From positions 192-64,191 of the forward strand of contig CACWWC010000005.1 in NCBI GenBank assembly GCA_902764545.1: a DNA stretch of 64,000 nt, in the 5' to 3' direction. The notes beneath the pieces were generated by a model, which saw nothing but the letters and a program-made list of their open reading frames with translations, made no database searches and was not told the DNA's origin. The translations under genes and the position numbers were made by a program. Positions 1 through 64,000 of this stretch are shown in pieces (position 1 is the stretch's first letter; every line of letters starts with the position of its first letter). This DNA is from an uncultured Erysipelotrichaceae bacterium (GTDB taxonomy: Bacteria; Bacillota_I; Bacilli_A; RF39; UBA660).

Positions 1-93
1 ATTATTATCTATTTATTATTTTTTACTCGTTTAATATAATTATCCAAAAAAAAGAATAAATCATTATGATTTATTCAAATCTTATTAATTCTC

Positions 94-1176
94 TTATTTT
101 TCTATTAAGCCTATCTCAACACTATTAATTGAATCAAACTTCTTTGATATCTTATCAGTTGTGATTGACACATTTTCTATATCTTTATTAACAGTTTGAA
201 TGCTTCTAGATAGTTTATCCCATCTTTCTTTATATCTTGCAAACTCAAGTCCTAATTTATTCAACTCTTCATGAATAATTGAAGTATATTTATCTCTTTC
301 CATATTTTTTATAATCATCTGAATTACAGTTAAAGTAGATATTAAAGTTGTTGGACTAGTAATCCAAACATGTCTCTTATAAGCATAATTAATAATATCA
401 GAATGATAGGCATTAACCTCTGCGAATATAGCCTCAGCTGGTAAAAAAAGTATAGCCTGATCAGCAGTCTCGCCTGAAATAATATATTTACTACTTATCG
501 CATCAACATGTTTTTTCATATCAGATTTAAACTTCTTTTCATACATATCTCTCATATCTTGTGTTAATTTTTTATCAACCATCATTTGATAATTTTCAAG
601 AGGAAACTTAGAATCAATACAAATAGTTCCCAATGGATCAGGCGCAAACAAAACAGAATCAGCAATCACACCAGTTGATAAAGTATACTGCAATCTATAT
701 ATCTTATCATTATTTTCACCAAAAACATTAGATAGAATATGTTTTAAATTTACTTCACCAAAAATACCTCTAGCCTTCTTATCAGTTAATATACTTTGTA
801 AACTAACTATATCTCCACTTAAATTTTCTATCTTTTTTTGAGCCTCATCTATCTTAGACAATCTCTCTATTACACTCATAAAAGTTTTATTAGTTTTCTC
901 AAAATTTTGATCAAGTCTTTCATTAACTTTTTCATTAATTAACAAAAGTCTCTTTTCAATTACTGTATTAAGATTTCCAAAATCCTCATTCATACTTTTA
1001 CTTAAAGAAGATTGAAACTCATTCATCTCCTTTATAATTTCTACTTCAAGCCTACCAAGTCTTTCAGTAATCTTTGCTTCATTTATATTTTTAAAAAGAG
1101 ATAATATAACTAAGATAATTAATATAACTAATAATACAATAATAATATAATCCATAAAACTACTTCCTTTAATCAA
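94..1176 (-). CDS. rmuC: DNA recombination protein RmuC
   Basis: N-terminal TM helix, long coiled coil, and a C-terminal core with IDSKFPLENY and ILFLPAEAIFAE motifs typical of the RmuC family. Confidence 0.85.
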   Translation of the reverse strand: MIKGSSFMDYIIIVLLVILIILVILSLFKNINEAKITERLGRLEVEIIKEMNEFQSSLSKSMNEDFGNLNTVIEKRLLLINEKVNERLDQNFEKTNKTFMSVIERLSKIDEAQKKIENLSGDIVSLQSILTDKKARGIFGEVNLKHILSNVFGENNDKIYRLQYTLSTGVIADSVLFAPDPLGTICIDSKFPLENYQMMVDKKLTQDMRDMYEKKFKSDMKKHVDAISSKYIISGETADQAILFLPAEAIFAEVNAYHSDIINYAYKRHVWITSPTTLISTLTVIQMIIKNMERDKYTSIIHEELNKLGLEFARYKERWDKLSRSIQTVNKDIENVSITTDKISKKFDSINSVEIGLIEK

Positions 1177-1747
1177 TATTTAATTTTTTGCTTATTATTT
1201 TAGAAATTATATAAGCAAGTATCAAAGTAACCACAATATAAACGATAGAATAAATATCTGTTAAGCTAGAAATAATACTTTTTCCAATATACCCCCAAAA
1301 GAATATTGAAAAAAACTTTCCAATAGCTAAAGCCCCTATAAACTTTTTATCAGACATTCTTGTAATCCCAGATAATATATTTACAAGAAATGAAGGTGTA
1401 AAAGGTAGTGTAATAATTAAAACTAACTCACTAAATTTAATATTATTAAATTTATCTATACTAACCTTAATCTTATTAATTATTTTTTTATTTAGAAATT
1501 TATCAGGAATCTTTCCTTGTAAAAAATAGAAAAACTTGTAACATATATAACTACCAACAGATGTTGCAATCCAAGAAATAAAACACCCGATAAAGAAACC
1601 AAAAGCATTAACATTTAAAGCAACAAACACACTTAAAGGTAATGCGGGAATGAAACATTCTATAAAAACTAATAAAAAACCAGTCAATAACCCACCTGAT
1701 TCAATAATATCAGTACTATGTTCAATAATGTATTGAATTATATTCAT
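1169..1747 (-). CDS. DedA/TVP38-TMEM64 superfamily membrane protein
   Basis: 192 aa polytopic membrane protein with the size and hydrophobic pattern of SNARE-associated/DedA proteins. It overlaps the rmuC start by 8 nt. Confidence 0.55.
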   Translation of the reverse strand: MNIIQYIIEHSTDIIESGGLLTGFLLVFIECFIPALPLSVFVALNVNAFGFFIGCFISWIATSVGSYICYKFFYFLQGKIPDKFLNKKIINKIKVSIDKFNNIKFSELVLIITLPFTPSFLVNILSGITRMSDKKFIGALAIGKFFSIFFWGYIGKSIISSLTDIYSIVYIVVTLILAYIISKIISKKLNID

Positions 1748-1780
1748 ATCAACACCCTCAATAAAATTATACTATAAATT

Positions 1781-2020
1781 TTAACTTTTAATTAAATAAT
1801 TATTGTATCCACCTTCAATATTTACACAATTATACCCAATAGAATTTAATTTATCAACAACCATCTTACTTCTAAAACCAGTATCACAATAAATATAATA
1901 TGTGCGACTCTTACTTAAGTACATACCTGGATGTAACAACAATTCATACATTCCAATGTTTTTTGCATTTTCAATATGACCATTTAGATATTTATCATGA
2001 CTTCTTATATCTATATACAT
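1781..2020 (-). CDS. Single-domain rhodanese-like sulfurtransferase (start moved to an internal ATG)
   Basis: GHIENAKNI and active-site loop YCDTGFRS (CxxGxRS). The track ORF extends to 2071, but its first 17 codons (FFFF run) are encoded by the terminator T-run. GAGGTG lies 8-9 nt upstream of the ATG at 2020. Confidence 0.75.
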   Translation of the reverse strand: MYIDIRSHDKYLNGHIENAKNIGMYELLLHPGMYLSKSRTYYIYCDTGFRSKMVVDKLNSIGYNCVNIEGGYNNYLIKS

Positions 2021-2050
2021 AATAATATTCACCTCATAATTAAATAATTC

Positions 2051-2080
2051 AAAAAAAAAGAATCTAATCATTATAGATTC
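2051..2080 (-). terminator. Intrinsic terminator closing the large T4SS/Tad array
   Basis: Minus-strand hairpin GAATCTA-N7-TAGATTC (2060-2080) begins 6 nt after the stop of ORF 2087..3313. It is followed by a U9 run (A-run 2051-2059 on the plus strand). Confidence 0.5.
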
Positions 2081-2086
2081 CTATTT

Positions 2087-3313
2087 TTATTTAACTATAT
2101 AAGGTTTTTCTAATGTTCCTTTTCCACCTTTTAAAAGTATTTTACTATTTAAATATATAACAGGTCTAACTTTTGAATAGGTAGCCGCAACATCAGCTTT
2201 TAAAACTCCATCTCTATCCACCTTAAATACAGTTGAAGTATCCTTAGAATTTGCAGTAATTAACCACCACTCATCATCAATAGCTAGATAATTATAATTC
2301 ATACAAGATTTTGTACCAACATTCTTACAATTAGGATCTAAACTCGCATACATGTAATCAGATAATGTAAGTAAGCTCATTTTTTGATCTCTCAATAAAT
2401 CCTTGCATTCTAGAGAATTATCCTTCGCTTCAGAAGCATCATCTCTTTTTCCAACACATGCATTATGAGAAACAAGTCTTGCTTTATCACCTTTAGACAA
2501 AATATCTTCTCCATCATCCTTAACTGGATTCTTATATATTCTATCTAAATATTCTCTAATTCTACTTAAACTATACGTATTAAGACCAGATTCATAGAAT
2601 CTAGATTCATTATATCTATCATCCCAAGGTTGAGAGTATTCCAATCCATCTGCATGGATTAAAACAACATTATCATCAGATGTAACTTTTACAATTCTCC
2701 ACAAACTATTATCTAACTGAACATAGTTATTAACAAATTCTCCTCGGTAAACATATCCACTACCAGTAGAATACAACCCATCACCAGAAGTTACCACATC
2801 ATTATCATTAAGTATTTGTTTATATAATTCAACAGTAGTATATGAATCTCCACAATTTAAATATGGAGTATACAAATATTCTGAACCAGAACGTTCAACT
2901 TGAACAGAAGCAGCACAACTTGTATCAGAAACATACTCACTTAAATCTTTCATCTTACCTTCCGCAACTAAATTTGAAGAATCAATTTCAACTATATCTC
3001 CATCATCAACAGGTAAATTATCTGGATGATCCTTAAAGTATGACTTTGCAGCTGAAACAAGAACTTCTTCAACCTGATCATAATCATATTTTTTAGTTGT
3101 AAATAAAGACATTATAAACAAGATAAATAAAAGAATTAATGTTGCCCCAATAATAATCGCCATCATTGTTATCATACGTTTTTTTGCAGGACTTGAAGAT
3201 GTAGTACTTTTCTTTGGCTCATCATCTAATTCGATTTCTTCTATTTCTTCCTCAATCTCATCTTCCTTTTTAGGCTTTTTTACTAAATTTTCTTTTGAAT
3301 TCATAACATACAA
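2087..3313 (-). CDS. Membrane-anchored extracellular protein of unknown function; paralogue of 25113..26924
   Basis: Acidic N-terminus and a single TM helix. A conserved module (AAKSYF..D.LP...YLNCG) and a C-terminal beta-rich module (LWRIVKV, EWWLITANS, VRPVIYLNS, GTLEKPYIV) are shared with the 603-aa protein. Confidence 0.7.
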   Translation of the reverse strand: MYVMNSKENLVKKPKKEDEIEEEIEEIELDDEPKKSTTSSSPAKKRMITMMAIIIGATLILLFILFIMSLFTTKKYDYDQVEEVLVSAAKSYFKDHPDNLPVDDGDIVEIDSSNLVAEGKMKDLSEYVSDTSCAASVQVERSGSEYLYTPYLNCGDSYTTVELYKQILNDNDVVTSGDGLYSTGSGYVYRGEFVNNYVQLDNSLWRIVKVTSDDNVVLIHADGLEYSQPWDDRYNESRFYESGLNTYSLSRIREYLDRIYKNPVKDDGEDILSKGDKARLVSHNACVGKRDDASEAKDNSLECKDLLRDQKMSLLTLSDYMYASLDPNCKNVGTKSCMNYNYLAIDDEWWLITANSKDTSTVFKVDRDGVLKADVAATYSKVRPVIYLNSKILLKGGKGTLEKPYIVK

Positions 3314-3322
3314 TCCTTTCTA

Positions 3323-5752
3323 TTAATTATCAAAAAAATCATCAAAGAAATCATCATCATCACTATCATCATCAAGATTTATATCAACCTTATTATTTGA
3401 AGTGACATTATCGTTTGAACCATCCTTATTACTAGATGTACTATTTTTATCAATATCTGAATTAATTGAATTAGTAGTTGGCCCATTAGAAGAAACTTCA
3501 GTTTCTAATTTGCTGGTATTACCTTCTGAAGATTGTTTCTTCTCTTCATTTTGTTTCTTTTCCTCAGCTTCCAACTCAGCAATCTTCGCATCAATCTTCT
3601 TAACTAACTCATCAACATCAAATCCTAAATCATCATCAATATCATCTTTCACATCAGATTTGTTTGAAGACGGAATACCTAGAAATGGATTTGACACTGG
3701 TTTACTTTCAGATGGAGCAAAGGATGAACTTTCCATCTGCTTTTTAAATGTTTCAAAATCAGGTATTTCAGGTAATCCATCAGAACTAGACTTCTTTCGA
3801 TTTAGAAAATCAGGCACTCCACCATTATCTCTATTAGGCAAAGAAGCATTATTTCTATTCGAATTCAAGCCAGCCATAGACATATCAGAACTCATCCCTG
3901 GCACTTGTGAATCCGAATTCATTCTTGGGGAACTCATTCTTGGCATTCCTGGAAAGTTTGGTAATCCTGGCATTCCCGGAAAGTTTGGTAACCCTGGCAT
4001 AGATGACTTATCTTTATCATCAGACGAATTCATCATCTCAAGTAACTTTTTCTTCTTTTGATTTTTTACAAATTCTTTAATATCAAATGTATGTACTTCT
4101 TTCTTTGGTCTATGAGGATATTTTGCAGGAGGATATTTTTTCCCCCAATCAATTTTAAAGAAGGGAGTAAATTTTGTTTTAAATGGCTGTAAACGCAGTC
4201 TTAAAATAATTACTTCAAACTGTTTCATACGTTGCAAATCAGAAACTGTAACTAAAGGTGTAGAAGCAGTTTTATCATCTTTCTTAGACTTTACTTCACC
4301 ACATAATTTAGAAATTTCTTCTAACGCCTTTAGTTCTGTTGTAATAAGATAAATAGTATTACCACAGTTACCACGAATAGTTTCAGCATCCTCTTTACCA
4401 TACACATCATCTAGCTGAGCAAAGTTCTGAATAATCATAGTAAACCTTATTCTTCTAGAACGCGCAGCAGTAATCATTGTAGTAACATCTTTAAGAGGAG
4501 GCATGTTAGCAAACTCATCCAATAAAAAATTAGTTCTTACTGGTAATTGACCGCCATGACGTTGAGCAACACTGATTAACGTCTCATAAATTTGTTTTAA
4601 TAATATAGTAACCAATGAGTGATATGTCTTCTTTTCATCTTGAATTACGATAAAAACTGCAGTTGGTTTTTCTCCTATTGACTCAAGATCAATATCACTA
4701 TGAGACAACATTTCAGATAAATTCTCTCGAGAAGCAAATAATTTAACTTTTTGCTTAAAAACTGACAAAATACTACCTTTTGTTTCTGAAGGTGCCATAA
4801 TAGTACTAGATGCATTAATTGATGCTGCACTACTAGGGTCTTTAGCAGAAAAATACTCTTTTATATAAGTAGAACCACCAAATTTCTCTTCACCAACAGT
4901 TGTAGCAAGAGAAATACTATTAATATTAATTTCTTCAGGCTTAGCATCTTCAAATAATCCCAAAGCAACTCCTGAAAAATAGTCAGCAGATGTTTTTTCC
5001 CAGAAAGGATCCGCATTTTTATTTGAATCATCATACAAAATATTCAAAGCAAGGTCATCTAAAAGCTCTATTGCCTTATCCTGATTTCCAGATTTATACA
5101 TCTGGTAAGGCAATGTCATAGGATTCCAAGCATTACCACGCTGTGGATCACGGAAATTCAAAAGTAATATCTGATATCCTCTTGATCTCAACATATTACT
5201 TGTTTTTTCATAAATTTCACCCTTAGGGTCAGTTATAATCATTGATTCTCTAGCTTTAGCTAAGCTATAAACCATTGGTAAAACTACAGTTTGCGTTTTA
5301 CCTGAACCAGTAGCACCAATAACTAATGTATGATACTCACTATTATCAACCCACATTTCTTTTTCATTTAACAATATTGGCACTCCAGCCTCTTTACAAT
5401 TTTTCTGACTTATTTGAACACAAGATAATTCTTTTTTTACTTCTTTATCTTTTGCCCATCTTGAATATCCTTTATCACTCTTATTAGCAGAAATACCAAA
5501 CCCCTGTTCTCTTTCAATAAACCAAGAATTGACACTCATAAATAAAGCTATAATAGAAAAAATATAAAATACTATAGTAGACTTAATACATTCAGCCGAA
5601 AAAGCTGGGAAAGGATTAATACCACTTAAATGTCCCTCAACCGCAAAAACATGAATGTTAGAAACAACAAGTGCAACAATATATAATAAAAATATAGCAA
5701 ATATTAGAAATATAATTAAATCATCTGTATCTGCTCTAAACTTAAACTTCAT
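3323..5752 (-). CDS. virD4: Type IV coupling protein (VirD4/TraG/TraD family) with a long disordered C-terminal tail
   Basis: Two N-terminal TM helices, Walker A VIGATGSGKTQTVVLP, and the LLDEFANMPPL motif typical of T4CPs. About 235 aa of low-complexity tail ends in DDDSDDDDFFDDFFDN. Confidence 0.9.
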   Translation of the reverse strand: MKFKFRADTDDLIIFLIFAIFLLYIVALVVSNIHVFAVEGHLSGINPFPAFSAECIKSTIVFYIFSIIALFMSVNSWFIEREQGFGISANKSDKGYSRWAKDKEVKKELSCVQISQKNCKEAGVPILLNEKEMWVDNSEYHTLVIGATGSGKTQTVVLPMVYSLAKARESMIITDPKGEIYEKTSNMLRSRGYQILLLNFRDPQRGNAWNPMTLPYQMYKSGNQDKAIELLDDLALNILYDDSNKNADPFWEKTSADYFSGVALGLFEDAKPEEININSISLATTVGEEKFGGSTYIKEYFSAKDPSSAASINASSTIMAPSETKGSILSVFKQKVKLFASRENLSEMLSHSDIDLESIGEKPTAVFIVIQDEKKTYHSLVTILLKQIYETLISVAQRHGGQLPVRTNFLLDEFANMPPLKDVTTMITAARSRRIRFTMIIQNFAQLDDVYGKEDAETIRGNCGNTIYLITTELKALEEISKLCGEVKSKKDDKTASTPLVTVSDLQRMKQFEVIILRLRLQPFKTKFTPFFKIDWGKKYPPAKYPHRPKKEVHTFDIKEFVKNQKKKKLLEMMNSSDDKDKSSMPGLPNFPGMPGLPNFPGMPRMSSPRMNSDSQVPGMSSDMSMAGLNSNRNNASLPNRDNGGVPDFLNRKKSSSDGLPEIPDFETFKKQMESSSFAPSESKPVSNPFLGIPSSNKSDVKDDIDDDLGFDVDELVKKIDAKIAELEAEEKKQNEEKKQSSEGNTSKLETEVSSNGPTTNSINSDIDKNSTSSNKDGSNDNVTSNNKVDINLDDDSDDDDFFDDFFDN
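3942..4000. repeat. 27-bp tandem repeat (2.2 copies) inside the T4CP tail
   Basis: ggcattcctggaaagtttggtaatcct (3942-3968) is repeated at 3969-3995 with 2 substitutions, both silent in the minus-strand coding frame, plus a partial third copy. It encodes the duplicated PGLPNFPGM. Confidence 0.9.
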
Positions 5753-5809
5753 AATAAGACTCCTCTCTCTACCTATTATATCTTAATTTATTAAAACTGT
5801 CACGAGCAA

Positions 5810-6595
5810 CTAATTAGAAAATGATATTTTATAACCGTTATCATCATAAGTATATAACATATCTGTTTGTCCACCATCACTAAATTTGCTACAGCTTAAT
5901 ACTAATTCCAAAACTCCATCACTATTAATATCAAAGAAAAAATTATAAAATGGCTTACAACCGTTAAAATACTTATTATCACTTATATCTTTATAAATGT
6001 AATAAATATTATTATCCTTAACCATAAAAGCAATTGAAAAAGTTTTTGCAGAATCAGAATTAAAAGAAAATGCATTACTAATCAAATAAAAGTCTTCATC
6101 AACATTATCACCATTAACATCAATTTTAAATTTATAAATAGAACTAAAATCATCAAAAGAAGATATATCATTACTTTCCAAAACATAGCTGATATAATCA
6201 TCAATATCAGTATTTTGTACCTCAAAATTCTTAATATTTAAATCAAAATTGGCACTGTATGCAAACATATCATCAGAAATATCTACAGAATCCTTATTTT
6301 TATCAAAAGCATACCACTTATCGTTATACCATAAATAATAATTACCCAACTTATTTCTATTAGAATAAATATTATATTTTTTCCAACTTAATTGCTGCAA
6401 AGAAGATTTAAAAGTAAGATTAGTCCAATTACTATTTTCATATTGCCAAACAGAACTATCACCAATAATAATAATTGCCTTATTTTTCCCGGCCTTTAAA
6501 TTTTTTACTCCGAATAAAGAAAACATTATTATTAAAAATATTATTAAGATCATAAATAATATATAATAGTTCTTTTTTTTTGCCATTAAAATCAC
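5810..6595 (-). CDS. Membrane-anchored protein of unknown function in the T4SS module
   Basis: Single N-terminal TM helix and an extracytoplasmic beta-rich body ending in DINSDGVLELV (FG-GAP/VCBS-like). It abuts the hydrolase gene (6595/6596). Confidence 0.6.
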   Translation of the reverse strand: MILMAKKKNYYILFMILIIFLIIMFSLFGVKNLKAGKNKAIIIIGDSSVWQYENSNWTNLTFKSSLQQLSWKKYNIYSNRNKLGNYYLWYNDKWYAFDKNKDSVDISDDMFAYSANFDLNIKNFEVQNTDIDDYISYVLESNDISSFDDFSSIYKFKIDVNGDNVDEDFYLISNAFSFNSDSAKTFSIAFMVKDNNIYYIYKDISDNKYFNGCKPFYNFFFDINSDGVLELVLSCSKFSDGGQTDMLYTYDDNGYKISFSN

Positions 6596-8932
6596 CTACC
6601 CGACTTTATAGTATGCTAGCGTGGATGTATTTTCCCAATTGTATTGAGACCACATATCAGTAGAATCACTCGCAGGATCCATCATATTAATAGTAGAGCC
6701 GCTTACGCTATCTATTGCAACCCAGTGCTGACCAGTATTACCTTTAACTTCAGCAACAACATATATATTTTTTTGACTAACTAATTCCTTGATTTTATTA
6801 ATTTTTTCATCCTTACTAAGTCCAGAAAGATATACTCGATCTTGAAAAACAAAATCCGGAGCAACATTTGAAGTTGAAGCCCAAATAAAGTTACCACCAC
6901 TACCGAATCCTCCATTTTTATTTAAAAATTCAACAAAAGTACCAGGATTAAAAGGATTGATATTTGTTTTTACACCACTTTTAGCAATTAACATAGAAAC
7001 AGAAGTTACTAAACAACCAATCTGTCGAATATTTTGTCCAGAATTACCCATAGGGACAGAGCCCCATTGCTCATCACCTTGTCTCCATTTAGCATATTCT
7101 CCATTAGATACACAAACACCTGCACTACCACTACAACTTGCCTTTTTTAAATCAGTTGCCCCAGAACTACGTAATCCACCTGAACCATAGGTTTTCATTA
7201 AAATTTGCTTATAATCCAATCCTTGTTTAGCAAGTGAAGCCCAATAATTCTGTTCCTCCATTAAATAACCAGTGTTTATAATATACCCTTGACTATTAAC
7301 TAAAACTTCACCTTGTGTAGCTTCAGCTGCCTTCCTAATATCATGACCTTCAGGAAGAGCAGGCTTATGATACCACGCAGAAGGATCATCACCATCTACA
7401 GTATATCCACCTTCAGAGCCACCCCCCTCATCATGACATCCTTTATCTATATTACAATAAACTTGATCCGCAACACACGAAGAAATCTGTAATACCCATT
7501 GACCATTTTCTTGATCTAATTTCAAACTTCTACTATTTCCCATTGAATCAGGTCTTGAAAGTGCAAAACTTCTTGCCGCAACCATTTGAGTTTTATATTG
7601 TTCAATAGGAGCTCCATCACCAACTTCAGCATAAGCCACTCCCGCAACATACATCTCAAAATCGACAAGCTCATTACTTACAGGAGTACTATAACTACCA
7701 GTACCATATGGAGGAGCACACTGCATTAATCTAACCTTCAAATTAGATACAGAAATATTTCTAACTATATTATTTCCTCCACTAGAAAAACCTTTAATAT
7801 CATATGTACAACTTCCGAGTGAACCACAAGTCCCAGTTCCAGTATCAACCCTTCCTACAAATTCATTATACTGATCAATATAATCAGAAACCTCTTTAAA
7901 CATCTCCTCACGTTCATCATTAGAAGTCTTAGGTAAATAAGAAGGGACTATACTATTAATAAAATTAGTTTTAAAAGTCTCTTCATTATAAACATTATTA
8001 GATAACATAGCATCGGCCCAACTACGTATAGTCCCCTCACTCACATTATCATAATCAATATCAGCACCATTACTTTTTAATACATGATAAATTGAAACTA
8101 ACTTCATAGCATCAACAGACTTTCCTTGTGCCTGATATGACATTTTTACATTATTAATCGTTTCATAAAACTGTTTTTGTTCACTTGATGCTGCATCATA
8201 CTCTAAGTCCCCAGTTTCATCACCTAAAACAGCACTCATACCAAAAGCATCATCAAATTCTCCAAAAACACCACTGACCATTCCAACTGCACCAAATAAT
8301 ATAACAATAACCAAAATAAATGGAAGAAAAAGAATAAGAACAGATACAAGCACATGTTTTGCTAAAAAACTTACAATTCCCTTACCTTTTTTTTCACCAT
8401 CTTCTGTTGATTCATTGTTAGAACGCGAAGAAGGAAGAGAGCTACTCTGCTCTCCTCCAGAAGCATCTTTGGATGCTTTCTTAGCTTTATTAACTTTATC
8501 AGCGGTATTAGAGGCCTTTTGCATTTTATCATAAGTATCACTTGCTTTACTAGCAGCCTCCGTACCACTACTTGCACCAGAACCTCCACTAACTCGATTT
8601 TTTATACGAGCAGCTTCGCCAATTTTATCACTAGTGCCACTTTCACTTAACTTATTAGACATATTTTGGACATTTCGTCCACCAGGAGCCATTTTATTAG
8701 CCCTAGTCATGCCTTTTGCTGCCATTTCAGTACTCTTACCACCAGTTATTTTATCAGCAGCTTTAACTGCTGCACCGGCAGCCATAGCATAAGGATTTTT
8801 TGAAGCAATAGCAACATCAGCAGCATTACGAATATTATTAGCATTATTTTCAGTACTTCGTTCATCTTCTAGTTTTTTTTCATCGTCTACGCTATTAATA
8901 GAATCATTATTCTCTGCCACTGATATCACCAC
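6596..8932 (-). CDS. T4SS-associated multidomain cell-wall hydrolase (SpoIID/LytB-like plus C39-like cysteine peptidase)
   Basis: About 190 aa low-complexity N-terminus and one TM helix. SpoIID-like motifs QMVAARSFAL and SSCVADQVYC. C-terminal papain-like pair IGCLVTSVSM ... GQHWVAIDSVSGSTINMMDP. Its position matches PrgK/Orf14/CwlT-type hydrolases. Confidence 0.7.
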   Translation of the reverse strand: MVISVAENNDSINSVDDEKKLEDERSTENNANNIRNAADVAIASKNPYAMAAGAAVKAADKITGGKSTEMAAKGMTRANKMAPGGRNVQNMSNKLSESGTSDKIGEAARIKNRVSGGSGASSGTEAASKASDTYDKMQKASNTADKVNKAKKASKDASGGEQSSSLPSSRSNNESTEDGEKKGKGIVSFLAKHVLVSVLILFLPFILVIVILFGAVGMVSGVFGEFDDAFGMSAVLGDETGDLEYDAASSEQKQFYETINNVKMSYQAQGKSVDAMKLVSIYHVLKSNGADIDYDNVSEGTIRSWADAMLSNNVYNEETFKTNFINSIVPSYLPKTSNDEREEMFKEVSDYIDQYNEFVGRVDTGTGTCGSLGSCTYDIKGFSSGGNNIVRNISVSNLKVRLMQCAPPYGTGSYSTPVSNELVDFEMYVAGVAYAEVGDGAPIEQYKTQMVAARSFALSRPDSMGNSRSLKLDQENGQWVLQISSCVADQVYCNIDKGCHDEGGGSEGGYTVDGDDPSAWYHKPALPEGHDIRKAAEATQGEVLVNSQGYIINTGYLMEEQNYWASLAKQGLDYKQILMKTYGSGGLRSSGATDLKKASCSGSAGVCVSNGEYAKWRQGDEQWGSVPMGNSGQNIRQIGCLVTSVSMLIAKSGVKTNINPFNPGTFVEFLNKNGGFGSGGNFIWASTSNVAPDFVFQDRVYLSGLSKDEKINKIKELVSQKNIYVVAEVKGNTGQHWVAIDSVSGSTINMMDPASDSTDMWSQYNWENTSTLAYYKVG

Positions 8933-8949
8933 CTAACAACTAACTATTT

Positions 8950-10740
8950 TTAGAATCCTCCACCAATTCCAAATGAGTCCAATTCATCTTGAGTAACAGC
9001 AACATTAATTCTCATACGCCTATTACCACATACAAGTAGCGCCTCACCTTGAGAATAACGCTTAATACTCTCTTTTTCACTTTCATTTAAATCAATTAAC
9101 AAGCTCAAATCTTCAACAGCCTGTTTTTTTAATCCCATAATCAAATAATATGAAGAGTTATCAAAAATTGCTTTACCTTGAGTTATAACAGCAGGATCAG
9201 AAAAATCACTAGGTTGTTGAGTAATAATAATTGTACCTGTATTATATTTACGAGCACGCCTTTGTAATTGTGCCAAAAAGTCAGCTCCTAAAGCATTATT
9301 GTCACCTAATAAAACATGAGCCTCGTCAACCATAAGAATAGTATCAACATTAAAGTCCAAACATAATCCCCACGCATACTTTAAAACATTAAAGAATAAA
9401 GCATTTTTTACAGAAGAATCACTATTCATAAGTTCTTTAATATTAAATACCATAAAGTCACTATCTTTTTTGATAGTGGTATGACCATCAAAGTAAAACT
9501 TCAATTCCTTAGTAATAGGTCTAACTTTCAATTCAAGCCTCTCCATTATATCTCTTTCCTGAGTCTGTTCAGTCATTGACATAAGTCTACCCTTAATAGT
9601 AGCATATACATCACTAAAAGTAGGATAATCTTGCGAAGTATACTTAGAAAAATCAGCAGTAAAATCAATACCAAACCTTCTATAAGTATCCTGAACAATT
9701 TCAGAGAACATAGTTAATACGTCTTCTTCAATAGAAGGATCATAATACTTCATAAAAGCCTTTAAAAACTGTAAAGTTCTCGTCAAAACAGTATAACCAA
9801 GACCTTGTTTGATTTCTTCTTCATCAGCGTCTATTACAATTTCAAGCGGATTTATTAAACCAAATTCTCCACCTTTACCAATATCAACAGTATCTCCCCC
9901 ATAAGTACGAGTTATCTCTCTAAACTCATCTTCTGGATCGATAATAACAATTTGACATCCATTTCTAATATGAGACCTTAGTAATAATTTAGCTGCTGTA
10001 GACTTTCCAGATCCAGAAGTACCAAGAATAATCATATTAGCATTATTTCTATTACTTTCTTTACGAATTTTATATAAAAATTGGTTAAATAAAATAACTC
10101 CTCCAGAAAAATCAACACCTAATAAAGTTGAAAGTCCAGGATCCTTTATACTATCAAAGATAAAAGGATACATAGCGGCAACAGTAACAGAAGGTATTGG
10201 AGTTCCTATTCTTTGCTCAATATCTTGTGAAGGAAAAACAGGTAATATAGATTTTAAAACCTTCTCCTGTTCAAACCTCAAAGCAACTGCTCTAAGTTCC
10301 ATAGAATCTAAATAGTTCTTAACATTTAATTTCTTTAATTCTAAATCTTCTTTAGTATCAGCGGTAATCATAATATGCATTTGAAAGTCAAAGATTCTTG
10401 CCTGAGAAGCTGCAAGCATTGAAATAAAATATTCCAAACTCTCAGCATCCTGTCTTATTCTCTCTTTAGTAGTTTGATCACGCTCATTTTGATATCTTTC
10501 TTTTAATTCAGCAACTTGCTTGTTTAACATCTTCTGCATATCAGAAAAAGGTACAGGAATATGTTTAACAACAACCTTAATACCTGACATATTTGTTAGA
10601 CTTGATAAATATCCTGGCATTATATATTTAGGATAAGATACAACAGTTAAAATAGTAGCATACTTATCACTTATAAAGAAATCACTAGAATTAAAATGCA
10701 ACCCCTTAGGGGCCAATTGACTTCTTAAACCTATACTCAT
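8950..10740 (-). CDS. virB4: VirB4-family conjugation ATPase, C-terminal two-thirds (ATPase domain)
   Basis: Walker A ILGTSGSGKSTAAKLL and Walker B ILMVDEAHVLL. 596 aa is shorter than the roughly 800 aa usual for VirB4. Its start overlaps the upstream ORF stop as ATGA. Confidence 0.9.
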   Translation of the reverse strand: MSIGLRSQLAPKGLHFNSSDFFISDKYATILTVVSYPKYIMPGYLSSLTNMSGIKVVVKHIPVPFSDMQKMLNKQVAELKERYQNERDQTTKERIRQDAESLEYFISMLAASQARIFDFQMHIMITADTKEDLELKKLNVKNYLDSMELRAVALRFEQEKVLKSILPVFPSQDIEQRIGTPIPSVTVAAMYPFIFDSIKDPGLSTLLGVDFSGGVILFNQFLYKIRKESNRNNANMIILGTSGSGKSTAAKLLLRSHIRNGCQIVIIDPEDEFREITRTYGGDTVDIGKGGEFGLINPLEIVIDADEEEIKQGLGYTVLTRTLQFLKAFMKYYDPSIEEDVLTMFSEIVQDTYRRFGIDFTADFSKYTSQDYPTFSDVYATIKGRLMSMTEQTQERDIMERLELKVRPITKELKFYFDGHTTIKKDSDFMVFNIKELMNSDSSVKNALFFNVLKYAWGLCLDFNVDTILMVDEAHVLLGDNNALGADFLAQLQRRARKYNTGTIIITQQPSDFSDPAVITQGKAIFDNSSYYLIMGLKKQAVEDLSLLIDLNESEKESIKRYSQGEALLVCGNRRMRINVAVTQDELDSFGIGGGF

Positions 10741-11300
10741 ACTGGCATCACCGTTCCAAACTCTGTACTATTTCCCCCATTTAAGAAATTTTCCAAAACC
10801 AATCTTAAATCTGCATTACTAATCAAAGATGCATTCAATCCACAAGTAGCCAAACCATTAATCATCTGTCTTACTCGTTTTTGTAGCAAATCAACATCCT
10901 TAGTTTTAAACATAAAATAATATTCAGTATCAACAACATTATTTCTAATAAAAGTCTCTCCTTTATCAATATCTTGTAGTATTAGCTTTCTAATAGCAGG
11001 AGACTGCGTTTCATTAAGTAATAGCTGCATCTGAGACATATAGACAGAAATATCAACAGGTCTATCAGCAACAACCAACCAAAATTCGTAATCAATGGTA
11101 TTATAAAAATTTCGCAACGCTAAAAGTATGTTATTTTGTAAATCAGGATCTAATATAAAAATATTTCTAGGAGAAATTTTTACACCACTAACTTTATAAT
11201 TATCCTTGGTAATAATCATATTGTTCTGGATTGCCTTTACGGGAAGCCAGTCTTCAGTAAAACCGCTTGTACTAACGTTTCTTTTTTTTGATGACGCCAC
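10737..11300 (-). CDS. VirB4 N-terminal domain encoded as a separate ORF
   Basis: 187 aa. The pattern DWLPVKAI..NMIITKDNYKVSGVKISPRNIFIL resembles the N-termini of Gram-positive VirB4 proteins (TrsE/Orf16/TcpF class). Together with the next ORF it totals 783 aa. Confidence 0.6.
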   Translation of the reverse strand: MASSKKRNVSTSGFTEDWLPVKAIQNNMIITKDNYKVSGVKISPRNIFILDPDLQNNILLALRNFYNTIDYEFWLVVADRPVDISVYMSQMQLLLNETQSPAIRKLILQDIDKGETFIRNNVVDTEYYFMFKTKDVDLLQKRVRQMINGLATCGLNASLISNADLRLVLENFLNGGNSTEFGTVMPV

Positions 11301-11598
11301 TCTTCCAACACCAACCTTTCCATCTATATCTTTGACGAGTAGTCAAAAATTCATATCCTTCTTGAATAATAACTAACATATTATGATAATGAGGAACTGG
11401 CATCACAAGAAAACCAGTTACAATTGCGGGAGATAAACATAAAACCGCAACTAGAGCATTTGATAGTGGAAGAAATGCAATTAAAATAAACGTAACAAGT
11501 ATTCCACCACCAAACAAATATAAATCAAATGGTCTAAACCAACCTAATATTAATTTACCCCTTTTAGTATTGGCTGGTATAAGATAATTATCATACAC
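11272..11598 (-). CDS. VirB3-like / TcpE-PrgI-family small conjugation membrane protein
   Basis: 108 aa with two TM helices and an N-terminal PANTKRGKLILGWF..FDL motif. It sits directly upstream of VirB4, as in Tn916 orf17 and pCW3 tcpE. Confidence 0.65.
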   Translation of the reverse strand: MYDNYLIPANTKRGKLILGWFRPFDLYLFGGGILVTFILIAFLPLSNALVAVLCLSPAIVTGFLVMPVPHYHNMLVIIQEGYEFLTTRQRYRWKGWCWKSGVIKKKKR

Positions 11599-11619
11599 TT
11601 AATATCACACTCCAAATTT

Positions 11620-13797
11620 TTATTTTTTTCCACTGAATCTATCATTAGCTTTATTAATTGCATTTTGCCTAGTAAGCTGAGTATTATAATCCTCAAAGCC
11701 ATCAATAGCATCATTAATAGAACTTCTATTAGTAATATGCTTGTCATTTCCTTTAGTAATATTACCATTTGAATCACGAGTAAAGTCTGATGAGCCACCC
11801 AAAACTTCAGCATTATGTATAAGAGTAATAAGTCTTTGATCAACATTACCACCAGATGCAGTAACAGTACCAGCTACATGTTGAGATATATAGTCATCCT
11901 CATTATTCTTAAGTAAGAATCCTCTTTGCCTTTCTGCATCAGCTAAACTAATATCATGAGTAACACCATTAACATCCGTAACTGTCATAGTAGTTGCACC
12001 ATTAGAACGAGCGGCTGCCAATTCAGCCTCAAACCTCTTGAAATTTAGCTTGATATCTCTTCCAGAAGAATCATTAAGACCTAGACTACCCGAAGTCCAA
12101 TCACTTTTAACCATTTCAGAACTAACACGACTTTTAATAGCTTTAAGTGCATCAATTCTTCCTTTATTAGAATTGATACTTCTTTCTACAGAATCAGCAC
12201 GTCCTTCTCCTCTAAACATATTATTAGCAGAAGAACTCATACGACCTAATAGTGTTGAGCCATCATTACCTCTACTAATCATATCTGAATTTCGTTTTTT
12301 CATGGCCTCAAGAGCAGAATTAAACTTATGATCTTTAGCAGATAAAGCAGCATTATATCCAGTATAACCACCAACAGCACCACCAGCAATACCAGCTAAT
12401 AAATGTTTACCACGATTAAAAAACGATTTAGAATTTATATCTCTTCCAAAAGCATTTTTTTCGCCTAGACTTTCTCGGGTTTCATCAGCTAACCTACTTG
12501 CACGAGCACTAGCTGCCCCTGAACCAATCATTCCTGGAATAGCGGCTGCAAAACCAAAAGCACCACCAAAAACACTGCCATCATCATCTTTCATTCCTAT
12601 AAACTGTTTAATAAATTTTGGAGCCTGTTTTGCAAAAACAAACAAAGCAATAAAAATAACAATATAAGTTGCAACTAATAAAAATCCATTATCAGCATCA
12701 ACAACAATACCATGTATAATTAAATCCTGAATAAGGAAAAGAACAAAATATACAACTGCAAGTCTTATAAATAAATCAATATACGTTGAAGTTAAAGCCT
12801 TGACCCATTTATTAAAAGATGAATCACTGCTTCCTTTTGGGTCCATATAAGAAATAATTGGAATAGGCGCTAATAGTCTTAAAACTGCAAGCTTAATTGA
12901 ACGCACAGCAACATCTATAGTAAAACTTAATAAAATAAATACAAAAACTATTCCCACAATCATAGAAATAACAGGAGTATAAACAAAAGCATATTTCTTA
13001 CTTCCTGCAAATGAACTTAAAAATGGAATATAATTCATAATATTAAAGTCAATCGTACAAGTTTCATTAACCATACTTATTATATCCATAGGATCCGCAT
13101 CTACTTTAGTATACCTTTCTAAAACATCATCAGGTATATCAGTACAAACACGGTTCTCATTATATGCAGCAGGATCTTTTCCCTCCTTAAGATATGTATC
13201 ATCTCGTTCTTCTTGAGGAATTAAATTAATTCTATAAAAGCCCTTAATAATTGTAGATGTAAAAATTCTTGCAGATTTTCTTAATTCAGAGTCCCCATAG
13301 CTTGAAGTTGCCTTAAATTCAGAAGCAACATCAGAACTACCTAAAACTAATCTACCGATTGTATTATTAGCTAAAATTCTATGCTGTAGAGAATACAGAG
13401 TCCCAAACAAAATACCATTATTGTTAATTTGAATTTCATATTCATTCTTAGGACTAGGTATACTAACTGGCATAAGAAGTGTTAATAAAACTAAAGCGGT
13501 AACAATTTTAGTAATAATAGCTCTAGCCCCCTTATCACCAGTAAATGTATCAGGATTGACAATTCCTTTAAGTATTGCCATCGCCAATTGAAACATCATA
13601 AAAATACCCAAAATAACTTGTACTCTACCATAAAATTTAAAAATAGTCTCATTACTAAAAATATCAGCAGAAGCAACATTGAAAAAAAGTTCATAAACTA
13701 TTCCTAATAATAAGTAAACAGGCCTATCTAAAGTAGAAAAAAGCGTTCTAATAACATCAGAAACAATTGTACGTGAACTTAAATCAGATTCACCCAT
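11620..13797 (-). CDS. VirB6-like polytopic channel protein (TcpH/Orf15/ConG class)
   Basis: 725 aa with at least 6 TM helices in the N-terminal half and a hydrophilic Gly/Ser/Asn-rich C-terminal half. It occupies the position between the pilin-like genes and VirB3/VirB4. Confidence 0.65.
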   Translation of the reverse strand: MGESDLSSRTIVSDVIRTLFSTLDRPVYLLLGIVYELFFNVASADIFSNETIFKFYGRVQVILGIFMMFQLAMAILKGIVNPDTFTGDKGARAIITKIVTALVLLTLLMPVSIPSPKNEYEIQINNNGILFGTLYSLQHRILANNTIGRLVLGSSDVASEFKATSSYGDSELRKSARIFTSTIIKGFYRINLIPQEERDDTYLKEGKDPAAYNENRVCTDIPDDVLERYTKVDADPMDIISMVNETCTIDFNIMNYIPFLSSFAGSKKYAFVYTPVISMIVGIVFVFILLSFTIDVAVRSIKLAVLRLLAPIPIISYMDPKGSSDSSFNKWVKALTSTYIDLFIRLAVVYFVLFLIQDLIIHGIVVDADNGFLLVATYIVIFIALFVFAKQAPKFIKQFIGMKDDDGSVFGGAFGFAAAIPGMIGSGAASARASRLADETRESLGEKNAFGRDINSKSFFNRGKHLLAGIAGGAVGGYTGYNAALSAKDHKFNSALEAMKKRNSDMISRGNDGSTLLGRMSSSANNMFRGEGRADSVERSINSNKGRIDALKAIKSRVSSEMVKSDWTSGSLGLNDSSGRDIKLNFKRFEAELAAARSNGATTMTVTDVNGVTHDISLADAERQRGFLLKNNEDDYISQHVAGTVTASGGNVDQRLITLIHNAEVLGGSSDFTRDSNGNITKGNDKHITNRSSINDAIDGFEDYNTQLTRQNAINKANDRFSGKK

Positions 13798-13811
13798 TTA
13801 AATCACCCTTT

Positions 13812-14282
13812 CTATTGTTTTATACCACAAGAAGACTGAGAAGTTAATCCAAACAAATCTAATAAAGCATTTGTAAATGTTGGTACAAAAAATAATAGTA
13901 TAGCCAAAACAATTCTCATTCCCAATTTTTTAACAACCTTGTTCATAGACTCATCATCGCTTTTAACAATTACAGTCATAAAATCTATACTACTTAAAAC
14001 AACTACAATTACAATTCCTGCAATAGTAGAATAAGTTAGCGCCTGATTAAGTAACCAAGCAACAGAAGACTCATCATCAGGATTCCCCAAAATCGAATCA
14101 TCTCCAACACACTCTAAATCTTCACTATCTCCTGAATCCATCCAATTATCAACACCATCAACACCTGATTCAGCATCAACAATTTCACAAAAGTGATCTA
14201 AAGATAAAGCATAAGTACTAAAAGGTGATAAAACAAACATAAATATGAAAATAATAAACAAAATTAATACAACTTTTTTCAT
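13812..14282 (-). CDS. Secreted or membrane two-TM hairpin protein (VirB2-like candidate), paralogue of 14363..14713
   Basis: Signal peptide, acidic Cys-containing segment, then TM, SDDESMNKVVKK loop, TM, SSCG. The hairpin aligns by eye with the 116-aa protein and with the N-terminus of the CHAP protein at 34950..35906. Confidence 0.5.
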   Translation of the reverse strand: MKKVVLILFIIFIFMFVLSPFSTYALSLDHFCEIVDAESGVDGVDNWMDSGDSEDLECVGDDSILGNPDDESSVAWLLNQALTYSTIAGIVIVVVLSSIDFMTVIVKSDDESMNKVVKKLGMRIVLAILLFFVPTFTNALLDLFGLTSQSSCGIKQ

Positions 14283-14362
14283 AATAAATCACTCCGCTTA
14301 CATTATATCATAATAAGTATATCAAAACAAAAAAAAAATAGCAATAATTGCTACTTCAATTT

Positions 14363-14713
14363 TTACCCTGCAGCTCTCCAGCAACTCTCCCAACTAGATG
14401 TATCTCCTTCTCCACCTTGTGAAATAATATTCATAAGAACAGATACAAAAGTAGCTACGAAAAATACTGCAGCAGCATATATAAATCTTTTTATTAATCT
14501 GCTTTGTGCAGCTTTAACTTCCTTTTCTTCACTTACAATAACAGCTTTCCCCAAATCAACTGTACCAAGTATAATAAGTAATATAGGAATTCCAAGCTGT
14601 ACAAGAGGGAAAAATCCTTTTTTTATAACCTTTACAACAGGTAATAATCCATTACAACTATCAATTGCACCAATCTGGAATAAACCTTGCATAACACCAC
14701 TCCTTCTATACAA
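14363..14713 (-). CDS. Two-TM hairpin protein (VirB2/TrbC-like pilin candidate)
   Basis: 116 aa: TM (IPILLIILG), SEEKEVKAAQSRLIKR loop, TM (AAAVFFVATF), then a SWESCWRAAG tail. This topology is typical of T4SS pilin subunits. Confidence 0.5.
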   Translation of the reverse strand: MYRRSGVMQGLFQIGAIDSCNGLLPVVKVIKKGFFPLVQLGIPILLIILGTVDLGKAVIVSEEKEVKAAQSRLIKRFIYAAAVFFVATFVSVLMNIISQGGEGDTSSWESCWRAAG

Positions 14714-14746
14714 TTATAATATTACAATGTAATTTTTGTCAATTAT

Positions 14747-15853
14747 TTATCTTCTAAATAATCCAAATATTTTACCTGAACCATTATTAGATCCAGAATT
14801 AACAATACCAAGTTTAGACAAAAAGTCATTTATTATAGCATTTCTCTTTCTCTCATCTAATGGAGGTATATTATAAAACACTTTAATACCAGCCTCATTT
14901 TCAAAATCAAAAACATCATTATTAAGTAACAAACTTTTGTTTAAAACAACTTTTTTATTAGTTAATTTAGTAAATATAGCACGGTTTCTCATAACCAACT
15001 TATTTAATTTAATAGTGCTAGGTTCAACTAAGTATAACACATCACTGCAAAAAGTTGTATCAGAAACATTATTCAAGTCAATCAAAATAATACTTTTACT
15101 ACTATATTTACTTAATGCACTCTTTAATTCTATCTGTTTTATAGAAATCATTCTTTTATCATTAAATAAAGCAAAATCACCCTTATCAATCTCAATAGCC
15201 ACAACATTATCCTTACCAAATACTGAAGACAACTCTTTAAGTAGCATATAAGTAAGCGTAGTAGCACCAGCAGAAGCAGTTACATTCTTTAACCCTATAA
15301 CAGCACTTACATTTTTATTTACAGCATTTGTAAAACCTCGATTTGCAGTACCATTTCTAGTTTTATTTTCAACAGTACTATTAGAAACACCATCATCATA
15401 TGACTGTGTTTCAGAACTACCTTGATTAGTATCATTAGCTGAATCACTAGATTCATTCGTTTGATTAATATTAGCCATTTTTAATATATTTTCAACATCT
15501 TTAAGAGTATTTGCCTTCTTTAATAAATAATTAACGCCATTAATGTTAGTAGTAAAATTATAAATACCAAAAGTAATCAATCTAGCAAGAAAATTTGATG
15601 TGCACAACTTACTACCTTCCGGTAATAAGAATATAATTTTATCAGCCTCTAAACCGTGAATAAGTTTTTCATAAATTCTGAAATCACTATAATCCTTCAA
15701 AGCAGTTACATCCAAAATCATTTTACTATAAAAAAAGTTTTTAAACATTTCAACAATCTCAGAAACATCATAAACACCAGTAATATTTTTTATAATATCA
15801 ATATCCAGATTAGAAAGCTGTTCCTGCTGTTCATTAGCAACAATTACATTCAT
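14747..15853 (-). CDS. tadZ: TadZ/CpaE-like protein (receiver-like N domain plus degenerate ParA/MinD domain)
   Basis: A REC-like N-terminal fold, an Asn/Ser-rich linker, then VIGLKNVTASAGATTLTYMLL where ParA/MinD has KGGxGKTT. The P-loop Lys is replaced by Ala. Confidence 0.5.
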   Translation of the reverse strand: MNVIVANEQQEQLSNLDIDIIKNITGVYDVSEIVEMFKNFFYSKMILDVTALKDYSDFRIYEKLIHGLEADKIIFLLPEGSKLCTSNFLARLITFGIYNFTTNINGVNYLLKKANTLKDVENILKMANINQTNESSDSANDTNQGSSETQSYDDGVSNSTVENKTRNGTANRGFTNAVNKNVSAVIGLKNVTASAGATTLTYMLLKELSSVFGKDNVVAIEIDKGDFALFNDKRMISIKQIELKSALSKYSSKSIILIDLNNVSDTTFCSDVLYLVEPSTIKLNKLVMRNRAIFTKLTNKKVVLNKSLLLNNDVFDFENEAGIKVFYNIPPLDERKRNAIINDFLSKLGIVNSGSNNGSGKIFGLFRR

Positions 15854-15870
15854 AAATTACCAACCCTTTA

Positions 15871-16323
15871 CTATTTTTTAAACATCTTTGTATCTCCAGT
15901 TACGCTCAAAAAACGGTAACCAAAAACATTTTGAATTATAGGAATTTTTATATCAATAGTAGTAACAATTCTATAATAATACCTGTTACCAATATCATCA
16001 ACAGATTTACTATCATCAGTATATACAGTATATTGGTATACACAATAATTATTGTCTTTCAAAGTACCATTCTTACCATTTTTTGTTTCACAGCTTTTTA
16101 CACTTGGATTATAACCAATCTCTTTAGCATAATTGCGAATCTTTGTCTCACACTCACCTGTAGAAAAACATTTACCATCATACTCTTCATATAGAGATAT
16201 TATTCTATTTTTCATTCTAAAAGCCTTGGTATAATTGACATTAAATGCCATATAGGCAGAAACAATCACAACAAAAACCACAATAATTGTTAAAACAACA
16301 ACACTACCTAAGGAATCTCTCAT
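15871..16323 (-). CDS. Pseudopilin-like (TadE-class candidate) protein, paralogue A
   Basis: MRDSLG leader followed by a hydrophobic helix. Four conserved Cys and a C-terminal IPIIQNVFGYRFLSVTGDT are shared with 16342..16767. Confidence 0.5.
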   Translation of the reverse strand: MRDSLGSVVVLTIIVVFVVIVSAYMAFNVNYTKAFRMKNRIISLYEEYDGKCFSTGECETKIRNYAKEIGYNPSVKSCETKNGKNGTLKDNNYCVYQYTVYTDDSKSVDDIGNRYYYRIVTTIDIKIPIIQNVFGYRFLSVTGDTKMFKK

Positions 16324-16341
16324 TTATTATCACCCACAAAA

Positions 16342-16767
16342 CTAACTTTGCAATCCAATAGGCATCGTATTTCCAGAAACTTGAAATAATCTAAAGCCCA
16401 TAATTCTATTAATTACAGGAAGATCTATATTTACCTGAGTAACAACAGTATATATGTAATAATTGTTCTTCCCAACAACGCTTTGACTCTTTATACAAAA
16501 AAGACCCATATTTTCAAAATCAGTTGGACACTTAATATCAGTAGTACTATAACCAAGATTAGAAGCCTTATCAACTATTTGACGATAACATTCACTTCTA
16601 TCATAATTACACTTAGCACCTTCATATGATTCTATAGTGCTTATAATTTCATTTTTCATTTTAAAAGCCTTAGTATAAGAAACAACTAGGCCCAAAACAC
16701 CAATAACAATCAGCAAAAAAACAACAATAAAAACTAAATTACCTATACCACCAAAAGCATCTTTCAT
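16342..16767 (-). CDS. Pseudopilin-like (TadE-class candidate) protein, paralogue B
   Basis: MKDAFGG leader plus a hydrophobic helix. It shares YTKAF(R/K)MKN.IIS, four Cys and LPVINRIMGFRLFQVSGNT with paralogue A. Confidence 0.5.
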   Translation of the reverse strand: MKDAFGGIGNLVFIVVFLLIVIGVLGLVVSYTKAFKMKNEIISTIESYEGAKCNYDRSECYRQIVDKASNLGYSTTDIKCPTDFENMGLFCIKSQSVVGKNNYYIYTVVTQVNIDLPVINRIMGFRLFQVSGNTMPIGLQS

Positions 16768-16782
16768 AAATGTAAACCTCTA

Positions 16783-16932
16783 TTATTTGTCCTGATATGT
16801 ACTTATATTACTCCATTGAGTATTAATTGATTCTTTAATAGGATCCCACATAATCCAGAAAAATCCAATAACTGCAGCTATAGCAATTAAAGTTATTACA
16901 GTAAGATTCAATTCACCAGTAGCAGCTTTCAT
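16783..16932 (-). CDS. Flp-like or short pilin-like peptide, 49 aa (not in the supplied ORF track)
   Basis: My translation is MKAATGELNLTVITLIAIAAVIGFFWIMWDPIKESINTQWSNISTYQDK. An AGGTGA RBS lies 8 nt upstream. It has a short charged leader ending in Gly and then a hydrophobic helix. It sits between the tadC-like and pseudopilin genes. Confidence 0.45.
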   Translation of the reverse strand: MKAATGELNLTVITLIAIAAVIGFFWIMWDPIKESINTQWSNISTYQDK

Positions 16933-16967
16933 CTAATAAATCACCTATCCTTTCAAATTATATATTT

Positions 16968-16996
16968 ATTATATCAAAATAAAAACTAATAAACAA
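16968..16996 (-). promoter_or_regulatory. Candidate internal sigma-A promoter upstream of the pilin-like ORF
   Basis: Minus strand reads TTGTTT-17 nt-TATAAT (-35 at 16996-16991, -10 at 16973-16968). Chance matches are common in AT-rich DNA. Confidence 0.25.
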
Positions 16997-17014
16997 CAAA
17001 AATAATAAATTTTA

Positions 17015-17818
17015 TTAAAACATCATCATCATTGATATTAAAATAACAAGCATTACCCCAATACCAGTAACAACCAGCATAATCATTGTCTGACTTTCCA
17101 TATGACCTAGACGTTCTTTATATTTAGTTTCACGTGCCTTATTTTGTAAAGAAGAAACTGTTTTAGAAAACATCATAAGCCTTTCCTGTTTCTTTTCCTG
17201 AGAACCAATTCCTAAACGATACAAAAGTCTCATCATCCTCATTGAATCTCTAACAGGATAAGCATTTGCAAACTCCATATATGGATCAACCGAAGAATCA
17301 CCAGAATTAATTCTATCAATCATTTTTCTAAGCCCGGGCTTAAAAATATCAGGAGCATCACCAATACTTTTACCAATCGCAACAGGTACAGTATAGTGTT
17401 GAATTAAAATTTCTAAACTTTTTAAATAATAAGGTAACATTACATCTATTTCATGTAAATGTTGTTTATAATAATTCTTTAACTGAATATAAGGAAGTTT
17501 AAAAACACCAAAAGCAACAGCCAACGAAAGTACTAAGTTTAAAAAGAATTGTGAGTTAATAATCTCCGCAGAATTATTATTTGAAATTGTTAAAATCAAA
17601 ACAAATAAAAATGAAACAAAACCCATAGTAATTCTTTTAGAAAAAAGTTGCTCAATATCAACATCCTCACCATATCTAGCATAAACTAAAAATTGGTAAT
17701 CATCTTCCTTAAGTGCTTCTAAATACTTTTGATTATCGGCAAAAAACTTATCTTTATCAATTGTATTATTATAAATTAATATAAACATAATTATAGCACC
17801 AACAACAATTATCTCCAT
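17015..17818 (-). CDS. tadC: TadC-like platform protein (T2SS-F/GspF-type domain)
   Basis: 267 aa with an N-terminal TM helix, a helical cytoplasmic domain and C-terminal TM helices. It is the second of two similar genes directly downstream of tadA. Its start overlaps the tadB-like stop codon by 1 nt, sharing nucleotide 17818. Confidence 0.6.
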   Translation of the reverse strand: MEIIVVGAIIMFILIYNNTIDKDKFFADNQKYLEALKEDDYQFLVYARYGEDVDIEQLFSKRITMGFVSFLFVLILTISNNNSAEIINSQFFLNLVLSLAVAFGVFKLPYIQLKNYYKQHLHEIDVMLPYYLKSLEILIQHYTVPVAIGKSIGDAPDIFKPGLRKMIDRINSGDSSVDPYMEFANAYPVRDSMRMMRLLYRLGIGSQEKKQERLMMFSKTVSSLQNKARETKYKERLGHMESQTMIMLVVTGIGVMLVILISMMMMF

Positions 17819-18720
17819 TATTCAGCACCTACATTCTCATAATAATATTTTTCTCCTTTTAATAAGAAATATGTATTAATAATTAAAACACCATGCATTA
17901 AAAACTGTATATACCATCTTTCCAACAATTGAAGATAGGTCTCACGTCCCAATAAATATTGAACTAACATGACAAGTAAATATAACATTATACCAAATTG
18001 TAAAAAAGACTTATGAAAAGAAGCTCTCTCTATTCTATCTCTATAAACACTTTCTACAAGCATATCTATATCAAGTTGCATATTTTCTAATGAGTCAGCA
18101 GAATTTTGTGCACCCTCTTTTGTAATTTGTAAAAATAACTGATGCATATTTTTAACAATGTAAAAAGGATATAGTTTACTCATATAATCAAGTGCTTCAT
18201 CAATAGTACCATTATCATATGACATATTAATCATTTGATTAACATCAGATAAAACAGGATCCTCCAAAACACCAGAATCACGAACACCCTCTAAAGCCTT
18301 TACAAAAGATTGAGTGGTACCAAATTCCATTATAGTATTAGATGTATATACCTGAATTTGTTCAAATATAAATTCAGAATAAACCTTTTTACATCTTAAA
18401 TAAGCCAAATACGGAACAAATGAAACTGCAACGACAGCGTATATAATACTTATGATTATATTATAAAAATATAAATATGAAACAACAGCCGCAAATGAAG
18501 CAAATAAAGCAACTTGTATAGAATATTGTCTAACTGTATACTCCTGTCCCAACTGCTTAGTCTTTTCACGAACAACTCTAAAAGAATAAGGTGCAAATTT
18601 CTCATACATTCCCTGAACTTGTCCAAGAAAGTATTTCCCAACATTGTCACCCTTATAATTACGGTATAAATATATACCAACAACAAAAACTATAATAATA
18701 AATAACTCTTCAATATACAT
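17818..18720 (-). CDS. tadB: TadB-like platform protein (T2SS-F/GspF-type domain)
   Basis: 300 aa with the same architecture as the TadC-like protein, lying immediately after the TadA ATPase. Confidence 0.6.
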   Translation of the reverse strand: MYIEELFIIIVFVVGIYLYRNYKGDNVGKYFLGQVQGMYEKFAPYSFRVVREKTKQLGQEYTVRQYSIQVALFASFAAVVSYLYFYNIIISIIYAVVAVSFVPYLAYLRCKKVYSEFIFEQIQVYTSNTIMEFGTTQSFVKALEGVRDSGVLEDPVLSDVNQMINMSYDNGTIDEALDYMSKLYPFYIVKNMHQLFLQITKEGAQNSADSLENMQLDIDMLVESVYRDRIERASFHKSFLQFGIMLYLLVMLVQYLLGRETYLQLLERWYIQFLMHGVLIINTYFLLKGEKYYYENVGAE

Positions 18721-18739
18721 ATATAATCAACCCCAATCA

Positions 18740-20209
18740 CTAATCTTCCAATTTTGGAACTTGTTGACTACCAACTACTACAGAATTAATAGAAGGTTGA
18801 ACTGAATTATTTGTCTGAATTACAGGAGTATTTGCAGTAATCTGTTGATTAACAGCATTATTAATCGGAGTCATTTGAATACCAGAAGAAGCAATATTTT
18901 GCTCATTAATAGCTGTAGAATTTAAACTATTCACAGTAGATGAAGCTAACATAACGTTGTTATTATCCATTACAGGAACAGATTCAGCTTGTCCATCAAC
19001 AATGTTATTAGAAATAGCATTACTGCCTGCAGCAGAATTAGAAATGTTCAAATCATTAACATTATTATTAGAAGCATTATTTCCTAAATCAGTACTGACA
19101 TTGTTTGATTCAAAATTATTAAAATCATCCTTTGCTTCATAAATTGGTAACTCATCAGGCAAATCTTTAATTATAGAAGAAACATCAATATTTTGATTTT
19201 CAATATACTCAACTAAATGACTACTAGGTTTACACATCATCATCTGACCCATTTGTTTCTGATAAATAATTCTGGATTGTGGCTCATTATTATCATCAAC
19301 GTAAAATTCACACACCTCATCTACTTCACGATGAAACTTACCATATTCCTTACTATAAAAAGCTTTAATATGAACACCAATCTGTATATATCTATATATT
19401 GTTGATAAGAATTGATGAACATCCAAATCCGTCTCCATCAATGAATATAAACGATAAGGAATTGCAGAAGCCTTATCAGCATGTATTGTTGATAAAATGT
19501 TATGACCAGAAGATATTGAATTACGCACTGCAGAAACAGCTTCTGCAGAACGTACCTCAGAAAGCAAAATCCATTTAGGATTCTGTCTCATACATGTTAC
19601 TAGAACATCAGAATATGATGCAACATTATTAGTTTTCATAGCAACAATATCCCTTTGGGGATAAATCTTATCCAAATGTAGTTCAAGAGTATCCTCTATA
19701 GTAATAATTTTTTCATTTACCTTAGTATGACTAGCTAAGTATTTAACAAACTCTGTTTTACCTGAACCAGTTTCTCCAGCAACCATTATATTACAATGAC
19801 CTTCAACACATTTAATTAAAAAATCATGAATAGCAGGAGTAAAATAATCTTCTTTTATTAATTTTTCTTTTTCTAAACGAATCTTAGCAGGAGTTTTACG
19901 TATAACTAAAGCAATTCCATTTGTAGCAATAGATTGATGAACAAAGTTCATACGTAATTCAGCAGACTCAGCATCCAAAAAAGGTTTAGCATTATTAAAC
20001 GTAGTTCCCATTACATTAGAACATTGAAAAGCAAGCTTCTCCACAAATTCTGGAGTAGCACCTTCAACTTCCACTCTCATAGACCCTTGAGTTAATGAAC
20101 GAATCCATATTTGACCATTATTATCATACGAAATATCAGTAATATCATCATTATCAAGTAAAGCCCTAAATGGACCAAAATCTAATTTATCAAAAATATT
20201 TTCATTCAT
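18740..20209 (-). CDS. tadA: TadA/CpaF secretion ATPase (GspE/VirB11 superfamily) with an Asn/Ser/Gln-rich C-terminal tail
   Basis: Walker A VAGETGSGKTEFVKYL, Asp box ITIEDTLEL, Walker B WILLSEVR, His box GHNILSTIHA. The last roughly 130 aa are low complexity. Confidence 0.9.
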   Translation of the reverse strand: MNENIFDKLDFGPFRALLDNDDITDISYDNNGQIWIRSLTQGSMRVEVEGATPEFVEKLAFQCSNVMGTTFNNAKPFLDAESAELRMNFVHQSIATNGIALVIRKTPAKIRLEKEKLIKEDYFTPAIHDFLIKCVEGHCNIMVAGETGSGKTEFVKYLASHTKVNEKIITIEDTLELHLDKIYPQRDIVAMKTNNVASYSDVLVTCMRQNPKWILLSEVRSAEAVSAVRNSISSGHNILSTIHADKASAIPYRLYSLMETDLDVHQFLSTIYRYIQIGVHIKAFYSKEYGKFHREVDEVCEFYVDDNNEPQSRIIYQKQMGQMMMCKPSSHLVEYIENQNIDVSSIIKDLPDELPIYEAKDDFNNFESNNVSTDLGNNASNNNVNDLNISNSAAGSNAISNNIVDGQAESVPVMDNNNVMLASSTVNSLNSTAINEQNIASSGIQMTPINNAVNQQITANTPVIQTNNSVQPSINSVVVGSQQVPKLED

Positions 20210-20233
20210 GTAACCACATCCATTTTATTCTTT

Positions 20234-21052
20234 TTAATTAGTCCAAACAGTATTTGTATTAATCCAGTTTACTAAATCTTCACTACTAACCTCTAAATCG
20301 GCAGGTTCATCCTTTAAACTCTCATTAGTAGGTACTAATATTAAAGTAGTATCAAAAGATCTCATAAATTCAGCCTTTTTAAGTAAAATATAGTATTCTT
20401 CTGGAACAGCAAATACAACCATAGCAGGAGACTTTCCCTCATCAATATTTTGAAAAACTGGTGAACCATCACTTGCTTTTACAGCAAGCACTTCAATATT
20501 AGAAAGCAATTTTCCAAGCATAATTCTATCAGCACCACTTGCACCTTGAGCAATTTGATCATCAGTTAATTTATTAACTGCCTTCAAATAAATATCAATA
20601 TAATTTCCAGGATAAACTGAATTACCATATGTACTTTCAGTTGTAACTGATAAATTATATAAAACATAACCTTTAGGATATTGTAATATTATATTGGCAG
20701 GAAGTTGTTCTTTTTCAACAACCGCTCTCTTATAAAATAAACTACCTTCTGGAATTACTACATCAGCAGCTGAATATTTATCAATAATTTCACCCATATT
20801 AGTAATTACATCACCTTCAAGCATTGAAGGAGGGACTTGTCTAGTTGATATCATATTTTCTGTAATCTGAGTCCCAGCAGGAATTTGTTGTGCAGCATAC
20901 GGAACAGTAATAGGATTAATTGAACTTTTAATACGCATAGTATAAGCAATATACAAAATAACAATAGCTAAAATTACACCAACAACGGTAACAGTATTTT
21001 TATTTTGCATAAACTTTTTAAATCCAATAGCCAAATTACCCATTTTTATCAC
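20234..21052 (-). CDS. cpaB: CpaB/RcpC-like Flp pilus assembly protein (SAF domain)
   Basis: N-terminal TM anchor followed by the pattern PYAAQQIPAGTQITENMIS..QVP characteristic of SAF/CpaB N-domains. It lies directly upstream of tadA. Confidence 0.6.
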   Translation of the reverse strand: MIKMGNLAIGFKKFMQNKNTVTVVGVILAIVILYIAYTMRIKSSINPITVPYAAQQIPAGTQITENMISTRQVPPSMLEGDVITNMGEIIDKYSAADVVIPEGSLFYKRAVVEKEQLPANIILQYPKGYVLYNLSVTTESTYGNSVYPGNYIDIYLKAVNKLTDDQIAQGASGADRIMLGKLLSNIEVLAVKASDGSPVFQNIDEGKSPAMVVFAVPEEYYILLKKAEFMRSFDTTLILVPTNESLKDEPADLEVSSEDLVNWINTNTVWTN

Positions 21053-21069
21053 ATCCTTCTTAATTTAAA

Positions 21070-21561
21070 TTAATTTACATCAAGTAAGCTCTTACACATA
21101 TCAGAGTCAGTATTAATACCAACTTCAGTACTAATATCACTCATATAATTAGATTCTAATATAGCATCGTAACTTGTAGATATATTAGCAGCTTCATTAT
21201 TTCTTTTACCATTTTCAACAGCATTAAAACTCAATGTAGTTAAGGAATCAACTTTAATACTTACCTTTGGAGGCACTTCATTAATATCATAAAAACTTAC
21301 CTTATACCCTCTAGAAGCATCTACACTACTTGCAAATCGATAAAGAAAGCTTTCAACAAACTTTTCTTTATCAATTCTATATAATCCACAAGTTCTATAA
21401 TAAGATAAATCAATCGCATCTTCCATAGAAGCATTTGCAGTCTCTTTTACTAAATAATAATCCATTTCACTACCAGTAGAATAATTTGTTAATACTTGAA
21501 GTAATAATAGAGCAATTAATGCTAGAAATATAATACCTACTGTCAAAACACTCTTATTCAT
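21070..21561 (-). CDS. Membrane-anchored small protein of unknown function (minor pilin or assembly candidate)
   Basis: 163 aa with an N-terminal hydrophobic helix and 2 Cys. Its start codon overlaps the stop codon of the 909-aa gene by 1 nt, sharing nucleotide 21561. Confidence 0.5.
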   Translation of the reverse strand: MNKSVLTVGIIFLALIALLLLQVLTNYSTGSEMDYYLVKETANASMEDAIDLSYYRTCGLYRIDKEKFVESFLYRFASSVDASRGYKVSFYDINEVPPKVSIKVDSLTTLSFNAVENGKRNNEAANISTSYDAILESNYMSDISTEVGINTDSDMCKSLLDVN

Positions 21562-24290
21562 TATTTAACCTCCCCAACAATATTCTCGCAAGCACTACTA
21601 GAATAGTTTTTCATATTATTACATTTTAAGGCATTAGATGATTTCTCAGGTACCTTTTTATCTTTAATATTATCTCTAATCTTTTGACTATAATATCTTC
21701 CTACACCATTTGAATCAATATAGAAATCACTATTCTTAAAGTTAGTATAATTTGAACCACTATTTTCAACTTCATTTCTCATTTTTCTAAGTTCGTCTCT
21801 CGTTATATTAAATTGATAATCCAAATATTCATCAGAGTAAACTGAATTACCCTTTTCTTGAATAATCTTTACTAATTCACTTGGCGTACTTAAATAATTT
21901 TTATTATTTAAACCATTATTAGTATCAGCAAATGATGACCAGTTAAATCCAGGCTCTCTACTACCTTCACCTTCTTGAGCAGGGAATAAATTGTTTAAAT
22001 CAACTGATCTAACTCTATAATTTGAACTGTTAGAAACACAGCTATTTGTTTCGCTAGTAGTTGTACTCTTCATAGAATGAGCATTCAATGCATAGAAACA
22101 ATTAACAGTAATATCCCATCCAAAATAACCAAACTTAGTTGTTTTCGCTCTAATATTCCAATCAATATCAGATTCAGAAACTTTATCAGTATACATAGTT
22201 TTACAATTAGTTATTCTACCATCATCAGATGAAGACAATCCAGGTATTTTACCAGTAATTTTATAATAATAATAGTTCCACCAATTGGTATTTACATCCT
22301 CAGCATCCAAAGGTACACAGAATTTATGAGATTGTTTAGTCCAAGCGGTATTAGATGAAGAAATTGGTTTAAATGAAATTTCTCCGGTTTTAAGATTTAT
22401 CCAAGTACCAGGGAATGACCATGTTGCACGATATCTATCAGTTTTCTTAGTATTTTTATCATAACATCCGGCAAAACCGTTAGCAGGTAAAACATCACAA
22501 GTAGTATCAGTTGCACATTTTCCATCTTTATCCATAGTACATGAAGTACAACTTTCTCCTGTCTTGGCATCTTTGCAGTCAAATCCATCTTCTAAGAATG
22601 TAGTATTTTCATTATCTTTAGTATCACTTGCCCATCCTTTACTAGTACTCTTAATAGTATCAACATTTTTGTCAGCTTCAGTACTATATGGGAACTTAAC
22701 TGTTTTAACAACAGTTTTACCTGATTTATCAGAAGTTGAATAATCAGCTTCAATCGTGAATTCAGCAGTAGACTCTGAACAAGAAGCCATTGCTTGACAT
22801 TGTGTAACAGCACTTTCATAAATCTTTTTATTAATTTCATAATCAGAATCATAATTGTATTTATTTAAATAAGTATCAGAGCCACATCCTCTCCAAGAAC
22901 AAGAATCAGAACAATTAGGAGCTTTATAAATACCATTTTGACTATAAACATGATATTCAGAAGTAAGACCCCAACTATTATCATAATACCATTTACCAGG
23001 AGCATATGAAGAACTGTATTGTAGTCTACCATATCGATCAGCAATTGCAATATTCTTAGCTAGACCATACCAATACACACTACCATTTCGTCTATAATAG
23101 CATCCATAACAATTATTACCCTTACAATTTTTATTATTATTTGCACAATTATTTAAAGCAGTTTCACTAGCTGAATTACTTAAATTCATAGCAAAAGTAT
23201 CATTAGAACTTCCACTATTTTTTCCATAAACCTTCTTATAACATTTGTTTGAACAGCTTTTAGAATATTTACCTCCATCACAAGATTGAATACAAGCATC
23301 AAACTCATCATTAGGGCCACCTTGATTTCCAGACCAACTTCCAGAATAACAATATGGATATGGAGTACATACTTTATAAGATTTAGGTTTTTCAACATCA
23401 GATTCAGAACTACATGTAACACGTGATACAACCTTAACCTTATACTCAAAACACATTCCAGCTTTTGAAGCAACTGGAGGTCCATATTTAACTTCAACAG
23501 CTTCTTCACAAACTCTCTTACAAGTTACAGCTTCCTTAACTTCTGTATCTGGTGACAAATGGTAAACATAATTACCTACATTAATTGTAGAAGTTTTACT
23601 TCCATACAAATAACCAACATTTTCATCTTTATAATAACAATCTCCTTTTAAATTGTCAGAAGAATATGCCTTCGTATAGTCACATTTAAAACTTGCAGAA
23701 GTCGACTTAGAAACATCAACCTTCTTCGTTTTATTTGAATTTTTAATTCTACAAAAAGCAGAAGCAAAAGTATCACCACTTTTAATATTATTACAATCAA
23801 TTGCATCAGTTTTAATAACAGAAGCAGTATAAATATGTTCATCAACAGCATCATAACTAGCCCTTCTATTAACACCTTCAACAGTAATACTTAACTCTGA
23901 ATTAGAACAATTTTTATCTGAGGAATTTATTTGATAATCGTTTTCAATAGTAAAAAATAAATCAACAGAGTCTCCAGTTACATTATATTTTGATAAATCT
24001 ACATCTTTAGCCTCACTCCTAGTTACAACAACACTTGGAGAAACTTCAGCATTACCAACTTTATATAAGTTAAACTTAACATTTTTGTACTTAGCATCCA
24101 GCTTACTAGCATCAATTTTAACCAATTTCTCTTGAACATCAAAATCAAGACTACCATATTTTTTAGCAAGATTTTCACTAGAGCATGCATCACTATTAGT
24201 CTCAGCATAAACACTTTTTAAAGAAAAGAATGATAATATCAACAATAAGACTGAAAACCCCAAAATATTCTTATGCACTTTTCGATTCAT
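21561..24290 (-). CDS. Large secreted cysteine-rich protein (adhesin or pilus-tip candidate)
   Basis: Signal peptide with VYA/ET cleavage context. I count 37 Cys in 909 aa, in clustered CxxxC / CxxC-like groups. There is no LPXTG-type sorting signal and no C-terminal TM helix. Confidence 0.6.
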   Translation of the reverse strand: MNRKVHKNILGFSVLLLILSFFSLKSVYAETNSDACSSENLAKKYGSLDFDVQEKLVKIDASKLDAKYKNVKFNLYKVGNAEVSPSVVVTRSEAKDVDLSKYNVTGDSVDLFFTIENDYQINSSDKNCSNSELSITVEGVNRRASYDAVDEHIYTASVIKTDAIDCNNIKSGDTFASAFCRIKNSNKTKKVDVSKSTSASFKCDYTKAYSSDNLKGDCYYKDENVGYLYGSKTSTINVGNYVYHLSPDTEVKEAVTCKRVCEEAVEVKYGPPVASKAGMCFEYKVKVVSRVTCSSESDVEKPKSYKVCTPYPYCYSGSWSGNQGGPNDEFDACIQSCDGGKYSKSCSNKCYKKVYGKNSGSSNDTFAMNLSNSASETALNNCANNNKNCKGNNCYGCYYRRNGSVYWYGLAKNIAIADRYGRLQYSSSYAPGKWYYDNSWGLTSEYHVYSQNGIYKAPNCSDSCSWRGCGSDTYLNKYNYDSDYEINKKIYESAVTQCQAMASCSESTAEFTIEADYSTSDKSGKTVVKTVKFPYSTEADKNVDTIKSTSKGWASDTKDNENTTFLEDGFDCKDAKTGESCTSCTMDKDGKCATDTTCDVLPANGFAGCYDKNTKKTDRYRATWSFPGTWINLKTGEISFKPISSSNTAWTKQSHKFCVPLDAEDVNTNWWNYYYYKITGKIPGLSSSDDGRITNCKTMYTDKVSESDIDWNIRAKTTKFGYFGWDITVNCFYALNAHSMKSTTTSETNSCVSNSSNYRVRSVDLNNLFPAQEGEGSREPGFNWSSFADTNNGLNNKNYLSTPSELVKIIQEKGNSVYSDEYLDYQFNITRDELRKMRNEVENSGSNYTNFKNSDFYIDSNGVGRYYSQKIRDNIKDKKVPEKSSNALKCNNMKNYSSSACENIVGEVK

Positions 24291-25101
24291 TTAAATCATC
24301 ACCTTTCAATGTTTCTTCCACTTTCTCATATTTCTTATTTCTTTTGACTGAATAATTAGATATTTTGTTTTCTTCATTAACAAGCTTACCAGCAATGTAG
24401 AAATCATCAGTCTTGCTTCCACCAAACCTTGTACAAGTTGCTAAAGTAATAAAATTATCATCATCACTAACATTAAGATTATAATCATAAATTGAATTAT
24501 TCATCATAGTCTCTAAATATTCTTTTTTCTCATTATCATTATACTCATTTATAGGAAGAGTATTGTAACTATAACCATCAATAAAACCAGCAGCAAATAT
24601 TTGATATAAGTAATCTTTATTTTCCATGGTTAATTGAATATATTTATTCTCTCTAGCAAAATCATAATATACAAACGCCATCAATTCTTCAAATCTATTA
24701 AAACTTGAATCACTTTTATCGGGATGACTACTTAAATTCATTAAATTATGTCCTTGTATATTTACAACATTATGATATTTATTATCACCAGGCATTATCC
24801 AAGCATACTTTTCAATATCAGCCGGCATTTCAACACCGGACTTTTTTAATCCTACCAGAGGATAATCTATATTAGTTCCCTGAACCCTAATCCAACCATA
24901 TATACCATAATCATCTGTTTCTTTTGATTTCATCTTATTAATATTAGAAATACGAGATTCAACTTCATAATATTTTTCAAAAGTAAACATTTTCTTAAAT
25001 AATAAAAACAACAACAATATTACTAAAATACATAATAATATAATTAAAATAATATTATAGCTTTTTAATCTTGGACTAATTTTCTTTCTTCTACCACTCA
25101 T
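24271..25101 (-). CDS. Sortase B-like transpeptidase homologue
   Basis: N-terminal TM anchor, GWIRVQGTNIDYPLV (class B sortase signature), a His in IQGHNLMN, and a TLATC catalytic-Cys motif. The usual downstream Arg is not obvious. It overlaps the 909-aa gene by 20 nt. Confidence 0.55.
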   Translation of the reverse strand: MSGRRKKISPRLKSYNIILIILLCILVILLLFLLFKKMFTFEKYYEVESRISNINKMKSKETDDYGIYGWIRVQGTNIDYPLVGLKKSGVEMPADIEKYAWIMPGDNKYHNVVNIQGHNLMNLSSHPDKSDSSFNRFEELMAFVYYDFARENKYIQLTMENKDYLYQIFAAGFIDGYSYNTLPINEYNDNEKKEYLETMMNNSIYDYNLNVSDDDNFITLATCTRFGGSKTDDFYIAGKLVNEENKISNYSVKRNKKYEKVEETLKGDDLNESKSA

Positions 25102-25112
25102 AAATACTCCTT

Positions 25113-26924
25113 TTATTTCAATCTATATGGATCACTAATCGTTCCACTACCACTACTTATAACAACACTATTTTTTACATATCCAACCACTCTTACGCCA
25201 AAATAATCATAATCACCTACATCACGATTAAGCGGAACTCCAACATCTTGAAGAGCTTCCTCCCTACGTGCACCTTTAACAGAATTAATTAACCAATATG
25301 AATATGATAAAGCACCAGAATTTTCAGTAGGAAATGCGCTAAACATTTCATAAATATTTGGAGCACTAAACTTAACATTATATGTTTTAGTCTTTTTTTC
25401 TTCTCCATAAACAATTCTTTTATTATAAATTGGGACCTTTATATCATGATTAACAAATATCGATGTATCAATATTATTGCTTATTTTATTGTTTATATAA
25501 TATGCAACATTATCCTTTTGTTTTGGATTATATATTAACTCACTTGCTCCAGGCATTGAAGTAACAGATAATCGCTCGCCATTACTATCAAAAATCGTAC
25601 TTGAACTTATTACTTTTGTAGTACCATCCTCTAAAGTATCAATAATTCTCCATAAATTACCTTTATTTTCAATATATTCACCTGTAAATCTTGTATTAAG
25701 TAACGAACTCCCTTTAGCCTTCTTCGTATCACCAAAAGTATAGGGATTAATATATGACCCATCTCCATCTTGAATATATGAATCACCTTTAATAACAAAC
25801 ATAGGTCGAACACCATAGTTATCTAGATAGCTATAAGAGAGATATCTTTTTCCATATTGATCACCAAAGAAATAAATTCTAGTTAAATAAGCATCTTTGT
25901 CATCTTTTTTATTAGCTACCCAAGACATTGTACTTGGTCTCATAAAATTCTCATCATTTCCCTCAGCTTTATTAACATCAATAATAGATGGAATATAAGT
26001 ATATCTTTTATCTGTATAGCTATTGCATTGAGTTGTGTCAAGGTTAGCCTCATCAATAGTCATGTTACAAAATTTAGATTTAACAATAATTTTTTTCGTG
26101 TAATCATTTAAATGTTCATAATAATAATCCTCCAACCATTTTTCTATTTTTGAATGATTAACATTCGCAACGTCTTCATTCGATACTAAAATAACATTAT
26201 CATCATTATTAATACCATATATCCTATATAACATATTTGAAAGCCTAACATAATTATTGTCAGGATTTCCCACATAATTGGTAGCCTCTCCCAATTCTTT
26301 CTTAACAACACTTTTAACAGTTTTAACAACCTTAACAGTTCTCGTAGCTACCCCTTTATTTGATAGATTATCAAATGCAGAATAAGTGACAGTATAAACA
26401 CCTATTTTATTAGTATTAACATTACTCTTTATACTTACCAAATCATTTTTTATCTTTCCATCATTACTATCAATAACACTATTAACACCTAATTCTTTAT
26501 ATTTATCGCCAATACTTACAGTAACCTCTTCATCACCATTTAGTTTAATAACCGGTCCATCATGATCGACAGATGATTTTAATATCCCACAATCCAAATA
26601 TGTATAATAAACATACTTACCATTTTCTTTTCTTATCTTTACCCAGCTTTTCTCAATAGAACAAACTTTTTTAGAAAGAGGAATATAAAAGTCAGTGTCC
26701 AAATAAGCCTCCTTATAAAGAGCACTTAAAGAAAGAGTCTTAACTCTTTCTCCTGTAGGCAATTTATCACTATTTAATTCAAAATACCTTTTAGCAGCAT
26801 TTTCTATTTTCTTTTCATTGCTGTGAAAAGTAAGCATAGGTGATAAAACTAAGAACCATACAAACATAGAAACAATCACAATAGAAACTACAAGCTTTAA
26901 AATTTTTACAATCCCTTTTTGCAT
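25113..26924 (-). CDS. Membrane-anchored surface protein with an Ig-like domain and two beta-rich repeats; paralogue of 2087..3313
   Basis: TM anchor and the shared AAKRYF..D.LP...YLDCG module. An Ig-like segment (GPVIKLNGDEEVTVSIGDKY...GVYTVTYSAFDNLSN..RTVKVV). Two LWRI/LYRI..VRP-type modules. The C-terminus is GSGTISDPYRLK. Confidence 0.7.
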   Translation of the reverse strand: MQKGIVKILKLVVSIVIVSMFVWFLVLSPMLTFHSNEKKIENAAKRYFELNSDKLPTGERVKTLSLSALYKEAYLDTDFYIPLSKKVCSIEKSWVKIRKENGKYVYYTYLDCGILKSSVDHDGPVIKLNGDEEVTVSIGDKYKELGVNSVIDSNDGKIKNDLVSIKSNVNTNKIGVYTVTYSAFDNLSNKGVATRTVKVVKTVKSVVKKELGEATNYVGNPDNNYVRLSNMLYRIYGINNDDNVILVSNEDVANVNHSKIEKWLEDYYYEHLNDYTKKIIVKSKFCNMTIDEANLDTTQCNSYTDKRYTYIPSIIDVNKAEGNDENFMRPSTMSWVANKKDDKDAYLTRIYFFGDQYGKRYLSYSYLDNYGVRPMFVIKGDSYIQDGDGSYINPYTFGDTKKAKGSSLLNTRFTGEYIENKGNLWRIIDTLEDGTTKVISSSTIFDSNGERLSVTSMPGASELIYNPKQKDNVAYYINNKISNNIDTSIFVNHDIKVPIYNKRIVYGEEKKTKTYNVKFSAPNIYEMFSAFPTENSGALSYSYWLINSVKGARREEALQDVGVPLNRDVGDYDYFGVRVVGYVKNSVVISSGSGTISDPYRLK

Positions 26925-26934
26925 AACAATCCTC

Positions 26935-28491
26935 CTATGATATAGAATAAATATAATTATTATTCCTTACTATAAAATGCAATTTAATATTCTCACCCAA
27001 TGAAACATCCTCAGGAACAATAATATAAACGACTTTTCCAAAATAATTTTTTTTCATAACAGATAACTCATCAATTACCTGCATCCTACCACTACTATCC
27101 TTATATTCAATTTTACCATACTTAGATAAAAAGTCAATCATGTTTTTAGCTTCCCAGCTATCAGACGCAAACTCCAAAGAAAAGATTAAACTACCTTCAC
27201 CAGCCTGATAAAAATTACTTTTTAATTCACAACTAACACTGCCACAATCATTAGAATTATACTCAATAGATTTTGTAAACTGGTAAGAATCAAAGCTTAT
27301 ACTCTCCTTCTTATTATTCAAATTCAAATCAATATAATCTCCCAAATTATAACTGGCAGAATTCTTTATTTTACTTAAATCTGTAATTTTAAGTTTAATC
27401 TTACGAAGTTTATTTAAATTATTCTTTTCCTGATAAAACAAAACAAACCTATTAGAATTAATCTTTTTATCCACCTTATATATAATGATAAAATTTAAGT
27501 TTTCTCCTGATTTAATAGACTTAACCTTACTATATGATTTACCTAAATCAGAAAATTCTGAAGAATAAGTGGTTTCAGTAGTAATATAATCGTAGTTAGC
27601 TGCTTTAATATGTAAATTGCTTGTATCAAACTTTCTAGATGTATCAGCTAAATTTTCAACACTCAAATTTAAAATAAGAAAATTACTTTTATTAGAAATT
27701 ACTTTACCATTATAATCCTTATCCGTAATATAAGTATCCTGAACTTTTATTACAAAACCATTATAATTATAAAGTTCCCCCTCCTTATAAACCTTATTTA
27801 TTACAAAGAAAGTATTATATAAGTTATATCCAAGTATTAGAATAATTATTACAAAAAGTAATCTAGTCATACCTTTATGTTCTAAATAAAAATATCTAAT
27901 ATTTCTGATTGCTCTGCGCCAAACACGCTTAAAAGTATTTATATCAATATCAAAATTTATTTCAATTTCTTCTCTGTCTTCATCACTTAACTCTAAAAAC
28001 TCTTTATCAGAATTAAAATTAAATTTACCAATATCTAATGCAAAAGTTCTCATAAAAAATATTGCTATTGCAGGAAGTTGCAATACAACAAATATTACAA
28101 GTAAATCTCTAGAAAAACGTAAATCAGTTGTTTCAACATCAATAGTATAAGTTTTAAAAAAACTCTTTATCATATTTAAAATTAAAAATAAAGATACATA
28201 TACTATCAGCGGAATCAAATAAGTCTTCCAAGGCTTATTTTTATATTTTAGAAGAATAACTAAGACAAAACTACCAAAACTAAGTAAAACAACTGAAATT
28301 AGCATAAATAAACTAATATGATTTGAAATTGGGTCAGCATAAAGATCATATGCACCTAATTTCATAAAATCGTTGACAAAAAGATTAACATCTATAATTT
28401 TGTATGCAACAAAAAGACTTAATAAAAGTAAAACAATATGAATTTTTTTAAAATTTTTAATTAAAAATGCAAATGGTTTTCTAATAATCAT
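26935..28491 (-). CDS. Polytopic membrane protein with an extracellular beta-sandwich-like C-terminal half; first gene of the array
   Basis: About 6 TM helices in the first 230 aa, then a beta-rich region (DUF4352-like pattern NFLILNLSVENLAD..KFD). An AGGGAGAG RBS lies upstream. Confidence 0.6.
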   Translation of the reverse strand: MIIRKPFAFLIKNFKKIHIVLLLLSLFVAYKIIDVNLFVNDFMKLGAYDLYADPISNHISLFMLISVVLLSFGSFVLVILLKYKNKPWKTYLIPLIVYVSLFLILNMIKSFFKTYTIDVETTDLRFSRDLLVIFVVLQLPAIAIFFMRTFALDIGKFNFNSDKEFLELSDEDREEIEINFDIDINTFKRVWRRAIRNIRYFYLEHKGMTRLLFVIIILILGYNLYNTFFVINKVYKEGELYNYNGFVIKVQDTYITDKDYNGKVISNKSNFLILNLSVENLADTSRKFDTSNLHIKAANYDYITTETTYSSEFSDLGKSYSKVKSIKSGENLNFIIIYKVDKKINSNRFVLFYQEKNNLNKLRKIKLKITDLSKIKNSASYNLGDYIDLNLNNKKESISFDSYQFTKSIEYNSNDCGSVSCELKSNFYQAGEGSLIFSLEFASDSWEAKNMIDFLSKYGKIEYKDSSGRMQVIDELSVMKKNYFGKVVYIIVPEDVSLGENIKLHFIVRNNNYIYSIS

Positions 28492-28525
28492 ATCACTATA
28501 CTCTCCCTATTATTCACTATAAATA

Positions 28526-28554
28526 AGTATAACTCATTTAAAATACTTTTTAAA
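28526..28554 (-). promoter_or_regulatory. Candidate promoter of the T4SS/Tad array
   Basis: Minus strand reads TTTAAA-17 nt-TATACT, about 30 nt upstream of the ATG at 28491 and just downstream of the serpin terminator. The -35 is weak. Confidence 0.25.
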
Positions 28555-28568
28555 GTTTTTTCATAATA

Positions 28569-28596
28569 AAAACTCATAAAATTAATTATGAGTTTT
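28569..28596 (-). terminator. Hairpin terminator after the serpin gene
   Basis: AAAACTCATAA-N6-TTATGAGTTTT, an 11-bp stem ending in a U-run, lying 9 nt after the serpin stop. Confidence 0.5.
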
Positions 28597-28604
28597 AAAT
28601 TATA

Positions 28605-30293
28605 TTATTCAGTTACAGGATCATATACTGTACCAGTAAACCACACTTCACCAGTAGCTTTATCTCTAATAATATACATATAAGGTTTATCAAAAGTTAA
28701 ATCAATTTCTTCAATAGGTACTTCATATTCATGATCAAAATCAATAAAACATCCCGCAGCTCCACTTCCACCAAATGCAGTTGCTGCTGCAGCCTTTATT
28801 CCATCATTAGAAAATTCTATATTTGCTTTATGTACTGCTTTATCTATATATTGTTTCTCACCAGTTATCATATTAGATAAATCAGATTTATTTATATCAA
28901 AAATATTATTAATACCCATTTTTTTCAAATCTTTTAATAACGGTAAACTATATTCATATTTAAAGAATGGTATATTTCCATGTATTTTTGTAACGACTCC
29001 ATCTTTAAAATTCTCAAAACTTATATTTTTTAATCCATTAATCAATTCATTTATATTTTTAGAATCGATATTTTTAACATATTCATCTAATTCAACTTTT
29101 TTAGGCATTATACCAACATATTGTAATGTAATACCATCATATTCCTTCAAATCCTTAGCAAATACTTTAACATCATCACTTTCAGTTAAATAGAAATCTG
29201 TTGATTGATCAACGCTTTTATAATTCGCTCCTAATGTCTTAATGTAATTATCCATCCAGGATTCATATGTTTCGCCACACATTTCTCCGCCTTTATCAAT
29301 ATAAGCCTGTAATTCAGCACCAACGGTTTTTCTAATATTATCTTCTCCTAATTCTTTGATAATATCATATTTATTTATACTTGCTCCAATTACTGCTGCA
29401 TCAACATCTTTTCCATTAAATTTAACTTTTTCAAAATTATCATAAATTTCTCTAACAGAATCTGTATATTTTTCATGTTGATACTTTACAAAGTAAGGCA
29501 TACAAGGTATTGTTCTTCCTTCTTTACATTGAAGTTGATTATTCCAATTCATATCAATCGCTAAAGCATTTATTAAAAAGAAATTACTGTCTGAAACATC
29601 ATCAATTAAATTATTAATAAGTTTAAATGTTTTATCACTAACCCAGTTATTAATATTATCTGGACTAGAAAATTCATCTAAAATAACCTCAGCATTATAT
29701 TTATCTTTTAAATTTTTAGTATATTCTTCCCTAACTTGATCTTTAAAAGTATTTCTAATAAACATTGCATTTGCAAAAGACATATGATCGCTATTTGGAT
29801 ATGCTTTAGGTTTATAATCTCCAATTAAATTAGTAATTTGTTCTTTTGTATCACCACTTGCTCCTTCTTGTAACATTGCAAGTGCATACTTTATAGACAA
29901 TGGACTATATATTTTATTCTTTGCTTCATTTTCAAGTTGTAAAAATCTTAAATCAAAATCCTCTAATCCATTACCAGATAACCTATATTGGGATTTCTTA
30001 ACTGATGATTTTACAGTAGTACTCTTCTCCTCCACAAAGTATCTAGTATAAACCATATATCCACATACTCCAACAATAGCTAATACAAGTACTACTATTA
30101 TAGCTATAAGAATAGGTTTCTTATTGCCCTTCTTTTTATTATTATCTCCTTGTTTATTATCTACTGAATTATTATTTAAATCACCAGTAGCCTCAACAAC
30201 ATTTTCCTTTGCTACACTACCATTAGTAACTCCATTTGAATTTTCATCCAAAACTTCTTCATTTTCTTCATCTGATTTTAACCCATCATTCAT
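28605..30293 (-). CDS. Membrane-anchored serpin (serine protease inhibitor family)
   Basis: N-terminal low-complexity region plus a TM helix. Serpin motifs SPLSIKYALAMLQEGA and NNWVSDKT. Hinge GIKAAAATAF. C-terminal FDKPYMYIIRD. Confidence 0.85.
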   Translation of the reverse strand: MNDGLKSDEENEEVLDENSNGVTNGSVAKENVVEATGDLNNNSVDNKQGDNNKKKGNKKPILIAIIVVLVLAIVGVCGYMVYTRYFVEEKSTTVKSSVKKSQYRLSGNGLEDFDLRFLQLENEAKNKIYSPLSIKYALAMLQEGASGDTKEQITNLIGDYKPKAYPNSDHMSFANAMFIRNTFKDQVREEYTKNLKDKYNAEVILDEFSSPDNINNWVSDKTFKLINNLIDDVSDSNFFLINALAIDMNWNNQLQCKEGRTIPCMPYFVKYQHEKYTDSVREIYDNFEKVKFNGKDVDAAVIGASINKYDIIKELGEDNIRKTVGAELQAYIDKGGEMCGETYESWMDNYIKTLGANYKSVDQSTDFYLTESDDVKVFAKDLKEYDGITLQYVGIMPKKVELDEYVKNIDSKNINELINGLKNISFENFKDGVVTKIHGNIPFFKYEYSLPLLKDLKKMGINNIFDINKSDLSNMITGEKQYIDKAVHKANIEFSNDGIKAAAATAFGGSGAAGCFIDFDHEYEVPIEEIDLTFDKPYMYIIRDKATGEVWFTGTVYDPVTE

Positions 30294-30344
30294 AAACTAG
30301 CCTCCTATTCTAAATATTATATATCAATTATAATTTGTAAAATT

Positions 30345-30373
30345 AAAAAAAGCAATAAAAAAAGATGACTTCA
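30345..30373 (-). terminator. Intrinsic terminator after greA
   Basis: Minus-strand hairpin AAGATGA-N7-TCATCTT followed by a T-run. Confidence 0.5.
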
Positions 30374-30388
30374 TATCATCTTTACACA

Positions 30389-30868
30389 TTATTTTATATC
30401 AATTATTTCAACCTCATAACTACCATTAGGACTATCTACTGTCACAATGTCACCAACCTTATGATTAAATAAAGCTTGAGCAATTGGACTTTCATTTGAA
30501 ATCTTACTTTCAAACGGATCAGCCTCTTGACTACCAACAATTTTATACTCATCCTCTTCATCATCATCAACATATTTAATTGCAACGGTATTTCCAATAC
30601 TAACCTTATCAGTAGATACCTCTGTAATAATAGAAACGTGTTCAAGCATTTTTTCTAATTGTTTAATTCTACCTTCAATTTGAGCCTGTTCATTTCTTGC
30701 AGCATCATACTCTGCATTTTCTGATAAATCGCCTAAACTTCTAGCTTCCTTTATAGCCTGAATATTCTCAGGACGTTTTATATTAATCAAATCATCTAAT
30801 TCCTTTTTTAATTCACTTAAACCTTCTTCAGTTAAATATACAGTGTTTTTATCTGTCATTTCAATCAC
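30389..30868 (-). CDS. greA: Transcription elongation factor GreA
   Basis: LTEEGLSELKKEL, GDLSENAEYDAARNEQ, and a C-terminal FKBP-like domain SPIAQALFNHKVGD. Confidence 0.95.
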   Translation of the reverse strand: MIEMTDKNTVYLTEEGLSELKKELDDLINIKRPENIQAIKEARSLGDLSENAEYDAARNEQAQIEGRIKQLEKMLEHVSIITEVSTDKVSIGNTVAIKYVDDDEEDEYKIVGSQEADPFESKISNESPIAQALFNHKVGDIVTVDSPNGSYEVEIIDIK

Positions 30869-30962
30869 CTCATTAACATTTTAAAATTAATTCACTGAGT
30901 TTCTAACTCAACTTGCCATAGTATATCACATTTATAGAAAAATAGCAATATCTAGGCAAAAT

Positions 30963-32099
30963 CTATTTTTTTATCTCTCTCAAAAACATCTCATCAGTCA
31001 TGCCTGCAATAAAGTCAATAACTTTTCTTTTATTACATGTATCTTTCATGTATTTATCAGACTGAGAATTCAAAAATATTTTAAAAATAATACTGTCACC
31101 ATTATTATTTTCAACATCATCTAAATATCTATCAAATATTTTATTCATACCATCTCTATAATATTCCAGCTGCTTCTTAGACAAACTATAATTGTAAATA
31201 TTTTCATAATTAAATTTTTTTAAATCAAATAATGCTTTATACACATCATCACTCATTTTAATATAAGGTTTATTTAAACTGTTTTTAATAATATCTAAAA
31301 TAATTGTATTAACAATCTCTTTATTAGTACAACCCAAAACATCAACTATATTAGATGGTAAGTCCTCCCTTTTTATCTTTCCAATCATTATAGCATCTTC
31401 AATATCTCTACCAATATAACCAATAATATCACTTATACGTACAACGCATCCCTCTAAAGTCATAGGACGATTAGTATTTGCCTTTTTTAAATCTTTATAA
31501 GCCTCATAATATTCTCTCAAAAACTCATCCTTATCCTTTTTAATAGGCATATACGTTGAATCAAGCATTTCTCCATTATGACACATAATACCATCAAGAA
31601 CTTGAATACTCAAATTAAGTCCCTTACCATCATTTTCAACAAAACAAAAATGTCTTACCCCTTGTATATTATGTGCAAAGTACTCATTTAGTTCTCTTAG
31701 AGATATCTCATTTAAAATAGCCTCACCAGCATGTCCTAACGGAGTATGACCAATATCATGTCCTAAAGCAATTGCTTCAATTAAATCTTCATTTAGATTT
31801 AACGCTCTACCTATAGTCCTTGCAATTTTACTAACTAATTGAACATGAGTTATACGTCTACTAATATGATCATTTCCACTTTTAGTAAAAACCTGAGTTT
31901 TATCCAAATATCTTGTATAACTTAAAGAATGAATAATTCTATCAATATCATGAAAAAAAGGCGGTCTAATATCTTCATCTTCAAAAACTAATCTCACAGC
32001 ATCAGAACTAGGACATGCATAAGGACTAATATTTTTTTCTTTATTTAAAAAGTTACTCATAGCCTGTTTAAAAACATCCATATAATTACCTACTTTCAT
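30963..32099 (-). CDS. HD-domain dNTP triphosphohydrolase-like protein (dGTPase family)
   Basis: HDIGHTPLGHAGE and THVQLVS motifs. About 370 aa. Confidence 0.8.
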   Translation of the reverse strand: MKVGNYMDVFKQAMSNFLNKEKNISPYACPSSDAVRLVFEDEDIRPPFFHDIDRIIHSLSYTRYLDKTQVFTKSGNDHISRRITHVQLVSKIARTIGRALNLNEDLIEAIALGHDIGHTPLGHAGEAILNEISLRELNEYFAHNIQGVRHFCFVENDGKGLNLSIQVLDGIMCHNGEMLDSTYMPIKKDKDEFLREYYEAYKDLKKANTNRPMTLEGCVVRISDIIGYIGRDIEDAIMIGKIKREDLPSNIVDVLGCTNKEIVNTIILDIIKNSLNKPYIKMSDDVYKALFDLKKFNYENIYNYSLSKKQLEYYRDGMNKIFDRYLDDVENNNGDSIIFKIFLNSQSDKYMKDTCNKRKVIDFIAGMTDEMFLREIKK

Positions 32100-33285
32100 T
32101 ATTTTTTTTAATTAATCTTAACATAGAATATTCACAAATACTAACATTAGTATCTAATTTTATAAAATAAATACTATCAGGATGTCTCGCAACATCAATA
32201 GAAACCATATCTTCATTAAATAATTCCTCACATACAAATTCAACATGATCTCCAAAAGGAGTAAATAATTCAATCAAATCTCCTACTTCAAAATAATTTC
32301 TCTCATAAAACTTAATAAGTTTATTATCCCTATCATAAGAAATAACCTGTCCCAAATAATCCTGATTAGATACTTCGCTTCTACCTGTATAATACTGATC
32401 TTTATAATCAGCTTTTTTCGTAAAGAAATGTGTTGAAGTTTCTCTATTAGCAACCCTATCTAATCTAGATTGATAAACCTTCATTTTATCATTAGTCAAT
32501 GAATGACTATAATAATCATCAATTATATTTCTATATGTACCAATAACAGTTGCTAAATAATATAAAGACCTCATCCTTCCTTCAACCTTTAAGCTCCTAA
32601 CTCCCATTTCAATTAAATCACGAATATATAGAGCCATATTCATGTCCTTAGTGGCAAAGGTAAAATCCTTTTTATTACCATATTCAAATGAAAATCTACA
32701 TACTTGACTACATCCACCACGATTAGCATCACGACCAGTTACATAATTGGATAAAGCACATCGCCCAGAAAAACACGTACACATCGCACCATGAATAAAA
32801 ACTTCAATATCAGTATCTACCTTATTAATAATTTCACCTATTTCATCCCTAGATAGTTCACGAGCCAAAACCACCCTATCAATACCTTGTTTTTCAAAAA
32901 ACTGAATAGATTTATAATTTGTAGTTGAATTCTGTGTAGAAAGATGCACCTCACAATTAGTATACTTTTTCTTTATATATGAAATCAAAAAAGGATCACT
33001 CACTATAAATGCATCTATACCACAATCAACAACATCATCAATATATTGAAATACTCCACTCATATCCTCATTATGAAATACTATATTTAATGTTAAATGA
33101 ACTTTTTTCCCTAATTTATGAGCAAAAAGACATCCCTCTCTTATCTCATCAAGACTAAAATTATTAGCATTGGCTCTTAAACTATATTTTTCTCCACCTA
33201 TATATACCGCATCCGCACCATATAATAACGTAACTTTTAATCTTTCCAAATCTCCTGCAGGAGATAACAATTCAATCTTTCTCAT
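32086..33285 (-). CDS. yrrO: Peptidase U32 family protein (YrrO/TrhP-like)
   Basis: N-terminal ELLSPAGDLERLKV..YGADAVYIGG signature. Synteny with the B. subtilis yrrMNO operon. Confidence 0.85.
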   Translation of the reverse strand: MRKIELLSPAGDLERLKVTLLYGADAVYIGGEKYSLRANANNFSLDEIREGCLFAHKLGKKVHLTLNIVFHNEDMSGVFQYIDDVVDCGIDAFIVSDPFLISYIKKKYTNCEVHLSTQNSTTNYKSIQFFEKQGIDRVVLARELSRDEIGEIINKVDTDIEVFIHGAMCTCFSGRCALSNYVTGRDANRGGCSQVCRFSFEYGNKKDFTFATKDMNMALYIRDLIEMGVRSLKVEGRMRSLYYLATVIGTYRNIIDDYYSHSLTNDKMKVYQSRLDRVANRETSTHFFTKKADYKDQYYTGRSEVSNQDYLGQVISYDRDNKLIKFYERNYFEVGDLIELFTPFGDHVEFVCEELFNEDMVSIDVARHPDSIYFIKLDTNVSICEYSMLRLIKKNNESR

Positions 33286-33286
33286 A

Positions 33287-34132
33287 TTATTTCACCTTAT
33301 AAATAGTTCTCTTAAAAAAGAAATTAGTACTATCTCCCATCTTTTTATACTTAGTAACATAATTTTTTGAAGAACACCCACTAGAAATATACTTCATAGT
33401 ATCAACAACCAATGAATCAAAATTAGGAATACCATATTCTCTAAAAATAATAAATTGACATCCCATTTCATATAAATTCTTAATAACTGACGTTCCATTA
33501 GTAATACTATCTAAATAAAAACAAGTACCATTATCATCTTCTATAATATCGTAAAAAGAATCAGTCACTTTTTCCTTAACTTTAATATTATTAATTGGTT
33601 CTTCATTTATATCATTAAAATAATTAGTAAGTAACTTTCTATAACTAAAAGCAACACTAGGTTTAGAAACAACTTCAACCATAGAAATAATTTTACTCTT
33701 TTGAATAATTTCTGAAACCTCATCTAATGTAATTTCCTTACCAAGCAAAGCATATTTAACACCCATATCATAATAATAATCACAAGTTTTATAATTATTC
33801 ACCATATGAGTTTGACTCCATATTAAATCAACATTTAACTTTAGCTCAGACTTTAATTGTAAAATAGCTAAATCATAAAAAAATATCCCATCAATATTAA
33901 TGTTATCAAGTTTTATTAAAATATCTTTAACTTCATCAATATCAGAATTAAATAAATTTTTATTTATTTTTACAAATACTTTAATCTTATTATTATTTTT
34001 TATATTAATAATTTCATCCAAACTAAAAAAACAGACAGACTCAACAGAGTAATCAATTAATGGTAAAATAATTCCATCAACAGAATTAAGACAAGATAAA
34101 GATTTGTTCTCAAATTCAACAAGTAATTGCAC
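33287..34132 (-). CDS. yrrN: Peptidase U32 family protein, divergent (YrrN-like); start moved to GTG
   Basis: Its position is upstream of the yrrO homologue. GGAGGTGA lies 8 nt before the GTG at 34132. The track ORF (to 34201) adds an implausible hydrophobic extension. Confidence 0.65.
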   Translation of the reverse strand: MQLLVEFENKSLSCLNSVDGIILPLIDYSVESVCFFSLDEIINIKNNNKIKVFVKINKNLFNSDIDEVKDILIKLDNINIDGIFFYDLAILQLKSELKLNVDLIWSQTHMVNNYKTCDYYYDMGVKYALLGKEITLDEVSEIIQKSKIISMVEVVSKPSVAFSYRKLLTNYFNDINEEPINNIKVKEKVTDSFYDIIEDDNGTCFYLDSITNGTSVIKNLYEMGCQFIIFREYGIPNFDSLVVDTMKYISSGCSSKNYVTKYKKMGDSTNFFFKRTIYKVK

Positions 34133-34219
34133 ACAAATCACCTCCAAAATATTATATAAAATAATTAAAAAAAAATAAAGTTGTAAGAACAAAAGAAACA
34201 TACCAATAAACTGATATGT

Positions 34220-34918
34220 TTACTCTGTTATTTGAATTAAAAAGTCACTAGGTGAAAAATAATCTTCATCCTTAAATGATGAATATATCTTAAAAGGCCT
34301 AATCACATACAAATTTCCCTTTTTAATATAATAATGAATATCCTCCATATAATCTTCATCTTTTATTCCCCTTAATCCTAAAAAACATGAATAATCACAT
34401 TCATTAAAATAGTGATTTTCTTCATTAAGTTCATTAAAAAACTCTTTAAATCTAGCCTCTACAATAGGAGATACATTTTCACTAGTTATATTATAAAAAG
34501 ATAACATGTCTTCATCAGATAATAAACTAGATTTATTCATATCAATATTAAAAACATCATAACTGATTATTGGAAGATAATCATCATCAGCATAATAATC
34601 TATATATTGAATAGCTAGAGACAAAACTTTTCCATTTATTTCAAAATCATAAGTAATAGTATTATTACCCTTTAAAAAATCATTAGCTTTATCAACAATA
34701 GTATTATTAATAGTATCTATTGTAGTTCCTTTTAGATTCAAGTGAGGAACATTCGTTTTGTCTTTTGTATATATTGGATAAACAATATTCTTACCTTTTT
34801 CATATTTATACTTATTAAAAATATCATCCTTAGTAAAACCATAAACTAATATTAGAATAATTGCTAAAACTAGTGCTATTACTAAAAATATCAAATTACG
34901 ATTATTTAATCTTTTCAT
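34220..34918 (-). CDS. Membrane-anchored protein of unknown function
   Basis: 232 aa with a single N-terminal TM helix. It is inserted between the yrrM and yrrN homologues. Confidence 0.5.
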   Translation of the reverse strand: MKRLNNRNLIFLVIALVLAIILILVYGFTKDDIFNKYKYEKGKNIVYPIYTKDKTNVPHLNLKGTTIDTINNTIVDKANDFLKGNNTITYDFEINGKVLSLAIQYIDYYADDDYLPIISYDVFNIDMNKSSLLSDEDMLSFYNITSENVSPIVEARFKEFFNELNEENHYFNECDYSCFLGLRGIKDEDYMEDIHYYIKKGNLYVIRPFKIYSSFKDEDYFSPSDFLIQITE

Positions 34919-34949
34919 AAATCCTCCAAAAAATTTTTAATTAAAGTAA

Positions 34950-35906
34950 TTAACTTGTAGGATATTTTGGTGTAGCATAACCGTGTATTTCACAAGTACG
35001 CTTTCTAGTCTTTCTCGAAACACAAGCATTTCCTCCACACTTTGACGCATCTTCACCTTCACCAGATGTATTTCCTTCAACAGTATATATATTATCAGAA
35101 TCAGATGATAATACTATTCCAACATGATCTCTAGAACCATCACAATTCCAATCAAAAATAACTAAATCACCAGGTTTAGGATTATAACTAGAACTACCAT
35201 AATGAATTTCAGCACCTAAATTAGCAAATGGCTCAGGAAAAAAGCATGCGGTAAAACTAGGAATAATAGTATTAACATACCCAGCCTGAGCGGCACACCA
35301 AGTTACGAACGCAGCACACCAAGGATCACTACTACTTAGTCCACTGTAATTTGTATAAGGTAGGTGTCCCCCATTTCCTTCATTATTACCAACTTGAGAA
35401 AGGGCAACATTTATCATCTTCTGTGCACCTACACCAGCAGTATTTGCAGAACCACTTGTACCGCTTTCCTTTTCAACACCCTTTTCATAATCATCCGCAT
35501 TTCCAATTATTTTAGAATAATTTTTATTGGAAGATAAAGAAACATACTGCACTTTAGTTGCTTTTGATATTTCTCTAGCAGTCTGCGCAGCTTCCCAACA
35601 TGATGAAAGTGAAAAATCCTCAGGAAAAACACCTATAGAAATATCAAATATCATTGGTATAAAAAATACAACAGTAGCAGCAATTATTTTATTAATTATT
35701 CTTTTTGTATTCTTTTTATCGTCAGGATTAATTACCATTCTGATAAGCTGATAAGTAGCGGCACATAACAAAACTATAGGTACAATCATTTGAATCAAAT
35801 TAATAATTCTTCTAGCCAAATCTAAAGTACTGGCTAATGCAAAATCACTACAACAAGAACCAACATCACTACAACTTAATAATTGTAAATATCTCATAAA
35901 TATCAC
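34950..35906 (-). CDS. CHAP-domain amidase/peptidase fused to an N-terminal VirB2-like two-TM hairpin
   Basis: CHAP motifs WCAAFVTWCAAQAGY, DHVGIV and VEGNT. The N-terminal hairpin (IVPIVLL..NPDDKKNTKRIINKIIAATVVFFIP..SSCWEAA) is paralogous to 14363..14713 and 13812..14282. Confidence 0.75.
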   Translation of the reverse strand: MIFMRYLQLLSCSDVGSCCSDFALASTLDLARRIINLIQMIVPIVLLCAATYQLIRMVINPDDKKNTKRIINKIIAATVVFFIPMIFDISIGVFPEDFSLSSCWEAAQTAREISKATKVQYVSLSSNKNYSKIIGNADDYEKGVEKESGTSGSANTAGVGAQKMINVALSQVGNNEGNGGHLPYTNYSGLSSSDPWCAAFVTWCAAQAGYVNTIIPSFTACFFPEPFANLGAEIHYGSSSYNPKPGDLVIFDWNCDGSRDHVGIVLSSDSDNIYTVEGNTSGEGEDASKCGGNACVSRKTRKRTCEIHGYATPKYPTS

Positions 35907-36533
35907 CTACGCCTCATTAAACCTACTAATAGCAAGTCCATCTCCAACATCTAAAAACTCAGTTGAAAAATCAGAATTATTATTTAAAAAATCTTTATAT
36001 AATTTTACCTTTTTAACAAGTTGTCTTAAATTTCTACTTTTAATATCTTTCTCATCTTTAAAAACTAGTCCGTGAAAATTCATATTATCTGTAATAATTG
36101 TACCACCTTTTTTTAAATTATACTGAAATTTTTCAAAAAAATTAATATTTTGAGCTTTTGCCGCATCAATAAAAATTAAATCAAACTTTTCTTTCAAATT
36201 AACATTAAATGCATCATTATATATCAATTTAATTCTATCTTCTAATCCAACTTTTTTTAAATTACTAATAGCTTCTAAATATCTTTTTTCATCTCTTTCT
36301 ATAGTAGTAACAAATATATCATCAGAAACATCACACATCATAATTGCAGAATACCCAACTGCCGTACCAATCTCTAAAATGTTCTTAATATTATGATCTC
36401 TAATATATTTCTTTAAGAATTTTATTCCATCATCCATCATAATTGGAATATTATTATCTAAAGCATTTTCCTTAATTTGATTAATAATATTATAATCTAA
36501 CATATAAATACCTTCTTCTTCTAAAAAATCCAA
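35907..36533 (-). CDS. yrrM: SAM-dependent O-methyltransferase (YrrM/TrmR family)
   Basis: ILEIGTAVGYSAIMM and DLIFIDAAK motifs. Synteny next to mltG. Confidence 0.85.
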   Translation of the reverse strand: MDFLEEEGIYMLDYNIINQIKENALDNNIPIMMDDGIKFLKKYIRDHNIKNILEIGTAVGYSAIMMCDVSDDIFVTTIERDEKRYLEAISNLKKVGLEDRIKLIYNDAFNVNLKEKFDLIFIDAAKAQNINFFEKFQYNLKKGGTIITDNMNFHGLVFKDEKDIKSRNLRQLVKKVKLYKDFLNNNSDFSTEFLDVGDGLAISRFNEA

Positions 36534-37588
36534 TCCCCATTAGCCTTTATCTCAGCTACTTTTTGATCATGTTCACTATTCGTTTTAGTAAAATAAATCT
36601 TTCCGTGTTTATCAGCAACAAAGAATAAATAATCATTTTGGTAAGGATTAACTGAAGCCTCAATACTTGAGTCCGATGAATTACAAATGGGCCCAATAGG
36701 CATTTTACCAATCATATTTGCCGCCCTAGTATTATATGGATTAACAGTCGCAAATTGAGCTGCTGTCAAATCATTTTTCATATCAGCTTGTAGTGCATAG
36801 TAAGTAGTAACATCACTACCTAAATTATATCCAAAAGACAACCTATTTTTAAAAACTCCAACTATCTGTTTTCTATTTTCAGTATTTGTACCCTCTAACT
36901 GCACAATAGACGCCATTGTCATATAATAATGAGGATCATTAGTTATAATAGACTTATAATCAGAAAGTTTTTTATCCATCTCATCTAGCATTCTTTTTAT
37001 AACATCTTTTACAGCCACACTCTCATTATCAAAATAGTAAGTATCAGGTGCCAAATACCCTTCTAAAGGATAATATATTTCATCATCTAAAATCTTATCA
37101 GTCAAAAACCAATAATTACTAATTAAGCTGTTTATGTATTCTCTATCTTTCATCAAAGTAATAACATCATCATAACTACTATTAGTTTTTTCACTAATAA
37201 CTTTTGCATAATCAGTAATTCTTAAACCCGGTTTAAAAGTTAACTTAAGTGCATCATCATTATGGATATGCCCATCCTCCAACAACCTTACGACTTCATC
37301 TAAACTCATACTTTTTTTAAATCTATAAGTTGATGCTTTCAAAGAATCAACCTTATTTATTTTAATGTATAGTTTAAACATAAACTTACTTCTAATAATA
37401 TCTTTTTCTTTTAAAATTTCACCAATTCGTGTAGTACTAGTACCACTTTTAATAACAACCTTGATATCATCAGAATTCTTTTTATCAACAGGACTCACTA
37501 AAAGTAACCACATAAATCCTAAAAATATCAATGATATCCCAAATATACCTATTATTACTAATAACGGTTTAGGTTTCATTTTCACCAC
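36521..37588 (-). CDS. mltG: Endolytic murein transglycosylase MltG (YceG-like)
   Basis: N-terminal TM helix and the YceG pattern EGYLAPDTYYF. Synteny. Confidence 0.9.
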   Translation of the reverse strand: MVKMKPKPLLVIIGIFGISLIFLGFMWLLLVSPVDKKNSDDIKVVIKSGTSTTRIGEILKEKDIIRSKFMFKLYIKINKVDSLKASTYRFKKSMSLDEVVRLLEDGHIHNDDALKLTFKPGLRITDYAKVISEKTNSSYDDVITLMKDREYINSLISNYWFLTDKILDDEIYYPLEGYLAPDTYYFDNESVAVKDVIKRMLDEMDKKLSDYKSIITNDPHYYMTMASIVQLEGTNTENRKQIVGVFKNRLSFGYNLGSDVTTYYALQADMKNDLTAAQFATVNPYNTRAANMIGKMPIGPICNSSDSSIEASVNPYQNDYLFFVADKHGKIYFTKTNSEHDQKVAEIKANGDWIF

Positions 37589-37615
37589 AATACAACCTCC
37601 ATAAAAAATAAAGAG

Positions 37616-37915
37616 CTACTGCTCATTATTCTGACTATCTAAATTCTTTTTATTCCTTACTTCCTCCTGAAGAGTTTCTAATATAGTTTCAATTACTTTC
37701 CACTCTTTATCAGTTTCAATAGCTTCTAACTTACTATGTGGATCCTCGGGATCATAAATTGAAGCATAAACTTCAATATTTCCATTCTCATCTTTTGAAT
37801 TATCAGTATAAACTATATAATTCTTATTTGTCTCCTCACTCTCAAATGTAAACAAAACATCATATACTGTTTCCACGCCATTTGCATCTAACATACTAAA
37901 TGAATTTTTTTTCAT
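37616..37915 (-). CDS. DUF1292 protein (YrzB-like)
   Basis: 99 aa with the pattern VYDVLFTFESEETNKNYIVYTD. Conserved position between ruvX and mltG. Confidence 0.8.
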   Translation of the reverse strand: MKKNSFSMLDANGVETVYDVLFTFESEETNKNYIVYTDNSKDENGNIEVYASIYDPEDPHSKLEAIETDKEWKVIETILETLQEEVRNKKNLDSQNNEQ

Positions 37916-37921
37916 TAATAT

Positions 37922-38332
37922 TCATCTCCTATCTAAATAAGTTTGCAATATTATGGTTGCTGCCAAAGAATCAACAACTTTTTTTCTTTTTTTTCGTGAC
38001 ATATTTCCCTTTATTAAAACATCAGTAGCACTTTTAGTACTAAGTCTTTCATCTTGTAAATAAACAGGTATTTTAAGTCTCTCTTCTAAATCTGCTTTAA
38101 AAGATATACTAAGCTCACCCTTTGGCCCAATAGAACCATTCATATTTTTAGGAAAACCTAACACAATAGCGTCGATTTCTAACTCATTAACAAAACTTTG
38201 AACCTCATCAATTAATTTTTCATATTCTTCGTTATGTCTAATGACTGTTAAACTTGAGGCAATCATCCCCAACTTATCACTAACAGCTATTCCCAATGTT
38301 TTACTACCTAAATCTAATCCTAAATATTTCAT
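37922..38332 (-). CDS. ruvX: Putative pre-16S rRNA nuclease / Holliday junction resolvase-like RuvX (YqgF)
   Basis: N-terminus MKYLGLDLGSKTLGIAVSD. 136 aa. Confidence 0.9.
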   Translation of the reverse strand: MKYLGLDLGSKTLGIAVSDKLGMIASSLTVIRHNEEYEKLIDEVQSFVNELEIDAIVLGFPKNMNGSIGPKGELSISFKADLEERLKIPVYLQDERLSTKSATDVLIKGNMSRKKRKKVVDSLAATIILQTYLDRR

Positions 38333-38583
38333 TTATTATCTTTTTGAAACTCTTTAAGAAGAATTTCAACTATCTTAGCTCTATCTATTTCTTGAATCTT
38401 TCCACGAGCATTCTTATAACTTGAAATGTAGCCGGGATCTCCACTAATCAAATAACCAACAATTTGATTAGTTGGATTATAACCCCTTTCTTCCAAAGAA
38501 TTATATACCTCTTTTAATGTTAATCTAGTATTTTCTGCATCAATTTCTTCTAAATTAAATAAAGTAGTCTGTTCCTGTGGCAT
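38329..38583 (-). CDS. ireB: IreB family regulatory phosphoprotein (UPF0297, YrzL-like)
   Basis: VYNSLEERGYNPTNQIVGYLISGDPGYISS signature. 84 aa. Confidence 0.9.
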   Translation of the reverse strand: MPQEQTTLFNLEEIDAENTRLTLKEVYNSLEERGYNPTNQIVGYLISGDPGYISSYKNARGKIQEIDRAKIVEILLKEFQKDNK

Positions 38584-38648
38584 AATATCACCTCACATAA
38601 TATTATACACTTATTTTAACATTATCTAAAATCAAATACAATAATTTT

Positions 38649-39803
38649 TTATTTACCAGCCATAACAAGACCCATATAAGCAAGAAAAGCAGTAAATATT
38701 AAAACAATTATCCAACCATTAAATTTATCAAAATTATTTGACTTGTCCTTGATACCTAATGCTTTAGTCATTATAACGCCACCAATTAATCCACCAATAT
38801 GGGCAGCATTATCAACACCACTTACCATAAAACCTAAACTCAAGTTTAAAATAATTAGTGGTATTAACTGCGTTTTGACAACATTTCCTAAATATATACG
38901 ATAATAATATCCAAAATAACATAAAGCACCCATTAATCCAAATATTGCACCACTTGCTCCAATTGAGGCAACTCCACCACCAAATGTTATTGATAATAAT
39001 GAGCCACATAATCCAGAAAATAAATAAATAATTATATATTTAATTTTCCCAAGAAAACTTTCTATTTGTGAACCAACTACATATAATGAATAACAGTTAA
39101 AAAATAAATGAAAAATACTACCGTGTAAAAAAATACCAGTTAACAATCTATAGTATTCACCAGTTCTAATACTTGGCCCATGAACACAAAGTAAATTAAT
39201 AACATAATTATATTGACCTAATATAATAGGTATCAAATAAAAAATACAATTTACTGCTATTAAAAAATAAGTAAAATAAGGAATCTTAGTTTTAAATAAT
39301 TTTTCTAATCTAGAAGCATCTGCCTTATTATGCTTATTAATATCCCCAGTAATCTTCATAAATAATTCCAATCCTTCCTCAGTATATTTCATCTTTTTAG
39401 ATAAATCAGGAAAAACACGAGAAATAATGTCACTCTTTGAGATATCCTCTTCTTCATTAACTTTAATAGACATCAATTTAGGATTGGCATTTATATCATC
39501 AGTAATATTATCACCTAAATCTAGAAAAATACTCATTACATTCATACTTATAGAAAAAGTCTTTTTCTTTATTTTTTTAAGTATTCTCTTAGTTTTAAAT
39601 ACATCAAACTCAAACTGCTCATTATTATGAATATAAGCAGAAACAATTCTAACTACTTTACAATCTGCTTCCAAATTTTCTAGCCAAATTTCATTCTCAA
39701 CCCCTTGTAATATTATAGGATTATAATTTTTTTCAGTAATAAAATAATGAAGTAACTTCATAGTTATTACATTCTTATCATCAAGCATCATTTCTTGTTC
39801 CAT
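38649..39803 (-). CDS. Rhomboid-family intramembrane serine protease
   Basis: GASGAIFGLMGA (GxSG) and HIGGLIGG motifs in a 6-7 TM core, with a cytoplasmic N-terminal domain. Confidence 0.85.
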   Translation of the reverse strand: MEQEMMLDDKNVITMKLLHYFITEKNYNPIILQGVENEIWLENLEADCKVVRIVSAYIHNNEQFEFDVFKTKRILKKIKKKTFSISMNVMSIFLDLGDNITDDINANPKLMSIKVNEEEDISKSDIISRVFPDLSKKMKYTEEGLELFMKITGDINKHNKADASRLEKLFKTKIPYFTYFLIAVNCIFYLIPIILGQYNYVINLLCVHGPSIRTGEYYRLLTGIFLHGSIFHLFFNCYSLYVVGSQIESFLGKIKYIIIYLFSGLCGSLLSITFGGGVASIGASGAIFGLMGALCYFGYYYRIYLGNVVKTQLIPLIILNLSLGFMVSGVDNAAHIGGLIGGVIMTKALGIKDKSNNFDKFNGWIIVLIFTAFLAYMGLVMAGK

Positions 39804-39873
39804 AAAATCCCTCCTAAAAAAACTAATAATATTATAATATAAAACATAAAATAATAAAAGAGGAGATGATTAA

Positions 39874-40332
39874 ATGATTAAAAAAATACTATTATATGTT
39901 TTATGTTTACTACCATGGTTTATTACTAGTATACTACCATTAAACTATAATTATTATAAGGAAATAATTAAACCTAGCCTCGCCCCTCCACCTATATTTT
40001 ATGGAATAGCATGGTCAATTATTTACATTTTAGTAGCATTTACAATATATTCAGTTATCAGATCTTATAAAATAAACGAAATACCAAGTTCTTATAAAAA
40101 AACATTAATTATCAATTACATATTTAATCAGTCATTCACACTTGTATTCTTTGGATTAAATAATAACTTCTTAGGATTTGCATCATGTCTTGGAACATTA
40201 CTATCAACATTATTCTTATTTGAAGAAACAGAAACACTAATTGGAAAAAAGAAATTTATTCTTATACCATATATATTATTAAGCATATTTGCATGCATCT
40301 TATCATTATCAATTTACCTTTTAAACATATAA
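39874..40332 (+). CDS. tspO: TspO/MBR family tryptophan-rich sensory protein
   Basis: 152 aa with 5 TM helices. The LAPPPIFYGIAWSIIY pattern is typical of TspO. Confidence 0.7.
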   Translation: MIKKILLYVLCLLPWFITSILPLNYNYYKEIIKPSLAPPPIFYGIAWSIIYILVAFTIYSVIRSYKINEIPSSYKKTLIINYIFNQSFTLVFFGLNNNFLGFASCLGTLLSTLFLFEETETLIGKKKFILIPYILLSIFACILSLSIYLLNI

Positions 40333-40386
40333 TAAGACACTTAAGAAGGTGTCAAATAATAATTTTAGAGCATTTAAATAAATGTT

Positions 40387-41064
40387 CTATTTTTTTATCT
40401 TTTCAAAATTTAAAGTATCAAAAGTTCTCTGAGAATTATATCTAACCTCAAAAACATGATCATTCATCATACCTTTATAGAAAACACTACCAATTTTAAC
40501 ATTCTTAAACCCATGTTCTTCTAAACGCTTTACAACTTTTTTTATGGCTTGTGTCTCACTCATAGAATAAACATTCATATAATCCTTATAATTCTTTGTA
40601 ACATTTTGTATTTTTAAATTATCCCTATTTACACCAATCAACCCCAAAGCATCAGAAGATAAAGTTGAACTTAAAACTTCTTCCGGGATGCTTTTACAAT
40701 TAAATATTATTCTGTCAATATTTTCTATTTTATAATCTTTTTCACTCTTTGAAATACCTATCCAATCAGTTTCTTCTATTTCTGCCCCACTTGAATCAAA
40801 ACCATCAGTACCAAATCCCCATGCAAATTCTAAAAAATCATATTCAGGATCTTCTTTCTCTGTAAATTTAAATGTAGTCCAAGGTCTACAATAATTAAGA
40901 GAAGAAACATATCTATAAAAATCTTCAATTTCACTACTTGAAAGAGAAGTAGAATTTTTGGATAAAAAATTATATAAAAGAGCAACTGCTGCCAAATCAT
41001 TCTTTGAAATAGTTATTGTTCTCTCTCTACTACCACTAATATCATTATCTTTAGAAATCTTCAT
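40387..41064 (-). CDS. Hypothetical cytoplasmic protein
   Basis: 225-aa ORF with an RBS and no recognisable motif. Confidence 0.4.
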   Translation of the reverse strand: MKISKDNDISGSRERTITISKNDLAAVALLYNFLSKNSTSLSSSEIEDFYRYVSSLNYCRPWTTFKFTEKEDPEYDFLEFAWGFGTDGFDSSGAEIEETDWIGISKSEKDYKIENIDRIIFNCKSIPEEVLSSTLSSDALGLIGVNRDNLKIQNVTKNYKDYMNVYSMSETQAIKKVVKRLEEHGFKNVKIGSVFYKGMMNDHVFEVRYNSQRTFDTLNFEKIKK

Positions 41065-41149
41065 ATTAAATCACTCCACATTTAGTCAGTAAATATCTAT
41101 ATATATTAAATCAAATTTAAAAAAAAGAAAAGAGTTTTCCAAAAACTCT

Positions 41150-43576
41150 TTAATTATTTCTACTATAGTTTTTTATAATTTCTAAATCTTTTTTATATTG
41201 ATTTTCTAATTCTTGAAAATTTGAATTAACATAATTAATATTATTATCCTTACTTTGTAATTCATGTTGATATGCAATATCCGCTAATTTCATTAGTCCT
41301 AAGTATTTAGAATCACTTTTTAAAGAATGTACCTCTATCGCATAATTAGACATATCAGAGGAATTCTTATATTCAACAATTCTATTCCATTTTTCATCTA
41401 TATCGTCCAAAAAGTCATTAACAGTAGAATTATACATATCCATATCTCCAAGAAGTTCTAAGGCATGACTTACATCAACCCCATTATCTTCAAGATATTT
41501 TCGATCATAAACAGTAGATTTAATTGGTATATTAATATCTACAACAGGAATCGTTTCTATTTTATTTACCATTTCAAATTTATCAATATGATCAACATTC
41601 AATTTGTACTTATCCAATCTTGTATCTTCTGAAGAAAAAGTTAAATCAAGCTTTTTACCTAACTCCTCCTCAATATTATCTTCAACAGGAATTATTTCAT
41701 TTTTATTTTCTTCTACTTCTTCAGAAGACTCGTTATCTTCATCTTCCTTAACAATAGGCATTTGTTCAGTAACTACTCTGCCTAAACACTCATTAATAAC
41801 CTTAATAAGTTCCTCTTTTTCAATAGGCTTTGCTAAGTAATTACTAAAGCCCTCTGATAAATACTTCTCTCTCATGCCAGTAATTGCATTTGCAGTTAAA
41901 GCAATAACTGGTATATTAAATCCAGGAATTTCTTTTAACTCCTTAAGAGTCTCAACACCACTCATTTTAGGCATCATATCATCCAGTAAAATAATATCAT
42001 ATACCTCACCAGAATTAATCTTATCTAAACAATCAAAACCACTTTCACAAGTAGTAATATCATTAGCATTATAATTTTCAAGTATTTTTTTAGCAACCTT
42101 CAAATTAAGAACAGTATCATCAACAATTAATATCTTTACATCATGTAAATCCAAAGTAGTTTTATATTTCTTTTCTTCAATAATCTCCTTCTCAGACACT
42201 TTTTGATTAATTACAACAGTGAACTTTGAGCCCTTTCCATATATAGTATGAACTATAATCTTACCACCCATAAGCTCAGTTAATTGCTTAGTAATCGCAA
42301 GTCCAAGTCCAGTACCCTCTATAGTAGTATTCCTATCCTCCTCTAACCTTTGAAATTTAGTAAACATCTTATCAATGTTTTGTTTTTTTATGCCACGTCC
42401 CGAATCTTCAACCGAGATAATCAGTCTAGTATAATCATTCATATTAACACAATTAACTTCATATCTAACAAAACCCTTATCAGTATATTTACATGCATTA
42501 CTAAGCAAATTAGTAACAACTTTTTTTAGATTAGCATGATCACCATATAAAGTCTTAGGTATATCAGGCGCAATATAATAACTAAAATCAAGTCCCTTAT
42601 CATTCATTCTAGGAGTAATTAACTTGGCAAGTTCACTAAATACAGCTTTTGAATCATATGGTGAACAAACGATATCCATCTTACCAGCTTCTATCTTAGA
42701 AACATCAAGTATCCCATTTACTATTTCAAGTAAAGTATTACTAGCATCAACTATATCCTTAGCATTCTCCTTAGCCTCATCTAAAGTATTAGCCTCGAGT
42801 ATACAATCACTAAAACCAGATATTGCATTCAAAGGAGTTCTAATCTCATGAGACATACTTGATAAAAAATCTGTCTTAGCTCTATTAGCCTTATCAGCTT
42901 GTTCCTTAGCAAGTTCCATTTGCTGTACCATTTTAATATCAGGATTCTCAATAAAAAAGTATATTAGCAAAGTAATTATTGATTCTACTGGTGTTATCAA
43001 TAATAAGTTTGGGAATAAATATTGAAGTAATGTCGCAACGGACCCTATCCCTAAAAAAACAAGAAATGGGACGTACTTTCTCTTTTTTTCAATGTTTTTT
43101 ATATTTTTTATTGTTGCTACTGACATAAAAAAAATGTCTAATGAAACTACAACATAGCCAGCTATGCAAGATGGTCCTTTTGAGTAAATACCAGTTACAT
43201 TATTAACTATTTCTATTGGTAATATTAATACAGAAATTGTACCAAAAAATAAAATTATCTTAGCTGCAACATTAAACTTTTGAGTTTCTTTTTCGTATTT
43301 TTTATTATAAGAAACTAATAATACATATTGATATAGCATAAAAGTCCATACAAACACATAGATTAAAAATATTTTCCCCATACAAACCGATATTAAATAA
43401 TTCACATTACACTTTACAAGTACCAGTTGAAAAAAATCAATAAAAAGGCCAAAAAGATTAATAGTTATAATAGATTTATAAAGCCTAGTATCTTCATTGT
43501 TAATCTTTGGTTTAACAAAAAAAATAATTGAAATAATAAATAAAAAAATAAAACTTGTTCCTATAACATATTCCAT
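41150..43576 (-). CDS. Hybrid sensor histidine kinase (multi-TM sensor, HisKA, HATPase, REC, Hpt)
   Basis: About 6-7 N-terminal TM helices, H-box SHEIRTPLN, G-box GTGLGLAI, receiver ILIVDD...DIILLDDMMPKMSG, and a C-terminal Hpt HSLKSDSKYLG. Confidence 0.9.
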   Translation of the reverse strand: MEYVIGTSFIFLFIISIIFFVKPKINNEDTRLYKSIITINLFGLFIDFFQLVLVKCNVNYLISVCMGKIFLIYVFVWTFMLYQYVLLVSYNKKYEKETQKFNVAAKIILFFGTISVLILPIEIVNNVTGIYSKGPSCIAGYVVVSLDIFFMSVATIKNIKNIEKKRKYVPFLVFLGIGSVATLLQYLFPNLLLITPVESIITLLIYFFIENPDIKMVQQMELAKEQADKANRAKTDFLSSMSHEIRTPLNAISGFSDCILEANTLDEAKENAKDIVDASNTLLEIVNGILDVSKIEAGKMDIVCSPYDSKAVFSELAKLITPRMNDKGLDFSYYIAPDIPKTLYGDHANLKKVVTNLLSNACKYTDKGFVRYEVNCVNMNDYTRLIISVEDSGRGIKKQNIDKMFTKFQRLEEDRNTTIEGTGLGLAITKQLTELMGGKIIVHTIYGKGSKFTVVINQKVSEKEIIEEKKYKTTLDLHDVKILIVDDTVLNLKVAKKILENYNANDITTCESGFDCLDKINSGEVYDIILLDDMMPKMSGVETLKELKEIPGFNIPVIALTANAITGMREKYLSEGFSNYLAKPIEKEELIKVINECLGRVVTEQMPIVKEDEDNESSEEVEENKNEIIPVEDNIEEELGKKLDLTFSSEDTRLDKYKLNVDHIDKFEMVNKIETIPVVDINIPIKSTVYDRKYLEDNGVDVSHALELLGDMDMYNSTVNDFLDDIDEKWNRIVEYKNSSDMSNYAIEVHSLKSDSKYLGLMKLADIAYQHELQSKDNNINYVNSNFQELENQYKKDLEIIKNYSRNN

Positions 43577-43653
43577 ACACTCACCATCTTATTATAAATA
43601 TTATAGCACGGAAATATAAAAAAAAGTAAAAATAATATTTACTTTTTACTATT

Positions 43654-45633
43654 TTATAATGTATATTTAAGTTTTTTTGCCCCATCTATTATTGAAGACT
43701 CATCATTCTCTTTAAGTCTTTCTAATAATGTTTTAACACTTAATTCTCTTTTACCACTATGTGTCAATGGAAATGACTCCTCAAATGGTAATATAATTAA
43801 ATCTATGTTTTTCAAAAATTCTTCACCATATTTATTTATAATTCTACCAACAATAGATTTTCTAATATCTTTATTTTTATATTCATTTTGAGGTTGTACA
43901 ATAATAACAATTTCACCATTATTTTCAACAACTTGACATGACATAACTCTCTTAGTATCACTCAAAACTGTCTCTTCTAATTCATACAATGGTGTAACAT
44001 TACCATTTATTCTAGGAAATAATAATTCTTTTCTTCCCTTTATATGAACACCACCTAATTTATCCATATATCCATAAACATTACACGATAACCATGTTCT
44101 ACCTAAATTATCCGTTATTAATAATTTCTTAGTTGCATCAGGATTATTCTTATAACCCGACATATTAGAATATGAATTTGAAACAATAATTCCCATTTCT
44201 CCATAATTGCATTCTTCATATTCTCCATCAGAATTAACTTTTAAAACTGTAGCATTAACATAAGCTTCTGGATATATCCCACATTCTTTTATACCATATG
44301 CTTTTGATTTTAACTCAAATATTTTTTTCCAAAGCGTATAGAATATTGCACCATGTTCACAATCACCTGCTGCAACACCTATAGTAGTAAATGGCATTTT
44401 AAATCCATTAATAGGAACTGCACTACCAGCACGAGCTTTTCTTAAAAATTTATTAATAAATTTTTCTTCACCGGGAGATAACTTTTCTCCAACTGCAAAC
44501 GCAGTAAAAATTGAATCAAGTTTTCTTTCTTTAAATCTTCCTTCTATCAAATATTGCTTAGCTGCTTCGATAAAAAAACTTGTTGTCATATTTAAATAAT
44601 TTGGTTTATTAAGAACAATATAATCTAGTGCTTTCTTATAATCATATTCAGGCTCTAAACATACTGTCCATCCTTGGATTAGTATATCTGAAATACACGC
44701 AATTAAGTCAGTATTTGACTCAGGTGGTATGTGTGCCAAACAACTAAATTTTTTCATATTAGGATTTCCAGATAATTCACAATCATGAAAACGACCACTT
44801 ACAATCAAGCTTCTATTCTTATGCATTATAGGTTTAGGTCTACCAACAATAGTTGATCCACTAGTATATGTTATTAAGAAATCATCCTCCAATGATCCTA
44901 AATTTTCAAAATCATTAGTTGAATTGATTCCATATTTTTCAAAATCAGTAAAAGATAATATACCATTATCAGTTTGTTTATAAAAATTAACTTTGTTAGG
45001 ATAATGATAATATTCATCCAATTCTAATTCATAGTGCTTATTTTTAGTAATATTTTTCGGAATTGAATCAGCTAAAGATACAACAACTTTATTAGTAATA
45101 TTAGAACCTTGAACTGCATCCTTTATATATTCATATCTAGAATCATCAGTAAATAATACTTTTTTACTACATTCATTTAAGATTTCTTTTATATAATCAT
45201 TATTAAACTGTTCTCCAAAAATATTAGCCTTAGCTCCTATTTTATTGATTGCCAACAAAATATATACTAATTCCGGAGTATTTGTCATACAAATTGGTAT
45301 TTCATCTCCTGGTTTAACACCAATTTCTAACATGGATTTTGCAATTATATCTGCTTTATAAAATAAATCTTTATATGTTATTTCATTTCCACGATAAAAC
45401 AGCGCAGTATTATGGGGTACTTTATCTGCTCTATCTTTTACGTATCTATACCATGAAACATTGTGATTTTTTTGTATATCAACTAGTGCCTTAATAGCCT
45501 TTAATCCCTTTTTACTATTTACAATTCTTTTAGATGGCTTAGAATCAGATAACGAACATAATAATTCATACTCATCTTCTACCTTATATGTTGGAATTCT
45601 TCCAGTTTTTTCTAGTTCTTCTTTAAACTTCAC
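43654..45633 (-). CDS. AMP-dependent synthetase/ligase (acyl-CoA synthetase-like), GTG start
   Basis: AMP-binding motif TYTSGSTIVGRPKPIMH. 659 aa. AAAGGAAAG RBS before the GTG. Confidence 0.75.
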   Translation of the reverse strand: MKFKEELEKTGRIPTYKVEDEYELLCSLSDSKPSKRIVNSKKGLKAIKALVDIQKNHNVSWYRYVKDRADKVPHNTALFYRGNEITYKDLFYKADIIAKSMLEIGVKPGDEIPICMTNTPELVYILLAINKIGAKANIFGEQFNNDYIKEILNECSKKVLFTDDSRYEYIKDAVQGSNITNKVVVSLADSIPKNITKNKHYELELDEYYHYPNKVNFYKQTDNGILSFTDFEKYGINSTNDFENLGSLEDDFLITYTSGSTIVGRPKPIMHKNRSLIVSGRFHDCELSGNPNMKKFSCLAHIPPESNTDLIACISDILIQGWTVCLEPEYDYKKALDYIVLNKPNYLNMTTSFFIEAAKQYLIEGRFKERKLDSIFTAFAVGEKLSPGEEKFINKFLRKARAGSAVPINGFKMPFTTIGVAAGDCEHGAIFYTLWKKIFELKSKAYGIKECGIYPEAYVNATVLKVNSDGEYEECNYGEMGIIVSNSYSNMSGYKNNPDATKKLLITDNLGRTWLSCNVYGYMDKLGGVHIKGRKELLFPRINGNVTPLYELEETVLSDTKRVMSCQVVENNGEIVIIVQPQNEYKNKDIRKSIVGRIINKYGEEFLKNIDLIILPFEESFPLTHSGKRELSVKTLLERLKENDESSIIDGAKKLKYTL

Positions 45634-45872
45634 AATATCTTTCCTTTCAAAAATTCACTAAATTATGTCATAAAATTAATGTCCATCAAGTTCAATATAA
45701 TTGTATCAAAAACAAAAAAATATATCAATTTATTTAGCATAAACTTTACTATATTAAATCATTAATAGTAGAAATGATAAAATGATTTTTATCACAAATA
45801 TTGAAATATCAATAAAAACACATTTACCATAATGTCGCGAAACTTTTATCATATTATTATCAAAAATAATAA

Positions 45873-46319
45873 TTACAATTTATCACTTATTTTATACCCT
45901 AATAGTTCTAATCCTTTTAATGTAAATGGAGTAATTTCATTTTTACTTAGCTTATCTATATCATAAAATTTACAGCCATCAGAATCCAATCCATCTCCAC
46001 TTTCTCTTAAAGTATAATCTTTTAATTTAACTTTATAAAGAATACCTACCTGGTGTAAATCTTCATTAAAAATATCATCGTGCCATATTAATCTATTTGT
46101 TTTTACACCTAACAACTCATAATTTATAACATCTACTCCAGCTTCTTCTTTTATTTCCCTTATTAATGCCTCTTCTGGACTTTCTCCATGTTCAATACCA
46201 CCACCTGGTATAGCCAACAGTCCTTTATATCCTCCTCTAGCTTTCTTTATTAAAGCAATTTTTTTATCTTTAATAATTAGTCCATATGAACCAACTCTGA
46301 TTTTTTTATTAGCTTCCAT
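45873..46319 (-). CDS. NUDIX hydrolase
   Basis: Nudix box GGGIEHGESPEEALIREIKEEAG. Confidence 0.85.
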   Translation of the reverse strand: MEANKKIRVGSYGLIIKDKKIALIKKARGGYKGLLAIPGGGIEHGESPEEALIREIKEEAGVDVINYELLGVKTNRLIWHDDIFNEDLHQVGILYKVKLKDYTLRESGDGLDSDGCKFYDIDKLSKNEITPFTLKGLELLGYKISDKL

Positions 46320-46663
46320 TAACTCTCCTTACAAAACTCTATCGCTACTACTCCATACTCTTCTACATCTTTATTACTATAAAATTTACCCATTAATTTA
46401 AGATATTCATCTTTGGTTGTCTCCTTCAAATAAATTTTCTCCATTTTATAATAATCTACAACATCTGTAAAGTTTTTAAAATAAACTAAGTTATTTACTT
46501 TTGTTTTGATTTTGTCATTTTCACATCCGCGATTTACAAAAATCAAAGTATCCCCAACATGCAATTTACGTCTTTTATCATCATTTACTCTTACTTCAAC
46601 ATCTTTTACACCATCTTTTACAATATCAAATATTTCTTTATGTAAATGTAATATCATTTCCAT
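46319..46663 (-). CDS. ASCH-domain protein
   Basis: 114 aa. The pattern FDIVKDGVKDVEVRVNDDKRRKLHVGD resembles ASCH/PUA-like folds. Confidence 0.55.
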   Translation of the reverse strand: MEMILHLHKEIFDIVKDGVKDVEVRVNDDKRRKLHVGDTLIFVNRGCENDKIKTKVNNLVYFKNFTDVVDYYKMEKIYLKETTKDEYLKLMGKFYSNKDVEEYGVVAIEFCKES

Positions 46664-46665
46664 TT

Positions 46666-47550
46666 TTAATCACCTCTCAAGCTTTCTAACTTTTCTAAAA
46701 ACTCTTTCGGAGGATCTACTTTAAACTTCATTTCTTTACCAGTTCTTGGATGTTTAAACTTAATACTATAAGAATGAAGCATTTGTCCAAAATCAGTAGC
46801 TCTTCCATGACCATACAATGGATCATTGCAAACAGGATAACCAATATATGATAAATGGACTCTTATTTGATGAGTTCTGCCAGTATCAAGAATACATTCT
46901 ATGTAAGTATTATTATCAAATCTTTCTAGTACCCTAAAATGAGTAATAGCATTTTTCCCATTAACATCAGTAACAGCCATCTTCTGTCTATTATTTCTAT
47001 CACGACCTATAGGAGCATCTACTTCTCCCGTATCATGTTTAATAAGACCATCAACTATCGCTAAATACTTTCTTTCAACTTCCTTTTTTGAAATCATTAA
47101 AGAAAGCTTCTCAAGCATTTCTTCTGTTTTCGCAACAATCATTAGTCCACTAGTATCTTTATCAAGTCTGTGAACAATCCCCGGTCTAAATTTATCCCCC
47201 GCAAGATTTCCATATTTATATAGTAAAGCATTTACTAAAGTACCAGTATAATGTCCTGGAGCAGGATGTACAACCATACCACTTACTTTATTAATTATTA
47301 TTAAGTCATCATCTTCATATACAATATCTAGAGGAATATTTTCAGCCTCAACATTTATAGCATAATCAAGTTCACCATCAACAACTATTTCATCATCAAG
47401 CTTTACAGAATAAGAATTACTAACATTTTTTCCATTTACCATAACTTTATTCTCTTTAATCAACTTTTGAACTTTACTACGTGATAGTTCTAATTTTTCA
47501 GATAAATAACTATCAATCCTTAAACCTTCATTATCATCTACAATTATCAT
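46666..47550 (-). CDS. rluD: 23S rRNA pseudouridine synthase, RluA/RluD family
   Basis: N-terminal S4-like domain and the catalytic HRLDKDTSGL motif. Confidence 0.9.
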   Translation of the reverse strand: MIIVDDNEGLRIDSYLSEKLELSRSKVQKLIKENKVMVNGKNVSNSYSVKLDDEIVVDGELDYAINVEAENIPLDIVYEDDDLIIINKVSGMVVHPAPGHYTGTLVNALLYKYGNLAGDKFRPGIVHRLDKDTSGLMIVAKTEEMLEKLSLMISKKEVERKYLAIVDGLIKHDTGEVDAPIGRDRNNRQKMAVTDVNGKNAITHFRVLERFDNNTYIECILDTGRTHQIRVHLSYIGYPVCNDPLYGHGRATDFGQMLHSYSIKFKHPRTGKEMKFKVDPPKEFLEKLESLRGD

Positions 47551-47610
47551 AGTATTCCTCCTTTTTACCCGTATTATACCACAAAAAAAAGAATGGTAAC
47601 ACCATTCGCA

Positions 47611-48393
47611 TTATTCAGATATAACTTTACTTGATTCAAAAATATAACGTTTTCCTTCTTTATTAAACTTTACTTGATATAAAGCACCCTTAACAAAATC
47701 TTCATCTTTAACTCCATCCTCAACATTAAAGTACTTATATTGCTGCCAATCAACATCAAATTTAATACTCTCAGTCCTTTTATAATCTTTATAATAATTG
47801 CCATCTTTATAAAATAAAAGACGAACATATAAAATAATAGATTTATTATTTTTTTCTGCTTTTTCTAGCCTCTTTAAGTTCCTCATACCACAAGATGTTT
47901 GACAATCCTCAGTTACAGTATATAATCCCGAAGAAGAATCATAACTAACTTTAGGACAAGCAAAATCAATATTTTTATTTTCGTAATTATAGTTTTTTCC
48001 TAAAGTTTTTTGCACAGCTTCACTCATATCATCTTTTGTAAAAGTACTATTTACTTCCAAACTCTTATTATTAAAAATATACTTTAATAACATCATCGTC
48101 ACATGCTTATATGATAAATCTTTTAATTTTACTTCTTTATCAGTATAATAATCAAAATCATAATCAACACAATTGTTTGATTTTAAAGAATAAGTAAAAG
48201 TATTCAGACTATCATATAAATCTATAATTTTCTTATCACTTATATCAACATCTACATACTTATTATCAAGAGAATTACTTTTTTTATTATTTATATTAAT
48301 TACGCCACTATCAATTAAACCAATAAAAACTAAAGTAAATATTAGTATAATTGTCACTACAATTAGAATATTATTCTTTTTCACAAGCCACAC
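47611..48393 (-). CDS. Membrane-anchored protein of unknown function
   Basis: 260 aa with a single N-terminal TM helix and no recognisable motif. Confidence 0.45.
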   Translation of the reverse strand: MWLVKKNNILIVVTIILIFTLVFIGLIDSGVININNKKSNSLDNKYVDVDISDKKIIDLYDSLNTFTYSLKSNNCVDYDFDYYTDKEVKLKDLSYKHVTMMLLKYIFNNKSLEVNSTFTKDDMSEAVQKTLGKNYNYENKNIDFACPKVSYDSSSGLYTVTEDCQTSCGMRNLKRLEKAEKNNKSIILYVRLLFYKDGNYYKDYKRTESIKFDVDWQQYKYFNVEDGVKDEDFVKGALYQVKFNKEGKRYIFESSKVISE

Positions 48394-48481
48394 CTACTTT
48401 AAAATAATGATAATATATATTTTTTAAAATTTCAATAAAAAAGTCATCACGAAATTTTCTTCACAATGACTTTCTATAAAT

Positions 48482-48916
48482 TTATTCACCTATTTCAATA
48501 TATTTCTTTTCTGGTTTCTTTTCTTCTTCTGTAACCTTAGGAACTTCCAAACTTAAGATACCATTTTTAAATGTAGCTTTTATATCATCTTCATCTACAT
48601 CATCACCGATATAAAAACTTCTTGAACATTCTCCATAATATCTTTCGCGTCTAATAAACTTACCTTTTTCTTCCTCATCATTTGATGAATCAGTCTTAGC
48701 ATTAATATTTAAATACCCACCATCAACATCAATTCTTATATCTTTTTTCTCAAAACCAGGTAAATCAACATCAATAACATAACTATTTTCATTTTCTCTG
48801 ATATCCGTTCTCATTAAAGGATGAACTCTCTTTTCTTCACCTCTAAAAAATGGATCATTGAAAAAATCATCAAATAAATCATAATTTCTTCTAGGCATTA
48901 ACATCATATACATCAT
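48482..48916 (-). CDS. Small heat-shock protein, Hsp20/alpha-crystallin family
   Basis: Alpha-crystallin domain pattern (DIRENENSYVIDVDLPGF...GILSLEVPK). Confidence 0.9.
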   Translation of the reverse strand: MMYMMLMPRRNYDLFDDFFNDPFFRGEEKRVHPLMRTDIRENENSYVIDVDLPGFEKKDIRIDVDGGYLNINAKTDSSNDEEEKGKFIRRERYYGECSRSFYIGDDVDEDDIKATFKNGILSLEVPKVTEEEKKPEKKYIEIGE

Positions 48917-49006
48917 CTTCCTTTCTATAAATGTGTAGACTATTTATAGTTTGCACATAAGTATAATTGAAAATACCTCATAAGGAACTTTTTTCCTTAC
49001 AACTAT

Positions 49007-49035
49007 GTTATACCACTAAAAATTGGCACTGTCAA
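49007..49035 (-). promoter_or_regulatory. Sigma-A type promoter of hsp20
   Basis: Minus strand reads TTGACA (49035-49030), a 17-nt spacer, then TATAAC (49012-49007). The -35 overlaps the CIRCE-like repeat. Confidence 0.5.
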
Positions 49036-49049
49036 TACCAAAGTGCTAA
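49023..49049 (-). promoter_or_regulatory. CIRCE-like HrcA operator
   Basis: Minus strand reads TTAGCACTT-N9-CAGTGCCAA, against the consensus TTAGCACTC-N9-GAGTGCTAA (15/18 matches). It lies about 105 nt upstream of the hsp20 ATG. Confidence 0.6.
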
Positions 49050-49057
49050 TTTTATTA

Positions 49058-50371
49058 TTAACTAGCGTTTTTCAACTCATCAAACATTTCCTTCATAGTT
49101 GGATTATTACGGGTTAATCTTTGAATTGTCAAATCTTCAGCCTTACTATTCGCAAGTCTTAAATTATCGTTTGTTTTTTGTAAATGCTCTTTAATTTTAT
49201 TTAAATGGTCAATTGTCTTATCAATTTCATCTATTGCCTTGCCAAACCTCTCAGATGCAAGTCTATAATTTCTCCCAAATCCCTCTTTAAAAGTATTAAT
49301 GTTTTCTTCAAAATGAGTAATATCAATATTTTGATTTTTAACTTTTTCCAGTTCTTTTTTATAATCAAGAGCTTTATAAGACATATTTCTAATCAATGTA
49401 ATAATCGGTATAAAGAATTGTGGTCTAATCACATACATTTTATCATACAGATGACCCACATCAACAATCCCATCATTATAATAATCATTGTCAGCTTCTA
49501 AAAGAGATACAAGTACTGCATATTCACACTTTTTCTGCCTTCTATCTTTATCAAGTTCCTTAAAAAAGTCTTCGTTTTTATGCTTGGTAGCCGTTTCATC
49601 TGCCTCATTTTTCATCTCAAACATAATAGAAACTACTTCAACACCATCATCATCATAATCTCTAAAAATAAAATCTCCCTTTGAGCCACTCTTAACATCA
49701 TTATCTTTCTCAAAATAAGCATTCTTAAATAAAGGCCTTAGCCTATTAAATTCAACACTACAATGCTGCTCCAAAGATTCTCCAATCATCTTAGTTGATT
49801 GCCTTGCTTTAAAATCCTTATAGTATGCAATTTGTTCATCCTTGTCTTTTATTTTTTCTTCATATGATTCTTTAATCGTTTTTTCTTTTAACAAATAATT
49901 GTTTTTATCACTTTCAATCTGATTTCTTAAATTGATAATATCCCTTTCTTTTTTATCCATAACATCTTTTACTTTAAGTTCATTTTCAGTATCTTTCATT
50001 TTTAACTTACTTTTTAAATCAATGATTTGTTCATTAAGTTTTGATAATTCTTTTTGTGACTCACTTCTCATTTCAATTTCTTTTAATCGTATAGTATCAG
50101 CAACTTTACTATCATTATTCTTAATTTGATTTTTTAAATCACTTATTTCTACATCTTTGTTCTTAATTAGTTCTGAATATTGTTCTTTAACAGAAGCAGT
50201 ATTCAACTTAATCAAATTATCTTTATCCTTTTCAAATTGTTCTTCACGCAATCTAACTTCTCTATTAAATTCTGTATCACGAATTTGTTTAACAATTGAT
50301 TGATAGTCAACCTCATCTATCTGAAAGACAGTTCCACAATTAGGACATTTTATCTCATTCATAGTTATCAC
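49058..50371 (-). CDS. DUF2130-like protein (N-terminal zinc ribbon, coiled coil, C-terminal nuclease-like domain)
   Basis: CPNCGTVF zinc ribbon, about 200 aa of coiled coil, and a conserved C-terminal globular region. Confidence 0.6.
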   Translation of the reverse strand: MITMNEIKCPNCGTVFQIDEVDYQSIVKQIRDTEFNREVRLREEQFEKDKDNLIKLNTASVKEQYSELIKNKDVEISDLKNQIKNNDSKVADTIRLKEIEMRSESQKELSKLNEQIIDLKSKLKMKDTENELKVKDVMDKKERDIINLRNQIESDKNNYLLKEKTIKESYEEKIKDKDEQIAYYKDFKARQSTKMIGESLEQHCSVEFNRLRPLFKNAYFEKDNDVKSGSKGDFIFRDYDDDGVEVVSIMFEMKNEADETATKHKNEDFFKELDKDRRQKKCEYAVLVSLLEADNDYYNDGIVDVGHLYDKMYVIRPQFFIPIITLIRNMSYKALDYKKELEKVKNQNIDITHFEENINTFKEGFGRNYRLASERFGKAIDEIDKTIDHLNKIKEHLQKTNDNLRLANSKAEDLTIQRLTRNNPTMKEMFDELKNAS

Positions 50372-50418
50372 CTCATAAAACTATTATACCAAAAAAGAGT
50401 ATTTAATACTCTTTAAAA

Positions 50419-51192
50419 CTAACCTTGATAAACAGGATTATCCATTGTAATAAAAATATAATCTCCAAATTTAAACTTCAAATTTTTCTTATCTTTTGGA
50501 ACTTCAAATCCTACATATCCCTGTAGTTTTTCTGAAGATGCAATTTCAGTATTTTGTATACTTTCATAATTATCTTTTCCTACAGCAGTATAACAAAATA
50601 CACATTTTTCCATAGATGTAGAACTAACCTTATAATCATCTGCAGTTAAACTAACTTTTCCATCAAAAGTAGTATTAAAGGTTTCATTAGATAAATTTTC
50701 TATAATAAAGTGGAATGCTATTTTTTGATACCCATCTTTAGTATTATAATGTTCTGGAAAATTATCAGATTTATATTCAAATAGCTCATAACTATCTAAT
50801 GTTACTATAATATCATTCGTTTTTGCTTTTTCTTGGTATTTAACTGTAACTTTTTTATTAGAATCTTCATTCGTACTTTTTTCAAAACTTTCAAATACAT
50901 TATTATCTTTGTTAGTTACTTGCTTAAAAATTGAAAAAACAACTAAACCTAGTATACTTACTATTATGACTGATGCCACTACTAAAACAGTTCCTGCTGA
51001 TCTATTGATACTTTTTTGAATTTTTTTACTATACTCAATTCTTTCTTTCCTCTTTTCTTCATCTTCTTGTTTCTTTAATTTCTTATATTCGTTAATAATA
51101 TGAGTACAGTTGGCACCACAATTTGGACATTTATAATCGCTTTCTTTAATATTGATTCCGCAATATTCACATTTTAATTCTTTTTCATTCAT
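50419..51192 (-). CDS. Zinc-ribbon membrane protein with an extracellular beta-sandwich (DUF4352-like)
   Basis: CEYCG..CPNCG, one TM helix, and a C-terminal beta-rich domain. Confidence 0.55.
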   Translation of the reverse strand: MNEKELKCEYCGINIKESDYKCPNCGANCTHIINEYKKLKKQEDEEKRKERIEYSKKIQKSINRSAGTVLVVASVIIVSILGLVVFSIFKQVTNKDNNVFESFEKSTNEDSNKKVTVKYQEKAKTNDIIVTLDSYELFEYKSDNFPEHYNTKDGYQKIAFHFIIENLSNETFNTTFDGKVSLTADDYKVSSTSMEKCVFCYTAVGKDNYESIQNTEIASSEKLQGYVGFEVPKDKKNLKFKFGDYIFITMDNPVYQG

Positions 51193-51218
51193 AACATAAA
51201 CCTCTCTTAATATAATCT

Positions 51219-52031
51219 TTATTCTTTATTATCAAAATAACTATTTTTCCTACCAAACATTGCCCCAATAAACCTAAACACAGCTCTTCTAGTAGTAAGC
51301 CAAACAAATTTAGCATTATTACTTTTATTCTTACATATTTTATCAACCATATATTTTGCAATCACTTCAGGCTTATCTCCTAAGATATTATAAACATTCT
51401 TAGTTTTTTCAGATAAATTAATCTTATCTCCATCACCCATAGATGTACCAATAAAATTTGTAATCATTATTCCAGGAGTAATCTTTCCAACATTTACATA
51501 ATTACCATTATCTTTACTCTCCTTAGCAAGTGCCTCTGTAAAATAAGTAACCGCTCTCTTACTCGTACCATATATTGACAATCCACTCATAGTTGCATTA
51601 TTTGAACCATATCCCTCAACATTATAAATTGCACCACTTTTTTGTTTAATCATAACAGGCATTATGAACTTACTACATAAAATAGTACCCTTAAGGTCTA
51701 TATCAATAAGCCTATTTATCACATTTGAAGATAATTCCCAAATAGGATCCATTGGTTGATTAACACCCGCATTATTAATCCAAATATCTATTCTACCAAG
51801 TTTTTCCAATACTGAATCTATAACTTTTATAATATCATCTTCATTCGTAACATCCATTTTGTAAGATAATATTATACCTTTTTTATTAAAAAACTCTAAT
51901 TTTTTCTTTGCGTTTTTTAACTCTTCATAATTTATATCACATAAAACTACATTAAACCCTTTTTTATAAAATTCCTCTATCATAGCATAACCAAAACCCC
52001 GAGCACTACCAGTAATCACAACAGTTTTCAT
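51219..52031 (-). CDS. Short-chain dehydrogenase/reductase (SDR)
   Basis: TGSARGFG cofactor motif and the YGTSK catalytic motif. Confidence 0.85.
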   Translation of the reverse strand: MKTVVITGSARGFGYAMIEEFYKKGFNVVLCDINYEELKNAKKKLEFFNKKGIILSYKMDVTNEDDIIKVIDSVLEKLGRIDIWINNAGVNQPMDPIWELSSNVINRLIDIDLKGTILCSKFIMPVMIKQKSGAIYNVEGYGSNNATMSGLSIYGTSKRAVTYFTEALAKESKDNGNYVNVGKITPGIMITNFIGTSMGDGDKINLSEKTKNVYNILGDKPEVIAKYMVDKICKNKSNNAKFVWLTTRRAVFRFIGAMFGRKNSYFDNKE

Positions 52032-52041
52032 AATAACTCAC

Positions 52042-52425
52042 CTATAGATTGCTAACCCATAATCCATGAAGGTTACAATATGCATATGCAGAAATAACTT
52101 TTTCTAAAGTATTCAAATGAAATATACATTCTGGCTTATCTCCGGGATTTAAATACTTAATTGAATAACCTTTATTAGTTTCTATTAGCATAAACTCAAT
52201 ATAATGATTATCCTCCATAGGGTGCAAAACCTCACCACAAGTAACAATCGCTTCATTATCATGAATTTTAACAACTGGAACATGCTTTTCTGAAGCACCA
52301 TCACTAATATTTGCCTTTAACTCTATCATTTCAGTTTCACAACATTTTAAATCACCATCACAATCTTTTATTACCCCAACAATATTTCCACAATCCTTAC
52401 ATTTAAATATTTTCATTAAAAACAT
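52042..52425 (-). CDS. dfx: Desulfoferrodoxin (superoxide reductase)
   Basis: N-terminal desulforedoxin CKDCGN...CC, and centre II ligands EKHVPV, HPMEDNHYIEF, CNLHGLW. Confidence 0.9.
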   Translation of the reverse strand: MFLMKIFKCKDCGNIVGVIKDCDGDLKCCETEMIELKANISDGASEKHVPVVKIHDNEAIVTCGEVLHPMEDNHYIEFMLIETNKGYSIKYLNPGDKPECIFHLNTLEKVISAYAYCNLHGLWVSNL

Positions 52426-52529
52426 CTCCTTAATATAAATTATAACAAATTAACAAAATAAAACCAATATTTTTAACTATTACTAATTAAAAAACTATGG
52501 TATAATTAAGAGGAAAATAAATATTAAAG

Positions 52530-53657
52530 GTGATGCATTTGAGGAATTTTATAGAAATTAAATATGATAATAATGGGCATCTAACAGCTGAAATAACAAA
52601 AAATGGAAACAAAAAAACTATAAGAAGCATGATTAACATATATAGATTAATTGATATTGCGAAGAAATATGGATATGAAATTAACGGAGAGATAAAAATT
52701 GTAAGATACTCTAAAGAAATAATCAAAGAGTATTACAAAAAGAAAAAGAACAGAATTAATGTATATCATATGCCAAAAGGAAAAACAATAATAAAGAAGA
52801 AGAAAAAAAAGGGAAAAATAATCGCAATGATGCTAAGTGGAACTATGACATTATCAGCTCTTGGATTAGCAATGTCTTTAAATAATAATGAAGACAAAGA
52901 AGAAGATTCACATATTTTGAAAGCAGAATACATGGTAGACCAACAAAATGAACTTGATAATACTACAGAAGATGAAATCATGAACATTCCTCCAGAAAAT
53001 CAAACAGTAGCAGAATTTCATTATTCATATGAAGATAGGTCAAATACAGATTTGATATTTAATGTTGAGTTATATGATGATATTTTTAGAGATTGTGCAA
53101 AAAGATACGGATTAGATGTTAATCTTCTCAAAGCCATTGCATGTCAAGAAAGCAGCGGGAATCACTATGATAATATAGGAATAGGTCCAGCCGAAGGAAT
53201 AATGCAAATAGAAAAAGACTGCCATATCGATACAGTAGTTTCAGCATTTGATTTTGAAAGTAATTCAGAAAAATCAATATATATTACAGAAGAGGCATTA
53301 CAAGATCCAGCAACAAATATAGAAATTGGTGCAATGGATTTAAGAAACAGCATTGAAGCATATAACTACAATATTCCTCTTGGAACACAAGCATATAACT
53401 TTGGTGTTGGTGGTGTACAATATACTCTTGATATGTGTCAAAGTTTAACAGGAATAAATGAAACAGACATAGAAAATAATCAAGAAAATAATGAGTGGTT
53501 AAATTATAGAGAAATAATAGGAATTGGTGATCCAGAATACGTAGAACATGTATATAGCTTTCTACCAAATAACTACACTATATCAGTATTAGACAGAAAT
53601 GGAAATGAAAAAACAATTGCTCTGATAAATGATAATGTAAAACAAATCACAAGATAA
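52530..53657 (+). CDS. Membrane-anchored lytic transglycosylase (SLT domain)
   Basis: TM helix after a basic N-terminal domain. Catalytic ACQESSG and GIMQI motifs. Confidence 0.8.
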   Translation: MMHLRNFIEIKYDNNGHLTAEITKNGNKKTIRSMINIYRLIDIAKKYGYEINGEIKIVRYSKEIIKEYYKKKKNRINVYHMPKGKTIIKKKKKKGKIIAMMLSGTMTLSALGLAMSLNNNEDKEEDSHILKAEYMVDQQNELDNTTEDEIMNIPPENQTVAEFHYSYEDRSNTDLIFNVELYDDIFRDCAKRYGLDVNLLKAIACQESSGNHYDNIGIGPAEGIMQIEKDCHIDTVVSAFDFESNSEKSIYITEEALQDPATNIEIGAMDLRNSIEAYNYNIPLGTQAYNFGVGGVQYTLDMCQSLTGINETDIENNQENNEWLNYREIIGIGDPEYVEHVYSFLPNNYTISVLDRNGNEKTIALINDNVKQITR

Positions 53658-53668
53658 AAAGAAGTTAT

Positions 53669-54238
53669 TCAATAATAAACTTCTTTTTTTGTTATATAAC
53701 CATCTAAAGTACTTTCAATATAATCATAATCTTCTACACTAAAATCATTAAACTCTCTATAAAATATACCATTTACATTAATTAAAAGATTAATAACACT
53801 ATAAGAATTTGTTTCTTTAAGCTCCTTACAATTTTTTGCAATCAACTTTAACATATTATACTGATAATCGGTCATATCATTTATTTGTCCAAAACACACT
53901 ATAACAAGTTTATCTTCACAGTCAAGTATCCGACAGGCAATACAATTAGTCATAATCTCCCTCAACATTTTGTCATTAAAGTCTTTTTGTGACATATCAG
54001 ATAATTCTATACCCTTTAACAATTGATATAAATTAATTAAATTTATTGTATGCGGCTCCTTACCATCATTTTCATTAATCTTAGATGCAAAAGAATCTCT
54101 AGACACAACCATTGACGCCTGCAACCCCCATTCATCCTCATCATCTCTTCTCCTAATTACCAAATCATCAAAAAAAGCAGCCAATTCATTATCACTATCT
54201 TTTGATAGATAAATTTTTTCTTTCAAAGATCTCCCCAT
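53669..54238 (-). CDS. Hypothetical protein
   Basis: 189-aa ORF with no recognisable motif. Confidence 0.4.
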   Translation of the reverse strand: MGRSLKEKIYLSKDSDNELAAFFDDLVIRRRDDEDEWGLQASMVVSRDSFASKINENDGKEPHTINLINLYQLLKGIELSDMSQKDFNDKMLREIMTNCIACRILDCEDKLVIVCFGQINDMTDYQYNMLKLIAKNCKELKETNSYSVINLLINVNGIFYREFNDFSVEDYDYIESTLDGYITKKEVYY

Positions 54239-54295
54239 ATAATCACCTTCAATCTAAGTATAACAAAATAAAAATAATTTCAAAAGCGAAATTAT

Positions 54296-54571
54296 TTAAT
54301 TAATAAACTTAAACATATCTGAGATAAGACATAAATCATTATTATTTTCAATATGTCCAGTTACTACAATTGCATGACCAATCATTTCCATAAAATTAGA
54401 TAATAAAGAAGCATCAAAATCTATGTATATTTTATTAGCCATTTGATTATAATCATCATCATTGGGACAATATATTAAAACTCTAATACGATTATCTGCA
54501 ATTTTATTGATATTATCACTAATTCTACCAGCAATTGTAAATTCATTATGACATAATATCTGTTTTTTCAT
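54296..54571 (-). CDS. Hypothetical small protein
   Basis: 91-aa ORF. The beta-rich pattern FTIAGRI...RVLIY is faintly OB-fold-like. Confidence 0.35.
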   Translation of the reverse strand: MKKQILCHNEFTIAGRISDNINKIADNRIRVLIYCPNDDDYNQMANKIYIDFDASLLSNFMEMIGHAIVVTGHIENNNDLCLISDMFKFIN

Positions 54572-54802
54572 ATTTTTTCACTCCTCGCACCCAATAATAT
54601 AATAATTAAGCAATTAATACAAATGAACAATAACTAAAAATAAAAACATAAAATAAGCTTAAAATTAAAAAACTACATATACTTTTCTCTTTTTGTTACT
54701 AATATTTAAGAGTAAAAATCTAATTTACAATAATATTGTCAAAAAACAATAAAATAATTCCATTTTTTTTATGATTGTTATAAAATAAATTAAGGTGATA
54801 GT

Positions 54803-55939
54803 ATGGATGAATTAAACATTAAAATAGCTGCAATGATTGAATATATTGAAATTTTAACTTCAATCGCAATAAACAAAAATCAACACGAATTAGCAAACAA
54901 ACTTGACATAATAAAGGAAAGAGTTGAATTTGCAAAAACTGATGATGAATTAAATATATATAAAAGTACAATAAAAGAAATTGATGATTCATTAAATCAA
55001 CTTACTAGAGAACTAACATATAGAGAAAAAGCATTAGTTGAACGTGGATATTCAAAAAAAGAAGTATTAGAACTAAGTTCATTTACCCAAAAACAATTTG
55101 ATGAAAAAAAAACAATAATTATTGATAGAATAACAAAAAATAATAAAAGAGTACATAATCCAATCAGTATCTATATTGGAGGTCAGCCGGGCTGTGGTAA
55201 AACAACTTTGTCAAGAAAACTAAGAATGCAACCAAATGAAAATGGACTTGTAGAAATTTCACTAGATAATTACAGGAGTTATCATCCAAATTACTTAAAA
55301 ATGGAAGAGTGCATAAAGAAACACTGGGAAAACAAAGTAGAAACAGATAATGATTCAAAAGGAAATGATATTGCCGATTTTACTCACAATTTTGTGGAAC
55401 TAATGAGTGATGCTCTTCTAGATGAAGTTACAAAGCCAGTTGATAGCAAAGCATACAATATTGTACTTGAATGGGGAATGAGAAACCCTGATGCACCATT
55501 AGAAAGACTAAGAAATATGAAACAGCTAGGCTATACAAATATTGTAGACTTTATAGTCGTAAATAAAAAACTATCAAGAGAAGCCTGTAAAATAAGAGCA
55601 AATGTAATGAATAATTATAATCATATAATTAGACGTGTACCAGATTACTTCCATGAACAATGCATTACTAGCTTACCTAAGAGCGCCAAAAAAATATATG
55701 AAATTGGATACAAAAAAGAAAAAGTAGTTGATCAATTCATGCTTTCAAACAGAGCCAACAAAACAATTTGGGATCAAACACACTCGGAAGACCTAGAAAC
55801 AGTGTATGAAGAATATTTACATAACGAAGAATTAACAGATAGTTTTAATAATAACTCTGATCTTTCTATTACATCCTACTTTGAAGAACACAGTGGATTT
55901 GAAGACAATAATAATGAAGAAACAAAAAAACAAATGTAA
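54803..55939 (+). CDS. Zeta-toxin-family P-loop kinase with an extended helical N-terminus
   Basis: Walker A YIGGQPGCGKTTL preceded by about 120 aa of helical sequence. Overall length and spacing are consistent with the zeta/AAA_33-type kinase fold. Confidence 0.6.
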   Translation: MDELNIKIAAMIEYIEILTSIAINKNQHELANKLDIIKERVEFAKTDDELNIYKSTIKEIDDSLNQLTRELTYREKALVERGYSKKEVLELSSFTQKQFDEKKTIIIDRITKNNKRVHNPISIYIGGQPGCGKTTLSRKLRMQPNENGLVEISLDNYRSYHPNYLKMEECIKKHWENKVETDNDSKGNDIADFTHNFVELMSDALLDEVTKPVDSKAYNIVLEWGMRNPDAPLERLRNMKQLGYTNIVDFIVVNKKLSREACKIRANVMNNYNHIIRRVPDYFHEQCITSLPKSAKKIYEIGYKKEKVVDQFMLSNRANKTIWDQTHSEDLETVYEEYLHNEELTDSFNNNSDLSITSYFEEHSGFEDNNNEETKKQM

Positions 55940-55971
55940 GAAAATTCCTACTATATCATAGTAGGAATTTA

Positions 55972-56400
55972 TTATTTTATAGTACAACTATATCCTCCGG
56001 CTTCTAGCGCCTTTTTAGCTGCTTTTGGAGAAGACATTTTTTGTAACATATTTTTTGCTATTTTATCAACTTCAAGTGTAGACTTAACTTTTAAATGTTT
56101 ATTATCAACACTTTGTTTACAATCAGTAAATGCATCCTTATATTGTGACATTGTACTTTTTACAGATGAACAAAAATCCTGTTTTTCAATAGCAGATATT
56201 TGAAGATCAGAATAATTAGATAAATCCATATCGTAACTAAAATCCATATCTTCGATTGTATTTCCCTTAAAACCAATATTAAATACAATATCAACACCAC
56301 TTGTTTTTTGAGTACAAACTAATTTAGAATCCTTACTACACCCAACGGTAACAACTAACAAAAAAGCTATCCCTATACCCAACAAAATCTTACTTCTCAT
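55972..56400 (-). CDS. Lipoprotein of unknown function
   Basis: Signal peptide with lipobox TVGC. 142 aa. Confidence 0.7.
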   Translation of the reverse strand: MRSKILLGIGIAFLLVVTVGCSKDSKLVCTQKTSGVDIVFNIGFKGNTIEDMDFSYDMDLSNYSDLQISAIEKQDFCSSVKSTMSQYKDAFTDCKQSVDNKHLKVKSTLEVDKIAKNMLQKMSSPKAAKKALEAGGYSCTIK

Positions 56401-56591
56401 TCATATCACTCCTTTACATATTTATAAACATATTTTATCATATATATATAATATTTAATACTACATTTTGACTTTTTAATAAAAAAAATCAAACATTAAA
56501 TTAACTTAACATACATTTTCCTAATTCAAAATAATCACGCTAATACTTCATTCATTATTAAAATCTCTATCCTTTTTTCCTCAATTACATA

Positions 56592-57599
56592 TTATAATTC
56601 ATCATTACAATATTTTTTTAAAATTTTTGTCATTTCATCAAATTGACTAACATTATATTTTATTTCATTTAATGACTGTACTACTTCATTTTCAGCTAAA
56701 TGAATTTCTTCATCATCATAGTTATGTCCAATACATAAAGATCTTTTTAAGTTGTAGTTAATCCATTCAAGTCCAGAATAGATATCTGCATACATTAATA
56801 CATTGATATTACTATCAATATTACCTTTATAGTTTTCCTTATAGCTTTTTACCACCTTTTCAAATTTATTATAATCTACACTTTCGGTATCTCCACCTGA
56901 CCAATACCATGCAACTTGAATCAATTCTAGTGTTGGATTGATATAACCACTTGCTTCCCAATCTATAATATAAGGTTTATTGTCCTGCCAAATTATATTC
57001 TTTCTATCTAAGTCTCTATGACTTATAACCAAATTATTTTTTGCATGTTCAATTGCTTCCACCGATTTTTTATTTAAATCATATAAAACATCAATATTAT
57101 CTTTATAAAGTTGAAAATATGCTTTATTTTGTTCACTTGCAATAGAAACGTAATCATTCCAATTATAAATTCTTGTATTAACATGTTTTCTATTTTCATT
57201 ATCTATTGACGAAAAATTTACATTATGTATTTCAGCTAATAATTTCCCAACTATTTCAGAATGTTTTTCCTCAATTTCCTCAGCCTTTAATATTTTACCA
57301 TCAATCCATTCAAAAATCATATAATAATTATTACCAAATTTCTTCATAATATCATCATTGATTTTAATAGCCCCAATTGCAGGAATACCATTGGCTTTAA
57401 CTAAATCAGTAAATTTTTCAGCAAATAAGAAATTTGAATAAGCAGTTTTACTTTTCATTACACCACTATTTAATTCTTTAATAGCATATGTTCCTTTATC
57501 AGTTACTACTTTATACATTCTATGAGATAAACCACCAATTACTTTATCTATACTTTTAATTTTTTTACCTAGATTACATTCTTTTATTAACTCTTCCAT
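56592..57599 (-). CDS. Aminoglycoside/choline-kinase-type phosphotransferase (APH family); start moved to an internal ATG
   Basis: Brenner motif HRDLDRKNIIW and IIDWE. An AGGAAGTGA RBS and an extended -10 (TGgTATAAT, 57626-57619) lie inside the track ORF extension, so translation probably starts at MEELIKE. Confidence 0.75.
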   Translation of the reverse strand: MEELIKECNLGKKIKSIDKVIGGLSHRMYKVVTDKGTYAIKELNSGVMKSKTAYSNFLFAEKFTDLVKANGIPAIGAIKINDDIMKKFGNNYYMIFEWIDGKILKAEEIEEKHSEIVGKLLAEIHNVNFSSIDNENRKHVNTRIYNWNDYVSIASEQNKAYFQLYKDNIDVLYDLNKKSVEAIEHAKNNLVISHRDLDRKNIIWQDNKPYIIDWEASGYINPTLELIQVAWYWSGGDTESVDYNKFEKVVKSYKENYKGNIDSNINVLMYADIYSGLEWINYNLKRSLCIGHNYDDEEIHLAENEVVQSLNEIKYNVSQFDEMTKILKKYCNDEL

Positions 57600-57805
57600 A
57601 TAATCACTTCCTATAAGCATTATACCATTAAAAAATGAGAATTTTAGCACAACTCCCTTACCTCTCTACCTTATTTATTTTCTGATCTTTATATTATTTT
57701 TTTAGACTTTAAAATAACATTATTTCATAGTATTATTATGAAAATAATAGAACCTAAATTACTAACTTAAGTTCAAAAAATACTAAAACCATTGATATAT
57801 AAAGA

Positions 57806-57837
57806 TATAAAAAGTGACACTGTCTCTCGACAGTGTC
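57806..57837 (-). terminator. Intrinsic terminator not attached to any CDS
   Basis: Minus-strand stem GACACTGTC-GAGA-GACAGTGTC (9 bp) followed by ACUUUUU. It lies about 200 nt upstream of the next gene, whose own promoter is downstream of it. Confidence 0.7.
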
Positions 57838-57990
57838 TTCAGGGGGAAATCTTAATATCAGTTCGTAACAATTTAGTAATAGACCAAAGTCTTATAAAAT
57901 AAGACTTTTTAATTTTCTTAAATTTACTAAAGTTTATTAAAATAACTTTATTTTTTGCAATTAGTATCTGGATTTGGTATCTGAAAAACA
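57806..57990 (-). ncRNA. Candidate small RNA bounded by two terminators
   Basis: The region between the ABC-operon terminator and the orphan terminator has no credible ORF. It contains a 9-bp hairpin (57886-57908) and a single-stranded CCCCCUGAAGA motif abutting the terminator. The 5' end is unknown. Confidence 0.3.
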
Positions 57991-58060
57991 AAAATGACAC
58001 TATGACAATTTGTAAATACCTCACAAGTACTTATTATGTCATAGTGTCATATATCATTTA
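57990..58060 (-). terminator. Terminator of the ABC transporter operon
   Basis: 13-bp stem ATGACACTATGAC/GTCATAGTGTCAT (58004-58016 and 58048-58060) with a 31-nt loop, followed on the minus strand by UUUUUGUUUUU. Confidence 0.55.
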
Positions 58061-58086
58061 ATTTTACTTTTAAAAATATATTTTAA

Positions 58087-60429
58087 TTATTCACCTATTA
58101 ATAAATTATATGGTTCTATTTTTCTAATTTTTAATGACATTAAAATTGTAGAAATAACAGATATACTAATTATAAATAAAGCAGATATTATTGATAAATC
58201 CATAGGTATAACCATTGTACATTTCATTATACCAAATGGTCTCATATTAAATCCAATATATGGATTTGTAATAAAGTAAGAAATGATTGTACCAATTAAT
58301 GTAGCAATTATTATTATTGGCATAAACGCTAAGACATTTTGAATTACTAAATCTGTTGTTTTGTATCCTAGCGCTTTTAAAATACCATATTCATATCTTC
58401 TATCATATATCATTGATTTCATAAGTAGATATAATACTAACACTATAATACATCCAGATATAATAGAAATTACTATTACCATTAAGTTAGCAATGCCAAC
58501 AAAAGTAGACAATTGGCTTTTTATTAATTCTTGAAAATCTACTGTAGTAATTATTTTATCACCATACTTTGCATTATATTTATCAATTATTTTACTTGCT
58601 TTTAAATTAGAATCAAAATAATATACTGAACTAACTTCATCAATATTAATTAATTGTTTAGCTCCATCATATGATAATATTGCTTCACGTCCCGAATTAT
58701 TTGTAGTTTGAATAAAACCAGTTATTAAATATGAGTATTTTTTATTACCAACTTGATATTCTATTTCATCACCGATATTATATCCATTTTCTTTAGCATA
58801 TTTACCTGATATAGCAACTTCATTATCATGTTTAGGATGTCTTCCTTTATAACAATTATCTTTATTGTTAATTTTAGAAGTATCTTCTAATATATAAACT
58901 ACAAATGGTGAAAAATCTTTATCATGCATCATATAACTAGTTAGATATTTAAAATCCTTAATATCTTTATCATTTTTTAAATCATTTACAAACTCTTCTT
59001 TTATATCATTATCTACTGAAACTATGCCATCAGCTATTTCAAATGTTAATAAAGAAAGTTTTGGTTCTCTACTAAAGTTTTGATACATAGTTACTGAAGC
59101 AACCATTAAGAAACATAAGAATATTATAGTTATGAAACTAATTATATTTTGCTTAATATTTTTAAACATGTTTTTTAAAGATAAACTGGTATTAATAGAT
59201 AATTTTGATTTATCTAGTTGAATATGATTTTTCTTAAAATTATGATTTTCAATTCCATCTCTTAATGCGATAATTGGTTCTATTTTTTTTATTTTTCTAA
59301 TTGATATCATTACAACAAATAATACAAATAAGCTAATAACAATTAAAGTAATTAATGTTGAGGCTATATTAAATTTTAGATTATATGGAATACCAGATTG
59401 TGCAATTAACATATTAGTTATTATTGGCATAAATAAGTATCCACATATAATACCTAAAACTAAACCTATTATTGTTAATATTCCAAATTGAAATAATAAT
59501 GATTTTTTTAAATCTTTTGTTGTATACCCCATAGCTTTTAAAGCACCTAAATTTTTCATATTTTCTTTAATATAATTTGAAATATTATTAAAGATCATAA
59601 GCATAACTATTCCAATAATAATTATTACTGTCATAAAAAATGAGGCAAAGAATATCATTGAAAGAAATGTTCTTGATTCTATTGTTGTATTTAATGGTGC
59701 TACTATTGTTTCAATATTTTTATCAATAAATATTTCTCTTACAATCTTATTTGATTCTTTTAATATAGATGTATCTTTAAAATTTTCTTTATAATTAATA
59801 TATAAAGTAAATGATTTTGAAGTTGGATTATCATTTTCAATTTTAGCATAATCTTCATCACTTATAAGCATATGATATTGATTCATGTTATATGATCCAC
59901 CATAAATAGTATTAATATATCCTTTTACTTTAAAACTATATGTATTTGTTGGAAATTTTATTTCGTAAGTATCCCCTATATTTATACCTCCTCCAGTATG
60001 GATATGGTAAGGTATATAAATATAGTTATCTATAATGCTTGTATCTTCTTCAATTATTTCTATTTTAGATATATTTCTATTTAAAGCCTCACTTTTAATA
60101 AAATTAACGTATGGAGTAACTTCTCCTTCATTAAATTTTATTGATGTTTGAACAAATAAACCTTCAGTATATAAATAATCAGAAACACTATCTGGAATAA
60201 TACTATCAATATATTCTTTGGTAATATTGCCTGCATTACCTGATGAATATATTGCAGCATCTGATGCATTTAATCTTTCAGCTTCTTTATACGAACTTTT
60301 TTGAAAATCAAAAACTAATAAGCATGATACACAAAGAAAGATTGCACCTATAAGTATTAACAAAGCAATACAAATAGATAGTCCTTTATTCTTTCTTAAA
60401 TTAGATTTAGCTAGTAATATACTTTTCAT
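58087..60429 (-). CDS. ABC transporter permease, FtsX/MacB-BceB type (10 TM)
   Basis: 780 aa with two FtsX-like 4-TM modules and large extracellular domains. It is coupled to the ATPase gene (stop/start 2 nt apart). Confidence 0.85.
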   Translation of the reverse strand: MKSILLAKSNLRKNKGLSICIALLILIGAIFLCVSCLLVFDFQKSSYKEAERLNASDAAIYSSGNAGNITKEYIDSIIPDSVSDYLYTEGLFVQTSIKFNEGEVTPYVNFIKSEALNRNISKIEIIEEDTSIIDNYIYIPYHIHTGGGINIGDTYEIKFPTNTYSFKVKGYINTIYGGSYNMNQYHMLISDEDYAKIENDNPTSKSFTLYINYKENFKDTSILKESNKIVREIFIDKNIETIVAPLNTTIESRTFLSMIFFASFFMTVIIIIGIVMLMIFNNISNYIKENMKNLGALKAMGYTTKDLKKSLLFQFGILTIIGLVLGIICGYLFMPIITNMLIAQSGIPYNLKFNIASTLITLIVISLFVLFVVMISIRKIKKIEPIIALRDGIENHNFKKNHIQLDKSKLSINTSLSLKNMFKNIKQNIISFITIIFLCFLMVASVTMYQNFSREPKLSLLTFEIADGIVSVDNDIKEEFVNDLKNDKDIKDFKYLTSYMMHDKDFSPFVVYILEDTSKINNKDNCYKGRHPKHDNEVAISGKYAKENGYNIGDEIEYQVGNKKYSYLITGFIQTTNNSGREAILSYDGAKQLINIDEVSSVYYFDSNLKASKIIDKYNAKYGDKIITTVDFQELIKSQLSTFVGIANLMVIVISIISGCIIVLVLYLLMKSMIYDRRYEYGILKALGYKTTDLVIQNVLAFMPIIIIATLIGTIISYFITNPYIGFNMRPFGIMKCTMVIPMDLSIISALFIISISVISTILMSLKIRKIEPYNLLIGE

Positions 60430-60430
60430 A

Positions 60431-61186
60431 TTACCACCCCATCTTAATTAAGAAGTCAGATAATTTTTGATGACGTTCTTTATCATTTGGAATATATTTT
60501 CCTAAATTACATTCACCAACTATTTCACCATCTTTTAGGTAAATAATTCTATTTCCTCTTCTTGCACTTTTAATATCATGTGTAACCATAACAATAGATT
60601 GTCCTTTGTTATTAAATTCTGTTAGAGTATCTAAAACATCTTTTCCAGTTTTAGAGTTAAGTGCTCCTGTTGGTTCATCTGCAAAAACAAGTTTAGGATT
60701 ATTAATTAAAGCTCTTGCTATTCCTACTCTTTGAGCTTCTCCACCAGATAATTGTGTTGGAAATTTAGTCCATAATTCTTCTTTTATATCTACTTTCTTT
60801 AATATTTCTTTAGCATTCTTTACTACTTCTTTTTTATTATTATTAACAAGAAGTCCTGATACTAACACATTATCAAGTACACTCATAGAATCTATTAAAT
60901 AAGTCTGTTGAAATACAAATCCACAGTTTTTTCTTCTAAATTGAGCTAATTTATCAATAGTCATTTTAGTTATTTCTTTATTATTAAATGATATTTGACC
61001 TAATGTAGGTTTATCCATACCTGATAGTGTATATAAAAGTGTCGATTTACCTGCTCCTGATGCTCCCATTATAATTGTATAATCACCTTCATATATTTCT
61101 AAATCTATATTTTTAAGTACATGTTGTTGTAATCCACCATTTGAAAATGTTTTACATAATTTTTTTGTTTCTATTATATTTCCCAT
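60431..61186 (-). CDS. ABC transporter ATP-binding protein (BceA/MacB-type)
   Basis: Walker A GASGAGKSTLL, signature LSGGEAQRV, Walker B LVFADEPT. An AGGGAGAGAG RBS favours a start at MGNIIE (61186) rather than 61213. Confidence 0.9.
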   Translation of the reverse strand: MGNIIETKKLCKTFSNGGLQQHVLKNIDLEIYEGDYTIIMGASGAGKSTLLYTLSGMDKPTLGQISFNNKEITKMTIDKLAQFRRKNCGFVFQQTYLIDSMSVLDNVLVSGLLVNNNKKEVVKNAKEILKKVDIKEELWTKFPTQLSGGEAQRVGIARALINNPKLVFADEPTGALNSKTGKDVLDTLTEFNNKGQSIVMVTHDIKSARRGNRIIYLKDGEIVGECNLGKYIPNDKERHQKLSDFLIKMGW

Positions 61187-61261
61187 AAAACTCTCTCCCT
61201 TTACAACATACATAGTACGCTATTTTTTCTTAAATAACTTTAATTAATTCTTAAATATTTC

Positions 61262-62512
61262 TTAAATAATACGAATATAAATAGTTACAATAAACCCTGG
61301 ATTAGCATTACTAAGCTCTAATTTACCATTCATATTATCCATAAAATAATTAGCTAGATGAAGTCCTAATCCTGCGCCATCTTTGTCTTTTACATCTCTT
61401 CCTCTTTTATATTTTTCTTTTAATAAAGGTAAATCTAATTCATTTACTCCATTACCATAATCTCTAAAACTAATAATTAAGTATTCTTCTTCTTTTTCTA
61501 TATTAATATCTATCTTTGTATTAGCATATTTATATGAATTATTAATTATATTATCTAATGTTTGTTGCATACGTATTTTATCTATATAAATATTACAATT
61601 AGGAACCTTATAATCATTTAGTTTATTTAGATAGTCAGCATTTTTAATTAAATTATTTAAAATATCAGAACTATAATTAGAAGGATTTACATCAATCTCT
61701 GTTATATCATTAATACTAGAATTAAATAAATTATCTACTAATATTTTTATTTGATCTGTTTTTATATTTATTTGATTAAAATAATTTTTAATATCTTTAT
61801 CTTTTGTTTTTTCATAACCTATTTCTGATGTTGATTTAATAGAAGCAATTGGTGTTTTTATATCATGAGATAATTTAGATACCATTTCTTTTTTAGCATC
61901 ATTTGCATTTTTTTCATTTATTCTAGCTTTTTTTAGTTCACTTCTCATTAAATCAAATGCTTCAGTAAATCCTCCAAATACATGTTTTTTATCCATATAT
62001 AATGGAATATCTAAATTACCATCTGCTACTCTTACTGCAAATTTATTTAGATCATTAAATGGTTTTATAATATTTCTATTTATATATATTGAATATATTA
62101 TTAATAAAAGTATTTGAATTATAAACATTATAAATACAGTAATAAATATATAATTCTTATAATTATTTATTAATTCATTAGTATTATTTTTTATAAGTAT
62201 TTTACCTACTACTATATCATTAATTTTTAAATCAAGAATAATGTCATTATTCTTAATTGCATCATTTAAAGAATTAGATTCAGATTGTTTTGTCTTATAT
62301 ATTAATTTATCATTAGTATCAATTATTGAATAATCTAATATTTTACAATAATTATCTTCATCATTATAATTTTCCTCTACTTCTTTTACACATTCATTTA
62401 CTTTTACTATATCTTGGTTAACGCTTTCTATTCTTTCACATAAAAATGTACATATAAATATTTCCATAAGAAAAGTAAAAATAAATAAGATTATAATTGT
62501 TTTTCTTCTCAT
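61262..62512 (-). CDS. Sensor histidine kinase
   Basis: Two TM helices, a HAMP-like linker, H-box SHDIKTPI, and G-box GAGLGLHLA. Confidence 0.85.
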   Translation of the reverse strand: MRRKTIIILFIFTFLMEIFICTFLCERIESVNQDIVKVNECVKEVEENYNDEDNYCKILDYSIIDTNDKLIYKTKQSESNSLNDAIKNNDIILDLKINDIVVGKILIKNNTNELINNYKNYIFITVFIMFIIQILLLIIYSIYINRNIIKPFNDLNKFAVRVADGNLDIPLYMDKKHVFGGFTEAFDLMRSELKKARINEKNANDAKKEMVSKLSHDIKTPIASIKSTSEIGYEKTKDKDIKNYFNQINIKTDQIKILVDNLFNSSINDITEIDVNPSNYSSDILNNLIKNADYLNKLNDYKVPNCNIYIDKIRMQQTLDNIINNSYKYANTKIDINIEKEEEYLIISFRDYGNGVNELDLPLLKEKYKRGRDVKDKDGAGLGLHLANYFMDNMNGKLELSNANPGFIVTIYIRII

Positions 62513-63189
62513 TTACTTTCACCTTCAAACTTATATCCTTCTTTCCAAACGGTAGTAATATATTTTGGATTATTTGGATCTATTTCAATTGCTTCCCTTA
62601 TTTTTCTTATGTGAACATTAAGTGTTCCATCTCCTGTAAACTTATCTTGCCAAACATTATCAAATAGTTCATCTTTTGTAACTAATCTATTTGAATTATT
62701 TATTAAATATGTTAATAATTTATATTCTAAACTAGTTAGTTTAACTAAATTATCTTTTAAATATACTTCTTTATTTTGAAAGTCAACTCTTAAATTACCA
62801 TCATTAAATTCTTTTAGGTCTTCCTTTTTAAATCTTTTTAACATTACTTTTACTTTCGCAAGTAAAACTCCAAGTGAATATGGTTTTTCTATATAATCAT
62901 CCCCACCTATATTTAAAGCAATTATTTTATCATCATCTGTATTTCTTGCTGATATAAATAAAATAGGAATATCTTTTTCTTTACGTAATTGCTTACATAA
63001 ATCAAAACCCGATCCATCTTGTAGATTAATATCTAAAAGTATTAGTGATGCATCATTACTTTCAAAAAAAGCATTACACTCACTTTTACTATAACAGGCA
63101 TATGTATTAATGTTAAACATATTTAAATATTCACAAGTATTATCCGCAAGTTCTTTTTCATCATCTACTATTAGACAATCATATTTCAT
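62509..63189 (-). CDS. OmpR-family response regulator
   Basis: Receiver LIVDDE...LILLDINLQDGSG and a winged-helix LTSLEYKLLTYL...YITTVWKEGYKF. Confidence 0.9.
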   Translation of the reverse strand: MKYDCLIVDDEKELADNTCEYLNMFNINTYACYSKSECNAFFESNDASLILLDINLQDGSGFDLCKQLRKEKDIPILFISARNTDDDKIIALNIGGDDYIEKPYSLGVLLAKVKVMLKRFKKEDLKEFNDGNLRVDFQNKEVYLKDNLVKLTSLEYKLLTYLINNSNRLVTKDELFDNVWQDKFTGDGTLNVHIRKIREAIEIDPNNPKYITTVWKEGYKFEGESK

Positions 63190-63768
63190 AGAATCACTCC
63201 CTTAAAATTACATTTTTTTATTAATACATTACTAACAGCAATTACTGTGCAAGAATAAATTAATACAAATAATGAATCAGAAAAATTTAATAATTTCAAT
63301 TCATTTGCATATAGAATACTGTTTAGAACAAAATGAAAAACTATACTAATAATAAGAAAACTAATATTCTTTTTTTGAAAGAAATAAAATCTAAATAAGT
63401 TAAACAAAGAAGTGCAACTAATGATATCAATCGAGATATAATTAATAGTAATCCACTACCAAAACTAGATATTAGAACAATTGAACTTCCTATATCAAAA
63501 ACTGTATGAAATATTCCTCTACTGAGACCAAACCATTTTGTTAAAAATTTATTATGATCTTTTTTTTATACATTTTTCATTACAAAATAATAACCGCATC
63601 CTTCAGAAATTGCTTGTATAATTCCAACAATGATGCATAAAACAATCAAATGATTATTAAAAATTGTTTTTAATGGCGAATATATCAATATTGCTTGTAT
63701 AGGTTGTGGTAATAACAATCCAAACGTTACTAAACTAATAACTCCTAAAAAAAGTATTTTTTATTCAT
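63186..63768 (-). pseudogene. Disrupted polytopic membrane protein gene (CPBP/Abi-like?) in three reading-frame pieces
   Basis: An AAGGTG RBS and ATG at 63768 are followed by a stop after 7 codons at a T7 run. The hydrophobic reading continues in other frames across A8 and A7 runs. The last piece (track ORF 63186..63407) overlaps the response-regulator start by 4 nt. Confidence 0.35.
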
Positions 63769-63915
63769 TTTTATCACACCTTATAACCATTATAACATAT
63801 TATCCTTAAAACTTATCTCACTTTAAAAAATAGAAATAAATTTGGTTTGGATAGGTAGCTAGATGAATAAAACTCTATATAAATATTAAAATTTTGTTTT
63901 TTTATAAAATAAGAC

Positions 63916-63944
63916 AAAAAAAATGATAGGCCATAAGGCCTATC
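63916..63944 (-). terminator. Intrinsic terminator preceded by the same CCCCCUGAAGA motif as at 57836-57846
   Basis: Minus-strand stem GATAGGCC-UUAU-GGCCUAUC followed by A plus U8. The transcript it terminates starts beyond the window edge. Confidence 0.7.
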
Positions 63945-64000
63945 TTCAGGGGGCGCACATTAGATCCTCCACTGTATTTTTTGATTTTCCATAATTCGTT

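Follow-up and report, generated by a model that had tools for sequence, protein, structure and literature searches.

The window considered here, a 64-kb stretch of DNA from an uncultured gut or rumen bacterium of the small-genome order RF39, carries an array of 23 co-directional open reading frames (ORFs) that runs from 28491 to 2087 on the minus strand (Table 1). A preliminary description of this DNA had the common direction and strand right and counted 24 genes, one more than the ORF listing. The gene overlaps it recorded are present in that listing (24271-24290, 21561, 17818, 11272-11300 and 10737-10740, with two further genes abutting at 6595/6596), and the hairpins it placed at both edges of the array are visible in the sequence; a terminator scanner reported neither, and both miss its G+C criterion. 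The block has a G+C content of 0.28-0.34, slightly above most of the window. The absence of relaxase, integrase and replication genes held for the whole window: at 94-32099 Pfam found none of these families among the proteins encoded by the window itself, and precomputed Pfam matches for contigs with identical copies of the window proteins found none in the rest. Most of the earlier gene calls stood up to profile searches, and a TadZ-like call stays tentative. The calls of VirD4, VirB4 (in two ORFs), VirB6, a SpoIID-type wall hydrolase, a CpaF/VirB11-class ATPase and CpaB are well supported; those of two VirB2-like pilins, a VirB3-like protein and two TadB/TadC-like platform proteins rest on remote homology.

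Table 1. Genes and other features of the array, with window coordinates and the basis of each call.
Feature	Position	Strand	Basis
Upstream boundary hairpin, 11-bp A/T-rich stem, after serpin gene	28569..28596	-	read directly in sequence
g01, 518-aa polytopic membrane protein	26935..28491	-	five hydrophobic segments (hydropathy)
g02, membrane-anchored surface protein, Ig-like + DUF6273	25113..26924	-	Bact_surface_Ig-like 1e-15, DUF6273 1.5e-05
g03, sortase-like, TLATC motif	24271..25101	-	Sortase 2e-04, class B sortase 3e-12 (both under their cut-offs)
g04, 909-aa secreted protein, 37 cysteines, candidate adhesin	21561..24290	-	cysteine count, N-terminal hydrophobic segment
g05, DUF5411, N-terminal membrane anchor	21070..21561	-	DUF5411 1.7e-45
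g06, CpaB/RcpC-like	20234..21052	-	SAF 7e-07, RcpC 2e-06, TIGR03177 5e-09
g07, CpaF/VirB11-class secretion ATPase, low-complexity C-terminal tail	18740..20209	-	T2SSE 9e-27
g08, TadB-like platform protein, divergent T2SSF	17818..18720	-	remote homology
g09, TadC-like platform protein, g08 paralogue	17015..17818	-	family profile vs g08 profile P=4e-05
g10, 49-aa pilin-like, MKAATG/ELNLTV then hydrophobic helix	16783..16932	-	translation
g11, minor-pilin-like, MKDAFG/G leader, 141 aa	16342..16767	-	leader + hydrophobic helix
g12, minor-pilin-like g11 paralogue, MRDSLG/S leader, 150 aa	15871..16323	-	family consensus
g13, 368-aa cytoplasmic protein at junction of halves	14747..15853	-	position
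Consensus sigma-70-type promoter TTGACA-18-TATAAT, in 33-nt gap	14713..14742	-	sole 12/12 match in 15.5 kb
g14, VirB2-like T4SS pilin, two-helix hairpin	14363..14692	-	Pfam T4SS_pilin in orthologues
g15, second VirB2-like T4SS pilin, signal peptide	13812..14282	-	T4SS_pilin 0.02, window copy
g16, extended VirB6/TrbL-like channel protein	11620..13797	-	TrbL_4 1.1e-07, over its cut-off
g17, VirB3-like small membrane protein	11272..11598	-	remote homology + position
g18, N-terminal part of split VirB4, 187 aa	10737..11300	-	Mycoplasma ICE VirB4 model 92-277, 2e-16
g19, VirB4 ATPase domain, 596 aa	8950..10740	-	Mycoplasma ICE VirB4 model 295-891, 3e-108, 363 bits
g20, cell-wall hydrolase, VirB1/PrgK role	6596..8932	-	SpoIID 1e-09, SpoIID/LytB domain 4.5e-10
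g21, 261-aa membrane-anchored protein	5810..6595	-	position where VirB8-like proteins sit
g22, VirD4 coupling protein, long low-complexity C-terminal tail	3323..5752	-	T4SS-DNA_transf 4e-57, TraG-D_C 8e-25
g23, membrane-anchored DUF6273 surface protein, last array gene	2087..3313	-	DUF6273 3e-05
Likely array terminator, 7-bp stem + T9	2051..2080	-	read directly in sequence

The array consists of two units. Unit 1 (g01-g13) combines genes for surface proteins with a Tad-like type IV filament module. The window copy of g01 has no Pfam match, and its orthologues on other RF39 contigs match DUF4352 weakly; g01-g05, g02 among them, are kept in three further RF39 contigs. No LPXTG-type sortase substrate was found in the array. 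There is no Pfam match for g04, and the protein at its position in one other locus (L101) carries a PXO2_28_C domain. The counterpart of g05 is pLS20 gene 36 (hhalign P=7e-04, 75 columns). The CpaB-like call for g06 is borne out by three profiles (SAF, RcpC and TIGR03177) and by alignment with Ralstonia CpaB (hhalign P=2e-04, 148 columns). The ATPase g07, called TadA/CpaF in the preliminary description, retains that class through its T2SSE match and four ATPase boxes identical in 60/60 orthologues compared. It scores almost equally on VirB11, TadA-family, FlaI and TrbB models, and is 35% identical to the pLS20 'tadA/VirB11' protein (1e-45).

Two GspF-type platform proteins had been proposed, and g08 and g09 passed remote-homology tests for this role. 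There is no direct Pfam or PDB sequence match for g08. Its profile aligns with Ralstonia TadB (P=2-5e-04) in a register shared with the T2SSF domain, a distant relative (P0360) bridges g08 (3e-08) and TadB (1.8e-05), and one member of the 24-sequence g08 alignment, probably P0360, matches Pfam T2SSF at 2.3e-05. An AlphaFold2 model of g08 from a diverse alignment (pLDDT 86) has the EpsF cytoplasmic domain as its only notable structural match (2vmb_B, prob 0.87, TM 0.66), at a non-significant Foldseek E-value. Plasmid proteins are also related to the pair: g08 to pLS20 gene 38 (profile prob 97.7, P=2e-12) and to a 271-aa protein of E. faecium (P=2e-08), and g09 to pLS20 gene 39 (P=1e-03). A four-segment topology is common to g08 and g09 by hydropathy, and remote homology suggests that both are platform proteins. 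The 49-aa ORF g10, described as pilin-like, does have a pilin-like leader and hydrophobic helix, with an N-terminus that is near-invariant across 68 species, and lacks the Flp G/XXXXEY motif. The expected pair of pseudopilin-like paralogues is recognisable in g11 and g12, which have pilin-like leaders and nearly identical family consensus sequences; the leader and hydrophobic helix of g11 are kept and its globular part is variable (dN 0.44-0.57). No prepilin peptidase (TadV) was found in the window. Together, g05-g12 may form a filament assembly module.

At the junction, g13 has no Pfam, NCBIfam or PDB match, and the TadZ-like label it had been given stays tentative: AAA_31 matches two of 35 orthologues, weakly (0.018), and comparison with Ralstonia CpaE gave an hhalign P of 0.1. 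The TTGACA box of the junction promoter lies directly after the g13 stop and is retained in nearly all of 67 species; the promoter is followed by a GAAGGAG ribosome-binding site and an ATG at 14692. In two species a 3.2-kb insertion lies between g13 and g14, with genes for a polytopic membrane protein and an apparent FAD/NAD-binding protein (both predicted). The idea of a Tad pilus 'hard-wired' into a T4SS operon is therefore questionable. A single operon is doubtful because a conserved consensus promoter separates the halves, and this promoter, with the insertions, indicates that the halves may act separately.

Unit 2 (g14-g23), which has its own conserved promoter, is the T4SS half. The likely start of g14 is 14692, not 14713, and identical contigs call a protein of 109 aa. 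Pfam T4SS_pilin supports the g14 and g15 families as the two VirB2-like hairpin proteins by remote homology, with matches in 17/25 orthologues (best 4e-06); these are nearly full length in 4/5 g14 sequences, the window g14 itself having no match, and occur in 4/5 g15 sequences tested, the window copy among them. In addition, g15 weakly matches a family of membrane proteins from Mycoplasma ICEs. The VirB6-like call agrees with the TrbL_4 match of g16, which has six hydrophobic segments (hydropathy). The VirB3-like g17 passed a remote-homology test against a DUF5592 protein of an E. faecium plasmid (hhalign prob 68, P=5e-05, 87 columns), and its position is that of DUF5592 in pLS20. A split VirB4 is confirmed by g18 and g19, which cover consecutive parts of one model; copies of g18 in identical contigs match PF26593 (TraC-like), and g19 matches AAA_10 and P-loop_TraG. 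The proposed PrgK-like hydrolase, g20, carries its SpoIID domain with one membrane anchor. Pfam and NCBIfam gave no significant family match for g21, and its weak hhalign match to pLS20 gene 53 is confined to the anchor. The VirD4 call for g22 is upheld by T4SS-DNA_transf and by the CD1115 family (1e-91, 308 bits vs a cut-off of 250), and g22 is 28% identical to pLS20 VirD4 (1e-57). The last gene, g23, is kept in 65/80 loci.

More than 7000 proteins in the collection are related to VirB4, the best 120 all at least 89% identical, and at least 559 stretches with a VirB4 relative occur in one-genome-per-species contigs, one of them on a complete circular 1.52-Mb chromosome. These relatives come from uncultured gut and rumen Bacilli or 'Tenericutes', including Ca. 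Faecimonas (GTDB genus CAG-877, order RF39; 1.4 Mb, 28% GC; PMC8035907). In the 80 best species genomes g19 is 83-96% identical. Wherever sequence suffices among 80 species-level genomes, g06-g23 and the rhodanese, VTT and RmuC genes keep one order, so that the Tad and T4SS halves do co-occur across relatives and are physically coupled as had been described. Housekeeping genes flank the array on both sides, ruvX, mltG, U32 peptidases, dGTPase and greA on one and rhodanese, VTT protein and rmuC genes downstream. For 10 kb around the matched gene (VirB4, or in three contigs g08), no locus examined had a relaxase or integrase, and the 1.9 Mb of RF39 loci contained no MobL-type relaxase. The same place across species, the housekeeping flanks and the lack of nearby relaxase or integrase bear out the suggestion that the block is fixed in the chromosome and not on an obvious ICE; it is a vertically inherited chromosomal system. 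Core parts evolve more slowly than the neighbouring RmuC, with dN of 0.05-0.07 for VirB4 vs 0.12-0.17 for RmuC, and of 0.07-0.11 for g08/g09 in 4/5 comparisons (0.17-0.18 in the most divergent); dS is saturated and dN/dS values are rough. Walker A is identical in all orthologues compared for the Tad-like ATPase and VirB4, and in 64/74 VirD4 orthologues (median 71% identity).

That monoderm systems have no VirB11-class ATPase, as the preliminary description held, is too strong a statement, since the pLS20 and pAW63 families have a published one (PMC8557374, PMC9673590). An ATPase, two ~250-270-aa proteins and small membrane proteins are encoded by pLS20, E. faecium p144_1_66kb and Lactococcus pUCCL629A, and in all three this module adjoins VirD4, VirB6, DUF5592 and VirB4. 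Because the pLS20, Enterococcus and Lactococcus plasmids carry the same module beside a T4SS, the composite of T4SS and ATPase/platform module characterises a known class of plasmids as a family and is not an invention of the RF39 locus. A Mycoplasmatota plasmid, whose VirB4 is closer (30% identity, 2e-79), also bears a canonical Tad locus whose pilins have G/XXXXEY.

We consider it reasonably probable that the block as a whole is a fixed chromosomal derivative of a conjugation machine of the pLS20/pXO2 kind, built of two units and exporting at cell contact. Its parts and setting show a vertically inherited offshoot of such a Gram-positive machine, relaxase-less locally. One chromosomal place across the order, together with strong constraint, implies that the machine would serve the cell and not a mobile element. 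The ATPase and platform pair would build a short filament or pseudopilus that crosses the cell wall, and filament and surface proteins would make or stabilise contact with another cell. The hydrolase g20 would open the wall locally, VirD4 would recruit a cytoplasmic substrate, and VirB4, with VirB6, VirB3 and VirB2, would move it out or into the contacted cell. Candidate substrates are chromosomal or mobilisable DNA, as in the related Mycoplasma ICE machinery, or proteins, and the function would be contact-dependent export of either. The block gives the impression of a plasmid's mating apparatus that the cell has recruited for its own use.

The halves could instead be independent neighbours, a Tad-like adhesive pilus for gut colonisation next to a T4SS with an unrelated job, and Tad pili of other bacteria do serve adhesion. 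The conserved promoter at the start of the T4SS half and the insertion between g13 and g14 in two species fit such a reading, but we regard it as unlikely: replicons with no relation to one another (pLS20, E. faecium, Lactococcus and Mycoplasmatota plasmids) show the pairing again, order and adjacency are intact in every one of the 80 species loci with enough sequence, and on the plasmids the module lies inside the conjugation operon (PMC8557374). It is also quite unlikely that there is no type IV filament and that the ATPase, as a VirB11-type energiser, and the two membrane proteins, as T4SS-specific adaptors, help to assemble the VirB2-like pilins or the channel. The VirB11/TrbB scores of g07 do match its TadA scores and its core length is VirB11-like, descriptions of pLS20 name the ATPase VirB11 (PMC8557374), and the small proteins lack the Flp motif in a window without a prepilin peptidase. 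However, CpaB (SAF + RcpC) and a paralogous half-size platform pair with T2SSF/TadB links are Tad parts and not a VirB11 partner set, the three proteins whose six-residue leaders end in Gly belong to the Tad parts list, and the Mycoplasmatota plasmid joins the same VirB4 lineage to an unmistakable Tad locus.

Of the roles suggested for the block, DNA uptake has the least in its favour, since the VirD4 is well conserved and scores over its family cut-off, and ComB-type systems have none (PMC12857230); comEC/comEA-like genes are absent from the window. A competence machine like Helicobacter ComB or Tad-dependent Micrococcus transformation is thus improbable, even though several bacteria use type IV filaments, Tad among them, to bind DNA and take it in (PMC8467076, PMC8513845) and import might benefit a small-genome, auxotrophic lineage. 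The reading as a segment of an ordinary ICE or plasmid, with relaxase, integrase and att sites just outside the window, is already largely refuted and deserves hardly any credence. The close relatives of its parts are all on conjugative plasmids and its G+C is slightly raised, but the same downstream neighbours recur in ~50 species with RmuC ~80% identical, the upstream 20 kb are housekeeping, a complete 1.5-Mb chromosome contains the block, and no relaxase or integrase was found within 10 kb of the matched genes at the loci examined.

In concept, the block comes closest to the T4SS that Patescibacteria (Southlakia epibionticum and relatives) carry in the chromosome without a relaxase. That system too is a monoderm-type chromosomal T4SS of a small-genome, uncultured-type lineage, widely conserved, usually without a relaxase, with VirB2-like pilins of Pfam T4SS_pilin and a co-existing type IV filament system (PMC12102498, PMC12857230). 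The phylum differs. Type IV pilus genes are treated apart from the Patescibacteria T4SS cluster (PMC12102498, PMC12857230), whereas the RF39 T4SS genes have a filament module of the Tad kind right next to them; essentiality and epibiotic life are shown for Patescibacteria, whereas the RF39 block is known from sequence alone.

In its parts, the block is most readily compared with the pLS20 family, with which it has in common a CD1115-family VirD4, an extended VirB6, a DUF5592-type VirB3-like protein, a wall hydrolase, a 'VirB11/TadA' ATPase followed by two ~250-270-aa membrane proteins and small membrane proteins, and, in pLS20, a VirB4 split identically (192 aa + 633 aa). Published accounts of pLS20 call its ATPase VirB11 and report no encoded pilus components (PMC8557374). 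Plasmids of this family transfer themselves and carry a MobL relaxase, oriT and regulators, whereas the RF39 block has no relaxase nearby and is fixed in the chromosome across the order; its VirD4 gene stands near the end of the T4SS genes and not at their start, and it has a clear CpaB, unlike the pLS20 family. The Mycoplasma ICE T4SS (CDS5, CDS16, CDS17; Mbov_0397 VirB4 family) supplies the best-scoring VirB4 model for g18 and g19 and, in a neighbouring ICE membrane protein family, the weak g15 match, and a Mollicutes-related host is common to both. Its VirB4 is one fused polypeptide, however, and the 363 bits of g19 fall below the family cut-off of 590. The Mycoplasma ICE machinery moves chromosomal DNA besides the ICE, and no VirB1-like hydrolase or VirB8-like component is given for it and no Tad module mentioned (PMC12857230); these ICEs are mobile, unlike the RF39 block.

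With Tad/Flp (type IVc) systems the filament module shares CpaB, a CpaF/TadA-class ATPase, two half-size platform paralogues, a very small pilin-like protein and a pair of larger, minor-pilin-like ones, all in the usual order. It differs in having no G/XXXXEY, no TadV in the window and an unsupported TadZ, an ATPase no closer to CpaF than to VirB11, and platform proteins outside Pfam T2SSF. In the diderm R64 thin pilus and PAPI-1 systems a T4SS likewise stands beside a type IV filament that aids or is required for mating (PMC12857230). Those systems have type IVb pili and relaxases and are mobile, whereas the RF39 block is monoderm, Tad-like and chromosomal.

The array is a block of 23 minus-strand genes (g01 to g23, numbered downwards from position 28491) that is fixed in the chromosome of the order RF39, is under constraint, is of plasmid ancestry and has an internal promoter, and its parts list joins a Tad-like half (g01 to g13, surface proteins and a filament module) to a T4SS half (g14 to g23). 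The G+C content of the window is about 27% and almost all of its genes lie on the minus strand. What the preliminary description had observed stands with small corrections only. An ORF listing gives 23 co-directional ORFs between 28491 and 2087 rather than the 24 counted there; the overlaps and tiny gaps are present, as are the hairpins at either boundary, which the criteria of our terminator scanner missed because the stems are too A/T-rich. The features concerned are collected in the table below. The serpin directly upstream is a variable neighbour, since directly upstream of g01 in one further RF39 contig (L098) there is a 157-aa gene instead. Elsewhere in the window, two plus-strand genes interrupt the minus-strand run, with small uncharacterised minus-strand ORFs between them and a local change in GC skew, and an exact-sequence look-up of an 808-aa protein returned no record.

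Features of the array, its flanks and the loci compared with it (positions refer to the sequence in the second column)
Feature	Sequence	Position	Strand	Description
Array-end hairpin	window	~2051-2080		7-bp stem, then T9
g23	window	2087-3313	-	last gene of array; DUF6273
g22 (VirD4)	window	3323-5752	-	low-complexity tail in C-terminal third
g14 start codon	window	14692	-	ATG
Internal promoter	window	14742-14713	-	TTGACA-18-TATAAT
g07 (Tad-like ATPase)	window	18740-20209	-	low-complexity N/S-rich tail in C-terminal third
g03	window	24271-25101	-	sortase-like
g01	window	26935-28491	-	first gene of array
Hairpin 3' of serpin gene	window	~28569-28596		A/T-rich
Serpin gene	window	28605-30293		562 aa
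Gene of 808-aa protein	window	41150-43576		
SLT lytic transglycosylase gene	window	52530-53657	+	
Zeta-toxin-family gene	window	54803-55939	+	
Upstream flank	window			ireB, ruvX, mltG, methyltransferase, CHAP protein, two U32 peptidases, dGTPase, greA, serpin
Downstream flank	window			rhodanese, VTT/DedA protein, rmuC
HTH_38 (IS30-like) gene	L003, same-species contig	16054-17244		just past rmuC
Insertion at g13/g14	L054, RF39 locus	2752-6005		3.2 kb
Gene 45	L001, pLS20	14035-14265		76-aa two-helix hairpin protein
TrbC/VirB2 gene (annotated)	L095, E. faecium plasmid	18797-19072		place matching pLS20 gene 45
VirB4 and Tad locus	L099, Mycoplasmatota plasmid CP074574.1	~7800-29800		

In the T4SS half, g16 matches TrbL_4 above cut-off, in the VirB6 role, and g22 scores 308 bits as a CD1115-family VirD4 (cut-off 250); its long tail carries PGMPGLPNFPGMP repeats and finishes in an acidic stretch rich in D/F. 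VirB4 is split into g18 and g19, as it is in pLS20, and the two match consecutive parts (92-277 and 295-891) of the Mycoplasma ICE VirB4 model at 2e-16 and 3e-108. The protein g20 is a SpoIID-domain hydrolase (1e-09), and the VirB2-like g14/g15 are recognised by Pfam T4SS_pilin over nearly their full length in 17 of 25 orthologues (best E-value 4e-06). By hhalign, the VirB3-like g17 aligns with a DUF5592 protein encoded on an Enterococcus plasmid (P=5e-05). At the VirB8 position lies g21, with one membrane anchor, for which family searches and hhalign against VirB8-like proteins gave no homology signal.

The ATPase of the Tad-like half, g07, matches T2SSE at 9e-27, and all 60 orthologues compared carry identical Walker A, Asp, Walker B and His boxes; between species the protein ranges in length from 421 to 601 aa. 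Its subfamily, VirB11 or TadA, is ambiguous because it scores about equally on the VirB11, 'TadA family conjugal transfer-associated', FlaI and TrbB models. The preceding gene, g06, encodes CpaB, with SAF above cut-off, TIGR03177 at 5e-09, RcpC at 28.0 bits (cut-off 28.8) and an hhalign match to CpaB of Ralstonia at P=2e-04. For g08 and g09 there was no direct match in Pfam (T2SSF included), NCBIfam or PDB sequence searches, and relatives of g08 number only 222 among 1.8 billion cluster representatives. A first AlphaFold2 model of g08 was unusable (pLDDT 52, shallow alignment of 87-93% identity), and structural comparison was confined to the model made from an alignment of distant relatives (pLDDT 86). 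The sole structurally sensible PDB match of this model is the cytoplasmic domain of EpsF, a T2SS platform protein (prob 0.87, TM 0.66 on the target, rmsd 3.4 Å), at an E-value of 3, which is not significant. The g08 family profile aligns with Ralstonia TadB in register with the T2SSF domain (P=2-5e-04) and returned noise only from PDB sequences. One member of the distant-relative alignment matches Pfam T2SSF at 2.3e-05; this is probably P0360, which in local searches matched g08 at 3e-08 and Ralstonia TadB at 1.8e-05, and T2SSF was found in none of ten long distant g08 relatives searched against Pfam. The protein g09 is paralogous to g08 (P=4e-05) and has the same topology. Taken together, the evidence from sequence and model leans towards half-size platform proteins, TadB and TadC, with one T2SSF domain each.

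Each of g10, g11 and g12 begins with a six-residue leader that ends in Gly and is followed by a hydrophobic helix (MKAATG/ELNLTV, MKDAFG/G and MRDSLG/S, respectively), and the N-terminus of g10 is almost invariant in 68 species. The Flp motif G/XXXXEY is absent from g10, where Glu stands at +1 and there is no EY at +5/+6; hhalign found no signal between g10 and Ralstonia Flp or between g11/g12 and TadE. No A24 prepilin peptidase (TadV) is encoded within the 64-kb window, and 1.9 Mb of RF39 loci held no match to Ralstonia TadV. For g13, compared as a TadZ/CpaE candidate, searches of Pfam, NCBIfam and PDB, a profile search included, were empty for the protein itself; two of 35 orthologues gave weak AAA_31 matches (0.018), and alignment with Ralstonia CpaE was not significant (hhalign, P=0.1). 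Among the genes at the start of the array, profile searches identify g02 as an Ig-like and DUF6273 surface protein and g05 as DUF5411 (1.7e-45), and g03 has a TLATC motif with sortase scores below cut-offs. None of the 23 array proteins has an LPXTG-type sorting signal.

Within the 33 nt that separate g13 from g14 lies a 12/12 promoter match, unique in 15.5 kb, with GAAGGAG and then the ATG 3' of it; nearly all of 67 species retain the TTGACA box directly behind the g13 stop codon. In two species (loci L054 and L067) a 3.2-kb insertion lies exactly at this junction; that of L054 encodes two proteins, a polytopic membrane protein of 498 aa and one of 513 aa that has a GxGxxG motif at its N-terminus and is apparently FAD/NAD-binding as judged from sequence alone. 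The conserved promoter and the insertions indicate that the T4SS half has its own start. There is no terminator after g13, so read-through from upstream is possible.

Neither scans of the array and near-flank proteins nor the Pfam families recorded for contigs with identical copies revealed a relaxase, integrase or replication protein in the 64 kb; MobL had no match in 1.9 Mb of RF39 loci, no recombinase adjoins the block and the flanks are alike across species. Conserved synteny ends soon after rmuC, as an IS30-like gene lies there in one same-species contig and samples diverge in sequence beyond that point. Many metagenome contigs carry exact copies of window proteins, with unchanged neighbours. 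More than 7000 relatives of VirB4 (g19) were found in the protein collection, the best 120 at least 89% identical, with names such as 'Mycoplasma sp. CAG:877' and 'Bacilli bacterium', and in a one-genome-per-species collection at least 559 stretches encode one. The best 80 of these (83-96% identical) belong to gut genomes from humans, rodents, rabbits, chickens and ruminants and include one complete circular chromosome of 1.52 Mb. Among the sources is Ca. Faecimonas (GTDB genus CAG-877, order RF39), whose genome has 1.4 Mb and a G+C content of 28% (PMC8035907); RF39 has been described as highly reduced and auxotrophic (PMC12306168).

In every one of the 80 loci with enough sequence, g06 to g23 are followed by rhodanese, VTT and RmuC genes in the same order, and g01 to g05 are kept in further contigs. 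Median identity across the 80 loci is 87% for VirB4, 80% for the ATPase, 76% for g08, 72% for g09, 75% for g10, 71% for VirD4 and 80% for RmuC. With dS saturated, dN is 0.05-0.07 for VirB4 against 0.12-0.17 for RmuC, and that of g08/g09 (0.07-0.11) is below RmuC in four of five comparisons; the exposed parts g11, g16, g20 and g23 evolve faster. Judged from these alignments, the pattern is one of vertical inheritance of a functional chromosomal system, not of an ICE.

No plasmid matched the block as a whole by megablast. Among plasmids, the ATPase finds its best matches on pLS20-family Bacillus plasmids and then on Peribacillus, Enterococcus, Lactococcus and B. cereus-group plasmids (1e-25 to 1e-38), compared with 1e-14 for Ralstonia CpaF and 1e-09 to 1e-13 for the VirB11 and TrbB proteins among the matches listed. 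A common layout is found in pLS20 and E. faecium p144_1_66kb: an adhesin, a small membrane protein, the ATPase and two proteins of ~250-270 aa, then small membrane proteins, a (VirB2-like) protein, a CD1115-family VirD4, a p028-type VirB6 and DUF5592, and finally a ~200-aa protein and VirB4, followed in pLS20 by a MobL relaxase. On a Lactococcus plasmid, too, the ATPase module lies close to a T4SS and a MobL relaxase, and around P0360 the same order recurs (PXO2_28_C protein, DUF5411, SAF, T2SSE, two platform proteins). Closer to the VirB4 of the block (30% identity, 2e-79) is that of a Mycoplasmatota plasmid, where it lies beside a canonical Tad locus with G/XXXXEY pilins. This plasmid, from a cold-seep bacterium, is typed as non-mobilisable, and its Tad locus comprises an SAF protein, a 613-aa AAA ATPase, CpaF, two platform proteins, four Flp/TadE-type proteins and a 1650-aa protein. 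Linkage between a T4SS and a Tad-type module is thus recurrent in this part of Bacillota, since the plasmid relatives repeat the pairing.

The earlier interpretation, a Tad pilus hard-wired into a T4SS operon and possibly fixed in the chromosome, holds in part. Fixation is strongly borne out by synteny and the species survey and reaches the whole order, and the two halves do co-occur across related genomes. A single operon is doubtful given what lies between the halves, and the composite is not an invention of this locus but was inherited from the pLS20-type plasmid class.

We propose that the Tad-like module would build a short filament or pseudopilus across the wall, which together with the surface proteins g02, g04 and g23 may make contact with a partner cell. 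The hydrolase g20 would open the peptidoglycan, VirD4 would recruit a cytoplasmic substrate, and VirB4 with VirB6, VirB3 and VirB2 would translocate it. DNA exchange is plausible because the nearest VirB4 family is that of Mycoplasma ICEs, machinery that also moves chromosomal DNA (PMC12857230); protein delivery is likewise plausible. It is rather doubtful that RF39, like Patescibacteria, independently recruited a conjugation machine together with a type IV filament as a core organelle serving an obligately contact-dependent life.

Other readings were weighed against the same evidence. That the two halves are independent neighbours, as the promoter and insertions at their junction might suggest, is unlikely in view of the gene order kept in all of the 80 loci with enough sequence and the pairing on plasmids. 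The ATPase module could act only as a VirB11-like energiser, and the even scores of g07 bear on this; with CpaB, candidate platform proteins and pilin-like proteins encoded beside it, we regard this as distinctly unlikely. A competence machine is most improbable, the conserved VirD4 arguing for export rather than uptake. An ordinary ICE is scarcely credible beside the vertical inheritance and the absence of relaxase and integrase genes from the window.

Were the contact organelle real, RF39 cells might use it to attach to other gut microbes and to exchange DNA, proteins or nutrients with them, and it would help to explain why RF39, a small-genome order abundant in the gut, has yet to be grown on its own. 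As a corollary, the 'VirB11' region of pLS20-type plasmids would encode an unrecognised Tad-like filament for Gram-positive mating. The block is in any case a core, slowly evolving feature of a prevalent, uncultured, small-genome gut lineage, and the identity of its substrate and of its partner cells may be a key to how RF39 lives and how it could be cultivated. No paper linking RF39 to a T4SS or to a type IV or Tad pilus system was found among open-access papers and bioRxiv preprints; a TANB77 pilus paper describes another Tad locus, one in which the platform protein is fused and a T4SS is absent.

As late as 2025, reviews say that Gram-positive T4SSs are universally without VirB11-class ATPases and, except in Patescibacteria, without pilins. 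Contrary to this, the locus and its plasmid relatives carry a VirB11-class ATPase, pilins and the parts list of a Tad machine. They offer a candidate for the surface structure that is missing from Gram-positive conjugation, and for how these T4SSs cross a thick wall and find partners, testable in the tractable plasmid pLS20. Compared with the pLS20-type conjugative T4SS of monoderms, the block has VirB4 (3e-38), VirD4 (1e-57), VirB6-like and VirB3-like proteins and the hydrolase, but no relaxase linked to it in the window; its ATPase is 35% identical to that of pLS20 (1e-45), g08 matches gene 38 (P=2e-12) and the E. faecium 271-aa protein (P=2e-08), g09 matches gene 39 (P=1e-03) and g05 gene 36 (P=7e-04). 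The pLS20 family paper describes gene 37 as a putative VirB11 and genes 36 and 38-41 as of unknown role, with no pilus components and no VirB2 homologue encoded (PMC8557374); gene 45 encodes a two-helix hairpin protein. The Mycoplasma ICE T4SS (Mbov_0397) supplies the best-scoring VirB4 family, yet the RF39 protein is not a member, as its 363 bits fall below the NCBIfam cut-off of 590. In Patescibacteria the T4SS is chromosomal, widespread and mostly without relaxase; it includes VirB2-like pilins, and epibiotic growth requires it (PMC12102498, PMC12857230). Taking the definition of this domesticated kind from PMC12102498, the block is alike in being chromosomal, lineage-wide, relaxase-less nearby and equipped with VirB2-like pilins, and would be the second instance of a conjugation machine that the cell has retained for its own use, again in an uncultured lineage with small genomes.
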